This document shows positions 1 through 64,000 of a stretch of 64,000 nucleotides of DNA, piece by piece; within the stretch, counting starts at the first letter, position 1; each line of letters opens with the position of its first letter. The translations under genes and the position numbers were made by a program. The notes under the pieces were generated by a model. The model searched no databases. It saw only the letters and a list, made by a program, of their open reading frames with translations, and was not told the DNA's origin. The stretch comes from a virus, in the IMG/VR virus record IMGVR_UViG_3300035190_000190, positions 1 through 64,000 of that record, one strand, 5' to 3'.

Positions 1-1
1 T

Positions 2-124
2 GATCCTAACATGCGTATTAAGAAATCTAATCCAGCACGTCGCAAGTCATTTAGAGCACGTCATAACTGTGCTAACCCAGGACCAAGAACATCTGCCAGA
101 TATTGGAGCTGTCGTAAGTGGTAA
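2..124 (+). CDS. 3' end of a small basic conserved phage protein (partial, 5' end outside window)
   Basis: Frame starting at nt 2 reads DPNMRIKKSNPARRKSFRARHNCANPGPRTSARYWSCRKW*. This R/K-rich 'RRKSFRARHxC..YWSC' motif is one I recognise from large-phage hypothetical proteins. It is absent from the ORF track. Confidence 0.75.
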   Translation, partial: DPNMRIKKSNPARRKSFRARHNCANPGPRTSARYWSCRKW

Positions 125-125
125 T

Positions 126-545
126 ATGACCAATTGGGAAACTTACGTTAAAGAATCCTATGAGCTTATTAAAGAAGCAGAAACAGCACTTTCAATTACA
201 TTAGAACATAATGTTGAAGCATACGTTGTACACTTATTTGCGCATTTCCTAGATAAACCACAGGTTAATACAGAACCTGTGGGTATTAAACTAATGGCCA
301 GTGCCAACTTACCAGTAGCTCAACGCAAAGTATTGCTTAAAGATGTAGGTGATGAATGCTTACTAATTAACGCAATGGAATGGAACAAGCGCCGTTGGCC
401 CAGTGACACTTACTATGCTGAAATGGGTCAATCTGCTTATGTTACACGTGCGTTTGTAGTTAGGCCTGTAGAAGATATCTACGATGATTTAGCCTTGGAA
501 TTCACAACAGTTACCAAAGTTCTACGGAAATGTAGAATATCTTAA
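126..545 (+). CDS. hypothetical phage protein
   Basis: ORF 69..545. ATG at 126 directly follows the upstream TAA and is the more likely start. Confidence 0.7.
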   Translation: MTNWETYVKESYELIKEAETALSITLEHNVEAYVVHLFAHFLDKPQVNTEPVGIKLMASANLPVAQRKVLLKDVGDECLLINAMEWNKRRWPSDTYYAEMGQSAYVTRAFVVRPVEDIYDDLALEFTTVTKVLRKCRIS

Positions 546-554
546 CCATACCGC

Positions 555-583
555 TTGACTCTAATAAGTAATTCATATACACT
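555..583 (+). promoter_or_regulatory. sigma70-type promoter
   Basis: TTGACT-N17-TACACT, then an AAGGA SD before ATG 610. Confidence 0.65.
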
Positions 584-609
584 ATATTTTTAACTAAAGG
601 AATGACACA

Positions 610-867
610 ATGGCATTAATGTTTTCAGCTGAACAAAAGGCAAAACTTATTCAAATCGTTAACGAAGGCGTACAAGTACTGCAAGAAGTAGAAGATTTAA
701 GTGCCGGCCTTAGCGATACAATCAAAGCAGTAGCAGAAGAATTAGAAATTAAACCAGGCTTACTTAAGAAAGCAATTAAAATTGCACAAAAATCTAAATT
801 TGGCGAGACAAATCAAGATCACGAAACTGTTACTGATATTTTAGAAACGGTTGGCCGCACACTTTAA
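610..867 (+). CDS. T4 DsbA-like / GapR-like double-stranded DNA-binding protein
   Basis: 85 aa helical protein with an 'IKAVAEELEIKPGLLKKAIKIA' pattern like phage DsbA-type proteins; sits upstream of the polymerase. Confidence 0.6.
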   Translation: MALMFSAEQKAKLIQIVNEGVQVLQEVEDLSAGLSDTIKAVAEELEIKPGLLKKAIKIAQKSKFGETNQDHETVTDILETVGRTL

Positions 868-1493
868 TGTCTAAATTTTCAGCTGTGGTTTATACTGCTG
901 GTCGAACAGGTTCTCATTTGATTATCAACAATCTTTGCAAAAAGGTTAATACTTGCAGAAGAAGTGATCAAGATTTTGGATTCACTGATGGTGTGGTTCA
1001 TACCCATGACCCGTTATATAAACCACCAACTGAAGATTTTATTGCTATAGTAAGTCAAAGAAAAAATCTGTTTGAATCGGTATTGAGTACAGAATTAGCA
1101 AAAGTAACTAATGAATTTACTAGTTACACAAATAAACACATAACTCCATATATTATTGACACTCAAAAATTTAAAGAATGTCTTCGACATCAAAAAATGT
1201 TTTATCAGGTTATTGATAGAACAAAGTTTAAACAGGTAGTTGATGTGTATTACGAAGATTTACTCTCAGATCCATATTGCCTAATGAAAGATTTTGGTAT
1301 TGTGGTTGATGTGTCTAAGGGTAAATCACCTTATAACTATTATAACTTGATTATTAATGTTAACGAGTTAATAGAAGTATATCATCAATCAGAAAGAGAA
1401 ATATTTAGCCAACAAGATCTTGATCATTTTAGGCAGACAATTGAAGCAAACCTTCAAGACATACGAGTAAATTTTAATGGAAACAGACCATGA
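867..1493 (+). CDS. sulfotransferase-like protein (Stf0-like P-loop fold)
   Basis: N-terminal 5'-PSB-like loop 'TAGRTGSHL', a 3'-PB-like 'RKNLFESVLS' and 'YYEDL'. Confidence 0.55.
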   Translation: MSKFSAVVYTAGRTGSHLIINNLCKKVNTCRRSDQDFGFTDGVVHTHDPLYKPPTEDFIAIVSQRKNLFESVLSTELAKVTNEFTSYTNKHITPYIIDTQKFKECLRHQKMFYQVIDRTKFKQVVDVYYEDLLSDPYCLMKDFGIVVDVSKGKSPYNYYNLIINVNELIEVYHQSEREIFSQQDLDHFRQTIEANLQDIRVNFNGNRP

Positions 1494-1777
1494 TAGATTA
1501 CCATAAAACAATTAATTTTATTAAACGTGATTGGCATAGTCATCCTGTAAGACTTTGTTTAGAAACTTTTAATTGGTTTTTGAATATCATCGTTGTTGTT
1601 ACATTTGCTGTAACCGTGCCCGATGTACCATTCTTAGTAGTCTATCCACTTTTCTTTTGCTGTTTAGCGATAAGCATTTACTCAGCATGGAGTCGTGGAA
1701 GTTTTGGTTTACTATTAACAAGTTCAACCATTTTTATCATTGACTTGTTTGGTTATTTTAAGTTATTATTAACATAG
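1490..1777 (+). CDS. small membrane protein
   Basis: 95 aa with about three hydrophobic segments; ATGA overlap with the upstream gene. Confidence 0.7.
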   Translation: MIDYHKTINFIKRDWHSHPVRLCLETFNWFLNIIVVVTFAVTVPDVPFLVVYPLFFCCLAISIYSAWSRGSFGLLLTSSTIFIIDLFGYFKLLLT

Positions 1778-1836
1778 TTTCGCTCACATTACGAGCATGT
1801 AGAAAAGTTAGCCAGCTATAAATGGCAGGAGAGTAA

Positions 1837-4500
1837 ATGAGTTATGTAGACGCACTATTCGATCGTGCTAAAGATCGTATCCATATCGTTGAACGCAACA
1901 ACGGTGTCAGAGAATATAAAGAATATCCAGCAAACTATGTGTTTTATTATGATGACCCTAGAGGCAAACATCGTACTATCTACGATACACCTGTAAGCCG
2001 TTTTAGTACACGCATCGGCAAAGAGTTTCACAAAGAACTACGCATTAATGGCAACAAACGTATTTGGGAAAGCGATATCAATCCTGTATTTCGTTGTTTA
2101 TCAGATAACTATCTCGGCGCCGATTCTCCTAAGCTACAAACTGCGTTCTGGGATATTGAAACAGACTTTGACCCAGCACGTGGGTATGCGCCAACAAGTG
2201 ATCCATTCAATCCAATCACAGCCATATCAGTGTACTTAGATTGGCTAGACAAGTTAGTTACACTAGTTATTCCGCCCAAAAGCTATAGTTGGGAAACTGC
2301 ACAAGAAATATGTGACCAATATGAAAACTGTTTTATGTTCGAACGTGAAGCAGACATGTTGGATACATTCCTTAATCTAATTGATGATGCAGACGTACTA
2401 AGTGGCTGGAACAGTGAAGGCTATGATATTCCATATACTATTGGGCGTGTTACACGTGTGTTAAGCAAAGATGACACTAGACGCTTTTGTCTATGGGGGC
2501 AGTACCCAAAACAGCGTGAATTTGAACGTTTTGGTGCCGCAAACATCACTTTTGACTTGATTGGTAGGGTGCATTTAGACTATATGCAACTATACCGTAA
2601 ATACACCTATGAAGAACGTCATAGTTATAGTTTAGATGCTATTGGTGAATATGAGTTAGATGAGCGTAAGGTTGCCTATGAAGGTACATTGGATCAGTTG
2701 TACAACAAAGACTTTCCTAAGTTCATCGACTATAACCGCCAAGATACTATGTTACTAGGCAAACTAGATAAGAAACTACGCTTCTTAGACCTCGCTAACG
2801 AACTAGCACACGATAACACAGTGCTACTACAAACAACAATGGGTGCTGTAGCAGTTACAGAACAGGCTATTATCAATGAAGCACATCAACAGGGTTTAAT
2901 TGTTCCCAATCGTAAGAATAGAGATGACATGGGTGATACACAAGCGGCTGGTGCTTATGTAGCTACTCCAAAAGCAGGCATGCATGATTGGATTGGGTCA
3001 GTTGATATTAACTCATTATACCCAAGTGCTATTCGTGCGCTTAACATGGGCCCAGAGTCAATTATCGGACAGATACGTCCTATCATGACAGACCATTACA
3101 TCAATGAAAAGATGGCTAATAAGTCAAGTTTTGCCGATGCCTGGGAGGGCTTGTTTGCTACTTTAGAGTATACTGCGGTTATGGAGGGCAAGGAAGGCGT
3201 TGAACTTACCATTGATTGGGAAACGTCTGGTGAAAGTACTGTACACAGTGCGGCAGAAGTATGGAAGTTGATATTCGATAGTAATCAACCATGGATACTT
3301 AGTGCCAACGGTACTATCTTTAGCTTTGAGAAAGAAGCAGTTGTTCCAGGATTACTAAAACGTTGGTATGCTGAACGTAAAGAACTGCAGGCCAAGATGC
3401 GTTCATGCACTGACTCAGAAGAGATTGCGTTCTGGGATAAGAGGCAGTTGGTTAAGAAGATTAACTTGAACAGTTTGTATGGTGCCCTACTTAATCCGGG
3501 CTGTCGTTTCTTTGACAAGCGTATTGGACAGTCAACTACACTTACTGGTCGAACTATCGCTCGACATATGGATGCGTTTATCAATGAATGTATTACAGGT
3601 GTGTATGATCACACTGGTGATGCTATTATCTACGGTGATACCGACTCCTGTTACTTTAGTGCGTGGCCAATGATCAAAGATGAAGTTGCCGCAGGTAATA
3701 TGGAATGGAATCCTAGTATTGCTATTAAGTTATATGATGACATTTCGGATCAGGTCAATGAGAGCTTTCCTGCTATGATGGAACGTAGATTTCATGTACC
3801 ACGCAGTATGGGCAGTGTAATTAAAGGCGGGCGTGAGCTGGTTGCAAGTAAAGGTTTGTTTATTAAAAAGAAACGCTATGCTGTACTGATTACAGACTTA
3901 GATGGTAAACGAATGGATACACATGGCAAGCCCGGTAAAGTTAAAGCTATGGGCTTGGATTTGAAACGTAGTGATACACCCAAAGTTGTACAAGACTTCC
4001 TGAGTGAGATTTTGCTAGCGGCACTTACTGGTGTAGATAAAACTGCTATTATTGACATGGTACGCGAGTTTAAACTAGCATTCCAAGACAGACCTGCTTG
4101 GGAGAAAGGTACACCTAAACGTGTAAACAATCTAACCAAGTTTACCAAAGCAGAAGAACGTGAAGGTCGTGCTAACATGCCCGGACATGTACGTGCAGCC
4201 ATGAACTGGAATAACTTAAAGCGTATGCATGGTGATAACTATTCAATTAGTATTGTCGATGGCATGAAGACTATTGTGTGTAAACTTAAAGATAATCCAA
4301 TCGGGTTTACTAGTGTGGGTTATCCAACAGATGGCACTCATATTCCGCAATGGTTTAAGGACTTACCGTTTGATAATGACCTAATGGAATCGACAATTGT
4401 TGATCAAAAAGTAGAAAACTTACTAGGTGTGCTTAAATGGAATATTACAGAAAGCACAGACATTAAAACTACATTCGATGCATTGTTTAGTTTTGACTAA
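1837..4500 (+). CDS. family B DNA polymerase (T4 gp43-like)
   Basis: Exo motifs DIETD, GWNSEGYD and YNRQD; polymerase motifs DINSLYPS, KINLNSLYG, YGDTDS and KKRY; AGGAG SD. Confidence 0.97.
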   Translation: MSYVDALFDRAKDRIHIVERNNGVREYKEYPANYVFYYDDPRGKHRTIYDTPVSRFSTRIGKEFHKELRINGNKRIWESDINPVFRCLSDNYLGADSPKLQTAFWDIETDFDPARGYAPTSDPFNPITAISVYLDWLDKLVTLVIPPKSYSWETAQEICDQYENCFMFEREADMLDTFLNLIDDADVLSGWNSEGYDIPYTIGRVTRVLSKDDTRRFCLWGQYPKQREFERFGAANITFDLIGRVHLDYMQLYRKYTYEERHSYSLDAIGEYELDERKVAYEGTLDQLYNKDFPKFIDYNRQDTMLLGKLDKKLRFLDLANELAHDNTVLLQTTMGAVAVTEQAIINEAHQQGLIVPNRKNRDDMGDTQAAGAYVATPKAGMHDWIGSVDINSLYPSAIRALNMGPESIIGQIRPIMTDHYINEKMANKSSFADAWEGLFATLEYTAVMEGKEGVELTIDWETSGESTVHSAAEVWKLIFDSNQPWILSANGTIFSFEKEAVVPGLLKRWYAERKELQAKMRSCTDSEEIAFWDKRQLVKKINLNSLYGALLNPGCRFFDKRIGQSTTLTGRTIARHMDAFINECITGVYDHTGDAIIYGDTDSCYFSAWPMIKDEVAAGNMEWNPSIAIKLYDDISDQVNESFPAMMERRFHVPRSMGSVIKGGRELVASKGLFIKKKRYAVLITDLDGKRMDTHGKPGKVKAMGLDLKRSDTPKVVQDFLSEILLAALTGVDKTAIIDMVREFKLAFQDRPAWEKGTPKRVNNLTKFTKAEEREGRANMPGHVRAAMNWNNLKRMHGDNYSISIVDGMKTIVCKLKDNPIGFTSVGYPTDGTHIPQWFKDLPFDNDLMESTIVDQKVENLLGVLKWNITESTDIKTTFDALFSFD

Positions 4501-5639
4501 TGAATGAAGTTCAGAAAAAATTAGATGAATTAATTTCGCTGCGAGACCAGATGGTTCAACTGGTTAATACAGGGAAATTTAATGACGCATTTTCTATAGA
4601 CTCTGATATTGTTTACACAGGCAAACTACACACAGTTGCAAAAAAATATCAGCGAACCTTAAAAGAAAATACTATCGAATTTAATGGCTTACGTAAGCAA
4701 AGTCAATGGTTAGCCAAAGAAAGTCAACGATTGGCTAAAGAAAGTCAACGAGTAGCTAAAGAAAGACAATGGTTAACTTCAACAAGTGTTAAATCGTTTA
4801 AGCACAAAAATGGCGTAAATGTAAATGATAGTATCAATTCGATAAAACTACTAATTTCAAAAATTGAAGAAGATATTGATCTTGTAACTACAGAATTAAC
4901 AGATTTAATCGAAATGAATAAAATTAGTAGTTTGTGTGAGTCTAACGAATTTATACAGTTATTTTTAGAAACATATTTATATCCTGGTGAAATTTTATTC
5001 AACGACACTACATTAAACACGGTATTATTTAAAATTAAAAGTCATTGCGACTGGCATTATCCTGGATTACAAATTAATCCGTTATCAAAAGAATGGGTTG
5101 ATTGTATGGTGGCTGCAGATCCGTTATATCTCATAAAACACGAATCCATTGGTGTTGACGGGCAAATTTATTCGAGAGAAAATTTAATACCGGATATAAA
5201 TATCAATTATTCTGTAGAATATCAACGACGCTTACGTTTGTATACTGTAAGGAATCAAACTTTTTCTGCCTTGCCTCAGAAACAATTCGGAGTTATTGCC
5301 TGCTGTGATTTTCTAAATTTTTTCAATATTAATTCTATCAATAATTATCTATCTGCGTTTCTAAACTTATTGCGGCCTGGCGGAAATTTAGTATGTACTA
5401 TACAGATTAAACATCCATGTATAGTCGGTACATTAGTCGAACAAAAGTATTTTAATTATGCCGCTAATTTAGTAATACAAAAATTATTTAACAATATTGG
5501 ATTTGAGATTACAGCAGTACAAGACTTGATCTCCGATACTATCAATCAGAAATGTATATTGTTAATAGACGCTCGAAAACCAGGAGTACTAGCTACATCA
5601 AAAGCACACCAGGTATTAGGTTCAATAATTAACAAATAA
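4500..5639 (+). CDS. coiled-coil protein with a C-terminal class I SAM-dependent methyltransferase-like domain
   Basis: C-terminal 'QFGVIACCDFLNF...LLRPGGNLV' resembles MTase motifs; N-terminal heptad repeats; AT-rich. Confidence 0.5.
   Translation: MNEVQKKLDELISLRDQMVQLVNTGKFNDAFSIDSDIVYTGKLHTVAKKYQRTLKENTIEFNGLRKQSQWLAKESQRLAKESQRVAKERQWLTSTSVKSFKHKNGVNVNDSINSIKLLISKIEEDIDLVTTELTDLIEMNKISSLCESNEFIQLFLETYLYPGEILFNDTTLNTVLFKIKSHCDWHYPGLQINPLSKEWVDCMVAADPLYLIKHESIGVDGQIYSRENLIPDININYSVEYQRRLRLYTVRNQTFSALPQKQFGVIACCDFLNFFNINSINNYLSAFLNLLRPGGNLVCTIQIKHPCIVGTLVEQKYFNYAANLVIQKLFNNIGFEITAVQDLISDTINQKCILLIDARKPGVLATSKAHQVLGSIINK
4695..4778 (+). repeat. 4 x 21-nt imperfect tandem repeat (heptads KQSQWLA/KESQRLA/KESQRVA/KERQWLT)
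   Basis: aagcaaagtcaatggttagcc / aaagaaagtcaacgattggct / aaagaaagtcaacgagtagct / aaagaaagacaatggttaact. Confidence 0.9.
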
Positions 5640-5653
5640 TTTTACCATACCTC

Positions 5654-5682
5654 TTGCATTTTCTAAATACATCATATACAAT
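5654..5682 (+). promoter_or_regulatory. sigma70-type promoter with nested TAAATA
   Basis: TTGCAT-N17-TACAAT; TAAATA at 5664-5669; AGGAG SD at 5701. Confidence 0.65.
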
Positions 5683-5711
5683 ACATTATAACACTTTATT
5701 AGGAGAACTAC

Positions 5712-6443
5712 ATGCGTGATCATTTATTAGACATCGTTAAAAACACTTACGGCTTAGGTATTATCGATTTAGTTAAGATAACAGGAACAGATACAGAAAC
5801 AACCATCGAAGCAATTGCAGAGGATCGTAGTGTTATTGTACAGGCAAAAGTAAACAATCCAGTGCCAGAGTTTGTTGGTACATTTGGTATGCCAAATTTA
5901 AGCAAACTAAGCACTATTCTTAACATTCCAGAATACAAAGACGATGCTAAGATTTCATTAACTAAACAGGATCGCAATGGCGAATCAGTCCCAGTAGGCC
6001 TACATTTTGAAAACAAAGCAGGCGACTTTAAAAACGACTATCGTTTTATGAGTTCTGAAATCGTTAACGATAAACTTAAAACAGTTAAGTTTAAAGGTGT
6101 TAGATGGAATGTTGAATTCCAACCAACTGTTGCTAACATTTTACGTTTGAAATTCCAAGCAAGTGCCAACAGTGACGAAACTACGTTTACTGCTAAAACA
6201 GAAGGCACTGACTTAAAACTATTCTTTGGTGATCATAGTAGTCACGCTGGTAACTTTGTATTCCAAAGTGATGTTGCAGGCACATTAACCAAAGGTTGGT
6301 CATGGCCAGTTGCGGCAGTTATTAGTATTCTTAATTTGCCCGGCGATAAAACATTCCGTATCAGTGATGAAGGTGCGGCTCAAATCACTGTTGACAGCGG
6401 TATGGCAACATACAACTACATCTTACCAGCACAAAGCAAATAA
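5712..6443 (+). CDS. sliding clamp (T4 gp45-like processivity factor)
   Basis: 243 aa with an alternating beta/alpha pattern, 'FGMPNLSKL' and C-terminal 'YNYILPA' typical of clamp folds; lies next to the polymerase. Confidence 0.65.
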   Translation: MRDHLLDIVKNTYGLGIIDLVKITGTDTETTIEAIAEDRSVIVQAKVNNPVPEFVGTFGMPNLSKLSTILNIPEYKDDAKISLTKQDRNGESVPVGLHFENKAGDFKNDYRFMSSEIVNDKLKTVKFKGVRWNVEFQPTVANILRLKFQASANSDETTFTAKTEGTDLKLFFGDHSSHAGNFVFQSDVAGTLTKGWSWPVAAVISILNLPGDKTFRISDEGAAQITVDSGMATYNYILPAQSK

Positions 6444-6785
6444 ATGATTAAAAATTTAGATATTACTAGCCCGCATTTGACTAGTAGCGCATACAGCACT
6501 CCGTACATTAACAACAACGGGCAGAGTGCTGGTACTGTGCGCTACAACACCATGACACAACAAATGGAGGTGTTTGATGGTATTAGTTGGATTAACATTA
6601 GTCAAAATGCTAGTATTGGTCTAAGCTGGACTGCTGATGAAGCTATACGTTGGGCTCAGGAAAGAATGCACGAAGATCGCGATCTTAAGGCTAAGATGGA
6701 GAAATACCCAACACTTAAATCAGCTTACGAACAGTTTAAGATGATAGAAGCGTTGGTCTACGAGGAAGAAAAAAGTGGCACATGA
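6444..6785 (+). CDS. hypothetical phage protein
   Basis: ORF abutting both neighbours; 'GTVRYN...MEVFDG..W' and 'KYPTLKSAYEQF' motifs are common in large phages. Confidence 0.7.
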   Translation: MIKNLDITSPHLTSSAYSTPYINNNGQSAGTVRYNTMTQQMEVFDGISWINISQNASIGLSWTADEAIRWAQERMHEDRDLKAKMEKYPTLKSAYEQFKMIEALVYEEEKSGT

Positions 6786-8448
6786 AATAGATAATTTAAC
6801 CAGTAAACAAAAAGACTATGCTGTCTTTTTACCTGCACTATCAGGTTTTTATGCTACCTACGTAGGCAAGCAACGTTTCCCCGATCCTGTAAAGGGATTA
6901 TATGTTGATTCTACTCGGATGCCAGCGGACTTTGAAAATGGTATAGAGGGCTTAAACTGGCTTAACCCTGATGCGGCATACTTTCCATATCACTGGAGTC
7001 TATATTCAGCAGGTCACGCAGAATTGGATGTTAATAAGTTTAGCCCAAAAGAAGATATGGTGCGTAATAGAGATCGTAGCCGTAGTTTTATCTTAGGTGA
7101 CTCGGGTGGTTTTCAGATCGGTAAGGGTGTTTGGGAAGGTGATTGGAAGAATCCTAACTGTCCTAAAGCACAGAAGAAACGTGAACTAGTTCTTACTTGG
7201 ATGGATGCATACATGGACTATGGTATGTGTTTAGATATCCCAGCTTGGGTAGCTCGTAGTCCAAATGGTCGCAAAGCAACTGGTATTAATACATACGAAG
7301 AAGCTGTACAAGGCACTTATATTAATAACGATTGGTTTATTAACAATCGTAACGGTAACTGTAAGTTTTTAAACGTATTACAGGGCGAGAATCACGCAGA
7401 TGCAGACGATTGGTATGATCGTATGAAGAAGTATTGTGATCCTAAACAATACCCAGGCCGGCATTTTAATGGTTGGGCTATGGGTGGACAGAACATGTGT
7501 GATGTACATCTAGTATTGCGCAGACTTGTTGCATTACGCTTCGATGGTTTATTAGAAGAAGGGTTGCACGATTGGATGCACTTCTTGGGCACAAGTAAAC
7601 TAGAGTGGGCTTGTTTGTTAACTGATATACAACGTGCTGTCCGTAAGTATCATAATCCTAAATTTACAATTAGTTTTGACTGTGCAAGTCCATTCCTTGC
7701 TAGTGCAAACGGGCAGATTTATACCCAGACCGAAGTTGAAGATGGTAAGAAATGGGTATATCGTATGGTTCCTAGTGTGGACAATAAAAAGTATGCACTG
7801 GATACACGTAGCTTCCGAGATGCTGTGCTACAAGATGGTAAGTTTAAATCTTTTACAGAAAGTCCAGTTAGCGCACGTATTAAAATTAACGATGTTTGTA
7901 TATATCACGATGGTGTACGTAAAACTGTTGCAGAATTAAACGGTGAACCATTTGATGTGACTAATCAAGATCATTATACTACATTACCTGCACTTAATAA
8001 GATTAACAAAGTTGGTAAAACTTCTTGGGATAGCTTTGCTTATGCTATCCAAATGGGGCACAATGTCTGGAGTCATTTGACTAGTGTACAAGAAGCTAAT
8101 CGTCAATATGACCAGGGCATCCGCCCAGCTATGTTATCAGCTATTACTGCTGATAAAAAGTCACACAGAGCATATGATTTAATCTACTTTAGAGACATTG
8201 TTGATGCTATATTTGCAATCGACAACAGAGCAGATGCAGAAGCAATGATAGAACATTACAATCAATATTGGATGACTATTCCAGGTTCGCGTGGTGCAGT
8301 TGGCAAGAAGACCATGAACACCAGTACTACATTTGGTAATTTATTTGAAGAAGTAGAGGCGCCCGAAGTTGAAGAAGAACATCATATAGATGATAGCGGA
8401 CTCGACGAAACAAATCTTAATAACCTAGAAGCTGGGATGGAGGAATAG
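6775..8448 (+). CDS. tRNA-guanine transglycosylase-like protein (candidate DpdA-type DNA deazaguanine transglycosylase)
   Basis: TGT motifs in order: DSGGFQ, LDIP, VLQG, GWAMGG, HFLG, SFDCASP and late HN. No CxCxxC Zn site. Confidence 0.8.
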   Translation: MAHEIDNLTSKQKDYAVFLPALSGFYATYVGKQRFPDPVKGLYVDSTRMPADFENGIEGLNWLNPDAAYFPYHWSLYSAGHAELDVNKFSPKEDMVRNRDRSRSFILGDSGGFQIGKGVWEGDWKNPNCPKAQKKRELVLTWMDAYMDYGMCLDIPAWVARSPNGRKATGINTYEEAVQGTYINNDWFINNRNGNCKFLNVLQGENHADADDWYDRMKKYCDPKQYPGRHFNGWAMGGQNMCDVHLVLRRLVALRFDGLLEEGLHDWMHFLGTSKLEWACLLTDIQRAVRKYHNPKFTISFDCASPFLASANGQIYTQTEVEDGKKWVYRMVPSVDNKKYALDTRSFRDAVLQDGKFKSFTESPVSARIKINDVCIYHDGVRKTVAELNGEPFDVTNQDHYTTLPALNKINKVGKTSWDSFAYAIQMGHNVWSHLTSVQEANRQYDQGIRPAMLSAITADKKSHRAYDLIYFRDIVDAIFAIDNRADAEAMIEHYNQYWMTIPGSRGAVGKKTMNTSTTFGNLFEEVEAPEVEEEHHIDDSGLDETNLNNLEAGMEE

Positions 8449-9678
8449 TTGGCTAATAAAATTTTCCCTATTAATACAGCAACCGCGTGTCAATTAAAAT
8501 GGGTATGGTCAACTATCTTTCTAGCTAGCGGAACAACTGCAAGTTGTCACCGTACTAATCATCATAAATTTGATTATAATACGTTTAATTTCCATAATAC
8601 TCCTTCAAAAATTAAAGATAGAGAAAAAATGCTTGCAGGAGAGTGGCCGAATCGCGGATGTGAATATTGTAAAAATATAGAAGATAGTGGCGGAATAAGT
8701 GATCGTATTACAAATTTAGATCTGTGGGAGTTCGATCCTTCAAAAGAATTACAAGCCAATAATATAACTACTACAGTTACTCCTCAGATATTAGAAATAT
8801 ATTTTAATAATACCTGTAATCTAAAATGTACATATTGCGGTCCATATTTCAGCAGTTTATGGAATGATGAATTAAAAAGATTTGGCGACAAAACATTTGT
8901 AACTGATATAAATTATGAATCAAACAAACAAAAATGTTTTGATTGGTTAAAAATAAACATAAACGAACTTTATCAATTAAACATATTAGGCGGCGAACCA
9001 CTATATCAAGATGAGTTCGATCAATTACTTGATGTACTCGAAGATACACCTGCGCCTGAACTAACATTAACTTTTTTTTCAAACTTAGCAGTTACACCAG
9101 ATAAATTAATTTCAAAAATTGACAGAATAGAACAATTAATTAATAAAGGCCATATTAAAAAATTAATGATCACTGCCAGTTTAGACTGTTGGGGTCCCGA
9201 GGCTGAATTTGCTAGATTTCCACTTAATTTAAAAACATGGGAAAAGAATTTTAATTACATACTAGACAAGGAATGGATTAATGTAGTAATTGGTAGTACA
9301 ATTACTCCACTAACAATTAAAACCTTATATGTATTATTAGAAAAAATTAACAAATGGAATGAAGTACGACCAATATATTGGTATGGTAACAGTGTTAACG
9401 ATCCTGATTTTATGTTTATAGATATGTTTGGAGATGTATTTAGAGATGATTTTAATCGTGCTATTGACTTAATGCCAACAATGTTCCCCGAACATCAATC
9501 GATAAGGAATTACCTAATGGGTATCAGGGATCAAGCAGGTAGTACTGGAATTAACTTGACACGAATTGAAAAATTGTATATAATGTTAGAACAATCAGAC
9601 TATCGACGCAACACTAACTGGAGAAAAGTGTATCCTTGGTTAGTAAAATTATTTCAACAACATATAGGGAAGAATTAA
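8449..9678 (+). CDS. radical SAM protein with N-terminal twitch/SPASM-like Cys cluster
   Basis: CNLKCTYC, GGEPL, N-terminal 'CQLKW...SCH...CEYC'. Confidence 0.9.
   Translation: MANKIFPINTATACQLKWVWSTIFLASGTTASCHRTNHHKFDYNTFNFHNTPSKIKDREKMLAGEWPNRGCEYCKNIEDSGGISDRITNLDLWEFDPSKELQANNITTTVTPQILEIYFNNTCNLKCTYCGPYFSSLWNDELKRFGDKTFVTDINYESNKQKCFDWLKININELYQLNILGGEPLYQDEFDQLLDVLEDTPAPELTLTFFSNLAVTPDKLISKIDRIEQLINKGHIKKLMITASLDCWGPEAEFARFPLNLKTWEKNFNYILDKEWINVVIGSTITPLTIKTLYVLLEKINKWNEVRPIYWYGNSVNDPDFMFIDMFGDVFRDDFNRAIDLMPTMFPEHQSIRNYLMGIRDQAGSTGINLTRIEKLYIMLEQSDYRRNTNWRKVYPWLVKLFQQHIGKN
9556..9584 (+). promoter_or_regulatory. consensus sigma70 promoter inside the 3' end of the radical SAM gene
   Basis: TTGACA-N17-TATAAT exact. 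Confidence 0.75.
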
Positions 9679-9679
9679 C

Positions 9680-9868
9680 ATGGATGCAGATAAATTGCCG
9701 CATCGTATTGCACAGTTAGAAGAAAAACACCGTGTGATTAAACAACAAATTGCTGACGGGTACACTCATTATTTAGATGATGTACATCTAGGCAAAATGA
9801 AGTTAGAAAAATTAATAATCAAACGTCAAATCGTAGAAGCAAAAACAAAACTTAAGGCACAACAATGA
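9680..9868 (+). CDS. DUF465/YdcH-like small coiled-coil protein
   Basis: 'LEEKHRVIKQQI...MKLEKLIIKRQI' pattern. Confidence 0.6.
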   Translation: MDADKLPHRIAQLEEKHRVIKQQIADGYTHYLDDVHLGKMKLEKLIIKRQIVEAKTKLKAQQ

Positions 9869-10749
9869 AAAGTTTAATCGTAGGTATGGGTATTGGTAAC
9901 TTATATAATGAAGTATTGACTAACTTAGGTCATGAGATTGTAACAGTTGACTTAGATCCAAGTAAAGCAATGTACACAAATGTGGAAGATGCTGTTGCGG
10001 CACATGAATATTTTGATACTGTACATATTTGTACTCCAAACTTTACACATGAACCTATTGCCAGAGCTGTCGCGCCATATGCCAAGATTGTGTTTGTAGA
10101 AAAACCAGGATTTAAAACTTGGTTAGAATGGAAGTCTATTTGCGAAGCATTTCCATACACACGCTTTATGATGGTTAAGAATAATCAATGGCGCGAGAAC
10201 ATTCGAGAGTTACGTAGACTTGCTAGTAATTCTGTTACTATTAACTTATTTTGGATTAACAAGAATCGCGTGCCCGGACCAGGCACATGGTTTACCACTA
10301 AAGAACTAGCCTACGGTGGAGTTAGTCGTGATTTAATGACACACTTACTAAGTTTGTTTCAAGCACTTAACTATTCATACAAGTCCACTCCACTTATTAG
10401 CGCCAGCGCAGAACAACGTTATAGCTTAGAAGATGTCAGTGACACTGAATACGGTGCTGTTAAAGCAGATGGCATCTACGATGTAGACGATGTATGTAAG
10501 TTTATATTTCAAGGTCCGCAACGTACATGGAATTTAATTGCTGACTGGCGCAGTACTAGTATCGAAGAACGTGCTATTACGTTTGAAATGGTAGATGGTT
10601 CAACCGAACGCTTTGAACTAGGTCTGTGTCCAGCAGAAGCATACCAGGCAATGATTGCAGATGCAGTAGATAACCTAGGTAATGATAGCTTTTGGGCAAA
10701 ACAACTTGAACTAGATTTATGGATACATTCTGTAGTGGAAAAAGTTTGA
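9865..10749 (+). CDS. Gfo/Idh/MocA family NAD(P)-dependent oxidoreductase
   Basis: GMGIG Rossmann loop, 'ICTPNFTH', 'VEKP', 'GGVSRDLMTH'. Confidence 0.88.
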   Translation: MKSLIVGMGIGNLYNEVLTNLGHEIVTVDLDPSKAMYTNVEDAVAAHEYFDTVHICTPNFTHEPIARAVAPYAKIVFVEKPGFKTWLEWKSICEAFPYTRFMMVKNNQWRENIRELRRLASNSVTINLFWINKNRVPGPGTWFTTKELAYGGVSRDLMTHLLSLFQALNYSYKSTPLISASAEQRYSLEDVSDTEYGAVKADGIYDVDDVCKFIFQGPQRTWNLIADWRSTSIEERAITFEMVDGSTERFELGLCPAEAYQAMIADAVDNLGNDSFWAKQLELDLWIHSVVEKV

Positions 10750-11933
10750 CATCAACAAATAATTTCCTATTAAGAAATACATTAGCAGGTGTCACTACTA
10801 GTTTGGCCATGGTGCCAGAGGTAGTGGCATTTGCTTTACTAGCACATGTTAATCCATTGGTTGGATTATATGCCGCATTTATACTAGGATTAGTGGCTGC
10901 AGTGTTTGGTGGAAGGCCAGGGCTTATAAGCGGTGGTGCAGGTAGTCTAGCAGTTGTTTCCGTTGCGCTAGTAGTTACACACGGAGTAGAATATCTATTT
11001 GCTAGTATTGTACTAATGGGTATAATACAATTGGCATTTGGTTACCTGCAGATGGGTAAACTAATTAAATTAGTTAGCTCGACTGTTATGACTGGTTTCG
11101 TTAATGGTCTTGCACTTGTTATTTTTCTAGCACAGTTTCATCAGCTTAAAACAAACGGAGTATGGCTACAAGGACCTCAATTATACACAACCGCAGGACT
11201 GATATTATTAACAGTTATAGCAGTAGTTGCGGCTCCAAAACTTATTAAACGTATGCCAGCTAGTTTATTTGGTATTGTTGTAGCTACTGCGGTAGCATTA
11301 ACTTTCAATCTAGATACACATTATGTTAAAGATATTGCAACTATATCTGGAGAATTTCCTAGTTTCCATATACCTAATGTACCATTTACATGGGCAACCT
11401 TAGCTATCATTGCTCCATATTCATTTATACTTGCGGCCATTGGTCTAATAGAAACCTTACTAACCGCACAACTAGTTGATGATTATGTACATCACCACAA
11501 ACCAATCGGCAGTACCCACCCAAACAAAGAAAGTATGGCACAAGGTGCAGGTAATCTGCTAACTGGATTATTTGGCGGTATGGGTGGATGTGCAATGATT
11601 GGGCAAACTGTGATTAACTTAGAAGCTGGCGGCTTTAATAGATTAGCTGGCATAGTACAATCATTATGTATACTTGCTTATATTTTATTTGCCAGTGTCG
11701 TAATTGAGAATATACCAATGGCGGCACTAATTGGAGTAATGTTTGTTGTTTGTTATCATACTTTCAATTGGAAGAGCCTAACATTAACACAGCCAAAAGA
11801 AGATATGATATTGATATTGACAGTGACTATATTAACTGTTATACTTAACTTAGCGTATGCAGTTTTAATCGGAATTGTACTAACCAGCATGTTACATTAT
11901 TGGAAACATGTTAATAAAAAGGAAGTTGCGTGA
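10746..11933 (+). CDS. SulP/SLC26 family anion (sulfate/bicarbonate) permease, no STAS domain
   Basis: 'LAMVPEVVAFA', 'GLYAAF', 'GGRPGLISG', 'NKESMAQGAGN', 'GGMGGCAMIGQT'. TTG start at 10746 overlaps the upstream TGA. Confidence 0.92.
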   Translation: MTSTNNFLLRNTLAGVTTSLAMVPEVVAFALLAHVNPLVGLYAAFILGLVAAVFGGRPGLISGGAGSLAVVSVALVVTHGVEYLFASIVLMGIIQLAFGYLQMGKLIKLVSSTVMTGFVNGLALVIFLAQFHQLKTNGVWLQGPQLYTTAGLILLTVIAVVAAPKLIKRMPASLFGIVVATAVALTFNLDTHYVKDIATISGEFPSFHIPNVPFTWATLAIIAPYSFILAAIGLIETLLTAQLVDDYVHHHKPIGSTHPNKESMAQGAGNLLTGLFGGMGGCAMIGQTVINLEAGGFNRLAGIVQSLCILAYILFASVVIENIPMAALIGVMFVVCYHTFNWKSLTLTQPKEDMILILTVTILTVILNLAYAVLIGIVLTSMLHYWKHVNKKEVA

Positions 11934-12826
11934 GAGTAAAATTATTATGTACAGATGGCGAAGGCACATTTAGTGAAATTGCCTGGGATAAGCCAGAAAT
12001 TACAGCAGATGATATCGAAGTACGTGCTGTACTAACAGGTGTTTGTCGTAGTGATATCGATATGATGCAGGGCGAGTTCGGGCCACTGCCAATTAGTATG
12101 CACGGACACGAAGGGTTAGGTCACGTTACTAATGTTGGTGCTAATATTACTGATGTGAAAGTTGGCGATTATGTTGCTACACGTGGCGAACCTGCGTATG
12201 CTGATATGTATAACGTTAGAGCACGAGAATATGTTCAAGTACCAACCGCAGAACCTAAATACATATTAGAACCAGTTGCCTGTGGCATCAATGTAGTAAA
12301 TCAAAATTTACGTGATGTTGCTGAACGTGCCGGTGAAGGTCGACGCTTGTTGATATTAGGTAGTGGATTCCTTGCGTGGGTAGCGTATAATACATTGTTA
12401 ATCAATCATTTAGAATTTGACATTACAGTAATTGGTCGCAGTAATCAAGACTTGTGGCAGGGTAAATTATCTCAAGAAATTACTGGTGTTTATGATGTTA
12501 TTATTGATTTAACTGAGCGCACCGATTACTTACAAGGTGACTGTGTTGCAAATAATGGATTAATTATTATTGGTACAGACAAACATATTAATCAAACATT
12601 TGGACAATTGATTTGGAAAGCTGTTACTATTAGTTTTCCGAGCCCACGCACACCACGCTTTTATGAAGCAATGGTGTTAGCACGTGATTGGGTTGCTTCT
12701 GGTCAATTAACTGTTGACAAGTTCTGGACAAAGTCGTATAATAGAAAGACAGAGTGGCAATCTGCATTTGCAGATGGCGTTAATAGACCAGCAGGCTACA
12801 GTAGAGGATACATTAAGTGGGATTAA
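11930..12826 (+). CDS. zinc-dependent (MDR) alcohol dehydrogenase-like protein
   Basis: 'GVCRSD', 'GHEGLG', 'EPVAC', 'GSGFL'. Confidence 0.88.
   Translation: MRVKLLCTDGEGTFSEIAWDKPEITADDIEVRAVLTGVCRSDIDMMQGEFGPLPISMHGHEGLGHVTNVGANITDVKVGDYVATRGEPAYADMYNVRAREYVQVPTAEPKYILEPVACGINVVNQNLRDVAERAGEGRRLLILGSGFLAWVAYNTLLINHLEFDITVIGRSNQDLWQGKLSQEITGVYDVIIDLTERTDYLQGDCVANNGLIIIGTDKHINQTFGQLIWKAVTISFPSPRTPRFYEAMVLARDWVASGQLTVDKFWTKSYNRKTEWQSAFADGVNRPAGYSRGYIKWD
12714..12742 (+). promoter_or_regulatory. consensus sigma70 promoter inside the ADH gene
   Basis: TTGACA-N17-TATAAT exact. Confidence 0.75.
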
Positions 12827-13335
12827 ACACAGAAGAACGTCAGGAAGTAGTATATTTTACAGGTTATGAAGTAGAGCATACTATATGTTATGGTATGAAA
12901 ACTTTGTTTGTAGTGGGTACTCCGCCTGTAGAAGAAATACTTGAAAAAGCTCAAGCAAATGAATGTAGTCACATTTACTTTGGTACTAGTCAAAGTTTTA
13001 ATCCGCAAGCAATGACCTATGAAGAATATAAGCCTTGGGATGATGTTATTCTTGAATGTTTAAAGAATGACTACTGGGTTAGCTTAGACTTTGGTGTAGA
13101 ACACATCGAAGGTGTTATTGAAAGCGGATATTCCGAATACGCTAGATTTGTTCCTATGATTAGTGTTAAATTACCCTACATTAATCAACTTAACTACAAT
13201 GCTACACTTAAACTTGATGACATTACGTGGGGTAAAACTAATCCCGGCGTATGGACACATCATTTACAAACGCTAATGGGCAAAGATAAATTTACCTATT
13301 GGGATCAATATACTCAAGATACAGAGATCAAATAA
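12817..13335 (+). CDS. conserved hypothetical protein in the deazaguanine neighbourhood
   Basis: 172 aa with 'TLFVVG', 'HIYFG' and 'KLDD...TNPGVW'; translationally coupled to the QueD-like gene. Confidence 0.75.
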   Translation: MGLNTEERQEVVYFTGYEVEHTICYGMKTLFVVGTPPVEEILEKAQANECSHIYFGTSQSFNPQAMTYEEYKPWDDVILECLKNDYWVSLDFGVEHIEGVIESGYSEYARFVPMISVKLPYINQLNYNATLKLDDITWGKTNPGVWTHHLQTLMGKDKFTYWDQYTQDTEIK

Positions 13336-13739
13336 TGATACAAGAAGAACGTGAACAAATAGAACGTATTAAGTTTAATGGAATACGTACAACTTATATT
13401 AAAGTTAGAACTGAATTTGAAGGGTTTCATTACTACCCTAACGCAGGTACTATTGATTCGCGTATCAAATTTCTTGAGAATGAACATCGACATATATTCA
13501 AAGTTGAGGTGAAAATATCAGTTACGCACCTCGACCGTGAATTAGAATTTTTCTTAGTTAAATGGGCTTTACAAGAATTTATTAAAGCAGGCAATCAAAA
13601 TCACAAATCGTGTGAGATGATTGCTGTTAACATTTTAGAAAATCATTTAATACCATTGTATGGTAATAGATCTTATACTGTAGTAGTATCCGAGGATGGG
13701 GAATCAGATGGTATTATTGAATTTGTTCCACAGCTTTAA
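13335..13739 (+). CDS. QueD-like T-fold protein (candidate DpdL-like CDG decarboxylase)
   Basis: 'EGFH', 'LENEHRHIF' (LxxxHRHxF), 'SCEMIA', 'VSED'. Second QueD paralogue. ATG 13335 overlaps TAA. Confidence 0.7.
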   Translation: MIQEEREQIERIKFNGIRTTYIKVRTEFEGFHYYPNAGTIDSRIKFLENEHRHIFKVEVKISVTHLDRELEFFLVKWALQEFIKAGNQNHKSCEMIAVNILENHLIPLYGNRSYTVVVSEDGESDGIIEFVPQL

Positions 13740-14451
13740 TTAGTTCTTCTAAAGTTATTGAACAACTTATACGTTTAGATCTATTATCAAACTTAGGTAG
13801 TAATTCTAAATTAGCATAATGCCCTATAATTTCTGGAGAAATATTTTGTTTAAACCCTTCAGTAATGCTAAATTTATGATCTAATTCAAAGTTAGCACCT
13901 CGTTCTAAATTTTGAGGATTAATTTTATTTTGATAGTGTGTCCAACTCTTATAAGTATGATTAAGGACTTGTTCTCTATACAATTCCCACTCAGTTTTTA
14001 GTTCCTTGGAAATAGCAATACCATTTTTAATTTTTGTATATGTTGCTTCGATGTAGCAAGAAGGATTTCGTTTAATGGCCTTAGCTGATTGTTTTTGTTT
14101 AGTCTCATTACTATGAGTCTTATTATACATAGGATTATTTTCGCCGGAATGCCCGCCTCTAGTAGCAATTGCTTTCGAAATTTTATTACCCTTTGTAGCA
14201 AGCCAACTACGATCGTTATGTCGTTCTTTAAGAACAGCATTTCCCCTCTCGCTCATCAGTTTTATATGAGCACGTCGTTGTTCTGGAGTAATTTTACTAT
14301 CTCTAGATGCTTGTGCTTTTTTAATAAAACCAGGGCATTGAGTAATTTTCTCAACACATCTCATTTTTTTGGAATTATAACTTATGTAAAAGGCTTGACA
14401 TCCGCACAAATAACACGTATTATTAACATTAACATTAGTAAGTTTAGGCAT
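13714..14451 (-). mobile_element. free-standing HNH/NUMOD3 homing endonuclease
   Basis: NUMOD3 'GENNPMYNKTHSNETKQKQS', HNH-like 'LDHKFS...NLELL...NRSK', N-terminal CxxC-like. Only - strand gene in a + strand operon; GATAAATA upstream. Confidence 0.8.
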
Positions 14452-14511
14452 AGTTCTATCTCTCTATTGTTATTATTTATCTCAGCCGTCACTATTTAAG
14501 GAGAATTTTCC

Positions 14512-14742
14512 GTGGCAAATCCAGTTTGGCTTAAAAAGTATCTTACTATGAAGCCCGAAGTAAGACAAATCTACAACGATTTAGATGCATGGTGCAACTA
14601 CTGTCGTTTCCACATGATCAAGTATGATGAGGCTGATTTATATGTTAGCCCAGCTTACAAAGAATGGCAGGAAAAACGCAAACGTCGCGAACAATGGCGC
14701 CAACAACAAGGGCAAACGCAGGGTTATCAAGGACGTAGATAG
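14512..14742 (+). CDS. hypothetical phage protein
   Basis: AAGGAG SD and GTG start; 'IYNDLDAWCNYCRF...YDEADLY'. Confidence 0.7.
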   Translation: MANPVWLKKYLTMKPEVRQIYNDLDAWCNYCRFHMIKYDEADLYVSPAYKEWQEKRKRREQWRQQQGQTQGYQGRR

Positions 14743-14743
14743 C

Positions 14744-15337
14744 ATGACTGCTTACAGCAAGTCGAATATATCGATCATTGGTGAACAAGGCGATCTCGCT
14801 AAGGCATTATATAATAAGTTGATATTAGAACACCATGTAATCTGTTATGGAAAAAATCAGTATGATTTTCTCAATAAAGATAATATTTCTACGTTAGTTG
14901 ATAGTATCCATCAAAGTGATATTATAATTAGCTGTCCTGGAGTTTTTGCTTCTGCTGACAGCTGGGAGACGTTTACTATAAATGCTCTTGCGCCAATTTA
15001 TCTATTAGAAAAATTAGTAGAAAAACAATCCAAAGCTCATGTTATAATTGTGGGTAGTCATGGTGCTATGTGGACTAGTTGGCCAGGAATCTCAATGGGA
15101 AAATTGGCTTATAATGTCAGTAAAGAAACTATACAATCTTTTACTACAGGACTAAGCCAGTCTAATTTATCTGATCTGAAATTATCTGTGTTTAATCCTA
15201 GCGTATTCCAAAGTAAAATAAATGGATATCAAGGTCATCCTATCGATATTATCGTAGATGGTATTATACATGTTATACAAGCTCCCGCTCCACTATTAAT
15301 CTACGAATATAATAATTATCAAAATGCTAGTCGATAA
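14744..15337 (+). CDS. short-chain dehydrogenase/reductase-like protein
   Basis: Degenerate Rossmann 'IIGEQGDLA', 'TINALAP', 'IIVGS' and YxxxK (YNVSK). ATG 14744 preferred. Confidence 0.65.
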   Translation: MTAYSKSNISIIGEQGDLAKALYNKLILEHHVICYGKNQYDFLNKDNISTLVDSIHQSDIIISCPGVFASADSWETFTINALAPIYLLEKLVEKQSKAHVIIVGSHGAMWTSWPGISMGKLAYNVSKETIQSFTTGLSQSNLSDLKLSVFNPSVFQSKINGYQGHPIDIIVDGIIHVIQAPAPLLIYEYNNYQNASR

Positions 15338-16430
15338 AATATCTCAAATTGAATTAGAATTAACTACTAAATGCAATGCTCGTTGTCCGCAGTGTATACG
15401 TAATTATTATGGGTCATATACGTGGCCTAGTTTACCTATTGTTGATTTAGATATTAATACACTTAAACAATCTATTAATTCTGAAATTTGGGAAAACTTA
15501 GATCATCTGAGATTATGTGGCACTTACGGTGATCCATGTATGCATAAAGATCTTATTAAAATAGTAAAATGGATTAAAACCGTAAGCCCTGCAGCTATTA
15601 CTATCAACTCCAATGGTGGAATTAGAAACCCTAAGTGGTGGGGAGAACTTGCTGGTATACTAGATAGCGACAAAGACACAGTGGTTTTTGGATTAGACGG
15701 ATTAGCCGATACCAATCATCTCCATCGAATTGGCGTAAATTATAATAAAGTTATAGAAAATCTTAAAGCATTCAACCAAGCCGGGGGTAAATCAGTTTGG
15801 CAATTTTTGGTATTCGAACATAACGAACATCAAGTTGATATTGCTAGAGAATTTGCACTTAGTATCGGGTGCGCAGAATTTTCTTATAAATTAACCAGCA
15901 GATTTGTGGATAAAACCCATAAATTAATAGATAAAAGTCCTGTGATGAATAATCAAGGCGAACCTATTTATTTTTTAAAGCCTGCTAAAAATTCTAAATA
16001 TAAAAATCAAGGATATGATACCTTTGAAGAAACAACTAAACTATTTGATGGTTATGACAATTATTTAAAAACAACTACCATTGATTGTTTTGCAAAAAGA
16101 ATGCAATATATAGCTATCACTGCCGAAGGTTATGTTTTTCCTTGTGCTTGGCTGGCTGATAGACTATATGGATACGAAACAGAAAAACATAAAGATCACG
16201 AAACCATTTTAAAAATGATTGATAGTATAGGCGGTAAGGAAAAAATTAATTTAAAATATACAGATCTTAATAGTATTATTTCAGGGCCTTGGTTTGAGCT
16301 AGTAGAAAATAGTTGGAAAACCAATGAGTTAGAAAGATGTGCGCATATATGTGGCAGTAGAAGTGGGCTGATACAGGCCGCCAGCGAAGGCCAATTTAAA
16401 AGTTTAATTGATCCTAAGGTAAAAAAATGA
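15324..16430 (+). CDS. radical SAM protein with C-terminal SPASM/twitch-like Cys cluster
   Basis: CNARCPQC, 'GTYGDP', 'GYVFPC', 'CAHIC'. Confidence 0.9.
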   Translation: MLVDKISQIELELTTKCNARCPQCIRNYYGSYTWPSLPIVDLDINTLKQSINSEIWENLDHLRLCGTYGDPCMHKDLIKIVKWIKTVSPAAITINSNGGIRNPKWWGELAGILDSDKDTVVFGLDGLADTNHLHRIGVNYNKVIENLKAFNQAGGKSVWQFLVFEHNEHQVDIAREFALSIGCAEFSYKLTSRFVDKTHKLIDKSPVMNNQGEPIYFLKPAKNSKYKNQGYDTFEETTKLFDGYDNYLKTTTIDCFAKRMQYIAITAEGYVFPCAWLADRLYGYETEKHKDHETILKMIDSIGGKEKINLKYTDLNSIISGPWFELVENSWKTNELERCAHICGSRSGLIQAASEGQFKSLIDPKVKK

Positions 16431-17524
16431 CGATATTTTTAGTAGATCTAGAAGCAGTAGAAACTAGGTACACAGGGCAATGGAAGACTCATGTACCTAC
16501 GTTGCTCGAGGAACATGGGCACGAAGTTTATGTTGTTGCAGGACCTCATGATATTCCAGCGGCTACTACTCCCGGTGCTTTCCTTAACTTTGGCGGTACT
16601 AATATCTATAAAGCCAATCAAGTTGAACAAATAGCAAGACTATTCACAGAAGGTAGGATTGTCAAAGGGGATCATTTTATCTTTACTGATGCTTGGCACC
16701 CTGGCATCATTAATCTTAAGTATATGAGTGAGCTACTGGGTATTCCTGTAACTATACATGCTCTATGGCACGCTGGTAGCTATGACCCACAGGACTTTTT
16801 AGGTCGTCTTATTGGTGATGCCCCGTGGGTACGTCACGCAGAAAAGAGTTTCTTTCATGCTATCGACTATAACTACTTTGCCACTGACTTTCATATTGAG
16901 ATGTTCTTTACTAATCTATTAAATGATTATCCTACTGAAAATCCTTGGTTTGATGAAGACCTAGCAGAACTACGTGCAGGTACACTTACAGATAAGATTG
17001 TACGCAGTGGATGGCCTATGGAATATATGCCAGAAACTATTACACCTTATAAGACTGCTAAACGTGACTTAATCTTATTTCCGCATCGTATAGCACCAGA
17101 GAAGCAAGTTGAGATATTTAAAGAACTTGCGGCTGCACTACCACAGTATGAATGGATTGTATGTCAAGAGCAGAACTTGACAAAAGCAGGCTATCATACT
17201 TTACTAGGTGAAGCTAAGATGGTATTCAGTGCTAACCTACAGGAAACATTAGGTATTAGTATGTATGAAGGTGCCTTAACTGATGCTATTCCTATGGTTC
17301 CGGATAGATTGTCATACAGTGAAATGTATGCTGAGATTTGGAAGTATCCTAGTGAGTGGACTGAGTCATATAGCAGTTTCTTACATCATAAATCAGAACT
17401 ATGCAATAAGATTGTGGAGTTTATGACTGACTATGATGAATATGCTAAACTTGTTCCACAACAAGCACATAGTCTACATCATGATTTCTTTTCAGCAACT
17501 AAACTATTAGCTAATATCAAATAA
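16427..17524 (+). CDS. GT-B fold glycosyltransferase (GT4-like)
   Basis: 'FPHRIAPEKQ' and 'QETLGISMYEG' (E-x7-E motif). Confidence 0.8.
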   Translation: MTIFLVDLEAVETRYTGQWKTHVPTLLEEHGHEVYVVAGPHDIPAATTPGAFLNFGGTNIYKANQVEQIARLFTEGRIVKGDHFIFTDAWHPGIINLKYMSELLGIPVTIHALWHAGSYDPQDFLGRLIGDAPWVRHAEKSFFHAIDYNYFATDFHIEMFFTNLLNDYPTENPWFDEDLAELRAGTLTDKIVRSGWPMEYMPETITPYKTAKRDLILFPHRIAPEKQVEIFKELAAALPQYEWIVCQEQNLTKAGYHTLLGEAKMVFSANLQETLGISMYEGALTDAIPMVPDRLSYSEMYAEIWKYPSEWTESYSSFLHHKSELCNKIVEFMTDYDEYAKLVPQQAHSLHHDFFSATKLLANIK

Positions 17525-18111
17525 TGAATGCCTTTGATCCAATATACCAGTTTGAACAAGCATTAGGTGCGCTTACGGGTGCACCTTTTGTCGTTATGAC
17601 AGATTCGTGTACACATGCACTAGAACTGTGTCTACGTTACGACAAGGTAAAACGGTGTCGTTTTACGGCATTTACCTACCTTTCTGTGCCAATGACCATG
17701 CATAAATTAGACATTTCGTATGGTTTAGTGCCTGATAATGAATGGGTCGGAGAATATCCCATACTTGGTACACGGATATGGGATAGTGCGAGATTGCTAC
17801 GTACAGGTATGTATCGTAGTGGGCAAATGCAGTGCTTGAGCTTTGGTCACAGCAAGCCATTGGATATTGGTCGTGGTGGTGCTATCTTGCTAGACGATGA
17901 AGTTGCCTACAACAAACTTATACAGCAACGTGGCGACGGCAGAGACTTAAAGATAACACCATGGGAATCACAAAAGGTATTTGAAGTTGGCTATCATTAT
18001 CGTCCAACCATAGAAGAAGCAGTACAAGCATTAGAAAAATTACCGTTGGTTAATCAAGAATCTAAATACGTTGTGTATCCAGATCTTAGAGAGATAATTA
18101 TAAAGGATTAA
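17524..18111 (+). CDS. short DegT/DnrJ/EryC1/StrS-like PLP aminotransferase
   Basis: 'DSCTHAL', 'DSA', 'SFGHSKPL..GRGG'; only 195 aa. Confidence 0.75.
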   Translation: MNAFDPIYQFEQALGALTGAPFVVMTDSCTHALELCLRYDKVKRCRFTAFTYLSVPMTMHKLDISYGLVPDNEWVGEYPILGTRIWDSARLLRTGMYRSGQMQCLSFGHSKPLDIGRGGAILLDDEVAYNKLIQQRGDGRDLKITPWESQKVFEVGYHYRPTIEEAVQALEKLPLVNQESKYVVYPDLREIIIKD

Positions 18112-18112
18112 T

Positions 18113-19033
18113 ATGAAAGTTTTTATCACAGGAGCTAGTGGATTCATTGGCTCCCATTTTGTTAAAGTATTAGAAAATAACCATATGGTGCATTCGATGC
18201 AGTCGGACTTATTGGAATTTTCAAAAGTTAGACAAGAATTATTCGACTTTGACCCCGATGTGATTGTACACTTTGGTGCGAGAACCGAAGTCGAGCGTAG
18301 TTTTTACGAACAAGTTACTTTTAGTCAGGTTAATTATGTCGGTACTGTAAATTTAATCGAAAGTGCCGCTAAACTTAAAAATCTAAAAAATTTCGTATTC
18401 GCTAGTACAATGGAAGTGTACGGCTGGCAGCCAGTGAGTGATATAATTAAAGAGAAGGGATATCTCAAAGATATTCCGATATTTGACGAAAATACTATCC
18501 CAAATCCCAATGCTCCGTATGCTGTTGCCAAATATGCTTGCGAAAAATATTTAGAATATGCTCACAGAAGCTTAGGTCTTCCATTTTGTGCTATTAGACA
18601 AACCAATACATACGGTCGTAAGAAGAATGATTTTTTTGTTGTAGAACAGATTATTACACAAATGATGAAAAATCCTAATATTATTAACTTAGGATACGAT
18701 ACTCCATATAGAAATTTCTTATATATCGATGATTTACTAAATTTATGGTCTACTATCATTGAAAATCCAGATAAAGTAAGCAATGGTTATATTTTTACTA
18801 TAGGACCAAATAATCCCATTCAGATTAAAGAATTAGCAAATGTTATTGCTAAGAAATTAGATTGGCATGGCGAAATAAAGTGGAATTCAAAACCTGCTAG
18901 GCCTGGAGAAATTTATCTATTAAACAGTGGCCACGAATTGGTTACCAAAATAACTGGATGGAAGCCGACTGTAGATTTAAATAACGGGTTAGATAGAACC
19001 ATTGATCATTGGAAAATAGAGTTAAGCAAATAA
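18113..19033 (+). CDS. NAD-dependent nucleotide-sugar epimerase/dehydratase
   Basis: GASGFIG, 'STMEVYG', YAVAK, 'RNFLYIDD'. Confidence 0.92.
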   Translation: MKVFITGASGFIGSHFVKVLENNHMVHSMQSDLLEFSKVRQELFDFDPDVIVHFGARTEVERSFYEQVTFSQVNYVGTVNLIESAAKLKNLKNFVFASTMEVYGWQPVSDIIKEKGYLKDIPIFDENTIPNPNAPYAVAKYACEKYLEYAHRSLGLPFCAIRQTNTYGRKKNDFFVVEQIITQMMKNPNIINLGYDTPYRNFLYIDDLLNLWSTIIENPDKVSNGYIFTIGPNNPIQIKELANVIAKKLDWHGEIKWNSKPARPGEIYLLNSGHELVTKITGWKPTVDLNNGLDRTIDHWKIELSK

Positions 19034-20815
19034 ATGCATAATGTCTATCTATTCCAGCCACAATATGCTGTAGAATTTCGAGAAGAAAAAAATTATTGGT
19101 TACCATATAGTGCTGGGTGCTTATGGAGTTATGCTAGCCAATTTACTGATATAAGAGAAAATTTTATTCTTCGAGAATTATTCTTTAAAAGACAGCCTAT
19201 CGACGAAATATTAGATAGGATCGATAATCCGAAAGTTTGTGGATTTAGTTGTTATTTGTGGAACGAACGGTATAGTCTAACATTAGCTAAAGCGATAAAA
19301 TTGCGATGGCCGGAATGTATAATTGTATTTGGTGGCGCTCAGGTCAGTGGCCGTATGCTTAAATATGAATTTATCGATTCACTGGTTATGGCAGAAGGTG
19401 AAGAAGCATTTACTAAAATTTTACAAGATATAATTGCTAAAAATCCCATAGATAAGCTAACGTCACGAGCACGGCTTCAAGATCTTAATATACCAAGTCC
19501 GTATGTCACTGGTGTGTTTGATCAATTAATTATAGATAACCCTAATACTATATGGGCAATGACATTAGAAACTAATCGAGGGTGTCCGTATGCTTGTACA
19601 TTTTGTGATTGGGGAGGTACCACTTATAGTAAAGTTAAGAAGTTCGATCTCGACAAGGTTGCGGCAGAACTAGACTGGGCAGTTAATCATCGAGTGGCTT
19701 ATATTTTTAGTGCTGATGCTAATTTTGGTATATTTAAAGAACGAGATGTTGAAATTGCTAAATTGATACGGACAGCGGCTGATAATTCAATTATCGAAAC
19801 TGTTAATTTACAATTTGCAAAGAATAGTACAGAAATTGTTTTCGAAATTGCTAAAATCATGGGGCCATATAATCGAGGTATTACAGTTAGTGTGCAGAGT
19901 ATGAATGACCTTACTTTAGAAACAATTAAACGTAAAAATCTTGAAATAAACAATATTAAATATCTATTAGAACTTAGCAAAAAGTATGACCTTAGTACTT
20001 ACACCGAAGTTATATTGGGATTACCTCACGAAACAAAAGAATCATGGATAAATGGATTATCCCAACTGTTAGAATTGGGACAACACCAAAGCATTGATAT
20101 CTGGTTTACACAATTACTCGAGAATTCAGAACTTGCCACAGAACAAAGTAGAAGAGAGTACGGTATTAAATCTATATTAGTTAAAGATTATATGAACTTA
20201 GACCAAACCGAAGATAGTATACCCGAATATACTGAAATTGTGTGCGAAACTAATACAATGTCTACTGAGGAAATGATTGATTGTTATATGTATACCTGGA
20301 TGATCATACATTTTCATATTGCCGGGTATACACAAATTATAGCCAAATATGCCAGAAATCTTGAAAATATATCATTCAAAATATTTTACGACCAATTATT
20401 TACAGAAATACAATATAATAAATCGCTCGGCGAACATTACCAATCGTTACGAAATACTGTTACTGATTATCTAACTACAGGTACCCTAACAGGAAAACTA
20501 GCCGGCGGCCATGCATTGCATGCAGTTTCGTATAAGTTTATGTACGAAAATAGATGCACCGTAGCTAACCTTGCTGTAACTGCATTAAAAAAATTAATAC
20601 CGATTGTACCATCAGATCTACTGTTACTGCAAGATTTGTTTATTATAGATATAACTACACAATATCCCCAAACCTTACAAACCAATTATAACATCGACAC
20701 TGGCAGTAAGATGATAACTACCTATGTAATAACTCAACGAATTAAAGAACAAATAGAAGATTTTTATACTATACGGAGAAAAGGGTTAATAAAAAACCTA
20801 TTATTAATATTATGA
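19034..20815 (+). CDS. cobalamin-binding radical SAM protein (class B methyltransferase-like)
   Basis: N-terminal B12-binding-like 'GFSCYLWN...VFGG...EGE' and 'RGCPYACTFCDW'. Confidence 0.88.
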   Translation: MHNVYLFQPQYAVEFREEKNYWLPYSAGCLWSYASQFTDIRENFILRELFFKRQPIDEILDRIDNPKVCGFSCYLWNERYSLTLAKAIKLRWPECIIVFGGAQVSGRMLKYEFIDSLVMAEGEEAFTKILQDIIAKNPIDKLTSRARLQDLNIPSPYVTGVFDQLIIDNPNTIWAMTLETNRGCPYACTFCDWGGTTYSKVKKFDLDKVAAELDWAVNHRVAYIFSADANFGIFKERDVEIAKLIRTAADNSIIETVNLQFAKNSTEIVFEIAKIMGPYNRGITVSVQSMNDLTLETIKRKNLEINNIKYLLELSKKYDLSTYTEVILGLPHETKESWINGLSQLLELGQHQSIDIWFTQLLENSELATEQSRREYGIKSILVKDYMNLDQTEDSIPEYTEIVCETNTMSTEEMIDCYMYTWMIIHFHIAGYTQIIAKYARNLENISFKIFYDQLFTEIQYNKSLGEHYQSLRNTVTDYLTTGTLTGKLAGGHALHAVSYKFMYENRCTVANLAVTALKKLIPIVPSDLLLLQDLFIIDITTQYPQTLQTNYNIDTGSKMITTYVITQRIKEQIEDFYTIRRKGLIKNLLLIL

Positions 20816-21951
20816 CATTAGACCACACACAAACAATTTTTGATAATCAAACCTTAAATTATGACTTAGAAAAATATCCATTACCTGCTATAGTATTAGA
20901 AACTATTCAACAATTTTATCCAGATGCAACAACACTGGACACATTGCACGAAGTGGTGCCGGCAAATAAAATACAACAATTAATGGTTGACACCACACAG
21001 GCTTTACTTAAGAATAAATTTTATGATTACTATGATACTATGATTCAAGATCAGATAGTATCAACGCTAGGCAAGGAAGTATTAATTCAAAAGTTTGGTA
21101 ATCTTAGAATCCTACCACCAAATCAAGACCAAATTGGAGCAGTATTGCTATTTCATCAAGGTCGGTGGGTGGGTAATGGGTTGGGTTTACGCACAATTTG
21201 GATGCCATTCACTGATTGCTATGAAAGTAATAGCATGCAAATGTTAGATTTAGACATTAGTAGAAAAATTACTAGAGAATCTGTTATAGAGAAATGGAGT
21301 TATGAAAAATTACAACAAGTCTGTGTAGATAACTGTTGGCCGGTTACATTACAGCCAGGGCAGGCACACTTGTTTTTACAAGAACATATACACGGTAATA
21401 TCCCCAATAGGACTAATAAAACTAGAGTTAGTATCGATATAAGATTGTTAATAAAAGATGAGCAACCTCATCGTAAATGGCCAGGGGCATATTTCCGCAA
21501 ATTATTCGATCGAGACTATTCCAAAACTATCCCAATCTTAGCACATGAAAAAGTATTAAATTATTGTGAATACGAAGGCGTTAAAACTAAACATATTGAT
21601 CTATATTTTCAAACATTAGTAGTCAAATCCTATTGCCAAAAACGTGGATATACTTATCCGTATCAACATGGAGACAACGAAGGATTAAACTATGCGCATC
21701 TTGAGTATTTGATATCTAGCAAGAGTGCAGATCATTTATTATTGTTTAGTATTTTTAGTTTGCCAGATGATGCTGCACATCGTATAAGATTACTGACTAC
21801 TGCATTAGATCTCGGTGTACGAATACATCTGTGCAATGAAGAAATGGTATTAGAATCTTATGAAGATCTTGAAAAAATAGAATATATTCGAAACTTTACA
21901 AATGATTGGTCGACTCCAGTCGAACAGCTTAGTAAAGAATTGAATAATTAA
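20812..21951 (+). CDS. 2OG-Fe(II) oxygenase-like domain fused to a LIC12192-like 'sporadic carbohydrate cluster' domain
   Basis: N-terminal 'FHQG...IWMP...HGN..N.T.KTRVSIDIR'; C-terminal 'FQTLVVKSYC...LFSIFSLPDD...IHLCNE'. Confidence 0.65.
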   Translation: MTLDHTQTIFDNQTLNYDLEKYPLPAIVLETIQQFYPDATTLDTLHEVVPANKIQQLMVDTTQALLKNKFYDYYDTMIQDQIVSTLGKEVLIQKFGNLRILPPNQDQIGAVLLFHQGRWVGNGLGLRTIWMPFTDCYESNSMQMLDLDISRKITRESVIEKWSYEKLQQVCVDNCWPVTLQPGQAHLFLQEHIHGNIPNRTNKTRVSIDIRLLIKDEQPHRKWPGAYFRKLFDRDYSKTIPILAHEKVLNYCEYEGVKTKHIDLYFQTLVVKSYCQKRGYTYPYQHGDNEGLNYAHLEYLISSKSADHLLLFSIFSLPDDAAHRIRLLTTALDLGVRIHLCNEEMVLESYEDLEKIEYIRNFTNDWSTPVEQLSKELNN

Positions 21952-21963
21952 TTATCAAATAGT

Positions 21964-21993
21964 TTGACTAGACCTAAATAATAGTGTTATACT
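21964..21993 (+). promoter_or_regulatory. sigma70-type (extended -10) promoter with nested TAAATA
   Basis: TTGACT-N18-TATACT with TG extension; TAAATA at 21975-21980. Confidence 0.6.
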
Positions 21994-22039
21994 AATATAT
22001 CAGTCGCCAATATCCACTGGCTTAACATAGGAGCAATAA

Positions 22040-22741
22040 ATGTCAGAAATTAAATATGCAGTAAGCGAACGAATTCGCAGTAACTTAAAAGCGAAGAATA
22101 AACGCTTCTGGGCAGGTGACAACGTATCTGAATATATCACTGAAGAAGATAAACAACTATTAATCAACGAAGCCACATTGGCTTTTGAAGGAGTGCTAGA
22201 TGCACTACTAATTGACCGTGAAAATGATCCAAACTCAAAAGGCACAGCACGTAGACTTGCTAAGATGTACTATCATGAAATTATGGCAGGTAGATATGAT
22301 CCGGCGCCAGATGCAACTGCATTTCCAAATGATAGCACGGATCGCTATGAAGGTATGCTAGTGGTACGTAGTGAACTGCGTAGTATGTGTAGTCATCATC
22401 ATCAACCAGTTAAAGGTGTAGCCTATATTGGTATTATTGCTGCACAAAAACTAATTGGACTTAGTAAGTATACACGTATCGCGCAATGGTGTGCTACACG
22501 TGGCACATTACAAGAAGAATTATGTAATGATATTTCAAGAGAGATTATGAAGGCTACGGGCAGTAATGATGTTGCTGTATATATTCAAGCAACACATGGT
22601 TGCTGTGAGAATCGTGGTATTTTAGCACATAGCTCGCTCACACAAACTACAGTACTCAAAGGTGCATTTAATAATGACCCAGGTACTAAACAAGAATTCT
22701 TTGATAATGTAAAACTTCAACAACAGTTTGCACCACGATAG
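22040..22741 (+). CDS. folE: GTP cyclohydrolase I
   Basis: 'SMCSHHHQP', 'GLSKYTR', 'LQE', 'HGCCENRG'. Confidence 0.95.
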   Translation: MSEIKYAVSERIRSNLKAKNKRFWAGDNVSEYITEEDKQLLINEATLAFEGVLDALLIDRENDPNSKGTARRLAKMYYHEIMAGRYDPAPDATAFPNDSTDRYEGMLVVRSELRSMCSHHHQPVKGVAYIGIIAAQKLIGLSKYTRIAQWCATRGTLQEELCNDISREIMKATGSNDVAVYIQATHGCCENRGILAHSSLTQTTVLKGAFNNDPGTKQEFFDNVKLQQQFAPR

Positions 22742-22750
22742 GGAATAGTT

Positions 22751-23092
22751 ATGAAATGGTTAGATAATTGGATTCAGCGTTGCTACAACCGTGCTCGTGA
22801 GTGTGATGAACTTATTGAAGTTGATGATTGGGATGAACCAAAACGTAGTCGTCGTGGGCGCCTTAGTAAAGGAGGGCCTATTAGTGCTGGCACACGCAGA
22901 GTAGAGCATAACTATGATGATGACAGTGTTATTACTTTTAAAATCTACGGCGCTAATGGTGGTAAGATTGTAGAAACATCACGCTGGGATGAAAAGAAAG
23001 ATAACGAAAGTATTAGACGTTATGTCATTGACGAGAACGCAGATATGGCAGAAAGTTTAAGCAAGATTGTTACTATGGAGTATATGCGATGA
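22751..23092 (+). CDS. hypothetical phage protein
   Basis: ORF with SD; 'FKIYGANGGKIVE' motif. Confidence 0.7.
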   Translation: MKWLDNWIQRCYNRARECDELIEVDDWDEPKRSRRGRLSKGGPISAGTRRVEHNYDDDSVITFKIYGANGGKIVETSRWDEKKDNESIRRYVIDENADMAESLSKIVTMEYMR

Positions 23093-23586
23093 ATAATGTT
23101 GAAAAAGTTTATTACGATGACGTACACATCAAAGAAATGATTGGTAATATCACCATGCAAATGCATCGTGGCGGTGTATGGAAACCTGATTACATTGTCG
23201 GACTAACACGTGGCGGATTAATTCCAGCAGTGTATCTAAGTCATTATCTTAATGTTCCAATGGAAACGTTAAAAGTAAGTTTGCGTGATAATGCAGATAC
23301 TGAAAGTAATTGCTGGATGGCCGAAGATGCATACAATGGCAAAAACATTCTTATCGTAGATGATATCAACGACACAGGTGCTACACTAGATTGGATTATT
23401 AACGATTGGCAAAGTAGCTGTCATCCCTCTGATGCGCATTGGTCGAATGTTTGGGGTAATACTGTGAAATTTGCTGTGCTAGTTGATAATTTAAGCAGTA
23501 ACTTTAGTCGTACTGTAGACTATTCAGCTAAAGAGATTAACAAAGCAGACAAGGATGTATGGATTGTTTATCCATGGGAAAGGTAG
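23089..23586 (+). CDS. type I phosphoribosyltransferase (purine PRT-like)
   Basis: 'GLTRGGLIPA', PRPP loop 'LIVDDINDTGAT', C-terminal 'WIVYPWE'. Confidence 0.9.
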   Translation: MNNVEKVYYDDVHIKEMIGNITMQMHRGGVWKPDYIVGLTRGGLIPAVYLSHYLNVPMETLKVSLRDNADTESNCWMAEDAYNGKNILIVDDINDTGATLDWIINDWQSSCHPSDAHWSNVWGNTVKFAVLVDNLSSNFSRTVDYSAKEINKADKDVWIVYPWER

Positions 23587-23590
23587 TAAT

Positions 23591-24796
23591 ATGTCTTATA
23601 CGTATTATATATCTTCTTTCAGTTACTGTATCCATCCGGCAATTTACAAAGAATGGGCTACACTATACCTAAGTAACAAAATTAAAAAAATTAAAACTCC
23701 CATTGATCAAACTGAGGTGATATTAAGTTATTGGATGGAATCTGAAATGTATATCGAAGAAACTATCGAAATTATCAAATCTTATAATTTTAAAAAAATT
23801 ACAATAATAGCGGACTTTAGTCAAAAATCTAAATGTGATCTAATAGATGGAATCGATGTTACTTATTTAAATATATATCCATTGATATTAAAAAATATGC
23901 AATCTCAACACCAAGAAGAACCACGGTGGAATCCATGTTTAGTTAAGGGATTATTGCTTGCAGGTGCTCACATTGTACGTACAAATCGAATAGTATTATT
24001 AAAAAAATTATATGATAAACAGCAATTACTAATAGATAAAATAATGTGGACCTGTCCGCATATTAAAAAATACTCCGAGGAGTTGACTAACATATTTTTT
24101 CCTAATATTAATCGCAGCGAAGTTGATAATTTTATTAATTATTGTGATGAACAGTCAGTATTTATACCCGGATTCTTTGTGAATAACGCTAACTACGAAG
24201 AAGCCAATGAATTTGCATCAACTCAAGAAGGCGATGCACTTGCTGACTTGTTTAAACAAACAAATTTTAGTATTGTAACGGAAAGTGAATACCTTAGTCC
24301 TGATATCGACAATAGTGAATTTTTTACAGAAAAAATCTACAGAGCAATTTATAATAAACATCCATTTATTTTAGTTGGGGCGCCAAAATGTTTATCTGCT
24401 TTAAAAGCAATGGGATTTAAAACATTTGAAAATTATTTACCAATACCAGAATATGATAATATTTTAGATCTATTTCCAAGATTAGATGCTATAGTAGATA
24501 ACATTGTGGCATTTCCCGATGCCATAGCACAGTATAGTAGTAATATAAATGATGATATTGACTATAATTATGCTCTATTAAATGATAATATGAATAGAGA
24601 TTTAACATTCTTGAATAATTTATGTATTAAAAAAAATCTACCCGTTGATACATTTGAGTTCTGTTTCCCTGTTAATTGGAGTGATATCAAAAAACAGATT
24701 GCAAGTGTAAAAGAATTTAATCGGCAATCTCAAGAATTAATAGCAGAAAGAATATTGACTTCAAAGTATAAAAAGTATATTGACTTTAAAATATAA
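23591..24796 (+). CDS. AT-rich hypothetical protein with a GT10/exostosin-like C-terminal motif
   Basis: 'FSIVTES...FFTEKIYRAI..KHPFILVG...LKAMGFKTF...YD'. Confidence 0.55.
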   Translation: MSYTYYISSFSYCIHPAIYKEWATLYLSNKIKKIKTPIDQTEVILSYWMESEMYIEETIEIIKSYNFKKITIIADFSQKSKCDLIDGIDVTYLNIYPLILKNMQSQHQEEPRWNPCLVKGLLLAGAHIVRTNRIVLLKKLYDKQQLLIDKIMWTCPHIKKYSEELTNIFFPNINRSEVDNFINYCDEQSVFIPGFFVNNANYEEANEFASTQEGDALADLFKQTNFSIVTESEYLSPDIDNSEFFTEKIYRAIYNKHPFILVGAPKCLSALKAMGFKTFENYLPIPEYDNILDLFPRLDAIVDNIVAFPDAIAQYSSNINDDIDYNYALLNDNMNRDLTFLNNLCIKKNLPVDTFEFCFPVNWSDIKKQIASVKEFNRQSQELIAERILTSKYKKYIDFKI

Positions 24797-24802
24797 AAAG
24801 TA
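24753..24802 (+). repeat. 25-nt tandem duplication spanning the queE promoter
   Basis: tattgacttcaaagtataaaaagta / tattgactttaaaatataaaaagta. Confidence 0.85.
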
Positions 24803-24808
24803 TATAAT
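24780..24808 (+). promoter_or_regulatory. sigma70 promoter, likely giving a leaderless queE mRNA
   Basis: TTGACT-N17-TATAAT; ATG 6 nt after the -10; no SD. Confidence 0.7.
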
Positions 24809-24813
24809 AAATT

Positions 24814-25662
24814 ATGAAACTAAAAATCAGTGAGATATTTTATAGTGCGCAAGGCGAAGGACGTTTTATCGGCGTTCCGTCGTTATTTCTGCGTACATTT
24901 GGCTGTAACTTTACCTGCGGTGGGTTCGGTATGCCTCGCGGCGAAGTTAGTACAGAGCGCAACATAATCAAAGTTGAGCAGTATAAGACGTATAATGATT
25001 TGCCACTTGTTAATACAGGGTGCGACAGTTATGCAAGCTGGGATCCAAGGTTCAAAAGCCTGAGTCCATTGTTATCAGTAGATGAAACAGTTAAGCAAAT
25101 GCTCGATGTTGTTCCCAATAACAATTGGCAACAAGCAAATGGTAATAATGTGCATTTGGTTATCACAGGTGGTGAGCCATTATTAGGCTGGCAACGTGCG
25201 TTTCCTAAATTATTAGCACATGATGATATGTTTAACTTGCTTAACTTAACATTTGAAACAAACGGCACACAGGCATTACACGAGGACTTTGCGGCATACT
25301 TGAAGCTGTGGAAAAGACAAGCACGTGAGATTACATTTAGTGTAAGTCCAAAGTTAAGTGCCAGTGGCGAAACATGGGAAGATGCTATCAAGCCTGCGAT
25401 TGTGGCAAGTTATGAGAAGGTTGGTACAACCTATCTTAAGTTTGTTATTGAAACACCCAGCGACTTCGATGAAGTTGATCGTGCAGTAACGGCATATAGA
25501 ACGGCAGGCTTTATAGGTATGGTTTACGTTATGCCAGTTGGTGGTGTTGTCAGTGTATATGATGGTAACAAGTTCCATATCGCAGACGAAGCTATGAAGC
25601 GTGGTTATTATTACAGTCCCAGATTACATGTTGATCTATGGGGCAATAGTTGGGGCAAATGA
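24814..25662 (+). CDS. queE: 7-carboxy-7-deazaguanine synthase (radical SAM)
   Basis: 'EIFYSAQGEG', 'FLRTFGCNFTC...CDS', 'TGGEPL', 'ETNGT', 'SVSPKL', 'RLHVDLWG'. Confidence 0.92.
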   Translation: MKLKISEIFYSAQGEGRFIGVPSLFLRTFGCNFTCGGFGMPRGEVSTERNIIKVEQYKTYNDLPLVNTGCDSYASWDPRFKSLSPLLSVDETVKQMLDVVPNNNWQQANGNNVHLVITGGEPLLGWQRAFPKLLAHDDMFNLLNLTFETNGTQALHEDFAAYLKLWKRQAREITFSVSPKLSASGETWEDAIKPAIVASYEKVGTTYLKFVIETPSDFDEVDRAVTAYRTAGFIGMVYVMPVGGVVSVYDGNKFHIADEAMKRGYYYSPRLHVDLWGNSWGK

Positions 25663-25862
25663 TAGAAACAAAGAAAAGAACCATAGTTAGAATGCTTACC
25701 TATAGGCTCACAGCATGGTTATTTACAATCTTTTGGACTTGGTTAATTATGGGTGACTTAGCAACATCGACAGGATTTGCTACTATACTACATCTATTAT
25801 TAAGTATCGATTATTATGTACACGAACGTATGTGGTTAAAAATTAAATGGGGTATGAGATGA
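25659..25862 (+). CDS. DUF2061-like small membrane protein
   Basis: 'ETKKRTIVRMLTYR...YYVHERMWLKIKWG'. Confidence 0.75.
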   Translation: MIETKKRTIVRMLTYRLTAWLFTIFWTWLIMGDLATSTGFATILHLLLSIDYYVHERMWLKIKWGMR

Positions 25863-26956
25863 GTTATCTATTTACAAGTGAAAGTGTTAGTGAAGGACAT
25901 CCAGATAAAGTAGCAGATGCTATCAGTGATGCTATCTTAGATTTAGCCATGTACGGCGAAAATGTAAGTGTGCGCTGTGCCTGTGAAACATTAGTCACTA
26001 CCAATCGTGTTATCGTTGCTGGAGAATATAAAAATGTTACGCTTCATCCTGAAGAAGTCGAAAGTGTCATACGCAAAACGATTAAAGAAATTGGCTACGA
26101 ACAAACAGGGTTTGATTGGCGTACAGTTGAAATCACAAATTTATTACATGGGCAAAGTGCGGACATTGCACTAGGCACAGACACATTTGGTGCAGGTGAT
26201 CAAGGACTTATGTTTGGTTATGCGACTAATGCTACACCAAACTACATGCCGCCAGCAATTTACTGGAGTCACAAGATTGTAGAAGAACTAGCAAATCGCC
26301 GCAAAAACTTTGGTGCTACTTGGCTTGGTCCAGATGCTAAAAGTCAAATAACAATAGAATTCAATGATGATGGCACAGTAAATCATATTGCTAAAATTGT
26401 ATGCAGTACACAGCACACAGAAGAATTCAATATTCATGAAATTCGGGCGGCTGTTCATACTATTATTACTGATGTTATACCTCCTACCCTATTCAAAGCC
26501 GATACAGAGATACTTATCAACCCAACTGGCAGATTCGTTATTGGCGGACCAGATGGTGATACTGGATTAACTGGACGTAAGATTATTGTTGATACCTATG
26601 GTGGTAGTTGCCCCCATGGCGGTGGTGCTTTTAGCGGCAAAGATCCTACTAAAGTTGACCGCAGTGCTGCCTACATGGCTCGTTACCTAGCTAAAAACAT
26701 TGTAGCTAGTGGTCGTGCTAATTGGGCAACTGTACAATTAGCCTATGCCATTGGTGTAGAACAACCAATGAGTGTTTATGTCGATAGTGATGGAAATAAT
26801 ACCGAACTAACCGAGTGGATAACTACTAATGTAGACCTAACTCCTAGAGGCATTATTAACAGATTTAAACTGTTCCGCCCTATTTACAGTAGTACAACTA
26901 ATTACGGACACTTTGGTAAGGATGGTTTACCATGGGAAGAGTTAGATTTATTTTAA
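25859..26956 (+). CDS. metK: S-adenosylmethionine synthetase
   Basis: 'FTSESVSEGHPDK', 'GAGDQG', 'GRKIIVDTYGG', 'GGGAFSGKDPTKVDRS'. Confidence 0.98.
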   Translation: MSYLFTSESVSEGHPDKVADAISDAILDLAMYGENVSVRCACETLVTTNRVIVAGEYKNVTLHPEEVESVIRKTIKEIGYEQTGFDWRTVEITNLLHGQSADIALGTDTFGAGDQGLMFGYATNATPNYMPPAIYWSHKIVEELANRRKNFGATWLGPDAKSQITIEFNDDGTVNHIAKIVCSTQHTEEFNIHEIRAAVHTIITDVIPPTLFKADTEILINPTGRFVIGGPDGDTGLTGRKIIVDTYGGSCPHGGGAFSGKDPTKVDRSAAYMARYLAKNIVASGRANWATVQLAYAIGVEQPMSVYVDSDGNNTELTEWITTNVDLTPRGIINRFKLFRPIYSSTTNYGHFGKDGLPWEELDLF

Positions 26957-26965
26957 GGATATATT

Positions 26966-27397
26966 ATGTGGAAAAAAATTAAAGCATCATTAGGATTAAA
27001 CAAAGCAGAGTTGGCTGCAGAAGCCGAAGCTAAGGCATTAGCCGCACTTGAAGCTGCAGCTAAACGTGCAGAAGCCAAAGCCAAAGCCAAAGTTAAAGTA
27101 GTATCAGCCAAAGATGAAGCAACTGCAAAAAATGAACCTTGGGTAGAAATTATTGGCATGGAAATAGATGAAAAGGATCCAGGACAAGGTGCGTTTGAAC
27201 TTGATTGGAATGACATATTTGTTGCTAAATTAGTTCGTGCGGGCTATCAGGGCAAAACAGACCAAGACATTGTAGATAATTGGTTTAAAACTGTATGTCG
27301 CAATGTAGTTACAGAAACATACGAACAGGATCAAGCTGATCCTGAAAAACGCAGTAATCGACGTGATCTAGGTAATGGCAGAACGGAAGTATCTTGA
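26966..27397 (+). CDS. conserved hypothetical phage protein
   Basis: 'EPWV...GAFELDWND.FV..L...GY...IVDNWF..VC'; Ala/Lys-rich N-terminus. Confidence 0.75.
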   Translation: MWKKIKASLGLNKAELAAEAEAKALAALEAAAKRAEAKAKAKVKVVSAKDEATAKNEPWVEIIGMEIDEKDPGQGAFELDWNDIFVAKLVRAGYQGKTDQDIVDNWFKTVCRNVVTETYEQDQADPEKRSNRRDLGNGRTEVS

Positions 27398-28122
27398 TAA
27401 TATATGTAAATGGTGATAGTCATAGTGCAGGAGCAGAGGCAGCAAATGCCTTTTGTTTTTTATCCGATGACCCTGCTATGGAGTGGGATCATTACGATAT
27501 TACGCAAACAGCCGCTGGTCGTGTTCCGCACCCAGATAATATTCGAGTTAGCTACGGACAACAAGTAGCAGATTACTACAATGCCACCTTAGTGTGCAAT
27601 GCAGAAAGTGGTAGTAGTAATCAACGTATCATACGAACTACACACGCCTACTTAGAAAATAATCCTGCCCCAGATTTAATAATAATTGGTTGGGCAACCT
27701 GGGAACGAGAAGAATTCTTTATCGATGGATATTGGCATCAATTTAGCGCAAATATGGGTATTGATAAATTATCAGCAGACGCCATTGCCATTTATAAAAA
27801 TTGGGTATTAGATCGACATAGTGTACAACAGTATTGCGATCAAGCTCAATTAGATATATGGAATTTACATCAGCATCTACTTACTAATAATATTCCGCAT
27901 CTATTCTTCAATACATTTAGTGGATTAACTCCTTCTAATAAATTAGATTGGAGTAATAGCTATTATGAACCATACAATCACACACAAACATTTTTTAAAT
28001 TATTAGCTAATTGGGGATTCCAAACTGTATCTCCAACCAGCTATCACTATGGTGTAGATGCGCATCAAGCATGGTCAAATCACTTGACAAAACTTATAAA
28101 TGAAAGTATAATAGCTACATGA
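27394..28122 (+). CDS. SGNH/GDSL-like hydrolase or acyltransferase
   Basis: Block I 'VNGDSHS', 'GSSNQRI', 'IIGW' and C-terminal His 'YHYG..AH..W'. Confidence 0.6.
   Translation: MIIYVNGDSHSAGAEAANAFCFLSDDPAMEWDHYDITQTAAGRVPHPDNIRVSYGQQVADYYNATLVCNAESGSSNQRIIRTTHAYLENNPAPDLIIIGWATWEREEFFIDGYWHQFSANMGIDKLSADAIAIYKNWVLDRHSVQQYCDQAQLDIWNLHQHLLTNNIPHLFFNTFSGLTPSNKLDWSNSYYEPYNHTQTFFKLLANWGFQTVSPTSYHYGVDAHQAWSNHLTKLINESIIAT
28084..28112 (+). promoter_or_regulatory. consensus sigma70 promoter, likely giving a leaderless rnh mRNA
   Basis: TTGACA-N17-TATAAT; ATG 7 nt downstream. Confidence 0.75.
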
Positions 28123-29138
28123 GATATTTAATCGTAGACGCAGCAAACACATTCTTTAGAGCCCGACACAGTGCCCATCGTCAAAGCGACACATGGGATA
28201 AGTTGGGCTTTGCCATTCACGTTACGTTAGCTAGTATTAACAAAGCATGGCGCGATCAAAAAGCGGATCATGTTATTGTCTGCTTAGAAGGACGTAGTTG
28301 GCGTAAAGACTTTTACACTCCATATAAAGCCAATCGCGCTGTGGCACGGGCGGCTAAGACTGAAGCAGAGCAAGAAGAAGAACAGATGTTCTGGGACGCT
28401 TTTGATGCTATGAAAACATTCCTAGCTGAAAAGACTAACTGCACAGTATTGCAACATGCAAACTTAGAAGCAGATGATTTAGTAGCAGGTTGGATTCAAA
28501 CTCATCCTACCGATCACCATACTATTGTATCAAGCGATACAGACTTTTATCAACTCTTAAGTGAGAATGTTAATCAGTACAATGGTATTAGTGATGAATT
28601 GCACACGCTTACTGGTATATACGATAAGAAAGGTAAACTAGTTATCGATAAGAAAACTAAAGAGCCCAAGAAGATTCCAGACCCCAAATTCATCTTATTT
28701 GAAAAGTGTATGCGTGGTGACCCTACAGATAATATCTTTAGTGCTTATCCTGGTGTGCGTACTAAAGGTACTAAGAATAAAGTTGGTCTAGAAGAAGCGT
28801 TTGCTGACAAAGATAAACAGGGATATGCTTGGAATAATCTTATGCTACAACGATGGACCGACCATAATGGTGATGAGCATCGTGTGCTAGATGATTATCA
28901 GCGTAATGTACAACTAGTAGACTTAGCCGCTCAACCAGATGAATACAAGGTTAAAATTGAAGAAACTATTAAGACTAATGCAACGGCACTTAATCGTCCA
29001 ATGGTGGGTGCGCAGTTCTTAAAGTTTTGTGGCAAATATGATCTAGTTAAACTAAGCGACAATGCTAGCAATATGGCAGAATGGATGACGGCTAGTTACC
29101 CTGCACAAGCAGTAACATTGTATCATTTAATTAATTAG
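28119..29138 (+). CDS. rnh: T4-type RNase H / 5'-3' flap exonuclease
   Basis: 'IVDAAN', 'SWRK..Y..YKANR', 'LEADD', 'SSDTDFYQL', 'GDPTDNI'. Confidence 0.9.
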   Translation: MRYLIVDAANTFFRARHSAHRQSDTWDKLGFAIHVTLASINKAWRDQKADHVIVCLEGRSWRKDFYTPYKANRAVARAAKTEAEQEEEQMFWDAFDAMKTFLAEKTNCTVLQHANLEADDLVAGWIQTHPTDHHTIVSSDTDFYQLLSENVNQYNGISDELHTLTGIYDKKGKLVIDKKTKEPKKIPDPKFILFEKCMRGDPTDNIFSAYPGVRTKGTKNKVGLEEAFADKDKQGYAWNNLMLQRWTDHNGDEHRVLDDYQRNVQLVDLAAQPDEYKVKIEETIKTNATALNRPMVGAQFLKFCGKYDLVKLSDNASNMAEWMTASYPAQAVTLYHLIN

Positions 29139-29149
29139 AAAGGCAAACC

Positions 29150-29680
29150 ATGCAGATTAATGTAAATTGGAATATTATTCCTACCCATACCATCGATGTA
29201 TCTACTATCGAAGTTCCGTACGATATTTCCTTAATTATGAAGGCATTTGGTATAGATAGATACTGCTATCAAATTATGTGCAAGGGAATTGTTATCAAAT
29301 ACGGTATGAGTGCTGACAATAGTAGAAACTATGGTGAGCGATTATATAGACAAATTGGCCATAGTAAGAGCTGGGGCAGCAAGCGACTAAACGGATCTAG
29401 TGGGGCAGACTGGCGTATTATCGAAGAAGACTTTTTAGATCTATATAAGTTTCCCATTGACAAAGATCATATCAAGATCAAAATTTGGGATTTAACTAAT
29501 TATCCCTTTGTTACTATTAATCCCTGGGACGAGGTTAATGCTATAGAAGCACAGTTAATTGATGCGTATGTTGCTGCCGTTGGTGAAAAACCAATTGGTA
29601 ATATTAACGATGAAGCAAATATAGTACGCAAGGCAGGCATTAGACTCGATACAATGAATCATTTATTTGAAATTTTTTAG
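29150..29680 (+). CDS. hypothetical protein, possibly GIY-YIG-like nuclease
   Basis: 'YCYQI...IKYGMS...ERL' and C-terminal 'E..LI..Y....P..N'. Confidence 0.45.
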   Translation: MQINVNWNIIPTHTIDVSTIEVPYDISLIMKAFGIDRYCYQIMCKGIVIKYGMSADNSRNYGERLYRQIGHSKSWGSKRLNGSSGADWRIIEEDFLDLYKFPIDKDHIKIKIWDLTNYPFVTINPWDEVNAIEAQLIDAYVAAVGEKPIGNINDEANIVRKAGIRLDTMNHLFEIF

Positions 29681-30275
29681 AAAGTATATTTTGATAGAAA
29701 AATCACAGAAGTTCCTAGCGTTAGACTTAGAATTAAACCAACCTAGTGGTAAAATCATTCAGGTTGGCGTTGCCATTGGTAGTGCAAATGATAAGTTTGA
29801 AAATTACATAACTAAGAAATGGTATATTGATCCAAACGAACCAATTGATCAATTTATCATTGACCTAACTGGTATTACTGATCACGACATTAGATTAAAC
29901 TGTGTAAGTCATGTTACAGTTGCACGTGAACTTAGTGACTTAATTAAACAGCACAACACTTGGATTAATCCGATCACTTGGGGTGGTGGAGATAGTAGAG
30001 AACTACTAGATGAGTTCTGCAAAAACTATGCTGATTTTCCACACTTTGGTCGCAGATGGATTGATTGTAAAACTTTCTATACGTTTATGATGTTTGCACG
30101 TGGTAAGAATCCTAGTGGTGGGCTTGCTAGTGCTATGGGCACGTTTAAACTACAGTTCAAAGGCACAGCGCACAGAGCAGACATTGACGCAGTTAATACA
30201 TTGGCTTTGTTCTTTAAGTTCCTCGAACGACAACGTGGTCTTGAAAACTTATTACATGATGCAAGAGCTATATAA
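29667..30275 (+). CDS. DEDDh 3'-5' exonuclease (DnaQ-like)
   Basis: 'ALDLE', 'LTGIT', 'WGGGD', 'HRADIDA'. Confidence 0.88.
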   Translation: MKFFRKYILIEKSQKFLALDLELNQPSGKIIQVGVAIGSANDKFENYITKKWYIDPNEPIDQFIIDLTGITDHDIRLNCVSHVTVARELSDLIKQHNTWINPITWGGGDSRELLDEFCKNYADFPHFGRRWIDCKTFYTFMMFARGKNPSGGLASAMGTFKLQFKGTAHRADIDAVNTLALFFKFLERQRGLENLLHDARAI

Positions 30276-31192
30276 TGAAACGATTGTTTACATTTGGCTG
30301 TAGCTTTACTCAGTATAGTTGGCCGACTTGGGCTGATATTATTGGGCGCGAGTATGATTACTTTGAAAATTGGGGCAAGGCTGGTAGCGGTAATCATCTA
30401 ATATTATACCTACTATCAGAGTGTATTTTAAAAAATAAATTAAATTCTAACGATTTAGTAATTATAATGTGGACTAACATAGCTAGAGAAGATCGCTATG
30501 TTAATAATAAATGGATATCTCCAGGAAATATTTTTTGTCAAAAAGAATATAGCAACGAATTAGTGGTAAAATACGCAGATGACAAAGGTTATCTCATTAC
30601 AAATTTAGCTGTAATTCATGCAGTTAAAAAAATGTTAGAAGAATACAAAATTCCTCATATATTTACGTCTATGGTAAATTTAAATAGTATAGGCCGACAC
30701 AATGAATTGACGATTGGCGGAGTTAGTCAAATTTGGAATGAGTATCTAGATATACTTAATTTTATTAGACCTAGTATGTTTGATATTATCTTTAATCAGC
30801 AATGGTCAGTTCGAACGTTGGCCGGCTATCCATTTTATGAATCAGCCTTGGAAAACAAATATAACGAACTAGCAGGAACTGATTGGCCATCTTTTGAAAA
30901 ATTTAAAACAAATAATTTTTCAGAGGTGCCCCAGTCTATTTTAACCGAATTAAACGAAGTTAAAAAATGGAATGAATTTATACAGTTTAAGAAAAAAATT
31001 AAATCTAAACGGATTGATTCTCACCCTATCCCGATGGAGCATCTTAAATATATAGAAACTGTTATTCCAGAAATTTCTATCAGTGATAGTACTAAAGAGT
31101 GGGTGGGTATTATTAATAGTAGGCTATTATCTAATAAAAAATTTAATGATCTATGGAAAGAACAACAACATGCTGCTCCGAATAGATGGTAA
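30275..31192 (+). CDS. SGNH-like protein (GCS variant)
   Basis: 'FGCSFT', 'GSGN', 'IMWT..RED', 'DSHP'; AT-rich. Confidence 0.6.
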   Translation: MKRLFTFGCSFTQYSWPTWADIIGREYDYFENWGKAGSGNHLILYLLSECILKNKLNSNDLVIIMWTNIAREDRYVNNKWISPGNIFCQKEYSNELVVKYADDKGYLITNLAVIHAVKKMLEEYKIPHIFTSMVNLNSIGRHNELTIGGVSQIWNEYLDILNFIRPSMFDIIFNQQWSVRTLAGYPFYESALENKYNELAGTDWPSFEKFKTNNFSEVPQSILTELNEVKKWNEFIQFKKKIKSKRIDSHPIPMEHLKYIETVIPEISISDSTKEWVGIINSRLLSNKKFNDLWKEQQHAAPNRW

Positions 31193-31205
31193 ATGTTAAT
31201 TAACA

Positions 31206-31712
31206 ATGAAAACTTTTGTATTTTCTTTGTTAATCTGTATTGGAGTGAGTGGTTGTGCTACTCCGGAAATAACCAAACTCAGCGAGCAAGACTATAAGGT
31301 TGTGGGTAAACTTCATAAAGAAGAATACGACGAAATAATTACCATAGTCAAGCAACACCCCAACCAACCGTTGAATTTTTATGTCACGTCAATTGGCGGT
31401 ACCAGTGAAGATTTGTTAGATGCTATGGATACAGTATATCAACACGGACTAGTTAATTGGTATGCTGTAGAATATTGTGACAGTGCCTGTGCTATTATGG
31501 CCTTAGCTACTCATCACGCCAATGGTGAGTTTAAACTACATTCGTTCTATTCGCATAAGCAACATCAAATACTTGCGGCACCGGAATACAATGAACGTAT
31601 ATTAAAAAAGTTAAACTCGTACGGATACGACACAGATCGTATGCATCATATGTTTGATAGTGTAGAACATTTATGGCCAATAGTTATTGTAGATGGCAAA
31701 ATAATTGATTGA
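31206..31712 (+). CDS. lipoprotein with a ClpP/crotonase-like domain
   Basis: Signal peptide with lipobox 'VSGC'; 'SIGG' and 'CDSACA...LH'. Confidence 0.5.
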   Translation: MKTFVFSLLICIGVSGCATPEITKLSEQDYKVVGKLHKEEYDEIITIVKQHPNQPLNFYVTSIGGTSEDLLDAMDTVYQHGLVNWYAVEYCDSACAIMALATHHANGEFKLHSFYSHKQHQILAAPEYNERILKKLNSYGYDTDRMHHMFDSVEHLWPIVIVDGKIID

Positions 31713-31737
31713 CTTTACAGCAAAACCTAAATATAAT
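31709..31737 (+). promoter_or_regulatory. sigma70 promoter with overlapping TAAATA
   Basis: TTGACT-N17-TATAAT; TAAATA at 31728-31733. Confidence 0.7.
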
Positions 31738-31760
31738 AGTAAAATAGACAAGGAAAACTT

Positions 31761-32312
31761 ATGGCACACGTAATTGATAAAACATTTGAATTCTGTTATG
31801 GACACAGAGTACACACACAAAAACTTAATGGTGAATATGCGGCAGATTTAAAGTGTGCCTGCCGTCATTTACACGGACATGAAGGTAAGATGCAGGTGTT
31901 CTTAAAGAGCCCAACAGGTCAGTTAGATCCAACTGGTATGGTTACTGACTTCCGCCATTTAGAATGGTTAAAGAAATGGATTAACGAGTATATCGATCAT
32001 CAGTTTATGCTTGATGTCAATGATCCATTGTTTGGTCAATTGATTGGCACACGTGCAATGATTCCAGTATACATTCCAGAAACAGACAAGTATGCAGGTA
32101 GTATACTTGATTTAAGTGACTTGGAACCAAACACACCAGAGTATGAATACTTCGAAGGTTTCTTTATTGTAGACTTTGTTCCCACTAGTGAAAACTTATC
32201 AAGTTGGATGGCAGAGTTAGTAGATGCTAAGATGAAGAAACTAAACGTAACAGTAGACCGCATTGACTGGTGGGAAACTCCTAAGTCACGCAGTACTTTT
32301 ATTAGAGGTTAA
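31761..32312 (+). CDS. queD: 6-carboxy-5,6,7,8-tetrahydropterin synthase
   Basis: 'FCYGHR', 'CRHLHGH', 'GMVTDF', 'DH', 'PTSENL', 'WETPKS'. Confidence 0.92.
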   Translation: MAHVIDKTFEFCYGHRVHTQKLNGEYAADLKCACRHLHGHEGKMQVFLKSPTGQLDPTGMVTDFRHLEWLKKWINEYIDHQFMLDVNDPLFGQLIGTRAMIPVYIPETDKYAGSILDLSDLEPNTPEYEYFEGFFIVDFVPTSENLSSWMAELVDAKMKKLNVTVDRIDWWETPKSRSTFIRG

Positions 32313-32313
32313 T

Positions 32314-32679
32314 ATGAATACAACAGTCTTTATCTTATTGGCATTATTTGGCATTAAGCATTTTATTGCTGACTTCTTAATGCAATATGAATACATGTTA
32401 CGTGAGAAGGGTACATATGGTGCGGATGGCGGCATACATCATGCGGCGTTACATGCTACATTTACTTTATGGATTTTAGTGTTTGTAGTAGGAGATGCAA
32501 ATCTCGCTATTATGTTATCACTAGCAGATGGTGCCATACACTACCACATCGACTGGGTTAAGCAAAAACTAAATCGAGGCTTGACCTCAGCAGATCGAAT
32601 GTTTTGGGTCTGGATGGGTGCTGATCAAGGCCTGCATTACTTAACATATATAGGAATTATCTATGTCGGAACAATATAA
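32314..32679 (+). CDS. DUF3307 family membrane protein
   Basis: 'KHFIADF.MQ', 'HYHIDW.K', 'DQGLH'. Confidence 0.8.
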   Translation: MNTTVFILLALFGIKHFIADFLMQYEYMLREKGTYGADGGIHHAALHATFTLWILVFVVGDANLAIMLSLADGAIHYHIDWVKQKLNRGLTSADRMFWVWMGADQGLHYLTYIGIIYVGTI

Positions 32680-33229
32680 ACGCTTTTGTCAATTTGAAAA
32701 AACCTGCGCAGGTGCAGATACCTGCGATGGCCCAACCTTTACGTTATTAGCAAGAACTATTGTAAAAAACAAATGTTGGGTTGTTGAAAGTGATGGCACG
32801 AAGGTTGCTACTATACTTGCCAATGATGGTAATAACGGAGTTACATTAGTACATGACGGGCAACGAGAAAGATTCAGCAGTTTGAAGTTATTAAGTGCTC
32901 GTTATAATATTATCATTGACAAGACCAAAGTAGCCAAAGTAGCCAAAGAATCACATGAGGTATATGGATATCCCTGTGAAAATAAGCCACAGAACGCCTT
33001 ATGGGACGTACAGCATAAACTACCAGTGTTTACTAAAGGTAGTAAAAGCAAAAGTTTCTTTTGTGCTGGTTACTATATTGTACAGTTTAATAATGGGTGG
33101 GTAAAAAGCTATTGTCCAAAATTAATTACTTTAAATAGGTATCCATATCAAGGTCCATTCAAAACACAAGAAGAAAGAAATATTCAATTAAAAATAGCCA
33201 ATGGAGGTCATGATGGAGAATCAACTTAG
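32663..33229 (+). CDS. conserved hypothetical phage protein
   Basis: 'LPVFTK..KSKSFFCAGYY...CPKLITL.RY.YQGPFKT'. Confidence 0.75.
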   Translation: MSEQYKRFCQFEKTCAGADTCDGPTFTLLARTIVKNKCWVVESDGTKVATILANDGNNGVTLVHDGQRERFSSLKLLSARYNIIIDKTKVAKVAKESHEVYGYPCENKPQNALWDVQHKLPVFTKGSKSKSFFCAGYYIVQFNNGWVKSYCPKLITLNRYPYQGPFKTQEERNIQLKIANGGHDGEST

Positions 33230-33434
33230 CCTGCATTTAAAGGCATTTAACAACCGAGTTAAGGTAATGAATCAAACTAACAGCAAAGATCTAACGCTAT
33301 CTGCCGCAGATGTTAGAAATTTGCACAACGATATATTCGAATTACTAGCACAGATTGCGGCATTAACTGCTATTAAAGAAGCAGAAGAAGCCGAAGCAGT
33401 AATTAATATAGAGATGGATGGCGGTGGTTTTTAG
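33210..33434 (+). CDS. hypothetical protein
   Basis: GGAGG SD; ends 'MDGGGF'. Confidence 0.7.
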   Translation: MMENQLSLHLKAFNNRVKVMNQTNSKDLTLSAADVRNLHNDIFELLAQIAALTAIKEAEEAEAVINIEMDGGGF

Positions 33435-33494
33435 TAATTATATATGTAGTTAATTGGCATAAATAACTATATAATAAGAACTAGGAAACATCGA

Positions 33495-33782
33495 GTGAGT
33501 AGACCAAAGCCAACAGTACTATTAGAACATGTTAATAAAACAAATTATAAAAGTGATCAGATTCTGGATTCAGAAGGCATCTGGGCGGTTTTCTTTGATA
33601 ACCAACCAATCAATCTAAAAACACAAAATATCTTAGTAGCCTATCCAGGCCCAAAGTATAAGAAAGTTTCATTTAGTAATCCCGGTCACGCAATCAATCT
33701 CGCTAAAAAACTTAATGCGCTGTTTAAGTCAGACAAGTTTTCAGTTGTGCTACTTAAAGCTGGCGATACCATCTATCCATAA
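33495..33782 (+). CDS. conserved hypothetical phage protein
   Basis: 'MSRPKP.VLLE...GPKYKKVSFSNPGHA.NLA'; ATAAATA upstream at 33459. Confidence 0.75.
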   Translation: MSRPKPTVLLEHVNKTNYKSDQILDSEGIWAVFFDNQPINLKTQNILVAYPGPKYKKVSFSNPGHAINLAKKLNALFKSDKFSVVLLKAGDTIYP

Positions 33783-33784
33783 TC

Positions 33785-34129
33785 ATGTTACAAGCAGAAT
33801 GGCAGGCTAAGTTTTACGCTTTAACTCCATACTCAGTAAGTCCTAGCAGTTGGTGGTATAATCCAACTAATCACAACAGTTTACGATTGACCCAAAGAGC
33901 CTATTTGGAAGTGCGTAAACACACTAAATTTTACAAGTTTGAACTTAGTCACGACATACGTCCTAAAACGTTTGTACAGCTAGAGCGTTGGTTTAAAGAG
34001 CCATATTACGTACAAAATCGCAAGACTATACACATTGTCAGCGACCGTGATGCAATGATGCTATCATTACATGCCAACAACCTACAACAATATTTAGATA
34101 ACCAATCAATTGACAATCAAGAACTTTGA
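33785..34129 (+). CDS. hypothetical phage protein
   Basis: ORF in operon context; 'SLRLT', 'PYYV'. Confidence 0.7.
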   Translation: MLQAEWQAKFYALTPYSVSPSSWWYNPTNHNSLRLTQRAYLEVRKHTKFYKFELSHDIRPKTFVQLERWFKEPYYVQNRKTIHIVSDRDAMMLSLHANNLQQYLDNQSIDNQEL

Positions 34130-34138
34130 TAGTATAAT
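34110..34138 (+). promoter_or_regulatory. consensus sigma70 promoter
   Basis: TTGACA-N17-TATAAT; spacer nearly identical to the 36290 promoter. Confidence 0.8.
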
Positions 34139-34163
34139 GATACATATTAATAAGGAGTAAGAC

Positions 34164-34457
34164 ATGAAGAAGCTATTACTAGCAACACTGTTATTATCAC
34201 TTAGCACTACTGCAGCCGCAGATGGCTATCACAATCGAAACTATCATGGCAACGGTAATGACGTGTTACTCCCGTTAATTGTTGGCGGCACACTTGGTTA
34301 TATCATAGCCCAACCTCGCACAGTGGTAGTACAACAACCACAATACACACTGCTACCGAGCTATGTGCCTGCTAACAACGAACCAATCTATCAATATCAG
34401 AACATATATGACGGTAATTGTGCTTGTTATCATCGAGTTTTAGTTCAAATTAACTAA
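34164..34457 (+). CDS. small secreted protein
   Basis: Signal peptide 'MKKLLLATLLLSLSTTAAA', a glycine-rich hydrophobic segment and a Pro/Tyr-rich tail. Confidence 0.75.
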   Translation: MKKLLLATLLLSLSTTAAADGYHNRNYHGNGNDVLLPLIVGGTLGYIIAQPRTVVVQQPQYTLLPSYVPANNEPIYQYQNIYDGNCACYHRVLVQIN

Positions 34458-34472
34458 GCAATAAATACATAT

Positions 34473-35054
34473 ATGAAAATTAATGAAGTGATAACGTATA
34501 CTCTATTAGACGGTGCTAAACAGGCATTTACAGAGCTCGGTATTCCTTATATCGAACCTTATCAAGCTACTGTTAAAGACCTGCACCAAGGCAGTGTAGG
34601 CAAGCATCGCGGGTTATACTTTATATTTGATTATGAACCTAATAATACTACCCCTTATTATATTGGTATTGCCACAGCCGGTAATACTATTCATAATAGA
34701 TTCCAACCACATTATGCTAAACTTACGGTTAATCTAGCGGCTATGTTTGGAGATGTTAATCGTCCAAGAAAAGAAACTCGTTGGCAGTTTCCTAAGAATT
34801 GGCGTAAAGGAATGAAACAGCATTTCTTAGACAATCCAGATGATATTCCAGATTACTGGGTAGGTAGACAAAAGCATGATGTTCTACAACCTGCGAACTT
34901 AGACTGGAAGCCTATCTTTAAGAAAGAGGTAGATAAGTTGCCTGTGTTGGCTTGGAATCTCACCAACCTGGACAGCAAACAAATAGATGCCTTAGAAACA
35001 GCATTTATTCGTGCATATCGTCCTATATTCAACGGATCTAAAACACGAATTTAA
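34473..35054 (+). CDS. GIY-YIG-like nuclease
   Basis: 'GLYFIF...YYIGIA...RF..H' and 'LETAFI....PIFN'; ATAAATA 5 nt before ATG. Confidence 0.6.
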   Translation: MKINEVITYTLLDGAKQAFTELGIPYIEPYQATVKDLHQGSVGKHRGLYFIFDYEPNNTTPYYIGIATAGNTIHNRFQPHYAKLTVNLAAMFGDVNRPRKETRWQFPKNWRKGMKQHFLDNPDDIPDYWVGRQKHDVLQPANLDWKPIFKKEVDKLPVLAWNLTNLDSKQIDALETAFIRAYRPIFNGSKTRI

Positions 35055-35055
35055 C

Positions 35056-35083
35056 TTGACTTCTACTACAAAGAGTGTATAAT
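35056..35083 (+). promoter_or_regulatory. sigma70 promoter
   Basis: TTGACT-N16-TATAAT; AGGAG SD at 35101. Confidence 0.7.
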
Positions 35084-35111
35084 AGCACTATTAGTTAAGT
35101 AGGAGTTAATC

Positions 35112-35642
35112 ATGACAGATCTTGTAGCCAGAGCAGATGCATTCGCTGCTGCCGCACATGGTGCAATCAAACACAAACGAAAATACACAGGTGACGACTA
35201 TATTGTTCATCCTCGTGAAGTTGCGGCAATAGTTGCAACTGTTCCTCACACCGACGAAATGCTTGCGGCGGCCTTATTACATGACACAGTAGAAGACACC
35301 GGTGTTACTATCGAAACTATCCGTGCAGAGTTTGGTCCAATTGTTGCAATGTATGTAGCAGACCTAACTGATGTTAGCCGTCCCAGTGATGGTAGTAGAG
35401 TAGTGCGCAAGGCTATTGATTTGGCGCACACTGCTACTGCTTGTGCTGATGCTAAAACAATTAAACTTGCCGACTTGCTGTCAAACACTGCCAGCATCGT
35501 TGCACACGACCCGGGCTTTGCACGTGTGTATCTTAAAGAAAAAGCCGCAATGCTCGAAGTAATGACTGATGGTGATGCGACACTGTTGGCTCGTGCTAAG
35601 GCTACACTAGCGGCTGGACTTGCTAAATTGGATGGCAAATAA
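35112..35642 (+). CDS. HD-domain (p)ppGpp hydrolase-like protein (Mesh1/SpoT-HD, small alarmone hydrolase)
   Basis: 'AH....RK.....YIVHP..VA', 'AALLHDTVEDT', 'IKLAD...N'. Confidence 0.85.
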   Translation: MTDLVARADAFAAAAHGAIKHKRKYTGDDYIVHPREVAAIVATVPHTDEMLAAALLHDTVEDTGVTIETIRAEFGPIVAMYVADLTDVSRPSDGSRVVRKAIDLAHTATACADAKTIKLADLLSNTASIVAHDPGFARVYLKEKAAMLEVMTDGDATLLARAKATLAAGLAKLDGK

Positions 35643-35645
35643 CGG

Positions 35646-35674
35646 TTGACTTTTGGTAAAATTGACTGTATAAT
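35646..35674 (+). promoter_or_regulatory. sigma70 promoter
   Basis: TTGACT-N17-TATAAT. Confidence 0.78.
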
Positions 35675-35707
35675 GCTATACATACACTAACAACACAGGA
35701 GTAATAA

Positions 35708-36118
35708 ATGGCTTATATTAGCGCACAAGATGTAAAAGCAATACGTGACGAACTTAAAGCAACATTTCCTAAATTCAAATTTGGTGTACGTAAAGGTTAT
35801 GCGGGCAGTTCAGTTGATGTAACTATTAAGCAAGGTCCAGTTGACTTTGCTGAAGTGTTTGATGATGGTCATTTGCCTACTAAACGTAAATATGTTCAAA
35901 TCAACGAATTCCATTTAGACTTCTACGGTAAGTACGAAGCGTTCTTTGAACAGGTATTAGAAATTATCAAGTGTGCTCCAGCTCGTGCTGGTGGTCGTGC
36001 TTGGTTTGATAAAAGCGATAGTATGACAGATTATTTCCACATTGCATACTATATTCATTTAAACGTAGGTGAATGGGATAGTCCTTATACCTGCACAAAA
36101 CAAAAGGAGTTTGCATAA
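35708..36118 (+). CDS. LPD29-like (large polyvalent protein-associated) domain protein
   Basis: 'IRDELKATFPKFKFGVR...FDKSDSMTDYF...YY'. Confidence 0.65.
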   Translation: MAYISAQDVKAIRDELKATFPKFKFGVRKGYAGSSVDVTIKQGPVDFAEVFDDGHLPTKRKYVQINEFHLDFYGKYEAFFEQVLEIIKCAPARAGGRAWFDKSDSMTDYFHIAYYIHLNVGEWDSPYTCTKQKEFA

Positions 36119-36282
36119 TGAGTAAAAATTTACAACGTATTTTAATTTCAATAATGTTAATCATCGGTTATGTAACATTAGGATTACTTGGTGAGAATGG
36201 TTTGATGTTACATGACCTATTAGGTAACTTTGCTGTCGGTTGGATAGTTTGGGAAATTGCCACTGGTATTGTTGGTGATTAA
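36118..36282 (+). CDS. small 54-aa membrane protein (not in the ORF track)
   Basis: TAATG overlap and AAGGAG SD; MSKNLQRILISIMLIIGYVTLGLLGENGLMLHDLLGNFAVGWIVWEIATGIVGD*. Confidence 0.65.
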   Translation: MSKNLQRILISIMLIIGYVTLGLLGENGLMLHDLLGNFAVGWIVWEIATGIVGD

Positions 36283-36289
36283 ACAGTAC

Positions 36290-36318
36290 TTGACAAAACA
36301 AGAATTTGATAGTATAAT
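36290..36318 (+). promoter_or_regulatory. consensus sigma70 promoter
   Basis: TTGACA-N17-TATAAT. Confidence 0.8.
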
Positions 36319-36356
36319 CTGTTTTGTTACATTTAATAATTAATTAGGAGCTACAC

Positions 36357-37454
36357 ATGGCAACAATAACTGAAAATAGAACTGTTACAGCAACAGAAGC
36401 AAAGGCAGCAATTTTACGTTGCTTTACAAAACAACGCCCACTATTTTTATGGGGCCCTCCTGGTATTGGTAAAAGTGAATTAGTAGAAGGCATTACTAAA
36501 GACATGGGCGGGTTGATGATTGACTTGCGCTTGGCACAAATGGACCCGACGGATATACGTGGTATTCCTTACTTTAACAAAGACTTAGGCGTGATGGATT
36601 GGGCTCCGCCAATTGATTTGCCCACAGAAGAAATGGCTGCACAATATCCGATTGTGGTGTTGTTTTTAGATGAGATGAACAGTGCAGCGCCAAGTGTGCA
36701 GGCAGTTGCTTATCAACTTGTATTGAACAGACGTGTGGGCAAATATAAACTGCCTGATAACGTTGTGTTGGTAGCGGCAGGTAACAGGGACGGTGACAAA
36801 GGTGTTAGCTACAGAATGCCAAGTCCACTTGCTAACAGGTTTGTGCATTTGGAAATGCGTGTGGACTTTGAGAGCTGGTTAGGTTGGGCTACTGAAAATC
36901 GTATTAACAAAGATGTAATTGGTTACATTAGTTTTGCTAAACAAGACTTGTATGACTTTGATCCAAAAAGCTCAAGCCGTAGTTTTGCAACACCTCGTAG
37001 CTGGACTTTTGTTAGCGAGTTGTTAGATGACGGTATGGCAGATAGCACCACTACAGATATTGTAGCAGGTACTATTGGTGAAGGTACTGCGGTTAAGTTT
37101 ATGGCGCATAGAAAAATTTCTGCCAAAATGCCTAATCCAAGTGACATTTTAAATGGTAAGGTTACAGAACTTGCTGTTAAAGAAATTAGTGCTATGTACA
37201 GTTTGACAATGAGTATGTGTTACGAATTGAAAGATGCGTACACTAAAATTGGTAAAGAAGACAATGCTAAATGGCACACTATGGCAGATTACTTCTTTAA
37301 GTTTATGATGGAAAACTTTACTACAGAAGTTACTGTTATGGGCGCACGTGTAGCGTTAACAACTTTTAATTTGCCTTTTGTGCCTAACAAGTTGAAAAAC
37401 TTTGATGAGTTCCACAAACGCTTTGGCAAATATGTTGTGGCTGCGGTCGCATAA
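36357..37454 (+). CDS. MoxR-like AAA+ ATPase
   Basis: Walker A GPPGIGKS, Walker B LFLDE, 'AAGN', 'PLANRF', 'TPRSW'. Confidence 0.9.
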   Translation: MATITENRTVTATEAKAAILRCFTKQRPLFLWGPPGIGKSELVEGITKDMGGLMIDLRLAQMDPTDIRGIPYFNKDLGVMDWAPPIDLPTEEMAAQYPIVVLFLDEMNSAAPSVQAVAYQLVLNRRVGKYKLPDNVVLVAAGNRDGDKGVSYRMPSPLANRFVHLEMRVDFESWLGWATENRINKDVIGYISFAKQDLYDFDPKSSSRSFATPRSWTFVSELLDDGMADSTTTDIVAGTIGEGTAVKFMAHRKISAKMPNPSDILNGKVTELAVKEISAMYSLTMSMCYELKDAYTKIGKEDNAKWHTMADYFFKFMMENFTTEVTVMGARVALTTFNLPFVPNKLKNFDEFHKRFGKYVVAAVA

Positions 37455-37459
37455 TAAGG

Positions 37460-37482
37460 AAAAGCCCCGCAAGGGGCTTTTT
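37460..37482 (+). terminator. intrinsic terminator
   Basis: AAAAGCCCC-GCAA-GGGGCTTTTT, GNRA loop, right after the stop codon. Confidence 0.88.
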
Positions 37483-37488
37483 ACATGT

Positions 37489-37800
37489 ATGAGTAATTAT
37501 AAAATAACTAAGATGGATGGTAGACATACAGGTCACGAACTGTTTAATCATTATATAAATTATAATGTTTATACTCGTAGAAACTTTAATCCTGTCTCTG
37601 AGAATGAAGTAAACTTTCTCAAAGCCCGTGTTTGGTTTTGGGAAAAGTTTGGTCCAAGTAGCGAACTTGGTAAATGTCATCGACTAAACAGTATCGATCA
37701 CCAAACCCCATTATGGGCTTGGCAAACTGAACATAACCTACTAAGAATATATGTATCAGAAAAGGCCCTAGACTTCTTTCTGTTAACACATTCAACTTGA
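37489..37800 (+). CDS. hypothetical phage protein
   Basis: ATG 37489 downstream of the terminator; 'R.WFWE.FGPS.E...WAWQT....LRIYV'. Confidence 0.65.
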   Translation: MSNYKITKMDGRHTGHELFNHYINYNVYTRRNFNPVSENEVNFLKARVWFWEKFGPSSELGKCHRLNSIDHQTPLWAWQTEHNLLRIYVSEKALDFFLLTHST

Positions 37801-37825
37801 CAAACTTCACATTTGAATGTATAAT
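37797..37825 (+). promoter_or_regulatory. consensus sigma70 promoter
   Basis: TTGACA-N17-TATAAT. Confidence 0.8.
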
Positions 37826-37856
37826 AGCTGTTATAGTAAACAATTAGGAGTAACAT

Positions 37857-39128
37857 ATGGCAACAGCAACGGCAACAACTAGTGCAGAAAAGAAAAAAGT
37901 AGTTACTGTAACAGATGCACGTATTGATGCGGCTGTACGTGAAAAACTTATTACTGCACGGATTGCGTTATTACTTAAGGCGCCGTTTTTTGGTAACTTA
38001 GCGACACGTTTAAAATTAGTAAACGCAGATGAGTGGTTAAGCACAGCGGCTACAGACGGACGTAATTTTTACTACAATAGTGAATTTGTAAACAAACTGC
38101 CTCAGAAACAAGTAGAGTTTTTAGTAGGGCATGAAGTGTTGCATGTAGTTTACGATCACATGGGACGTAGACAGGATAGAGATGGACAGTTGTACAACGT
38201 TGCGGCAGACTATTGTGTTAATGCTGATTTAATTGACAGTAAGATTGGTGAGAAAATTACAAGTGTGCCTATTTTGTATGATAGAAAATATGCAGGTTTG
38301 AGCTCAGAAGAAGTGTATGACTTGCTGTATGAAAACGCTGAAAAAATTAACGTCAATGATTTGCTTAAACAATTGTTAGACGAGCATTTAGATGATGGCG
38401 ATGACGACAGCGAAGAAGGTGAAGGCGAAGGAGAAGGTGGACGTCCGGGTAAGATGACTGCTGAAGAAAAGAAAGCATTGCGTGACGAAATACGTGAAGC
38501 TGTACTACAAGCGGCAGAAGCGGCAGGTGCAGGCAACTTGCCAAAAGGTGTTAAACGTTTAATTAACAAGCTGACAAATCCACAACTAAACTGGCGTGAA
38601 CTTATTAGACAACAGGTACAAAGTTTAGTTAAAGCTGACTTTACTTGGGCACGTATGAATAGAAAAGGGCAACATTTAGATGCAATTTTGCCAGGTAGCA
38701 ACTTTGCAGAAACAATTGATGTTAGTGTTAGTATTGATGCGTCAGGCAGTATGAGTGAAAGTATGTTACGTGATATCTTAAGTGAAGTTAAAGGTATTAT
38801 GGAGTCGTTTGACGACTTTAAACTTGATGTATGGTCTTTTGATACAGATGTTTATGGTTACGAAAAATTCACACCAGATAACATTGACGATATTGACACT
38901 TACGAATTACAAGGCGGCGGCGGTACAGACTTTGAATGTAACTGGAACTTTATGCGTGAAAATGAAATTGCACCAAAATTGTTTATTATGTTTACAGATG
39001 GTTACCCAGGTGGTGGGTGGGGCGACGAGAGTTACGCAGACACATTGTTTGTAATACACGGTACTACTAGTATCGAAGCACCATTTGGTATTACAGCTTA
39101 TTATGATTTATCGAAAGGAACAAATTAA
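37857..39128 (+). CDS. DUF2201-like metallopeptidase plus VWA domain protein (MoxR partner)
   Basis: 'TAATDG', HEVLH, MIDAS 'DASGSM', 'GGGTDF', 'FTDG'. Confidence 0.88.
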   Translation: MATATATTSAEKKKVVTVTDARIDAAVREKLITARIALLLKAPFFGNLATRLKLVNADEWLSTAATDGRNFYYNSEFVNKLPQKQVEFLVGHEVLHVVYDHMGRRQDRDGQLYNVAADYCVNADLIDSKIGEKITSVPILYDRKYAGLSSEEVYDLLYENAEKINVNDLLKQLLDEHLDDGDDDSEEGEGEGEGGRPGKMTAEEKKALRDEIREAVLQAAEAAGAGNLPKGVKRLINKLTNPQLNWRELIRQQVQSLVKADFTWARMNRKGQHLDAILPGSNFAETIDVSVSIDASGSMSESMLRDILSEVKGIMESFDDFKLDVWSFDTDVYGYEKFTPDNIDDIDTYELQGGGGTDFECNWNFMRENEIAPKLFIMFTDGYPGGGWGDESYADTLFVIHGTTSIEAPFGITAYYDLSKGTN

Positions 39129-39466
39129 TGGCAACATATGAAAGTTTTAGTTATAGTCCAACAGATCTAGCTGTACAACTGTCTGGCGCGACGCAGGATA
39201 CACTTGTTTATCTGTTGAATAAAAAGTATATCACTAATGAACAGTACAATGAATTATCAGGTAAACTGGTGGTTATGGCTGTGCCTAATCGTAAAGGGTT
39301 TGGTAAGAAACTGTTGGATTATTGGTTTGGTGAGGGTAATAAGGAAGAGTCTGCTTGGGTATTTCCTATTGTAGAAGTGTCTAACCACTATGTTTCTGCT
39401 ACACCAGAAAAGCCAAAGAACGTGACTAAACTTAAAACCAAACCTAAGTTAGAGGTAGTTGAGTAA
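39128..39466 (+). CDS. hypothetical protein
   Basis: Coupled ORF (TAATG). Confidence 0.7.
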   Translation: MATYESFSYSPTDLAVQLSGATQDTLVYLLNKKYITNEQYNELSGKLVVMAVPNRKGFGKKLLDYWFGEGNKEESAWVFPIVEVSNHYVSATPEKPKNVTKLKTKPKLEVVE

Positions 39467-39930
39467 TGAGTACAGGTAGGCTAAAAGACCAAAAAGACTT
39501 TGATCTTGAACAGATCGTTCGGGTCATTGATTCTGCATTAGAGTCAGACGATCAACGCATTAAGGACGCCTTACGTGCGCTTATGACTATAACTGTGTTG
39601 TGTACAGCAGAACATCCTGATCAAGTCTTACACAACGGTCCGCTAGCACGTGTGTTTGAAGACATGCGCAATATTAATCAACGATTAGGTCGTTTAGAAG
39701 ATGATCTAAACAAGATTAAATGGGATCAACAAAGGCGCCAAGTTGAGCCATTTACTTCGCCATACCAGCCGCCCACTGGTCCATTAGATCCCTGGGTTAG
39801 TCCAAACGATCCGACTAAACCAAAGCCCATGTGGGGACCAAGATGGAGTGCTGGTGATGATCCTAACTATAAAGGCGCAAGTTCTGGTATGCTTGCTGAA
39901 GACTTTATAAAAAAATTGGAGAAACGATAA
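39466..39930 (+). CDS. hypothetical protein
   Basis: Coupled ORF (TAATG); coiled coil and Pro-rich tail. Confidence 0.7.
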   Translation: MSTGRLKDQKDFDLEQIVRVIDSALESDDQRIKDALRALMTITVLCTAEHPDQVLHNGPLARVFEDMRNINQRLGRLEDDLNKIKWDQQRRQVEPFTSPYQPPTGPLDPWVSPNDPTKPKPMWGPRWSAGDDPNYKGASSGMLAEDFIKKLEKR

Positions 39931-40376
39931 TGGCCTTAGGTTGGGAAGATGTACAGCGTGTAAAGCGTGTAGAAGCTCGAGCAGAAGAGCTTGGGTTTAA
40001 GTTTTCTTCTTCAGCTAATTATAACTATGGTGGTAACAACATTATAAGTTATATTTGTTTAAAACCTAAAGAAGATTGTTTACCACACTACAGTCGTGAT
40101 GCCGATGTCTTTATAGGTACACTTGAAGAGATTAATACCTGGTTAACTGGGGTTGAATGGGCTCGTGGCTACGAAGAAATGCTTAAACTTGGCAATGATA
40201 AGAAACGTAAGGAAAAAGAACAAATTGAGCGTAATCGACAGTTGTTGCGTACTATTAAGTCTGGACGAAAAGTTGAAGGAATACTTGGCGCAACAGACAT
40301 CAATGAATGGCGAACACAATTAGATGAAGAGTACGATATCGACGACGAAGTTGATTACCGTGAAATACCATTTTAG
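39930..40376 (+). CDS. hypothetical protein
   Basis: Coupled ORF (TAATG); 'LPHYSRDA...GTLE...WL.GVEWAR.Y'. Confidence 0.7.
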   Translation: MALGWEDVQRVKRVEARAEELGFKFSSSANYNYGGNNIISYICLKPKEDCLPHYSRDADVFIGTLEEINTWLTGVEWARGYEEMLKLGNDKKRKEKEQIERNRQLLRTIKSGRKVEGILGATDINEWRTQLDEEYDIDDEVDYREIPF

Positions 40377-40386
40377 GAAAAATACA

Positions 40387-40860
40387 ATGACCAAAGTAAT
40401 GACTATGACAAAAATAATTGAATCTTTACCCTATGAATTAAGTGAGTGTACACCTGAACAAGCACCGTGGACTACGTTGGTAGAAGAAGACTTTCACATT
40501 GCTATTTTTAAAGATGGCTTTCCTGTTAGCCACGGACATTTGCTGTTTGTGCCCAAATATAATACTGTAGACGTATTAGCAGATGCCGTGGCTGATGCTA
40601 TCGCACACGGACAACGTATGGTTGCCGAGGGTAACTGTGATGGGTATAACATTGGTATTAATGTTGGAGAGGCTGCTGGACAAACAGTTGCTTGGCCACA
40701 TGTACATATGATTCCGCGACGCACAGGTGATGTCACTGATCCACGTGGTGGTGTGCGTAATGTTATTCCTCATTTAGGTAATTATAAGAGCAAAGGAATT
40801 GGGGATGCCTACGACGAAGTAAATAAATGGTACGGCGACTTTGGTGATGCTAGAGACTAG
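40387..40860 (+). CDS. HIT family hydrolase
   Basis: 'PVSHGHLLFVPK' and 'GQTVAWPHVHMIPR'. Confidence 0.9.
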   Translation: MTKVMTMTKIIESLPYELSECTPEQAPWTTLVEEDFHIAIFKDGFPVSHGHLLFVPKYNTVDVLADAVADAIAHGQRMVAEGNCDGYNIGINVGEAAGQTVAWPHVHMIPRRTGDVTDPRGGVRNVIPHLGNYKSKGIGDAYDEVNKWYGDFGDARD

Positions 40861-40864
40861 ATAA

Positions 40865-41155
40865 ATGCTCAAACATAACGAACCAAATCCACTCAACATA
40901 CACGGACTAAGACAACTAGGTCATTGTCCGCCACACTTCACACCTGTGTTATTTGATCTTGCTGTACAAGACAAGGATTTAGTCGACTGGCTGTATGAAA
41001 ATTTAGAAGGACGCTTCTACTCCGGACAAATTGACGTTAAACAACCCTCTGGCGTTATTGCACGTCAACAATGCATTGCCTTTGAATTAGCTGCAGAAGC
41101 CAGTTACTTTGCCTTATTCCTACCTCAACTTAATCAATCCAGTATTATGTGGTAA
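40865..41155 (+). CDS. hypothetical phage protein
   Basis: 'CPPHF...WLYENLEGRFY...AFE...EASYF'. Confidence 0.7.
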   Translation: MLKHNEPNPLNIHGLRQLGHCPPHFTPVLFDLAVQDKDLVDWLYENLEGRFYSGQIDVKQPSGVIARQQCIAFELAAEASYFALFLPQLNQSSIMW

Positions 41156-41216
41156 TAAAATATTTCCACCTGTTTAGACCATGGTAAATAAAGTTATCCC
41201 AAGGAGAACTTTTTTA

Positions 41217-41474
41217 ATGGCCAAAGCAGAAACAACCGCAACAGAAGATTCAACGCCTGTTGCATCCACAGAAGCACAACAACCGGCAGTACCAAGTTTA
41301 ACACTACAAGACTTAATTCTTGTAGCACAAATCATCCAACTTACTAGTCAACGTGGTGCGTATCGTGCCGAAGAGTTAGCCAACGTTGGTGCGTTATACA
41401 ATAAATTAATTGCATTTTTAGACAGCGTTGGTGCAATTACTAAGCCAGACGAAACCGCTGCACAGGAGCAATAA
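41217..41474 (+). CDS. conserved hypothetical phage protein
   Basis: AAGGAG SD; 'LTLQDL...RGAYRAEEL..VG.LYNKL..FL'; TAAATA at 41185. Confidence 0.75.
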   Translation: MAKAETTATEDSTPVASTEAQQPAVPSLTLQDLILVAQIIQLTSQRGAYRAEELANVGALYNKLIAFLDSVGAITKPDETAAQEQ

Positions 41475-41475
41475 G

Positions 41476-42180
41476 ATGATTAAGCACGTAGGTAGACATA
41501 ATAACAAGCGAGTTGTTATTGCATATAGACAAGTTCCAGATGAAGATCATATGTGTTTGGTAATTTACAGTGAAACATTACCCATGCGCATTCATGATGA
41601 AGTAATGAAAGTATTAGAAAGCGACATTGGTCAACAGGCCAATGATTTTGCAGACGCACTATTCCGTCATACTATGGCAGATGGTGTTAATTGTTTAAAT
41701 GCAATTCATCGTGGTGGACTATTATCTAAAGTACCAACTAACCAAGTTATTGTAACACCAACTTCAGCTAGTTCAGTACGCTTAGATGAATTAAACACCT
41801 TACTAAATGAAATTGCCAAAGGTGAAGCCGCAACTGAGAAATTAGCCAAGGCAGATGCAGGACAAAGATGGGAAGGTAGAGAGTTAGGTGAACCAGCAAG
41901 AACTACAGCAGAAAGTGTAAATACTACATCAGCTAGTGTTAATACGGATGGCGTGTTGTCTGATGCTGATATTGCAAATCAACGTTTAGCACAAGCTACT
42001 AAAATGGAAGCCGAAGCTAAAACTTTATTAGCAGAAGCAAAACGTTTAAAAGAAGAAGCAAACGCACTGGCACCTAAGGTAACTAAGGCAAAAGTAGCAA
42101 AAGCAACTACAAGTACAACAACACCTACGAAGAAAACAAATGCCAGAAAACCTACCACAACCAAAAAAGCCGCGGCGTAA
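41476..42180 (+). CDS. conserved hypothetical phage protein with a basic tail
   Basis: AGGAG SD; 'MIKHVG...KVPT..V..TP....VRLDELN'; Lys/Thr-rich C-terminus. Confidence 0.75.
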   Translation: MIKHVGRHNNKRVVIAYRQVPDEDHMCLVIYSETLPMRIHDEVMKVLESDIGQQANDFADALFRHTMADGVNCLNAIHRGGLLSKVPTNQVIVTPTSASSVRLDELNTLLNEIAKGEAATEKLAKADAGQRWEGRELGEPARTTAESVNTTSASVNTDGVLSDADIANQRLAQATKMEAEAKTLLAEAKRLKEEANALAPKVTKAKVAKATTSTTTPTKKTNARKPTTTKKAAA

Positions 42181-42496
42181 AGCTACGCCAGGCAAGAAAG
42201 TCAACATGAGTGTTAAGAAACGTTGGCAAGACATTGTTAGAGACGTTGATAAAAAAGAAATACCAGTCACGGTGCTACAACGTATTATTGTTAAGCTCAT
42301 TGATGGTACTGATCTTAGTATTGATGTTAAACAATTACTTGATGACGGGCAACATCCTGACGAGATCGAAGAATTACTCAATGCCAAGTTTCAAGACTTG
42401 GATGAGTATATTGAAAACGTTGACTTCTTTATTGATATTGATAAAGTAGTTGGTGCTGTTCAACCCGAGACCGACAAGGTACTTAAGAATCTATGA
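42140..42496 (+). CDS. hypothetical phage protein
   Basis: 'W..IV.DVDK..IP' motif; coupled to DHFR. Confidence 0.7.
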   Translation: MPENLPQPKKPRRKATPGKKVNMSVKKRWQDIVRDVDKKEIPVTVLQRIIVKLIDGTDLSIDVKQLLDDGQHPDEIEELLNAKFQDLDEYIENVDFFIDIDKVVGAVQPETDKVLKNL

Positions 42497-42996
42497 TTAT
42501 ATCAATTTTAGCTAGTACTAATACCGGCGGTATTGGTAATAGAGGTACCTTGCCTTGGCCACATAATAAAGAAGATATGAAGTGGTTTGCTAATCATACT
42601 ACGGGTAATATTGTAGTCATGGGCCGCAACACATGGGATGATCCTAAGATGCCTAAACCACTACCTAATCGTGAAAATTATGTTGTCAGTAGTCGACATG
42701 TAGCACAACAATATCAACATCTGGTAAAGTGGATTCCCAGCAATCCCGTAGAGAATATTGTACAGTTACAAAAGGACAACCCTAACAAAGATGTTTATGT
42801 TATCGGTGGTCGTCAGTTATACGAAGCAACAGAAAGCATTGTTGATAGAGTATATCTTACACGTATCAAAGGTGCTTGGTTTACTGATACACGTATTCAA
42901 CTTGAAAGTATGCTTGCATGTTTCCAAATTAAATCAGTTAAGCCCGGTGAGAATTGTACCTACGAAACGTGGGACCGCATAATGTTTTTTAAATAG
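42493..42996 (+). CDS. folA: dihydrofolate reductase
   Basis: 'IG..G.LPW....DM.WF...T', 'VMGRNTW', 'PLPNR', 'IGG..LY'. Confidence 0.93.
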   Translation: MIISILASTNTGGIGNRGTLPWPHNKEDMKWFANHTTGNIVVMGRNTWDDPKMPKPLPNRENYVVSSRHVAQQYQHLVKWIPSNPVENIVQLQKDNPNKDVYVIGGRQLYEATESIVDRVYLTRIKGAWFTDTRIQLESMLACFQIKSVKPGENCTYETWDRIMFFK

Positions 42997-43025
42997 TTGA
43001 CTTATAGAACTATCTCTGTTATACT
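42997..43025 (+). promoter_or_regulatory. sigma70 promoter, likely giving a leaderless thyA mRNA
   Basis: TTGACT-N17-TATACT with TG extension; ATG 7 nt downstream; no SD. Confidence 0.7.
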
Positions 43026-43031
43026 AATAAT

Positions 43032-43865
43032 ATGAAAACATATCTTGATTCTTTAAAATTTGTCCTAGACAATGGTACAATAAGACCAGACCGTACATCA
43101 ACAGGTACAATTGGTGTGTTTGGTATGCAACAACGCTACGATTTAAGTAAGGGCTTTCCGGCCGTTACTACCAAGCGTCTTGCGTTCAAAGCCTGTCTCA
43201 GTGAGTTGTTGTGGTTTATCGAAGGTTCAGGTGATGAAAAGCGCCTACGAGAGATATTACATGGTAGTAGGGACTCTGAAAAGAGTACCATCTGGACTGC
43301 CAATGCCACAGCAACTTACTGGACTCCCAAAGCAAAGTTTGATGGTGACCTGGGTCGTGTCTACGGAGTACAATGGCGTGACTTTGGGGGTGTTGATCAA
43401 CTACTTAAATTAGTAGAAGGTATTAAACAAGATCCATACGGACGTAGACATATCCTAACTGCGTGGAACCCAGGCGAGTTAGATCAAATGGCTTTACCTC
43501 CATGTCATTGTTTTGCACAGTTTTATGTATCAGCAGATAATAAGTTGTCGTGTCAAATGTATCAGCGATCATGCGATATGTTCTTAGGAGTTCCTTTTAA
43601 CATAGCATCCTACAGCCTGCTAACGCATATGGTAGCCCAAGTGTGTGGCCTTGGGGTAGGCGAATTCGTTCACGTACTTGGTGATGCACACATATATTTG
43701 AATCATGTAGATCAGGTAAACGAACAATTGCAACGTGAACCATTACCTGCACCACAACTTTGGATCAACCCAGACATTACTAATATTACTCAATTTACCA
43801 TGGAAGACTTTAAACTAAATGGCTATGAATCACTCGCAAGCATTAAAGCACCAATGGCAGTCTAA
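43032..43865 (+). CDS. thyA: thymidylate synthase
   Basis: 'DRTSTGT', 'YGVQWR', 'MALPPCH', 'YQRSCD..LGVPFNIASY', 'DAHIY.NH'. Confidence 0.98.
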   Translation: MKTYLDSLKFVLDNGTIRPDRTSTGTIGVFGMQQRYDLSKGFPAVTTKRLAFKACLSELLWFIEGSGDEKRLREILHGSRDSEKSTIWTANATATYWTPKAKFDGDLGRVYGVQWRDFGGVDQLLKLVEGIKQDPYGRRHILTAWNPGELDQMALPPCHCFAQFYVSADNKLSCQMYQRSCDMFLGVPFNIASYSLLTHMVAQVCGLGVGEFVHVLGDAHIYLNHVDQVNEQLQREPLPAPQLWINPDITNITQFTMEDFKLNGYESLASIKAPMAV

Positions 43866-44139
43866 GAAACCCGAAACCCATCGTGTAAGATTCTTTACCA
43901 GCACATTCACTGATGATGTTGACACACAAATGTCTGACAGATTTTGGCGGATTGCTGAAGAATTTAAATTAACTCCACAGGCCCAATGGGTTAAAGATAA
44001 TGATATTACTCTAGCGTGGGCGGAAGACGACATATACTATTCATTTGGTAAGATGTGTATTATATACGGTGACTTAACTGAAAGACAATATGTAGATTAT
44101 AGTTTACGATTCTTTCAACACCAATCGGATTGGAAATGA
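43819..44139 (+). CDS. hypothetical protein (start uncertain)
   Basis: Fills the gap between thyA and the epimerase; ATGA coupling at its 3' end. Confidence 0.55.
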   Translation: MAMNHSQALKHQWQSKKPETHRVRFFTSTFTDDVDTQMSDRFWRIAEEFKLTPQAQWVKDNDITLAWAEDDIYYSFGKMCIIYGDLTERQYVDYSLRFFQHQSDWK

Positions 44140-45122
44140 AAATCCTAATCACAGGCGGTGCAGGGTTTATTGGACACAATGTAACTCGTATATTAGAATC
44201 ACAAGGTCACGAATGTTATGTCATTGACACCGCAACAGACTATGGCTTTATACCAAAAAAGGAATTAACTTATCTCAAATCTTCGCGTAAAGAACGTTTT
44301 AAATCACGTGTTATACATACTGATATATGCAGCGTTAATCATATCGACAGTATTTTTAGCGCAGTACGTCCAGAGCTAGTAATACATCTCGCTAGCTTTC
44401 CTAGACAAAAAATAGTCAGTCAGGATCCAATACTTGGGTCAGAAGTAATGACCACTGGATTGATTAATCTTCTGGAAGCCAGCACACGTTATAACATCAA
44501 TAAGTTTGTCTACATTAGTTCAAGTATGGTCTACGGTGACTTCAATAATGAATCGTTTGATGGTATCGGTGAATATGTTGACTGTAATCCAATCGGGCAG
44601 TATGGCATTATGAAATACATGGGCGAGAAACTTGTAGCTGATTATACTCGACGCGGTTGCTTTGCGCATACTATTATTCGTCCTAGTGCTGTATACGGAC
44701 CTTGGGATGTCGAGGATAGAGTTGTTAGTAAGTTTATGCTGGCGGCCCTACGTGGAGAAGTATTAAAAGTTAAGGGTGCTAACGAAGTCTTAGACTTTAC
44801 CTATGTTGAAGATACTGCCATGGGTATTGCACAGGCCGCACTCAGTGATAATGCCAACAATAAAATTTACAATATAACACGTTCGTCGGATGTAGAATAT
44901 ACACTGCTGGATGCTGCTCGTCTTGCTGTTGATATTGCAGGTCGAGGTAGTATAGAAATTGCAGATCGAGACTTGGCATTTCCCACACGTGGTAGATTAA
45001 ACATTGCTAGTGCAAGAGCGGACTTTGGATATAATCCCACAGTTGATGTAGAGAATGGATTTGCTCTTTACAGTAGATGGTTTACTACATCACCTTATTG
45101 GACCAAACAACTCGCAAAATGA
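44136..45122 (+). CDS. NAD-dependent nucleotide-sugar epimerase/dehydratase
   Basis: GGAGFIG, 'SSSMVYG', YGIMK, 'DFTYVED'. Confidence 0.93.
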   Translation: MKILITGGAGFIGHNVTRILESQGHECYVIDTATDYGFIPKKELTYLKSSRKERFKSRVIHTDICSVNHIDSIFSAVRPELVIHLASFPRQKIVSQDPILGSEVMTTGLINLLEASTRYNINKFVYISSSMVYGDFNNESFDGIGEYVDCNPIGQYGIMKYMGEKLVADYTRRGCFAHTIIRPSAVYGPWDVEDRVVSKFMLAALRGEVLKVKGANEVLDFTYVEDTAMGIAQAALSDNANNKIYNITRSSDVEYTLLDAARLAVDIAGRGSIEIADRDLAFPTRGRLNIASARADFGYNPTVDVENGFALYSRWFTTSPYWTKQLAK

Positions 45123-46210
45123 TTCCATTCTTTGGTGTAGACCGTCAATACAAAACAATCCGTGAAGAAATACTCGATGTAACAGATCTTGTCTATTCGA
45201 GCGGACAGGTATTAGATGGTGAATATACTAGAACCTTTGAACAAACTCTTGCTAAAATGACAGAACGTAAGTATGCTGTTGCTGTTAATAGTTGTACACA
45301 GGCTTTGGTCTTTGCACTGCGAGCAATTGACTTTTATTCCTTATTCCATAAAAACAAAGTATTAATTCCCAGTCAAAGTTTTGCCGCCACAGTTAATGTT
45401 GTGTTCGAAGCTGGCTATGAACCTGTATTCTGCGATGTTGATCCTATCTCGGGATTAATCGATCTCGACAGTATACCAGTTAAGCCAGATGAAGTTGCGG
45501 CTGTTATGTATGTAAACTTGTTTGGTAATATTATTGACTATGATAAGTTACAAACGTATGTTACATTCTTTAATAGTCATCGCATACCTGTAATCGAAGA
45601 TGCCGCACAATCGTTTGGTGCTTACTATCGCGGAGTACCTAGTGGCAAGTTAGGTGATATTAGTTGTTTAAGTTTTGATCCTACTAAGAATTTTCCCAAC
45701 TACGGATCTGGCGGAATGATACTCACAGACGACTACGAGCTAGCCGAGCTGTGCATTAATATGCGTGACAACGGCAAGGTGTCGGAGCATTACACAGTTG
45801 GCACCAACAGTAAGATGAGTGAAGTTGATTGTGCGCAGATGTTAGTTAAACTAAGACACTTCGATGATTGGCAACAACGTCGTAGGAATATTGCAGAATA
45901 TTATACGGAAGAACTAGATGGCCCTGTGCAGATGATTCCCGTGTATCATAATGTCGAACATGCATGGCATAAGTTTGTTATACACTATCCAGAACGTTCG
46001 CGTTTATTTTCAGATTTACACTATATGGGTATAGAAACTAAGATACATTATACAGCACCATTGCACATGATGGGTGTTGTCGGTGGACACGAAGTTCTAG
46101 TAGGTGCTGAACAGTTCAGTAAAACGTGTTTAAGTTTGCCTATCTATCCAGAGATGACTGATGCAGAAGTCGAAGCAGTTGTTGATGCTATTAAAGAGTG
46201 TACTTGGTAG
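45119..46210 (+). CDS. DegT/DnrJ/EryC1/StrS sugar aminotransferase
   Basis: 'NSCTQAL', 'EDAAQSFG', 'SFDPTKN...GSGG', 'LSLPIYP'. Confidence 0.93.
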   Translation: MIPFFGVDRQYKTIREEILDVTDLVYSSGQVLDGEYTRTFEQTLAKMTERKYAVAVNSCTQALVFALRAIDFYSLFHKNKVLIPSQSFAATVNVVFEAGYEPVFCDVDPISGLIDLDSIPVKPDEVAAVMYVNLFGNIIDYDKLQTYVTFFNSHRIPVIEDAAQSFGAYYRGVPSGKLGDISCLSFDPTKNFPNYGSGGMILTDDYELAELCINMRDNGKVSEHYTVGTNSKMSEVDCAQMLVKLRHFDDWQQRRRNIAEYYTEELDGPVQMIPVYHNVEHAWHKFVIHYPERSRLFSDLHYMGIETKIHYTAPLHMMGVVGGHEVLVGAEQFSKTCLSLPIYPEMTDAEVEAVVDAIKECTW

Positions 46211-48809
46211 CGTAATACTGTTTTAGCCAATTCCATTCAAACGTAAGCATTAGTTGATCCATATCACCAGCAACATCATTGTAGTATTCTAGTGCGTCCT
46301 GTGCACCTTGTAAACTTGATTCAGCGCAGTTACCTTCAGCTGTTGTTAACCATACGTCCAATCGATAACGACTTTCGATACTGCCTGTACGCTCTACGTC
46401 ATCTTTAAGTTTAATACACTCTCTAAACGCAGTGCGCCATGTTAGCTCAGGTGTAGTATTATAATGCGCTGTAGCACTTAGTAGAGGCACTACAGCGTGT
46501 GCAGCACTCAGTGTAAAGTCTAACCCTGTATTAGTTGTAGCCAGTGTTAACCGCTTGTTATACGCAATTACACCCATGTGTCCGTACTCTAATCCGTTTA
46601 CTGGATTCTTAGCATGGAATATGTAGTGCTTAGGGCCCTGCAAGTAGTCTGGTTGCCAATCCCAATCAAAGTCGGTGTTAACTTCTAACTTAGCAAACAC
46701 AGCAAAGAACCAAGGTGTTGTGCTAGCTTCAGCGGCTGCTTTGTAAGCGTTAGCTCGACCATCGACATTTTGCACACGTTTAACTGATCTACGTGTTTGG
46801 TCTACTGTACTAATCAAATGTTCGTACCAACGTTCTGCATCTGGTTCACCATTGCTGATATAGATGATATCTAGTGCATGCTCATTAAACATAGAGTTTT
46901 TAGCAATATACGGATAATCGTATGCTTGTGTATTGATAGCAGATTTAGCGTCTCTAGGAGCTAAAATGTAGCTATTTCCGGCTGAAAAACCAACAATTTG
47001 CCTGTCTTTTGCGTACCAAATGCTTGGGTTATACTGTACACCACGATCGTAATTAAAAAACCACGTATAAGGATGTTTAAAATCGTGCGACTTAATTGCT
47101 GCAATTAAATCGTCGCCTGTGTACTGATGGCTAGGAATAGGTAGTCGCGGAACACGTTGTTCTTCGCAGTAGTTAATAACGTTAAACCAATCTAACAGTT
47201 CAAGTTCAACCATTTGCTGTTTAAAACTTTCTACGTGTATATAGAATGTATCACCGCGTGCTTGATTAGCACTAGGGAACACGTGTATCATTTCTTTCTG
47301 CCAGGGTTCGGGCTGCCAGCTAAAGTCAAAGCGTGCATAGTCACATAAGCTACTAATTATCCACACGTGTTCTGTTGCAGCAGTTGCCATAATACGTTTA
47401 AAGGTATCAAGGTAGTTGTCAACATAGCGAGTTGTTTTAATATCAGGGTGTTTCTTTTGTAGTTGTTCAATTTGATCATTATCATTGCCATGATCCACAA
47501 AGTAGATGTCATGCAGGTCATCTGGTATGACAATACTTTGATCTTGTACAAAGTTTAGGTTTGGAAATTCTTCTAAGCTGTTAGCCCATGCGGATGTACG
47601 TTCAAATTCCCAACGGTTAATTAAATAGGTATCACTCCACTTTTGATGTTGCGAACCAAATACATGTGTCATATAACTTTGCCACGGTTCAGCATGCCAG
47701 GCAAAATTAAAATCATCGTAGATGTTTTCACTGCTGACTACCCAAAACTTACTGGTCTTTGCTCGTGCTACGCAACGACGAATTGTGTCAATCATTGAAT
47801 TAACATAGCGTACTCGTTGTACCTGTGGATACTGTTCAACTAATTTTTCATATCGTGCTGTAGAACTAGCATTGCTCCGGTCAATAAAGAATATATCTAA
47901 TACTTGTATTACTGGGTTATCGTGTTGTCCTATAACAGGGATATCTCCAGCAAACTTAACTTCGGTTGCACCAGGAACAGTATAGGTCAATCCGATACTA
48001 GATTGAAACTCTGAGCCAAAGTGATATATGTAGGGAGGATCCTGCGGATGTGGTACCCAACCAAAGTCTACAGTATCCGCATTAACTTCTTCTGGTATAG
48101 TCCATAAGGTACGGTCAGGTAAGGTACGTGCTACTACTACATCAATATACTTTTCTTGTGTAGCACCCGGTACGTGATATTCAGGACCGCCTACTGAATT
48201 CCACACTGTAGGGAATTTATATATGTAGGGTTCTTCTGCTGGATGTGGTGCCCAACTAAAGTCAAATGATTCTTTGTCTATGTTAACAGGTACCTGCCAA
48301 CGGCTCATGTCACTTAAGGTACGAGCAAAGAAATCATCTACAAACTTAACAGCAGATGCACCAGGTACACGATACTCCGGGCCGCCAATACGATCCCATC
48401 CCCACTTAACAGGAAACTGATATATGTAAGGTGGATCTAATGGATCAGGTGCCCATCTTTGATCAATGCTAGTAGGATCTATGTTATCGGGTACATGCCA
48501 ATAGTCTAAATTAGGCAGACGATGTGTGTATGTTTCTTTATGATAGTTGTGTACTTTATCTTGTACAGTATACTTGTTAGCAAAGTGAGTGCCGCCATCC
48601 TGTTGCCATTGATTTGGCCATGTATGTATTTGATGTTGTTCCCAAGGCATTGCCTGAAAGCTAAAATCAAATCCGGTGTAATCATTTTGTCCATCGACGA
48701 ACCAAAAGAACTTGGTACGACTTAAACTAGCAGCTTCCGCTAGTGTATCGGCTGGCAGTTCAAATGGAAATAAGCCAGGCTTTGGGCCTGTGTAGAACAC
48801 ATCAAACAT
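46191..48809 (-). CDS. large multidomain protein of repeated GT-A-like domains plus three ~55-aa Pro/Trp repeats
   Basis: Four copies of 'D(V/I)F(Y/F)...T..FW.V....DF.W...PW'; C-terminal domain similar to 60792..61688 ('WRTAFRECIKL'). Confidence 0.6.
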   Translation of the reverse strand: MFDVFYTGPKPGLFPFELPADTLAEAASLSRTKFFWFVDGQNDYTGFDFSFQAMPWEQHQIHTWPNQWQQDGGTHFANKYTVQDKVHNYHKETYTHRLPNLDYWHVPDNIDPTSIDQRWAPDPLDPPYIYQFPVKWGWDRIGGPEYRVPGASAVKFVDDFFARTLSDMSRWQVPVNIDKESFDFSWAPHPAEEPYIYKFPTVWNSVGGPEYHVPGATQEKYIDVVVARTLPDRTLWTIPEEVNADTVDFGWVPHPQDPPYIYHFGSEFQSSIGLTYTVPGATEVKFAGDIPVIGQHDNPVIQVLDIFFIDRSNASSTARYEKLVEQYPQVQRVRYVNSMIDTIRRCVARAKTSKFWVVSSENIYDDFNFAWHAEPWQSYMTHVFGSQHQKWSDTYLINRWEFERTSAWANSLEEFPNLNFVQDQSIVIPDDLHDIYFVDHGNDNDQIEQLQKKHPDIKTTRYVDNYLDTFKRIMATAATEHVWIISSLCDYARFDFSWQPEPWQKEMIHVFPSANQARGDTFYIHVESFKQQMVELELLDWFNVINYCEEQRVPRLPIPSHQYTGDDLIAAIKSHDFKHPYTWFFNYDRGVQYNPSIWYAKDRQIVGFSAGNSYILAPRDAKSAINTQAYDYPYIAKNSMFNEHALDIIYISNGEPDAERWYEHLISTVDQTRRSVKRVQNVDGRANAYKAAAEASTTPWFFAVFAKLEVNTDFDWDWQPDYLQGPKHYIFHAKNPVNGLEYGHMGVIAYNKRLTLATTNTGLDFTLSAAHAVVPLLSATAHYNTTPELTWRTAFRECIKLKDDVERTGSIESRYRLDVWLTTAEGNCAESSLQGAQDALEYYNDVAGDMDQLMLTFEWNWLKQYYATKYTL
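47950..48500 (-). repeat. three protein-level repeats W.VP..ID...DF.W.PHP...PYIY.F....GP.Y.VPGA...K
   Basis: Visible in the translation at about aa 104-290. Confidence 0.8.
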
Positions 48810-49224
48810 CTAGTTGCTCTACTTCAATACCCGAAGATTTAAGGAAATTAATCCCGGAATTATCGCGGTAAGCAGTAGCATAGAATACTCGTTTAATACC
48901 ACTCTGATATATGAGCTTGGCACAATCCAAGCAAGGACTATGAGTAACAAATAAATCAGCATCAAGACCAGACTCAGTACTTCTAGCCAATTTCGCAAGT
49001 GCATTAGTTTCTGCATGTAATACCTCTGGTCTAGTTTTAATATTTCCATCTTCTAAATCATATTCACAGTTGTTGTCCCATCCACTAGGCATACCATTGT
49101 AGCCAATTGATACAATTCTATCATCTTTAACAACAAGTGCGCCTACTTTAAGTCTACGTGCTGTGCTTAGTTCAGCGTAGATGTGTGCAGCTCGCATGTG
49201 TGCTGTTTGATGTTTAGGCTTCAT
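48802..49224 (-). CDS. dCMP deaminase
   Basis: 'VGALVV', 'GYNG', 'HAETNA', 'SPCLDC'. Confidence 0.93.
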   Translation of the reverse strand: MKPKHQTAHMRAAHIYAELSTARRLKVGALVVKDDRIVSIGYNGMPSGWDNNCEYDLEDGNIKTRPEVLHAETNALAKLARSTESGLDADLFVTHSPCLDCAKLIYQSGIKRVFYATAYRDNSGINFLKSSGIEVEQLDV

Positions 49225-49615
49225 TTATTTCCTTGGCAATGATAGCTGCCCAACGTTCGGCATCTTGTTCTGTTACCCGTACATCGTAATGCTCTGGTGG
49301 TTCGAACACCTTATTTGTATCTTCAAATCTACCTAGTTTAATTGTATCTATCCATACAACATAGTCGGCATCAAAGATATCACGTATCTCTTTAGTAGGA
49401 GCAACAAAGTCACATATAACGTGACCGTTGCTGTCATCGGCTAACTTTTTCATACGTGTTGCTTGGCGTAGTCTACCTTCTTTGGAAAAGTCCCAATCAT
49501 TGTATTTGCTTCTAACTGCATCGGCATTGTACCATATACAATCTATCAATGTTGATAGTGCGTGTGCAAGTGTAGTTTTGCCCGAGCCTGGTAGACCACA
49601 AATTAATATTCTCAT
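49214..49615 (-). CDS. adenylyl-sulfate kinase-like protein (short CysC-like)
   Basis: P-loop GLPGSGKT, 'NADAVR...DWDFS.EGR.RQA', 'FEPPE'. Confidence 0.75.
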   Translation of the reverse strand: MRILICGLPGSGKTTLAHALSTLIDCIWYNADAVRSKYNDWDFSKEGRLRQATRMKKLADDSNGHVICDFVAPTKEIRDIFDADYVVWIDTIKLGRFEDTNKVFEPPEHYDVRVTEQDAERWAAIIAKEINEA

Positions 49616-51108
49616 GATAAAACTTTAACTCCGTATAGCTGTTCAAATCGATCTGCGTCAGCTCGATCATTTACCATCGGTTCGCCACGTATGTTTAAAC
49701 TTGTATTAAGTAACATCGGACACCCTGTCCATGTATACCATAAGCACAATAGTTCACGTATACCACTACCATCACGTGGAACAGTCTGTACACGACTTGT
49801 ACCATCTATATGTATTATAGCAGGAAATTCATCAGGACGCAAGCACTTTGCAGTGGTCTGCATGTATCTGCTTGTGGCAAATCCGTTGGGCATTTCGAAA
49901 TACTCATCGACAAATTCTTCAAGTATAATAGGAGCAAAGGGTCTAAACTGCTGACGACGTTTGATTTCATTTACCTTATCTTTAATATCAGGTCCACGTG
50001 GATCTGCCAGCAAACTTCTATTACCCAATGCCCGTGGGCCAAACTCTGCGCGGCCGTTGGCAACGCCAACAATCTTGTTGGTCATTAGCTCGGATACAAT
50101 ATCGGTGCAAGGATAAGGGCCACTAATATCATGGCCAAGAAAAGCATTATTCCAATTAAGTCGACCCCCGTGTGCCAATGCCGCCGCTCCAAGACTGCTA
50201 CCAGCATCACCAGGATTAGGCATAATCCATACGTTATCAAAGTATTCTCCCAAATCTCTATTAGCACTACAATTAAGCGCGACTCCGCCTGAATAGACTA
50301 GATTACTATTGGGTGCTAGCTTCATTGCCTTATACATTATATTATGTATTAAGTTTTCTGCTAATGTCTGCGCTGCATTAGCAATTTCAAATTCAGTCCA
50401 CTTAGCTTGCATATCATTATCGGGCAGGCCAACATGTAGATTGTGTTTTAATGTTAGATTAAACTCATGATCAACTAGCCAAGTCGACAGTTGATCACTC
50501 AGACGTGTGGTATTTTGTTTTGCCCAGCCTGCCATGCCCATCAAGATGTATTCTTCATCTAGGGGTTTAAGTCCAACTTCTTTAGTAAATGCACTGTACA
50601 TCAAACCGATGCTGTGTGGATATAGTTGTCGCCATACTCGGGTGTATTCAGCACGGCCATTAACATACTCGGCTTTCCATATACTAATAGTATCCCATTC
50701 ACCAATGGCATCGATTACCACAACTGTTGCGCTGTCAAACGGGCTAGTTTGAAAGCCAGCCGCTGCATGACTTAAATGATGATTGTATGTATTAATAGGA
50801 AGATGATGTATCGGAGCGTCCGGTACCATCTTTTCAAGCATACCGCGTACTGTCCACGGCGTGGTTAATTCACTATATTGACCAGCGTAAAGTTGACGTG
50901 TCTTTTTAATCCAAGGTCTTTCATAGTAGGCAATTTGGTCAGGCAAGCCATATGTTAGTGCATCTGATATCAAAGCATTGTTTAAATTTTGATCGTGTTT
51001 AATCTTACTGTAACGTTCAGCATGACCCGCAAAGACAATGTCATCGCCTTTGATTAATGTAACTGCTGCGTCATGAAACCCAGCACTAATTCCGAGAATA
51101 TTTTTCAT
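49612..51108 (-). CDS. carbamoyltransferase (NodU/CmcH/TobZ family)
   Basis: 'HDAA', 'ERYS', 'HHLSHAA', 'GGVALNC', 'EFGPRALGNRS', 'RPFAP', 'LNTSLN'. Confidence 0.95.
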   Translation of the reverse strand: MKNILGISAGFHDAAVTLIKGDDIVFAGHAERYSKIKHDQNLNNALISDALTYGLPDQIAYYERPWIKKTRQLYAGQYSELTTPWTVRGMLEKMVPDAPIHHLPINTYNHHLSHAAAGFQTSPFDSATVVVIDAIGEWDTISIWKAEYVNGRAEYTRVWRQLYPHSIGLMYSAFTKEVGLKPLDEEYILMGMAGWAKQNTTRLSDQLSTWLVDHEFNLTLKHNLHVGLPDNDMQAKWTEFEIANAAQTLAENLIHNIMYKAMKLAPNSNLVYSGGVALNCSANRDLGEYFDNVWIMPNPGDAGSSLGAAALAHGGRLNWNNAFLGHDISGPYPCTDIVSELMTNKIVGVANGRAEFGPRALGNRSLLADPRGPDIKDKVNEIKRRQQFRPFAPIILEEFVDEYFEMPNGFATSRYMQTTAKCLRPDEFPAIIHIDGTSRVQTVPRDGSGIRELLCLWYTWTGCPMLLNTSLNIRGEPMVNDRADADRFEQLYGVKVLS

Positions 51109-51744
51109 TTAAATCCATCCCAAAGACCTAATATGTTCATAAATTTTATCCGCTACTATTGCATGCCCTTCTTCTAAAAAATGACCGCCTGGGCCTTTCG
51201 GAGTATTATATGTCCAATCCATCATCGATTGGTTAGGCCATCCTACAAAATATTGGGTATCAATTTGAGAGGTAAGAGGTTTACATAATGATATTGTTCG
51301 TCTAACTACATCGCCAACCGAATTAAGTACAATTAACTTCTTATTGATATGCTGTATATAAGATTGCAATAAGATTATATTTAACAGATATTGTTTATAT
51401 AAGTAATCATCGGAATGATAACGATTTATATAATCCATCAATTCTGTTCGGAATGATACTTCCCCGGTAAACATGCGACCACGATGTCCCGGCCATGTAT
51501 CATATATTCCGTATTCATCAGCAAATTCAATTCGAGCAAAGTGGCTCCAAGCTACAATAATCAAATCATAATCAGCAGCATTTTCTACCACATTTCGAAC
51601 CATGCTAGTGTTACCTGTAGCAGGTTTTCCTAGATTAGTTAATTCACAGGATAGTTTATTTTGTAATATGTACGGCCAGGCTTGTTTAATGTCAGCTAAT
51701 TCATCGCCATACGTAAAACTATCACCGACAGTTAATATACGCAT
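51109..51744 (-). CDS. SGNH/GDSL-like protein
   Basis: 'VGDSFTYG', 'GN', 'GGHFLEEGH'. Confidence 0.7.
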   Translation of the reverse strand: MRILTVGDSFTYGDELADIKQAWPYILQNKLSCELTNLGKPATGNTSMVRNVVENAADYDLIIVAWSHFARIEFADEYGIYDTWPGHRGRMFTGEVSFRTELMDYINRYHSDDYLYKQYLLNIILLQSYIQHINKKLIVLNSVGDVVRRTISLCKPLTSQIDTQYFVGWPNQSMMDWTYNTPKGPGGHFLEEGHAIVADKIYEHIRSLGWI

Positions 51745-51845
51745 TATTTATAGATAAATGGGTCACGCTTGCGTAATTCTTTTAATTTCTTACGATAGTT
51801 TATTTCTAATTTAATTCTATTATATAAATTCTTTAACCAATTCAT
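51744..51845 (-). CDS. 33-aa 'KRDPFIY' peptide (carbamoyltransferase-associated, SxtK/DUF5989-like tail; not in the ORF track)
   Basis: MNWLKNLYNRIKLEINYRKKLKELRKRDPFIYK*; AAGGAG SD upstream; TAATG coupling to the next gene. Confidence 0.75.
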   Translation of the reverse strand: MNWLKNLYNRIKLEINYRKKLKELRKRDPFIYK

Positions 51846-52638
51846 TATAGTTCTCCTTAATGTATTTTGCAGCATCTACGTGTGCAGGCTCCAACGGATG
51901 AGTTGTAGCAAACGGATATTTAAAATCTCGTGCCCATGTGTAAAATCCTTGATTGTTTGGAAATGTTACCCACCGATCAAAATCAATTTGATTATACAGT
52001 GTGGTTATGTTTTCGTCATTCATTAGATATGTACAGTTATTTAACAGTGCTTCGTCTACCATTGAAAATATATATGGTATCTTTTTTAACTGTAGGTATT
52101 GTTGCAACATAGTAATTTCTGTTAGCGAATTATATGTTTCCCAATATTGTGTTCTACCAACGTGTTTATAGAATGTTTTAGCAAAATCACTAGTACCTGT
52201 TTGTTTAGCTCGTAATAAATGCTTGGTATGATGTTGTAATATCAAGTGATTATCTGCTTTAAATTCTTTTTTTATATCATCTACATTGTCTATAATTGAC
52301 CATGGAGTTAAATTATACCAATGCCCCCAGCGTTCTTCTGTATCATAATTAAATCTAAATTCATATCTGCCAGGAAATGTCCAAGTTACAAATACTAATC
52401 CAACATCTTGTACACGTTCACAAACATTCATTGTGGTTCGACGAATAGCACTGTTGCTAAATCCAGGATAGGCTGCACATTCATACTGCATTCCGAAATC
52501 TTTAGCCAGCAGTGCTGGGAAAGTACTTTGACTGACTATCTGTAATGCAGGATTAGGATTAGTGGTATCTTTGTGTGTAACACTATCAGCTAATTCACTG
52601 CCGTAAGTAAAACTATCACCCCCTGCTACTAAAATCAT
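51820..52638 (-). CDS. SGNH/GDSL-like protein
   Basis: 'GGDSFTYG', 'GFSN', 'VTWT...R.E', 'THPLEPAH'. Confidence 0.7.
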   Translation of the reverse strand: MILVAGGDSFTYGSELADSVTHKDTTNPNPALQIVSQSTFPALLAKDFGMQYECAAYPGFSNSAIRRTTMNVCERVQDVGLVFVTWTFPGRYEFRFNYDTEERWGHWYNLTPWSIIDNVDDIKKEFKADNHLILQHHTKHLLRAKQTGTSDFAKTFYKHVGRTQYWETYNSLTEITMLQQYLQLKKIPYIFSMVDEALLNNCTYLMNDENITTLYNQIDFDRWVTFPNNQGFYTWARDFKYPFATTHPLEPAHVDAAKYIKENYNELVKEFI

Positions 52639-53791
52639 ATCCAGTTCTCATTGTTGCTATCTGTTGTTGTTTATAATCTGCATCTGTCCAACAGTAGTCA
52701 AATATTTTCTTAACTCCGTCAACTTCTATACTGTAGATGTCTAAATGATTACTTAATTTATCCCATATTTCAAACATGTCGGAAGTACCAAAACTCGTAA
52801 CTAAATCAATTTGTCCTACTGGTAAGTATCCTAAACTTAACTTAGAATCTTGAGGATCTAAACCGTTTTCTATTAGCCAAAGTTTAAAGTCATGTTGTTC
52901 TTTATCATGCCAGGGATACTCCATGCCTATTGCAACATCTCTAGCCCATTCAACATCAAACTCTCCACTGTAGTACTCTAAGTGTGTAATTGCTTCGCAT
53001 ACTGTGTCAGTTAGCTCAGGGGCGCCTTCATCGCGCCATACTTCAAATAATGTTTTACCAATTTGGGTCCAATGCATGTATACTGTACCAAATCTGCGAT
53101 CATATCCGTTAGTTGAAAATCCCTGTCTATGTTCGTCAGTTAACGTATAGCGGTCTGCGTGCAAAAATGTGGTAATTTGACTAGGACGAATCCATTCAGG
53201 AATAACCACAGCTTTACGCTGACTTAAAATAAGAGTTTCCATTTCGTGACATAAGATGTTTAATTGTCTAATAGCATACTTTGTTTCGTGATCTGCCACA
53301 CAATAATATTTGCTTAAATTTGATACTGTTCCTTGAAGGCGTTCAAAATGATTATGTAATTGATTCAATACAGTGTGCTTAGGATGAAGTCCAATTTTTA
53401 ATCGATGAGAGAGATGGGCTTCAACACTATCTCCTCGCACCCGATCTTCTACTGCATACGAATCCGGAAAACGCACTGTATTAGGATGGAACCATTCTTC
53501 AATAATATAATTTTCAAGCCCGTGTTTAGTAAAGTCAAAATTATTAATTTGTTCAACTGCCGCATTGGCCGCCTCGCATAGGTATTCTAATGTGCGGGCA
53601 GTTTTAGGAAATCCCATAAAGCAATAATTTTTCTCTATTAGATTGCCGCTGATTAACAACTCCTTTAGTGCTATTAACCAATCTTTAGATAATTGTGTAT
53701 TATTCGGAATAATATAATATTCTATTAGATCAGTTTTGTCTAACGGATTACGTAGAGTTACTGTTACTTTAGATTGATTGGTACCATTCAT
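52616..53791 (-). CDS. conserved hypothetical protein adjacent to radical SAM genes
   Basis: 391 aa; 'LNQLHNHFE.L.G', 'LN..CHE.E', 'HWTQIGKT'. Confidence 0.75.
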   Translation of the reverse strand: MNGTNQSKVTVTLRNPLDKTDLIEYYIIPNNTQLSKDWLIALKELLISGNLIEKNYCFMGFPKTARTLEYLCEAANAAVEQINNFDFTKHGLENYIIEEWFHPNTVRFPDSYAVEDRVRGDSVEAHLSHRLKIGLHPKHTVLNQLHNHFERLQGTVSNLSKYYCVADHETKYAIRQLNILCHEMETLILSQRKAVVIPEWIRPSQITTFLHADRYTLTDEHRQGFSTNGYDRRFGTVYMHWTQIGKTLFEVWRDEGAPELTDTVCEAITHLEYYSGEFDVEWARDVAIGMEYPWHDKEQHDFKLWLIENGLDPQDSKLSLGYLPVGQIDLVTSFGTSDMFEIWDKLSNHLDIYSIEVDGVKKIFDYCWTDADYKQQQIATMRTGYDFSSRG

Positions 53792-55055
53792 ATACAGCCG
53801 GTCTCTCTTTTAATATGTCTGCTAGGGTATAGGTATCTTTACGTATACTTTCTAATTGTAGCACACGAGCCTTGCCTTTTGCAAGACTTACTTTATATGT
53901 ATCCTGCCACTGCTCATCGAACGTTGGTCGTGATTTTAACTGTACAAGTATATCCTGCATAGCACCAGAAGTCTCGGGTATTAGTTCGTCTAACCATGGG
54001 TGTAATAACTCGCGTGGGAGTGCAAGTGGACTAAGGATAATATCAGGGCTAAAGCTAAAAATAACTTTAGCTAAGATGTCTACACCTTCTTTTTCAGCAA
54101 GCTGGGTAATATTTTGTACTTCGAATAATCCCGGGAGGGTAAGCGTGAAGTCAATTCGCATTTGGCGTCTGTGACCTGCGATTCTAACTCCTTCACGGAA
54201 GTTTGTAAGCCATGAATTATAGTCAAGTCCTGTTCTAATATATTCTCCAATTGCTCCAGTTCCGTCGAGGCTGGCGCAGATTTGCCAGTCACGTAGCCCA
54301 GATAGAATATCCCTATAGAGATTGACGCCACGATAGTCGACGCGACTAAGATTTGTATTGTATCTTGCGTAAACATTTTTACCATCTCCTAGTTCAACAA
54401 TGCGTCGCATGTAACGCCAATGTTGTTCGTACATTAGTGGCTCACCGCCGACCCAATATACTTCCTCAACTTGATGATCGTCGACTGCTTGAGCAAACTC
54501 CTGTTCTATTTGACTATCTTGAAATTTTGATATTTCTTCTCGTATGTCTGGCTTCATCCAATTGTTCTTTGGGTTATGCCAGTTAATCATATTATGTTGA
54601 CGTTGTTCGGTTTCCCAAGCACTTGATAACATATCACCACACATACGACATTTAAAGTTACATAAGTTACTAAATCTATAATCCCAACTTACCGGGCGCA
54701 TAGTTGTGTAACCTGTTGCATCTGTTGTTTCTGTTACTTGTAAATATTTATTACCAAAGAGGCTATCAAAATAACTACGGTAAACGGATGTATTAAGCAA
54801 CTTATCATTGCACACTTCACATTCGGGTAATGTTTCGCCTGCCATCATACGTCGGCGCACTGACTTCATGTGGTCACTGTTCCAATGTTCTTCTAACGTA
54901 ATCGGAATGTATTTGCCTGTGCCAGCACTAGTATCTATATACTGTTCAAAGTTCTGTGCAGGCTCGCGTGAGGCACAACACATACGCCTTTCAGTTTGAG
55001 GACTAAGATATGTATGTACCCATGGTGCTAGGCAAAGTGTACTAGGTTTTTGCAT
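53769..55055 (-). CDS. radical SAM protein with N-terminal twitch-like domain
   Basis: 'CLAPW...MCC...CEVC', CNFKCRMC, GGEPL. Confidence 0.92.
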   Translation of the reverse strand: MQKPSTLCLAPWVHTYLSPQTERRMCCASREPAQNFEQYIDTSAGTGKYIPITLEEHWNSDHMKSVRRRMMAGETLPECEVCNDKLLNTSVYRSYFDSLFGNKYLQVTETTDATGYTTMRPVSWDYRFSNLCNFKCRMCGDMLSSAWETEQRQHNMINWHNPKNNWMKPDIREEISKFQDSQIEQEFAQAVDDHQVEEVYWVGGEPLMYEQHWRYMRRIVELGDGKNVYARYNTNLSRVDYRGVNLYRDILSGLRDWQICASLDGTGAIGEYIRTGLDYNSWLTNFREGVRIAGHRRQMRIDFTLTLPGLFEVQNITQLAEKEGVDILAKVIFSFSPDIILSPLALPRELLHPWLDELIPETSGAMQDILVQLKSRPTFDEQWQDTYKVSLAKGKARVLQLESIRKDTYTLADILKERPAVYEWYQSI

Positions 55056-55524
55056 TAAATATGTCTGCTACTTGTTGATGCCATGTATGATCGTAATGAT
55101 GCCCTAATTTTGATAGTGGCCACCGATCAGCATGATCCATATACGGAATTAAATCGTATAAAGTCATATCGATCAATGTTATATCTTTACACAATTGTTT
55201 AACTGTGTTTACTTGTTTGTTGAAATTTTCATGTAACCACTCGTCAGTGGCTGTATCCATAAAGTATATTCTATTAGCATCAGTAGCCAGTGACTGCGTA
55301 ATCTTTCCGTGTTCTGCATATTCAAATCGGCTCCAATCAGGCCATAATACATAAACAATTGCCGGGGTATGCTCGGCTAATAGTGCAGGCATGATTCTTG
55401 CAATTAAATCACTACTACATCCAGGAACACCACAGTTAGTTGCTCCTAATAGTGCCGGCCACGCCTCATGTGGCTGAACCCCAATACCATATGTATGACT
55501 ACAGCCAAATGCAAGATTATTCAT
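55042..55524 (-). CDS. small SGNH-like protein
   Basis: 'FGCSHTYG', 'PGCS', 'LWP..SRFE', 'GHHY...WH'. Confidence 0.6.
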   Translation of the reverse strand: MNNLAFGCSHTYGIGVQPHEAWPALLGATNCGVPGCSSDLIARIMPALLAEHTPAIVYVLWPDWSRFEYAEHGKITQSLATDANRIYFMDTATDEWLHENFNKQVNTVKQLCKDITLIDMTLYDLIPYMDHADRWPLSKLGHHYDHTWHQQVADIFNAKT

Positions 55525-58066
55525 AACCCATTGCTACGGCAATTTCTTTATGTGTGGTTAACATACTCTGCTCACGATAGGTATCAGTCTGTTGCATTTT
55601 TTGTACAAATGCTGTGCCATCACTACCTTCGCCATTTTCAATGAATTGAATTATTTTATCAATTTCAACACGATGCTTAACATTAAATGGATAAGCAGTT
55701 AATCTATCAATTACTAACTTCTGTGCCGCAGGTGTCATACGATTAATGCACATAACATTTGGATCATGTAACATATTAAAATGCACCATATCAAATTGTT
55801 GAGTATTGACCCAATCACAAAGTTCCGGTAGATAATAAACATTTTGTATGTTTATAGTCATACAAACCTGTGTCTGAATTAAATTAGTTCGCATCGCGTT
55901 AAATTTTATAACATTAGTTTTTACTTCCTCCCACACCGCACCGTAACGTTCATATTCGAAACGTGCTTCGGTATTGTCGATACTAATAGCAATCTCAACG
56001 TTTCTAAATTTACCCCACAATGCAACTTCTTCATCACTAGGATACACTGTACCGTTGGTATTATAATGTATATCAATACGCTTGCTATAACCATGCTCTA
56101 CTGCATAGCGTAATAGTTTAAAATGTTCTTCAATTAAGAATGGCTCACCACCAGTAAATTCAAAATACTTAATGTTAGGTAGTAATTCTTTTAAATTTTC
56201 CCAAAACACTTCGCTTTCACGTGGCCACGTACCTTCTTGTAAGAATGTATATGCACTATGCTTTTTACGGTCGTACCCTTGTACATCTTTGTATTTTTTA
56301 GATTCATAATCAATTTCTTCTTTGGCCCATTTACTACTAGACCACGATCCACATATACGACATTTAAGATTACAGATGTTACCTAGTTTCAAATCAATGA
56401 ACCAAAGTTGATCTGGAGTATCGTTTTTCCAATCTACAATAGGATAAAACTCTTTTAGTCTAATTCTACTATTAATACGCTTACTAACTATGCCAGCATC
56501 TTCTTCACTCCAACAGCGATTACATGTACTAGGCTTTTCTCCACGTCGAAATTGTTGACGTAGGTCCTGCATATATTCGCTGTTGTAAATTTCTGCTAGT
56601 GAATTTTCTCTAAGTTTGTATGGAGTACCATCAGGTTTAGTTATTTCATCTTTAGCTAAACAACACGGACGAGCTGTACCTACCGGACTTGCTTCTATAC
56701 TGACCCAAGGTAACATACAGATACTATCGTGCGTTTTGTTAATACCTAAGTGATCACGCAATTCTCGATACTCTGGAAACACTTCTTCAAATGTTTCTTT
56801 TCTAAATTCATCTGTTTGATCATTTATCTTAAAAAATTCTTTTAATAGATGACTCTTATCATCTTGGTACATAAATGTAATGATAGCTCGATAACCTGAT
56901 ATAGCTCGCTGTAAATGATCTTGTGGTTCAAGCCATGCTATATGCTCTTCGACACGTTGTTTAATTCTATCTTTAAACTGTATAGGCAATACATCGATTC
57001 GATCACGTTCTGGACTTTGTAGAATGTTGACATTCCAATCCATTGCTTTAATCAAGCCAAGTTCAACCCATTCTCGATGAAATTCAGTTAAATGCCAAGC
57101 ATTAAGTATACTAACTGTACTGCTGACATAAAAGTCTACATTAGGACAAATTTCAATCATTTTGCGACGATTATCTACTGTTTCTTCCCAGTCTGTACCT
57201 TTGCGAATGTATTCCCCACGAAGATATGAATCATCTAAACTTGCACCCACACTAACTACATCAAACAGTTTCCAATATTCAAACACCATTTTGTCTTTAA
57301 GACGTATGTGACTAAAGTTTGTATTGTAGATTAATCGTACATGGAACATCTCACGACGAACTAGTTCTTCTAAGATGCGATAATGTTCTTCCATGATCAA
57401 TGGTTCGCCGCCAGCAAAGTAAATCTGTTCTAGATAGGGAATGTGTTCCTGCATCTGTTCCCACATGTCATCTTTATTTTTACCTGCAAACATAATCTGT
57501 GGATGATTTAGTTTACCGAATAGTTTAGTTTCTTCTGCAAACCAACTACTGCTAAACAAACTTCCGCAGGTGCGGCAACTAAAGTTACAGAGGTTACTAA
57601 AGCGCACATCATAGTAACGTAGTTTAAAGTCATTTAAACTACCGTCGACATTAGTTTTATCTGCTAGTGCAATATGATGCCCAAAGTTTTTATTTTGACT
57701 ATTGCGCATACTAAAGAATCCATTGTCTTCTTGCTCATAGCATCGCGTACATTCTTTACTGGGTTTATCCTCTAACATATTTAGACGCATCTGTTTGTAT
57801 GGGGTTCCATTCCATACTTCGGCCATGGTATTTTCTTTGAAGTTACCAATAGGCAAATGCATTTCACCCAAACAACAAGGATATGCACGACCATCAGGAA
57901 TTCCATGCATGTGCGTCCATGGTATCATACAGAAGTGCTTGCTTTCTATTAGTTTATATGTTTGGTCTTCTGTTAAATCATCTTCGTGTATGTACACAGG
58001 TTTGCGTGTATTGTAATTGTGATTTTTATGATGTACTGTTAATTTTTTGCTTGGCTCATCGCTCAT
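55517..58066 (-). CDS. tandem double radical SAM protein
   Basis: Two full units: 'CMIPW..PCC..CTRC..CNFSCRTC..GGEPL' and 'CMLPW..PCC..CNRC..CNLKCRIC..GGEPF'. Confidence 0.92.
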   Translation of the reverse strand: MSDEPSKKLTVHHKNHNYNTRKPVYIHEDDLTEDQTYKLIESKHFCMIPWTHMHGIPDGRAYPCCLGEMHLPIGNFKENTMAEVWNGTPYKQMRLNMLEDKPSKECTRCYEQEDNGFFSMRNSQNKNFGHHIALADKTNVDGSLNDFKLRYYDVRFSNLCNFSCRTCGSLFSSSWFAEETKLFGKLNHPQIMFAGKNKDDMWEQMQEHIPYLEQIYFAGGEPLIMEEHYRILEELVRREMFHVRLIYNTNFSHIRLKDKMVFEYWKLFDVVSVGASLDDSYLRGEYIRKGTDWEETVDNRRKMIEICPNVDFYVSSTVSILNAWHLTEFHREWVELGLIKAMDWNVNILQSPERDRIDVLPIQFKDRIKQRVEEHIAWLEPQDHLQRAISGYRAIITFMYQDDKSHLLKEFFKINDQTDEFRKETFEEVFPEYRELRDHLGINKTHDSICMLPWVSIEASPVGTARPCCLAKDEITKPDGTPYKLRENSLAEIYNSEYMQDLRQQFRRGEKPSTCNRCWSEEDAGIVSKRINSRIRLKEFYPIVDWKNDTPDQLWFIDLKLGNICNLKCRICGSWSSSKWAKEEIDYESKKYKDVQGYDRKKHSAYTFLQEGTWPRESEVFWENLKELLPNIKYFEFTGGEPFLIEEHFKLLRYAVEHGYSKRIDIHYNTNGTVYPSDEEVALWGKFRNVEIAISIDNTEARFEYERYGAVWEEVKTNVIKFNAMRTNLIQTQVCMTINIQNVYYLPELCDWVNTQQFDMVHFNMLHDPNVMCINRMTPAAQKLVIDRLTAYPFNVKHRVEIDKIIQFIENGEGSDGTAFVQKMQQTDTYREQSMLTTHKEIAVAMGYE

Positions 58067-59415
58067 AGTGTTTCATACCAGTTAATTAATTGTGTAAATG
58101 TGTATTTAAAGTCTTTACCACGACGCTGGTCGTATTGTTGATAAAACTGTTTAAAATCGTTTTGCAGTGTAGGCAAATCAAATGCTTCGCTGTGTGGAGT
58201 ATCCACCATAGTCAAGTATTCAATTAGTCGTTTAATATGTTCGAGTTCATGTTCATGTAATACTGTATTCTTTTTATTGTTGGATAAAAATTTTTCAAGT
58301 TCTAAACTATATTTTGTACGTAATTCCACTGGCAATATTAAGGGACTTTGAAAGCTAGGGAAACGTAGAATGTTTAAGGTAAACGACAACGAATCGCGCC
58401 CGTACTTTTCTTTAAGTTTCATTAAATTGTACAAAAATTCACTCAGACTTGGTAAGCACAGTGCATTGATTGTGCCCATAACATGTACTCCACGTACTTG
58501 TTTAGACTCTAATAAAAATACTAAATTTTCAACCCATTGAGTCCATTCCAATCCATCACGTATATACTCTGCTTGGCCACCCATGGCTTCATTACTGGTA
58601 TAGATATCAAGTTCAATACCCTGTGTGCTGTCAAGCAAGCGTTCGAGTACATCACGTTTAAAGCCAAGATTACTATTAATTGCAAGACGTGTAGTACTGG
58701 CGCCTCTATGTTCTTTAAACCAATCTATTAGACGCCATGTATATCCTGACATTAAGGGCTCACCGCCTGTGATGCGCAGTTCTTTTAATGTTTTGTGTAG
58801 ATCCGACTCCCACCACGCAAAGAACGCTTCCACATAAGGATTAACTTCATTGAGTGTGTAAAGTTGACTACTATCATGAACATGAGTAAAGTGATTCCTA
58901 CCGTCTGATACCAAGTTTGTGTAAGCACCATTTGTTTTAATATCTCTAACCCAGGCGCTACTAAAAGCAGGATTGCAGTAACTACAAGCAAATTGACAAG
59001 TACGGTCAAAAGAAATTTCCAATGTCTGCAGATCCACGTCTTGATCTGCGGGTAAATTGTATGCATAATCTAAATCCTCATCTTTATAAATTACAGTTTT
59101 GTACACACGGTCACTGACTGCATCTGTGCCCATGTCTTCAATCTTCCAGCAGTATTCACAGCCCGCAGGTCGTTCGCCCTGTTGCATCATACGACGTTCT
59201 TCTTTCTTACGTATGCTGTTATGCAGGGCTTTGGGATTGGCAGCAATATCTTCGAGTGATACTTTGTGCGGTAATGGATGATGACAGCTAGTAGTCATAC
59301 CAGAACCCAACCATATAGTAGCATTGTACCATTTGGCCGCACAGAATGATGCTGACTTAATGTCAATTACTCTACGCTTATATTCTAAGTCTGTTTCGTT
59401 ATTAATTTTCGGCAT
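58063..59415 (-). CDS. radical SAM protein with N-terminal twitch-like domain
   Basis: 'CAAKW..SCHHP..CEYC', CQFACSYC, GGEPL. Confidence 0.92.
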   Translation of the reverse strand: MPKINNETDLEYKRRVIDIKSASFCAAKWYNATIWLGSGMTTSCHHPLPHKVSLEDIAANPKALHNSIRKKEERRMMQQGERPAGCEYCWKIEDMGTDAVSDRVYKTVIYKDEDLDYAYNLPADQDVDLQTLEISFDRTCQFACSYCNPAFSSAWVRDIKTNGAYTNLVSDGRNHFTHVHDSSQLYTLNEVNPYVEAFFAWWESDLHKTLKELRITGGEPLMSGYTWRLIDWFKEHRGASTTRLAINSNLGFKRDVLERLLDSTQGIELDIYTSNEAMGGQAEYIRDGLEWTQWVENLVFLLESKQVRGVHVMGTINALCLPSLSEFLYNLMKLKEKYGRDSLSFTLNILRFPSFQSPLILPVELRTKYSLELEKFLSNNKKNTVLHEHELEHIKRLIEYLTMVDTPHSEAFDLPTLQNDFKQFYQQYDQRRGKDFKYTFTQLINWYETL

Positions 59416-60799
59416 GATATTTGCATTCGTTCCAAAATTCTCGCATCTGAGGGAATATGTCTGTAAAATGTCCTATGTCAGTTTCGTATGCGCCTCGACG
59501 TTTGTCGTATTCGCTAAAGAAACGATAGAAATCTGCACGTTGTAGTGTAACATACTTGGGCTCTAGTTTGCTACCATCCCTCATCCAAAGTAAGTTGCGT
59601 TCCATACGCTGTATTTCATAATCTTTAAAGCCAACAAAACTATCGTTGGGCATCAGATTATCCTTCATAAATGCTATGACATCTTCCAACACTGCGTAGT
59701 AACTGTTGGGTAGTATCTGTAGACTCTGCCAAGTTGGACTACGCAGTAATGGTGTATCAAACCAAACACGTTGATAAGTGTCGCTATACAATTCGCGTTG
59801 ATCTAATATAGTCTGCAATAATTGTTTTAGACCTAAAATATTTAAATTACTCATTGTGATGATATAGGTTAGGCTATTGCGATAAGGTATATGTGTAAGA
59901 TAACGATGTACATATGAATTTACTCTATGCTGATTTAAACCACGACGAATATACTCTGACTGTCTGGTATCGCCCGAATCTAAACTAACATACTGCATGA
60001 AGTGTTCAATGCGCTCACCTTCGCATAGTTGTTTTACTTTGTCTAGGTACTTGTCAAACAGTTCAGGCTCGACACTAAAGTTACTAGTAACATCAACGTG
60101 TAAATCGCTTTTAGGCAAGGCTAAGATATAATCAAACACGCGATGTGTATTCTTATCCATCAAAGGTTCGCCACCAGTCATACGAAAGTGTTTTAAGCTG
60201 CCGTATAGTTCAGGCCACCAAGCCCAAAATGCATCTACATATGGATTAGCTTCACGTACAGGAATAGGCTTACGTCTACCTTCGAAGTGTTCAGGCGCAT
60301 TGTGTGGGGTGCTGGTAGGATATGCTCCCCATCGGTCAATATCTTTGCCCCACTTTGTACTGTACTGCGGACTACAATAGCTACAGGCTAGGTTACAACC
60401 ATGACTGAAGTTTACTTCAACATAACTCGGCACAACATCTTGGTCCCAAGGTGCATTTACTATTGTGTCGTAGTGGTCAGCCGCCCATGGCTCGCCGCTG
60501 CGATAGTGACGATCACTTAGTTGGTTGTTATCTTCTGCACTCCAACAATAGCTACATTCTGCCGGGCGTGTTTGCTCTAGCATAAGTTTACGTTGTTGTT
60601 TCTTGTAGTCGGTATTATGTAAGGCACCGGGATTGAACAGCAACGGCGCACTGTCAATCTCATGTAATGGTGGGTGGTAGCAACTGTTAGTTAGTCCAGT
60701 TGGTAAGTGTAGACTTACCTGTTGCCATTTCGCCAGACAGAGTGCAGGACCTAACTTGTCCTTCATTTCCTCTGCACTTGACATAAAATTACTACTCAC
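59402..60799 (-). CDS. radical SAM protein with N-terminal twitch-like domain
   Basis: 'CLAKW..SCYHP..CSYC', CNLACSYC, GGEPL. Confidence 0.92.
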   Translation of the reverse strand: MSSNFMSSAEEMKDKLGPALCLAKWQQVSLHLPTGLTNSCYHPPLHEIDSAPLLFNPGALHNTDYKKQQRKLMLEQTRPAECSYCWSAEDNNQLSDRHYRSGEPWAADHYDTIVNAPWDQDVVPSYVEVNFSHGCNLACSYCSPQYSTKWGKDIDRWGAYPTSTPHNAPEHFEGRRKPIPVREANPYVDAFWAWWPELYGSLKHFRMTGGEPLMDKNTHRVFDYILALPKSDLHVDVTSNFSVEPELFDKYLDKVKQLCEGERIEHFMQYVSLDSGDTRQSEYIRRGLNQHRVNSYVHRYLTHIPYRNSLTYIITMSNLNILGLKQLLQTILDQRELYSDTYQRVWFDTPLLRSPTWQSLQILPNSYYAVLEDVIAFMKDNLMPNDSFVGFKDYEIQRMERNLLWMRDGSKLEPKYVTLQRADFYRFFSEYDKRRGAYETDIGHFTDIFPQMREFWNECKYHAEN

Positions 60800-61688
60800 G
60801 TGACATCAGGCCTCGGTTTTTAAACACACTCTTGTAATGATGCTTAAAGAATTTACTCTGATCTGCTGTAAAATGTGGAGCAGGTAAGCCTAATTTTACG
60901 CTTAATGTATGCGACATTTCACTGCATTCTTCTACTAGATTTAATACTTTGTTTTGATGCCAAATTTTGTTTAACGCATCAAAGTCCTGCACTTCTCTAT
61001 AATCCCAATCTGTAATCATAGTCATATAGGTGCCTAGTTTAGCACCATACATTGCCCAGTCACCATTCTCTACATCCATACCTACATTGTGCCATATGTT
61101 TAAATGATCGTAGTTGCGTTCATGTACACGTCGTTCAAATTCTTGTAGTGAGGGTTTAGCACCACGATCTAAACACATTTTAACGCCTTCCCTGAAGCCT
61201 GCTCGCCATGCTTGATACGGACTTTGATTTGGGTATGTTGTGCTATAGCAATCATTCATTGCCCAATAGCGCGAGTCAAAGCAAAACTCAACTGCTGTGT
61301 CATCTGCACCATCGCTGGCTTCGTGTGTGCGCATGTTGTTGACAAAGTCCTTAGTCCAACAACTCATGCCACCGTTGCCGTACATAAGTCCGTTGATGTG
61401 ATTACGTGCCTTCCATCGAAATACTACATCTCGATTGGTATCATCTAATGTAAGTTGTAGGTTAAAGAATTCTGGATCGGGTAAGTTGTCGCCATCAATT
61501 AATACAAATCGTTCAGTATCACTTGCGGCTGCGGCTGCTTTGTGTGCAGCATCACTGCCTTTGACTCCATCTACACGTTTGGCCCACGGCACCATGTTTT
61601 GAATTTTAATCCAAAACTCTTCTTTTTTAGGTTCATCGTAACTTAGGTAGATGCAGTCTAAATCTGCTATATCAACGATTTGTGTCAT
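60792..61688 (-). CDS. GT-A-like glycosyltransferase
   Basis: 'YLSYDEP', 'AHKAAA', DxD in 'LIDGDN', 'YGNGG', 'WRAGFREGVK'. Confidence 0.65.
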   Translation of the reverse strand: MTQIVDIADLDCIYLSYDEPKKEEFWIKIQNMVPWAKRVDGVKGSDAAHKAAAAASDTERFVLIDGDNLPDPEFFNLQLTLDDTNRDVVFRWKARNHINGLMYGNGGMSCWTKDFVNNMRTHEASDGADDTAVEFCFDSRYWAMNDCYSTTYPNQSPYQAWRAGFREGVKMCLDRGAKPSLQEFERRVHERNYDHLNIWHNVGMDVENGDWAMYGAKLGTYMTMITDWDYREVQDFDALNKIWHQNKVLNLVEECSEMSHTLSVKLGLPAPHFTADQSKFFKHHYKSVFKNRGLMSRE

Positions 61689-62028
61689 AGTATTCTATAT
61701 CCTGATAGGTGTCAGTTGGTTCTATTATTAGTCCTGCATGTTTCTTTACTGTGGCATAGCCCGTAATGCTACTAGTTAATTGTACACGATAACCAGGATT
61801 GACGTCAATCTTTTTCAGTTTGCCGGCGGCAATGGTATAGCGGAAATAACTATCATATTCATCTCGACTAACAACAACATACTGCGTATCTGTTGGATGA
61901 TTCATCATCGTACACATTGTAATGATTCCATCTTCATTGTAGTGTAATCTATATTCTTTAACTTCTTCTACAATAGGTTTAAGCATTGCCAATGCTTTTT
62001 CAAATTCACTTAAAGAGTTCATGTTCAT
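61672..62028 (-). CDS. hypothetical protein
   Basis: ORF in operon context; 'EYRLHYN..G.I'. Confidence 0.7.
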   Translation of the reverse strand: MNMNSLSEFEKALAMLKPIVEEVKEYRLHYNEDGIITMCTMMNHPTDTQYVVVSRDEYDSYFRYTIAAGKLKKIDVNPGYRVQLTSSITGYATVKKHAGLIIEPTDTYQDIEYYDTNR

Positions 62029-62863
62029 ACTCCTTGACTAATTCATCTGTCACCCAAGACTTTTCATGATAGTGAATAGGGTGATATTGATTGGTGTTAG
62101 CAATACGTATCATTGGCAAGTCAGTTTCACACACGACTAACTCAGGCCAGGGCGTACTAGTCCATGCGTTAATTGCCGGCTTCATATGTACAAAATTAAT
62201 AAAATCTAAGCTGGGTAGTGTGCAATCTTCTACACCAATTAACTTTGCAGTTAAGGCATAAACAACGTCGGTAGTAGGATTATCATCGCGACAGTTGAGT
62301 AATACATTGTCACGTAGATAGGCCCAATTTTTAAATATTTGTTCTGCTAGGATAAAGAATTGGGTTGCTTCACGTGTATATCTAAAATACATTAATCCAT
62401 TGTAGGTATCAGGTAATTCATTGTCGTCAAACAATTTTCTATATTCACGCGATGTGCTCAACTCTTGCTGATAGTTTCTACATCCAGTGCTTAATACAAC
62501 ATTCTTTAATCTAAACGCATGCCACCAATGTTGAATGCTTCTTGTAAACACAATGTCGCTTTCAAGTTTAATTGTTTCTTTGAATGGGGTGAGATAAAAT
62601 GTCTGCCACTCATTTGATAACTTCCAAGTTTCGTCTTGGGCTAGGTCATTGTCAATAGTAACTACATAATCGAACACCCGGCGGTGTTGTTCTGTTACCT
62701 GTTCAAGTGTATTTTTATCAACTGCTACTGCGTATAAACTATCAGGCATGGTCAGTTTAATACTCATTGCTTGTACGTAAGCAAGCTGTAAGTAATCAAC
62801 CTCTGCTGTATTCTGCGCAATGGTCATAAAACCCTGCTGTGCTTGATGTGGTGTTATGCGCAT
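62006..62863 (-). CDS. GT-A-like glycosyltransferase/nucleotidyltransferase (GT8-like)
   Basis: 'AQN...DY..LA', 'TPFKETIKLESD', 'HMK', 'HYH.K'. Confidence 0.6.
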   Translation of the reverse strand: MRITPHQAQQGFMTIAQNTAEVDYLQLAYVQAMSIKLTMPDSLYAVAVDKNTLEQVTEQHRRVFDYVVTIDNDLAQDETWKLSNEWQTFYLTPFKETIKLESDIVFTRSIQHWWHAFRLKNVVLSTGCRNYQQELSTSREYRKLFDDNELPDTYNGLMYFRYTREATQFFILAEQIFKNWAYLRDNVLLNCRDDNPTTDVVYALTAKLIGVEDCTLPSLDFINFVHMKPAINAWTSTPWPELVVCETDLPMIRIANTNQYHPIHYHEKSWVTDELVKEYEHELFK

Positions 62864-63630
62864 ACTGTATCTACCAACCGATCAAAGTCTGCACTTAATA
62901 AGTAGTCTTTATCCATTATGTGTACGTTTTGCTTGGCAATGACATGTGCAGAATTTTCCTCACGTATAATCATCTTTTTGCCTGTTATTTCAATGTTTTT
63001 AATTAGTTTATCCAAGGTTAACATGGTAAAAGGTATACTTTGTGTGGTGTTAGTAGTGTACCCATTAATAATGTTGTTGGCAATGGCAAACGCATAATCA
63101 TTGCGGAAATTACGTTCTCTTAAGTGATATAGTTTTTGATAGTAAGCATAGTTACGTTCAATACGACCAACTAGATCAAATAACATTTGTGTTTTATCTG
63201 TACGTTTGAATGTTAGAGCAGTGGCCCATATATAATCTAAACTTAACTGACCCATGTTGCCCGACATCGACTGTTTAGGACTTTGATTGTTATGCATTAA
63301 TTTATAATCAACTGTGGTTTCAAGTATGGTTAATAAACTTGAGTCTAACTGTAGATAATCACTGTCAAGTAATATAGTTTCATCATAGGGACTAAGTTCA
63401 TATGCACGATATCTACCACCGTTCTTCCATTCTGTGCCACCGGCATAGCCAGTACGATAGTTACTTAAACTAGGTACGCCCGGATCTGTGATAATAGTAG
63501 TAGGTAAGTTTAATGTATGTTTTATTAGTCGTGCGGCTTGCTCAGCGATTCTAACATAATCGACTGCGGCAGTGTTAACAGCAAATAGTACAACACCTTT
63601 AGACTTTGCGGGCACGTCGAATTTCTTCAT
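62854..63630 (-). CDS. GT-A-like glycosyltransferase (paralogue of the previous gene)
   Basis: 'FAVN...DY..IA', 'SPYDETILLDSD' (DxD), 'FRND.AFAIA', 'HIMDK'. Confidence 0.62.
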   Translation of the reverse strand: MKKFDVPAKSKGVVLFAVNTAAVDYVRIAEQAARLIKHTLNLPTTIITDPGVPSLSNYRTGYAGGTEWKNGGRYRAYELSPYDETILLDSDYLQLDSSLLTILETTVDYKLMHNNQSPKQSMSGNMGQLSLDYIWATALTFKRTDKTQMLFDLVGRIERNYAYYQKLYHLRERNFRNDYAFAIANNIINGYTTNTTQSIPFTMLTLDKLIKNIEITGKKMIIREENSAHVIAKQNVHIMDKDYLLSADFDRLVDTVCA

Positions 63631-63916
63631 ATTGAATATGCCATGCGTTCATTACTTGTTGATAGTGTTGTCGACACAATTCTAAAAATGCTAGTCGTTG
63701 TATTTCTATAGGATTTTCGTAGGTATCTTCAAGATATACAGTATCAGCAGTCCACGTTGCTAGGAACGCTATAAGTTCCGGTGTTACTTTAAAGAGTCCG
63801 TTGTTATACGGAACATGTAAATCTGTTTGTATTTTCTCTTTAAGTATGCGTTTGTTAGTTTGATAATCCGTTGCTTGTTTTATTTGAGCAACTAATTGAG
63901 TAATTTCTGTTGTCAT
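63599..63916 (-). CDS. hypothetical phage protein
   Basis: ATG at 63916; 'NNGLF.VT.ELI.F...L.D...NP'. Confidence 0.7.
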   Translation of the reverse strand: MTTEITQLVAQIKQATDYQTNKRILKEKIQTDLHVPYNNGLFKVTPELIAFLATWTADTVYLEDTYENPIEIQRLAFLELCRQHYQQVMNAWHIQYEEIRRARKV

Positions 63917-63930
63917 AATAGTAATTAGCC

Positions 63931-63963
63931 ATAAAAATAGGTAAGTCAAAATAACTTACCTAT
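63931..63963 (-). terminator. intrinsic terminator-like hairpin
   Basis: ATAGGTAAGT-N7-ACTTACCTAT followed by a T run on the - strand. Confidence 0.6.
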
Positions 63964-63992
63964 AGTATAAGACATTTGTATTAAGTTGTCAA
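63964..63992 (-). promoter_or_regulatory. sigma70 promoter heading the - strand operon
   Basis: On the - strand: TTGACA-N17-TATACT. Confidence 0.65.
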
Positions 63993-64000
63993 CTAAGTTA

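What the first reader, a model, noticed from the sequence alone, without database searches (positions are those of the whole stretch)
9865..23586. Candidate tailoring module (Gfo/Idh/MocA, Zn-ADH, unknown protein, GT-B, mini-DegT, PRTase) inside the deazaguanine cluster: a possible glycosylated deazaguanine
Seen: between the TGT gene and folE/queE sit an oxidoreductase (9865), an MDR dehydrogenase (11930), a conserved unknown (12817), a GT4-like glycosyltransferase (16427), a 195-aa DegT-like aminotransferase (17524) and a purine PRTase (23089). These look compositionally like the core genes, while the AT-rich genes between them look like later insertions. Known: Gfo/Idh/MocA plus DegT pairs make amino sugars through keto intermediates, and GT-B enzymes glycosylate modified bases in phage DNA (T4 alpha/beta glucosyltransferases). 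Inference: an undescribed hypermodification such as an (amino)sugar attached to a deazaguanine, with the PRTase possibly salvaging or activating the free base. This is my best candidate for the new system in the window.
Basis: inference. Interest (0 to 1): 0.82.

Follow-up and report, generated by a model that had tools for sequence, protein, structure and literature searches.

The report
Glycosyltransferase-bearing deazaguanine DNA modification cluster
A giant environmental phage carries the known gene set for replacing guanine in its DNA with 7-deazaguanine, always joined to a sugar-transferring enzyme and an unknown protein that the published pathway does not explain, so its DNA may carry a new sugar-decorated base.

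Summary
All six ORFs exist at the stated coordinates. The window is a fragment of a distant PA5oct-like jumbo phage.

**Core pathway.** It holds a DpdL-type 7-deazaguanine gene set:
- a DpdA3-like transglycosylase (6775)
- FolE, QueE and a true QueD (31761)
- no QueC in the 75 kb held

**Linkage in related viral contigs.**
- GT to U172 and DpdL: 70 of 70
- GT to the PRTase: 52 of 57
- GT to the mini-DegT: 30 of 57
- Gfo/Zn-ADH pair: 12 of 70. It mostly occurs without the mini-DegT, so the proposed Gfo+DegT pairing fails.

**The glycosyltransferase.** Its model has a GT-B/GT4 fold. In isolated phages, all 17 records with a near-full-length homologue also have DpdL. The gene lies within 3 kb of DpdL in PA5oct, Phosso, ACP17, X1/BUDD and BCSR5. 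The published pathway tables omit it.

**AT-rich genes.** They are sporadic, yet they are the most sugar-like enzymes and interleave with GT and mini-DegT in relatives.

**Verdict.** A sugar-decorated 7-deazaguanine is the best reading (about 0.45) but chemically unproven. An unrelated glycan module remains a serious rival. The scan noted this same stretch before in an overlapping window.

The parts
6775..8448 (+). DpdA3-like DNA guanine transglycosylase (557 aa)
   Evidence: 34% identical to PA5oct QCG76197, which Cui et al. 2023 DS1 list as DpdA3. hhalign against the ACP17/X1/BCSR5 DpdA proteins gives probability 89.9%, E 1.7e-6, over 197 columns that include the DSGGFQ stretch. The Atlas feature score to a viral TGT-like cluster is 0.93. 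It fails PF01702. Found in 70 of 80 related loci.
8449..9678 (+). Twitch-domain radical SAM enzyme (409 aa), sporadic accessory
   Evidence: NF033640, 226.6 bits against a cut-off of 170. Found in 2 of 70 loci. GC 0.310.
9865..10749 (+). Gfo/Idh/MocA oxidoreductase (294 aa)
   Evidence: PF01408, 32.1 bits. The best solved relative is DgpA 7xr9, E 2.3e-7. Found in 12 of 70 GT-anchored loci and, together with Zn-ADH, in 64 of 76 U172-anchored loci.
10719..11933 (+). SulP-family permease without a STAS domain (404 aa), inserted between Gfo and Zn-ADH
   Evidence: PF00916, E 1e-46. Found in 3 of 70 loci.
11930..12826 (+). Short MDR/Zn-ADH-like dehydrogenase (298 aa)
   Evidence: PF08240, 43 bits. 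It always accompanies Gfo, and its end usually overlaps the start of U172 by 6 bases.
12817..13335 (+). U172: conserved orphan alpha/beta protein
   Evidence: No hit in any family library. The model has pLDDT 86, with no fold match better than Foldseek E 0.02 or VIA Z 6.3. Found in 70 of 70 loci. The family has 791 clusters at 50% identity. Homologues occur in ACP17 and the PA5oct group.
13299..13739 (+). DpdL-like T-fold protein (proposed CDG decarboxylase)
   Evidence: Carries the LxxxHRHxF motif, as do 75 of 75 homologues. The motif definition comes from Cui et al. 2023. tblastn hits phiST and ACP17 DpdL. Found in 70 of 70 loci.
13714..14451 (-). NUMOD3 homing endonuclease
   Evidence: PF07460. 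It travels with one particular DpdL allele.
14512..14742 (+). Small basic conserved protein upstream of the GT (76 aa)
   Evidence: Found in 66 of 70 loci. Median pI 9.6. No family assignment.
14624..15337 (+). SDR-like reductase; the true start is probably internal
   Evidence: Weak NCBIfam SDR hits. Relatives match only the first 44-70 residues of the ORF, so there are no orthologues in the 80 loci.
15324..16430 (+). Radical SAM enzyme (368 aa) with weak SPASM/twitch-maturase-like matches
   Evidence: PF04055, 39.5 bits. NCBIfam gives only sub-threshold matches to rSAM maturases. Found in 0 of 80 loci.
16427..17524 (+). GT-B / GT4-like glycosyltransferase (365 aa)
   Evidence: Model pLDDT 80.7. 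At least 370 PDB matches at E <= 0.001; the top ones are glycogen synthase, BshA, MshA, PglA and PimA. R221, K226, E273 and E281 are invariant. The X1 and BCSR5 homologues pass PF00534. All 17 near-full-length hits among isolates co-occur with DpdL.
17524..18111 (+). Mini-DegT: truncated PLP-enzyme-like protein (195 aa)
   Evidence: PF01041, 41.4 bits. It keeps Asp87 and Lys111 but lacks about 40 internal residues and the whole C-terminal domain. Found in 30 of 57 loci. Relatives sit in multi-GT clusters of other phages.
18113..19033 (+). NAD-dependent sugar epimerase/4,6-dehydratase (306 aa)
   Evidence: PF01370, E 8.4e-40. Orthologues of 60-80% identity lie beside GT/mini-DegT in 6 loci.
19034..20815 (+). 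B12-binding radical SAM enzyme, KedN5-like C-methyltransferase (593 aa)
   Evidence: NF033712, E 3e-54, below its cut-off. Full-length orthologues of 47-65% identity occur in 5 loci, between or beside GT and mini-DegT.
20812..21951 (+). Fusion of a 2OG-Fe(II) oxygenase and a LIC12192-type 'sporadic carbohydrate cluster' protein (379 aa)
   Evidence: TIGR04324, 99.8 bits, and TIGR04323, 49.9 bits, both below cut-off. Found in 1 of 57 loci.
22040..22741 (+). GTP cyclohydrolase I (FolE)
   Evidence: PF01227, E 2.5e-37. Found in 54 of 57 loci.
22751..23092 (+). Conserved small unknown (113 aa) upstream of the PRTase
   Evidence: Found in 37 of 57 loci. No family assignment.
23089..23586 (+). Small purine (6-oxopurine-type) phosphoribosyltransferase
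   Evidence: PF00156, 55.9 bits. The best solved relatives are P. horikoshii purine PRT 1vdm (E 5.8e-12) and XGPRTs. Found in 52 of 57 loci. A homologue lies in the PA5oct module.
23555..24796 (+). AT-rich unknown (413 aa), unique insert
   Evidence: GC 0.285. Found in 0 of 57 loci. No family assignment.
24814..25662 (+). QueE (7-carboxy-7-deazaguanine synthase)
   Evidence: phrog_2076, E 2e-52, plus NCBIfam QueE models.
25847..26956 (+). S-adenosylmethionine synthetase (MetK)
   Evidence: Three SAM-synthetase domains. Found in 13 of 80 loci.
31761..32312 (+). QueD (CPH4 synthase) with the Cys-x3-His-Gly-His signature
   Evidence: PF01242, 90-92 bits. The motif is seen.

Best explanation
The region is a DpdL-type 7-deazaguanine DNA modification cluster of a PA5oct-related jumbo phage, enlarged by a sugar-tailoring layer.

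Supported by family or homology evidence:
- FolE, QueD and QueE are the enzymes that turn GTP into 7-carboxy-7-deazaguanine.
- A DpdL-type T-fold protein and a DpdA3-like transglycosylase are present, and no QueC was found. In Cellulophaga phage phiST this gene signature goes with 2'-deoxy-7-deazaguanine replacing G.
- A GT-B/GT4 glycosyltransferase with an intact donor-binding motif, and an orphan protein (U172), are fixed parts of this cluster type.

Inferred:
- The deazaguanine base is swapped into DNA for guanine.
- The PRTase recycles the released guanine to GMP, or else activates the deaza base.
- The glycosyltransferase puts a sugar from an NDP-sugar onto the deazaguanine, either on DNA or on the free base before insertion.
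- The variable neighbours remodel that sugar, so its identity differs between phages. These are the mini-DegT, 4,6-dehydratase/epimerase, B12-rSAM methylase, 2OG oxygenase, other rSAMs, and Gfo/Zn-ADH.
- MetK supplies SAM.

The acceptor atom and the role of U172 are unknown.
For: **Gene set.** FolE, QueE, QueD and DpdL are identified. No QueC or PF01702 hit occurs in the 75-kb record. DpdA3 assignment rests on PA5oct QCG76197 and hhalign at 89.9% probability.

**GT fold and catalytic residues.**

**Linkage.**
- Of 70 loci spanning DpdA-like to GT: U172 70, DpdL 70.
- Of 57 loci spanning GT to QueE: FolE 54, PRTase 52.
- 49 of 49 U172-anchored loci with at least 6 kb downstream have both DpdL and GT.

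**Isolated phages.**
- 17 of 17 records with a GT hit covering at least 80% of the query also have DpdL, in five lineages, 0-2.8 kb apart.
- In ACP17, the only genes inside the QueD-to-QueE block that Cui et al. leave unassigned are a 47-aa ORF and the U172 and GT homologues.
- In PA5oct the GT gene lies between the listed DpdA3 and DpdL.

**Published gaps.**
- Cui et al. could not obtain dDG from ACP17 DpdL plus DpdA in E. coli and suggested missing enzymes.
- PA5oct DNA resists several G-containing restriction sites. Its base has not been identified.

**Sugar enzymes beside the GT.** Nucleotide-sugar enzymes recur next to the GT in different relatives: a full DegT with GDP-mannose 4,6-dehydratase, UDP-glucose dehydrogenase, epimerases and a PfkB kinase. 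The epimerase and B12-rSAM sit between the GT and the mini-DegT.
Against: - No chemistry is available, and 7-deazaguanine has no obvious hydroxyl for a sugar.
- phiST makes dDG with DpdL but has no detectable GT or U172, so the GT is not needed for dDG itself.
- The window's GT does not reach any Pfam GT threshold. Only 4 of 21 family members give weak PF00534 hits.
- Mini-DegT relatives sit in multi-GT glycan clusters of a cyanophage and of Flavobacterium phage immuto_2-6A. That phage's DNA was measured as fully fdPreQ1, with no sugar reported.
- The window has further sugar and rSAM genes far from the cluster, at 44-61 kb. Such genes are therefore common in this genome.
- The loci compared are not independent; near-duplicates were not removed.
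- The record is about 21% of a genome, so absence of QueC is not proven.
Confidence: 0.45

Rival explanations
1. This is an unrelated glycan module. The glycosyltransferase, the mini-DegT and the sugar/rSAM enzymes make or attach a glycan to a virion protein or a host surface molecule. They merely accumulate in a permissive insertion hot spot of the replication module. The DNA carries plain dDG.
For: - Mini-DegT relatives lie in multi-GT clusters of S-SCSM2R and immuto_2-6A, away from any listed deazaguanine gene.
- immuto_2-6A DNA is fully fdPreQ1.
- The window has a second sugar/rSAM gene set at 44-61 kb.
- The interval between the DpdA-like gene and QueE is highly variable. It also takes up non-sugar genes such as a peptidase, HIT, MazG, SnoaL and homing endonucleases.
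- The sporadic genes have lower GC.
Against: - This GT family is never seen without DpdL among isolated phages, in 17 of 17 near-full-length hits.
- It sits inside compact deazaguanine operons of phages with unrelated backbones (ACP17, X1, BCSR5) that have no other sugar genes beside it.
- It lies in the replication module, not near structural genes.
Confidence: 0.25
2. The GT and U172 are needed to make or insert the deazaguanine but leave no sugar on the DNA. Possible roles are a transient glycosyl intermediate, a protected or inactive precursor that is later deglycosylated, or a structural partner of DpdA/DpdL.
For: - Reconstitution with ACP17 DpdL plus DpdA alone failed.
- U172 and GT are the only sizeable unassigned genes in that cluster.
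- U172 gave weak (beta/alpha)-barrel and glycoside-hydrolase-like leads.
- The closest solved relative of the Gfo is a glycoside 3-oxidase that works in a deglycosylation pathway.
Against: - phiST reaches full dDG replacement without either gene.
- The U172 fold leads are below any trustworthy level: Atlas 0.84, Foldseek E 0.02, Z 6.3.
- Recurrent recruitment of sugar-remodelling enzymes next to the GT makes little sense for a sugar that is thrown away.
Confidence: 0.15
3. This is a pterin glycoside pathway. FolE plus PTPS-family proteins make a tetrahydropterin, and the GT4 enzyme glycosylates it, as cyanobacterial BGluT does.
For: Tetrahydrobiopterin glucosyltransferases (9v0l, 9v0w, 5zer) are among the GT-B matches, at ranks 29-42. 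FolE and two PTPS-family proteins are present.
Against: - The BGluT matches are no better than dozens of generic GT4 enzymes.
- QueE and a DpdA-type transglycosylase are fixed parts of the cluster.
- No sepiapterin-reductase-type gene is conserved, since the SDR has 0 orthologues in 80 loci.
- PA5oct shows a DNA phenotype at G sites.
Confidence: 0.05

Closest known systems
DpdL/DpdA3-type 2'-deoxy-7-deazaguanine (dDG) system of Cellulophaga phage phiST (Cui et al. 2023, NAR; passages and supplement table DS1 read)
   Same: It has FolE, QueD, QueE, a DpdL with the LxxxHRHxF motif and a DpdA-family transglycosylase, with no QueC found. Its homologue in PA5oct is listed in that paper as DpdA3 + DpdL.
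   Different: This cluster always carries a GT4-like glycosyltransferase and U172, usually a purine PRTase, and here a dozen sugar/rSAM tailoring genes. None of these is in the published scheme or detectable in phiST.
T4 glucosyl-hydroxymethylcytosine (alpha/beta-glucosyltransferases) and other glycosylated pyrimidines in phage DNA
   Same: The logic is the same: a modified base made first, then a GT-B-fold enzyme adding a sugar, with sugar diversity between phages (general knowledge, recalled).
   Different: The base would be a purine analogue rather than a hydroxymethyl pyrimidine. The enzyme resembles retaining GT4 enzymes (BshA, MshA, PimA), and T4 GTs are not among the 50 matches listed. 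No hydroxymethylase is evident.
Glycosylated queuosine in eukaryotic tRNA and glycosylated 7-deazapurine natural products (recalled, not tested here)
   Same: Both involve a sugar on a 7-deazaguanine-derived base.
   Different: Those occur on tRNA or as free metabolites. Their acceptor is a cyclopentenediol or a ring or exocyclic nitrogen. No QueA/QueG-type genes are present here.
Phage multi-glycosyltransferase clusters with a mini-DegT (Synechococcus phage S-SCSM2R, Flavobacterium phage immuto_2-6A)
   Same: A 195-214-aa truncated DegT-like gene directly follows a GT gene, with rSAM, 2OG oxygenase and epimerase genes nearby.
   Different: Those clusters hold several GTs and no deazaguanine genes in the stretch shown. 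Their GTs are not detectable relatives of the window's GT.

Membership tests
DpdL (proposed CDG decarboxylase, Cui et al. 2023) | QueD paralogue in which the QueD signature CxxxHGH is replaced by LxxxHRHxF | tested here: met
   The motif is present in the window protein and in 75 of 75 homologues from related loci. The definition is taken from the paper.
DpdL (proposed CDG decarboxylase, Cui et al. 2023) | Occurs with DpdA, FolE, QueD and QueE, and without QueC | tested here: met
   Caveat: only 75 kb, about 21% of the genome, could be searched for QueC.
DpdL (proposed CDG decarboxylase, Cui et al. 2023) | Decarboxylates CDG to 7-deazaguanine | not testable with these tools
   The activity was not demonstrated in the source paper either.
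DpdA / TGT transglycosylases | Match to the Pfam TGT (PF01702) or DpdA model above threshold | tested here: not met
   No Pfam hit at E 0.01. No PF01702 match anywhere in the record. The DpdA proteins of ACP17, X1 and BCSR5 also fail Pfam.
DpdA / TGT transglycosylases | Homology to proteins already classed as DpdA | tested here: met
   34% identity over the full length to PA5oct QCG76197, listed as DpdA3. hhalign to the ACP17/X1/BCSR5 DpdA2 proteins gives 89.9% probability, E 1.7e-6. The Atlas gives 0.93 to a TGT-like cluster.
DpdA / TGT transglycosylases | TIM-barrel TGT fold with the catalytic Asp residues | not tested
DSGGFQ and SFDCASP stretches are invariant, but equating them with the TGT catalytic motifs is recalled.
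GT-B fold, GT4-like retaining glycosyltransferases | Two Rossmann-like domains (GT-B fold) | tested here: met
   Model pLDDT 80.7, pTM 0.81. At least 370 PDB matches at E <= 0.001; the top ones are glycogen synthase, BshA, MshA, PglA, BA1558 GT4 and PimA.
GT-B fold, GT4-like retaining glycosyltransferases | Pfam Glycos_transf_1 (PF00534) above threshold | tested here: not met
   The window protein has no hit. 4 of 21 family members give weak hits, best E 0.0021. The homologues in X1 (45.5 bits) and BCSR5 (42.0 bits) do pass the 26.4-bit cut-off.
GT-B fold, GT4-like retaining glycosyltransferases | E-x7-E motif and the Arg/Lys pair of the donor site | tested here: met
   E273, E281, R221 and K226 are invariant in 21 sequences. 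E-x7-E is present in the five isolate homologues. The motif definition is recalled.
T4-type DNA glucosyltransferases | Structural similarity to T4 alpha- or beta-GT | tested here: inconclusive
   They are not among the 50 matches listed. At least 370 matches passed E <= 0.001, and I did not look at the rest.
DegT/DnrJ/EryC1 sugar aminotransferases | Pfam PF01041 above threshold, with the PLP lysine | tested here: met
   41.4 bits against 19.8. Lys111 is at least 90% conserved and Asp87 is invariant.
DegT/DnrJ/EryC1 sugar aminotransferases | Full two-domain architecture of about 360-400 aa | tested here: not met
   It has 195 aa. Against full DegT proteins of the window (45077) and L040, it lacks about 40 internal residues and the whole C-terminal domain.
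Gfo/Idh/MocA oxidoreductases | N-terminal NAD-binding domain PF01408 above threshold | tested here: met
   32.1 bits against 24. The C-terminal domain is below threshold.
Medium-chain (Zn) alcohol dehydrogenases | GroES-like domain plus the Rossmann ADH_zinc_N domain | tested here: inconclusive
   ADH_N scores 43 bits against 23.5. No hit was found for the C-terminal domain, and the protein is short at 298 aa.
Type I purine phosphoribosyltransferases | PF00156 above threshold and similarity to 6-oxopurine PRTs | tested here: met
   55.9 bits against 26.3. 1vdm gives E 5.8e-12, and XGPRTs give about 1e-4. All NCBIfam equivalogs are below cut-off. Substrate was not tested.

The most novel reading that the evidence does not exclude
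A very abundant clade of environmental jumbo phages, and cultured phages such as PA5oct, Phosso and ACP17, may carry a glycosylated 7-deazaguanine in their DNA. This would be the first sugar-bearing purine analogue in a genome.

It would be made by a DpdA/DpdL core plus a dedicated GT4-type enzyme and the orphan protein U172. The sugar would be diversified from phage to phage by swapped-in amino-, deoxy-, methyl- and keto-sugar enzymes.

That diversification would be an arms race with defences that recognise plain deazaguanines.
Probability: 0.35. Interest if true: 0.88.

Novelty: new variant of a known kind. Interest (0 to 1): 0.72.

Why it matters
**Unknown end products.** 7-Deazaguanine DNA modifications are an active field. 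For the DpdL branch the end product is known only for phiST-like phages.
- Cui et al. 2023 report that reconstitution with ACP17 DpdL plus DpdA failed.
- The PA5oct preprint reports a G modification whose chemistry is unidentified.

**What this analysis adds.** A glycosyltransferase and an orphan protein are fixed, unexplained parts of this cluster type.
- They occur in at least five phage lineages.
- The accompanying DpdA-like protein family has at least 7882 protein clusters in metagenomes.
- Both genes sit in the gaps of the published gene tables.

**Direct tests.** Nucleoside mass spectrometry and GT knock-outs can be done in cultured phages.

**If a sugar is found.** It would be a new class of DNA base. 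It would parallel T4's glucosylation, and it would bear on restriction evasion, on the defence glycosylases and nucleases that sense deazaguanines, and on enzymatic DNA labelling.

Tried and rejected
**Searches that gave nothing useful**
- Megablast of 20 kb against isolated phages: no match.
- PADLOC on eight proteins: nothing.
- Profile searches of PDB sequences with the DpdA-like, GT and U172 alignments: only chance-level hits.
- Single-sequence hhalign of the DpdA-like profile. Against ACP17 DpdA it was weak (probability 19.7%, E 1.2e-3). Against X1 it was negative (E 0.12). Only the enlarged profiles gave 89.9%.

**U172**
- Atlas leads to glycoside-hydrolase-like clusters scored only 0.84.
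- Foldseek best E was 0.02, and VIA-wide best Z was 6.3 with many ties.
- I checked whether longer U172 relatives are U172-DpdL fusions. They are not: the extensions are disordered, Lys-rich tails, and Pfam finds nothing meaningful.
- The proteins in the U172 position of Phosso ('glycosylase') and X1 are not U172 homologues by hhalign.

**Other checks**
- Global pI as a test for DNA binding is uninformative, because the GT and the DpdA-like protein are both acidic.
- Apparent SDR orthologues in 11 loci were an artefact of the first 44-70 residues of the ORF.
- A scan of bacterial and archaeal genomes with U172 found only 8 MAG contigs, which carry the same gene neighbourhood as the viral loci. 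That scan was meant for viral contigs and was repeated there.
- The promoter/terminator scan showed no significant excess.

**Not done**
- Folds of the DpdA-like protein and the mini-DegT.
- The electrostatic surface of the GT.
- A complex prediction.

**Literature.** Searches for a GT or PRTase linked to deazaguanine DNA found no such report.

Full report
**What the window is.** It belongs to an IMG/VR virus record of 75 kb that CheckV rates at about 21% complete. It has no near-identical relative among isolated phages. Its family B DNA polymerase, flap endonuclease and several neighbours are 38-51% identical to those of Pseudomonas jumbo phage PA5oct and Sinorhizobium phage Phosso, in the same gene order. 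All genes in 1.8-32 kb lie on the + strand with tiny gaps or overlaps, except one homing endonuclease.

**The observation.** The six ORFs are present at the stated coordinates.
- Pfam supports Gfo/Idh/MocA (32.1 bits), the N-terminal Zn-ADH domain (43 bits), DegT (41.4 bits) and a type I PRTase (55.9 bits).
- The 365-aa protein has no family hit of its own.
- Its AlphaFold model, built from 21 homologues (pLDDT 80.7, pTM 0.81), matches GT-B enzymes of the GT4 type. At least 370 PDB chains match at E <= 0.001, led by archaeal glycogen synthase, BshA, MshA, PglA and PimA.
- Arg221, Lys226, Glu273 and Glu281 (E-x7-E) are invariant. The motif assignment is recalled.
- Homologues in Xanthomonas phage X1 and Burkholderia phage BCSR5 pass the PF00534 cut-off.
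- The 172-aa protein (U172) remains an orphan. No library hit was found. A confident model (pLDDT 86) has no fold match better than Foldseek E 0.02 or VIA Z 6.3, among many ties.

**The core pathway.** FolE (22040) and QueE (24814) are clear.
Cui et al. 2023 give this as the signature of DpdL, their proposed CDG decarboxylase. All 75 of 75 homologues in related loci have it.
- The real QueD, with the Cys-x3-His-Gly-His signature, is at 31761-32312.
- No QueC was found in the 75 kb.
- The 'TGT' (6775-8448) fails the Pfam TGT model. It is 34% identical over its length to PA5oct QCG76197, which supplement DS1 of Cui et al. lists as DpdA3.
- A profile of the family aligns to the DpdA proteins of ACP17, X1 and BCSR5 with 89.9% probability (E 1.7e-6, 197 columns).
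- The language-model Atlas points to TGT-like and DpdA clusters (0.93 and 0.88).
- In phiST this gene signature goes with complete replacement of G by 2'-deoxy-7-deazaguanine.

**Linkage test, sample 1.** Using the GT as anchor, at least 597 viral stretches encode relatives. The best 80 loci (65-95% identity, 10-kb flanks) were compared with 33 window proteins.
- Of 70 loci that span the DpdA-like gene to the GT: U172 70, DpdL 70, small basic ORF 66, Gfo 12, Zn-ADH 12, SulP 3, twitch rSAM 2.
- Of 57 loci that span the GT to QueE: FolE 54, PRTase 52, 113-aa ORF 37, mini-DegT 30, epimerase 7, B12-rSAM 10 (only 5 are full-length orthologues), 2OG fusion 1, 413-aa ORF 0.
- The SDR and the 15324 rSAM have no orthologue in the 80 loci.
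- The window has the longest DpdA-to-GT interval of all: 7979 bases, against a median of 1676 and a maximum of 5562.

**Linkage test, sample 2.** A second sample of 80 loci was anchored on U172.
- All 49 loci with at least 6 kb downstream have both DpdL and GT.
- 64 of 76 loci have the Gfo/Zn-ADH pair. The end of Zn-ADH usually overlaps the start of U172 by 6 bases.
- 0 of 40 loci that span GT to QueE have the mini-DegT.
- In sample 1, among 47 loci complete on both sides, Gfo/Zn-ADH and mini-DegT co-occur in 4. Gfo/Zn-ADH occur alone in 4, mini-DegT alone in 19, and neither in 20.
- Near-duplicate loci were not removed, so these counts overstate independence.

**Cultured phages.** tblastn with the GT finds 22 records. 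All 17 with at least 80% coverage also have a DpdL hit.
- They fall into five lineages: the PA5oct group, Phosso, ACP17, X1/BUDD and BCSR5. The two genes lie 0-2.8 kb apart.
- The 5 partial GT hits (65% coverage, 25% identity) have no DpdL.
- Twelve records have DpdL without the GT, including phiST.
- In ACP17 the block reads QueD, a 47-aa ORF, FolE, U172 homologue, DpdA, GT, DpdL, QueE. In DS1 of Cui et al. the U172 and GT homologues have no assignment there.
- In PA5oct the GT (QCG76198) lies between the listed DpdA3 and DpdL.
- U172 homologues occur only in the PA5oct group and ACP17, in 13 of 13 hit records, all of which have the GT and DpdL.
- Cui et al. report that ACP17 DpdL plus DpdA gave no dDG in E. 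coli, and that other enzymes may be needed.
- A 2025 preprint shows PA5oct DNA resisting several enzymes with G in their sites. It infers a modified G and gives no mass spectrometry for PA5oct.

**The tailoring genes.**
- The mini-DegT keeps the PLP lysine and aspartate. It lacks about 40 internal residues and the entire C-terminal domain of full DegT enzymes.
- The nearest solved relative of the Gfo is DgpA, E 2.3e-7. That DgpA is a glycoside 3-oxidoreductase is recalled.
- The PRTase resembles small archaeal and bacterial 6-oxopurine PRTs.
- The low-GC genes are a sugar 4,6-dehydratase/epimerase, a KedN5-like B12-rSAM C-methyltransferase, a 2OG oxygenase fused to a 'sporadic carbohydrate cluster' domain, two further rSAMs and an SDR.
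- In relatives the same interval holds other nucleotide-sugar enzymes: a full DegT with GDP-mannose 4,6-dehydratase, UDP-glucose dehydrogenase, epimerases and a PfkB kinase. It also holds oxygenases, rSAMs, HIT, MazG, an IMPDH/GMP-reductase-like protein and a YhhQ-type transporter.
- Epimerase and B12-rSAM orthologues sit between or right beside the GT and the mini-DegT, in different orders. This argues that they work with that pair.

**Evidence against a DNA-sugar reading.**
- Mini-DegT relatives in Synechococcus phage S-SCSM2R and Flavobacterium phage immuto_2-6A lie in multi-GT glycan clusters. immuto_2-6A DNA was measured as fully fdPreQ1.
- The window has more sugar and rSAM genes at 44-61 kb.
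- phiST makes dDG without the GT.
- 7-Deazaguanine offers no obvious acceptor hydroxyl.

**Verdict.**
- The existence of a conserved GT/U172 layer on DpdL-type clusters is well supported.
- That it yields a sugar-decorated deazaguanine is the best single explanation (about 0.45) but is unproven.
- An unrelated glycan module (0.25), and a role in making the base without leaving a sugar (0.15), remain open.
- I found no report of this in the searchable literature.
- The scan had noted the same stretch before, in an overlapping window of the same genome.

Noticed in passing
window 13299-14451: The window's DpdL allele abuts a NUMOD3 homing endonuclease on the opposite strand. Most sibling loci have a DpdL only 31-43% identical. 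Five loci with the endonuclease (L005, L006, L017, L018, L031) carry the window's allele at 89-97%, and three more loci have a 76-82% allele without a detected endonuclease. The closest isolate match is a Synechococcus phage at 62.5%. This looks like allele replacement by homing.
   Followed up: partly
window 10719-11933: A SulP-family anion permease without its STAS domain is encoded by the phage. It is inserted between Gfo and Zn-ADH, in 3 of 70 loci of the first sample and 2 of 76 of the second. Its substrate and purpose are unknown.
   Followed up: partly
window 14512-14742: A small, very basic protein (median pI 9.6) lies directly upstream of the GT in 66 of 70 loci. It has no family assignment. 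It might be a nucleic-acid-binding partner of the GT.
   Followed up: partly
window 14624-16430: The SDR plus rSAM block is unique to this window. The first 44 codons of the SDR ORF match sequence that lies just upstream of the GT in relatives, so they look like a scar of the insertion.
   Followed up: partly
window 44130-60799: A second set of sugar and rSAM genes lies away from the cluster. It includes an epimerase/dehydratase (44130), a full-length DegT (45077), a carbamoyltransferase (49612, - strand), an APS-kinase-like P-loop protein, an 849-aa double rSAM/SPASM protein and two more rSAMs.
   Followed up: no
window 9556-9584 and 12714-12742: Two perfect 12-of-12 sigma-70-type promoter matches lie just upstream of the Gfo unit and of U172. 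Matches of 10-11 of 12 precede Zn-ADH, the small basic ORF, FolE and QueE. The total count is not above the shuffled expectation.
   Followed up: no
proteins P0168-P0250 (relatives of window 12817-13335): Longer members of the U172 family carry disordered C-terminal tails. The tails have a recurring short Ala/Tyr/Glu-rich motif and a Lys-rich end. Their meaning is unknown.
   Followed up: partly
L086 (Burkholderia phage BCSR5) 5812-6519; L085 (Xanthomonas phage X1) 5335-5868: BCSR5 has a weak PIG-L-type deacetylase match next to its GT homologue, which recalls the BshA/BshB and MshA/MshB pairs (those pairs are recalled). X1 and BCSR5 have PAPS-reductase-like ATP-pyrophosphatase-fold proteins in the same block.
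   Followed up: no
window 40324-40860, 42493-43865, 48802-49224: A HIT-domain protein, DHFR, thymidylate synthase and dCMP deaminase are encoded nearby. In sibling phages, HIT and MazG genes sit inside the deazaguanine interval. This could point to nucleotide-level handling of the modified base.
   Followed up: no
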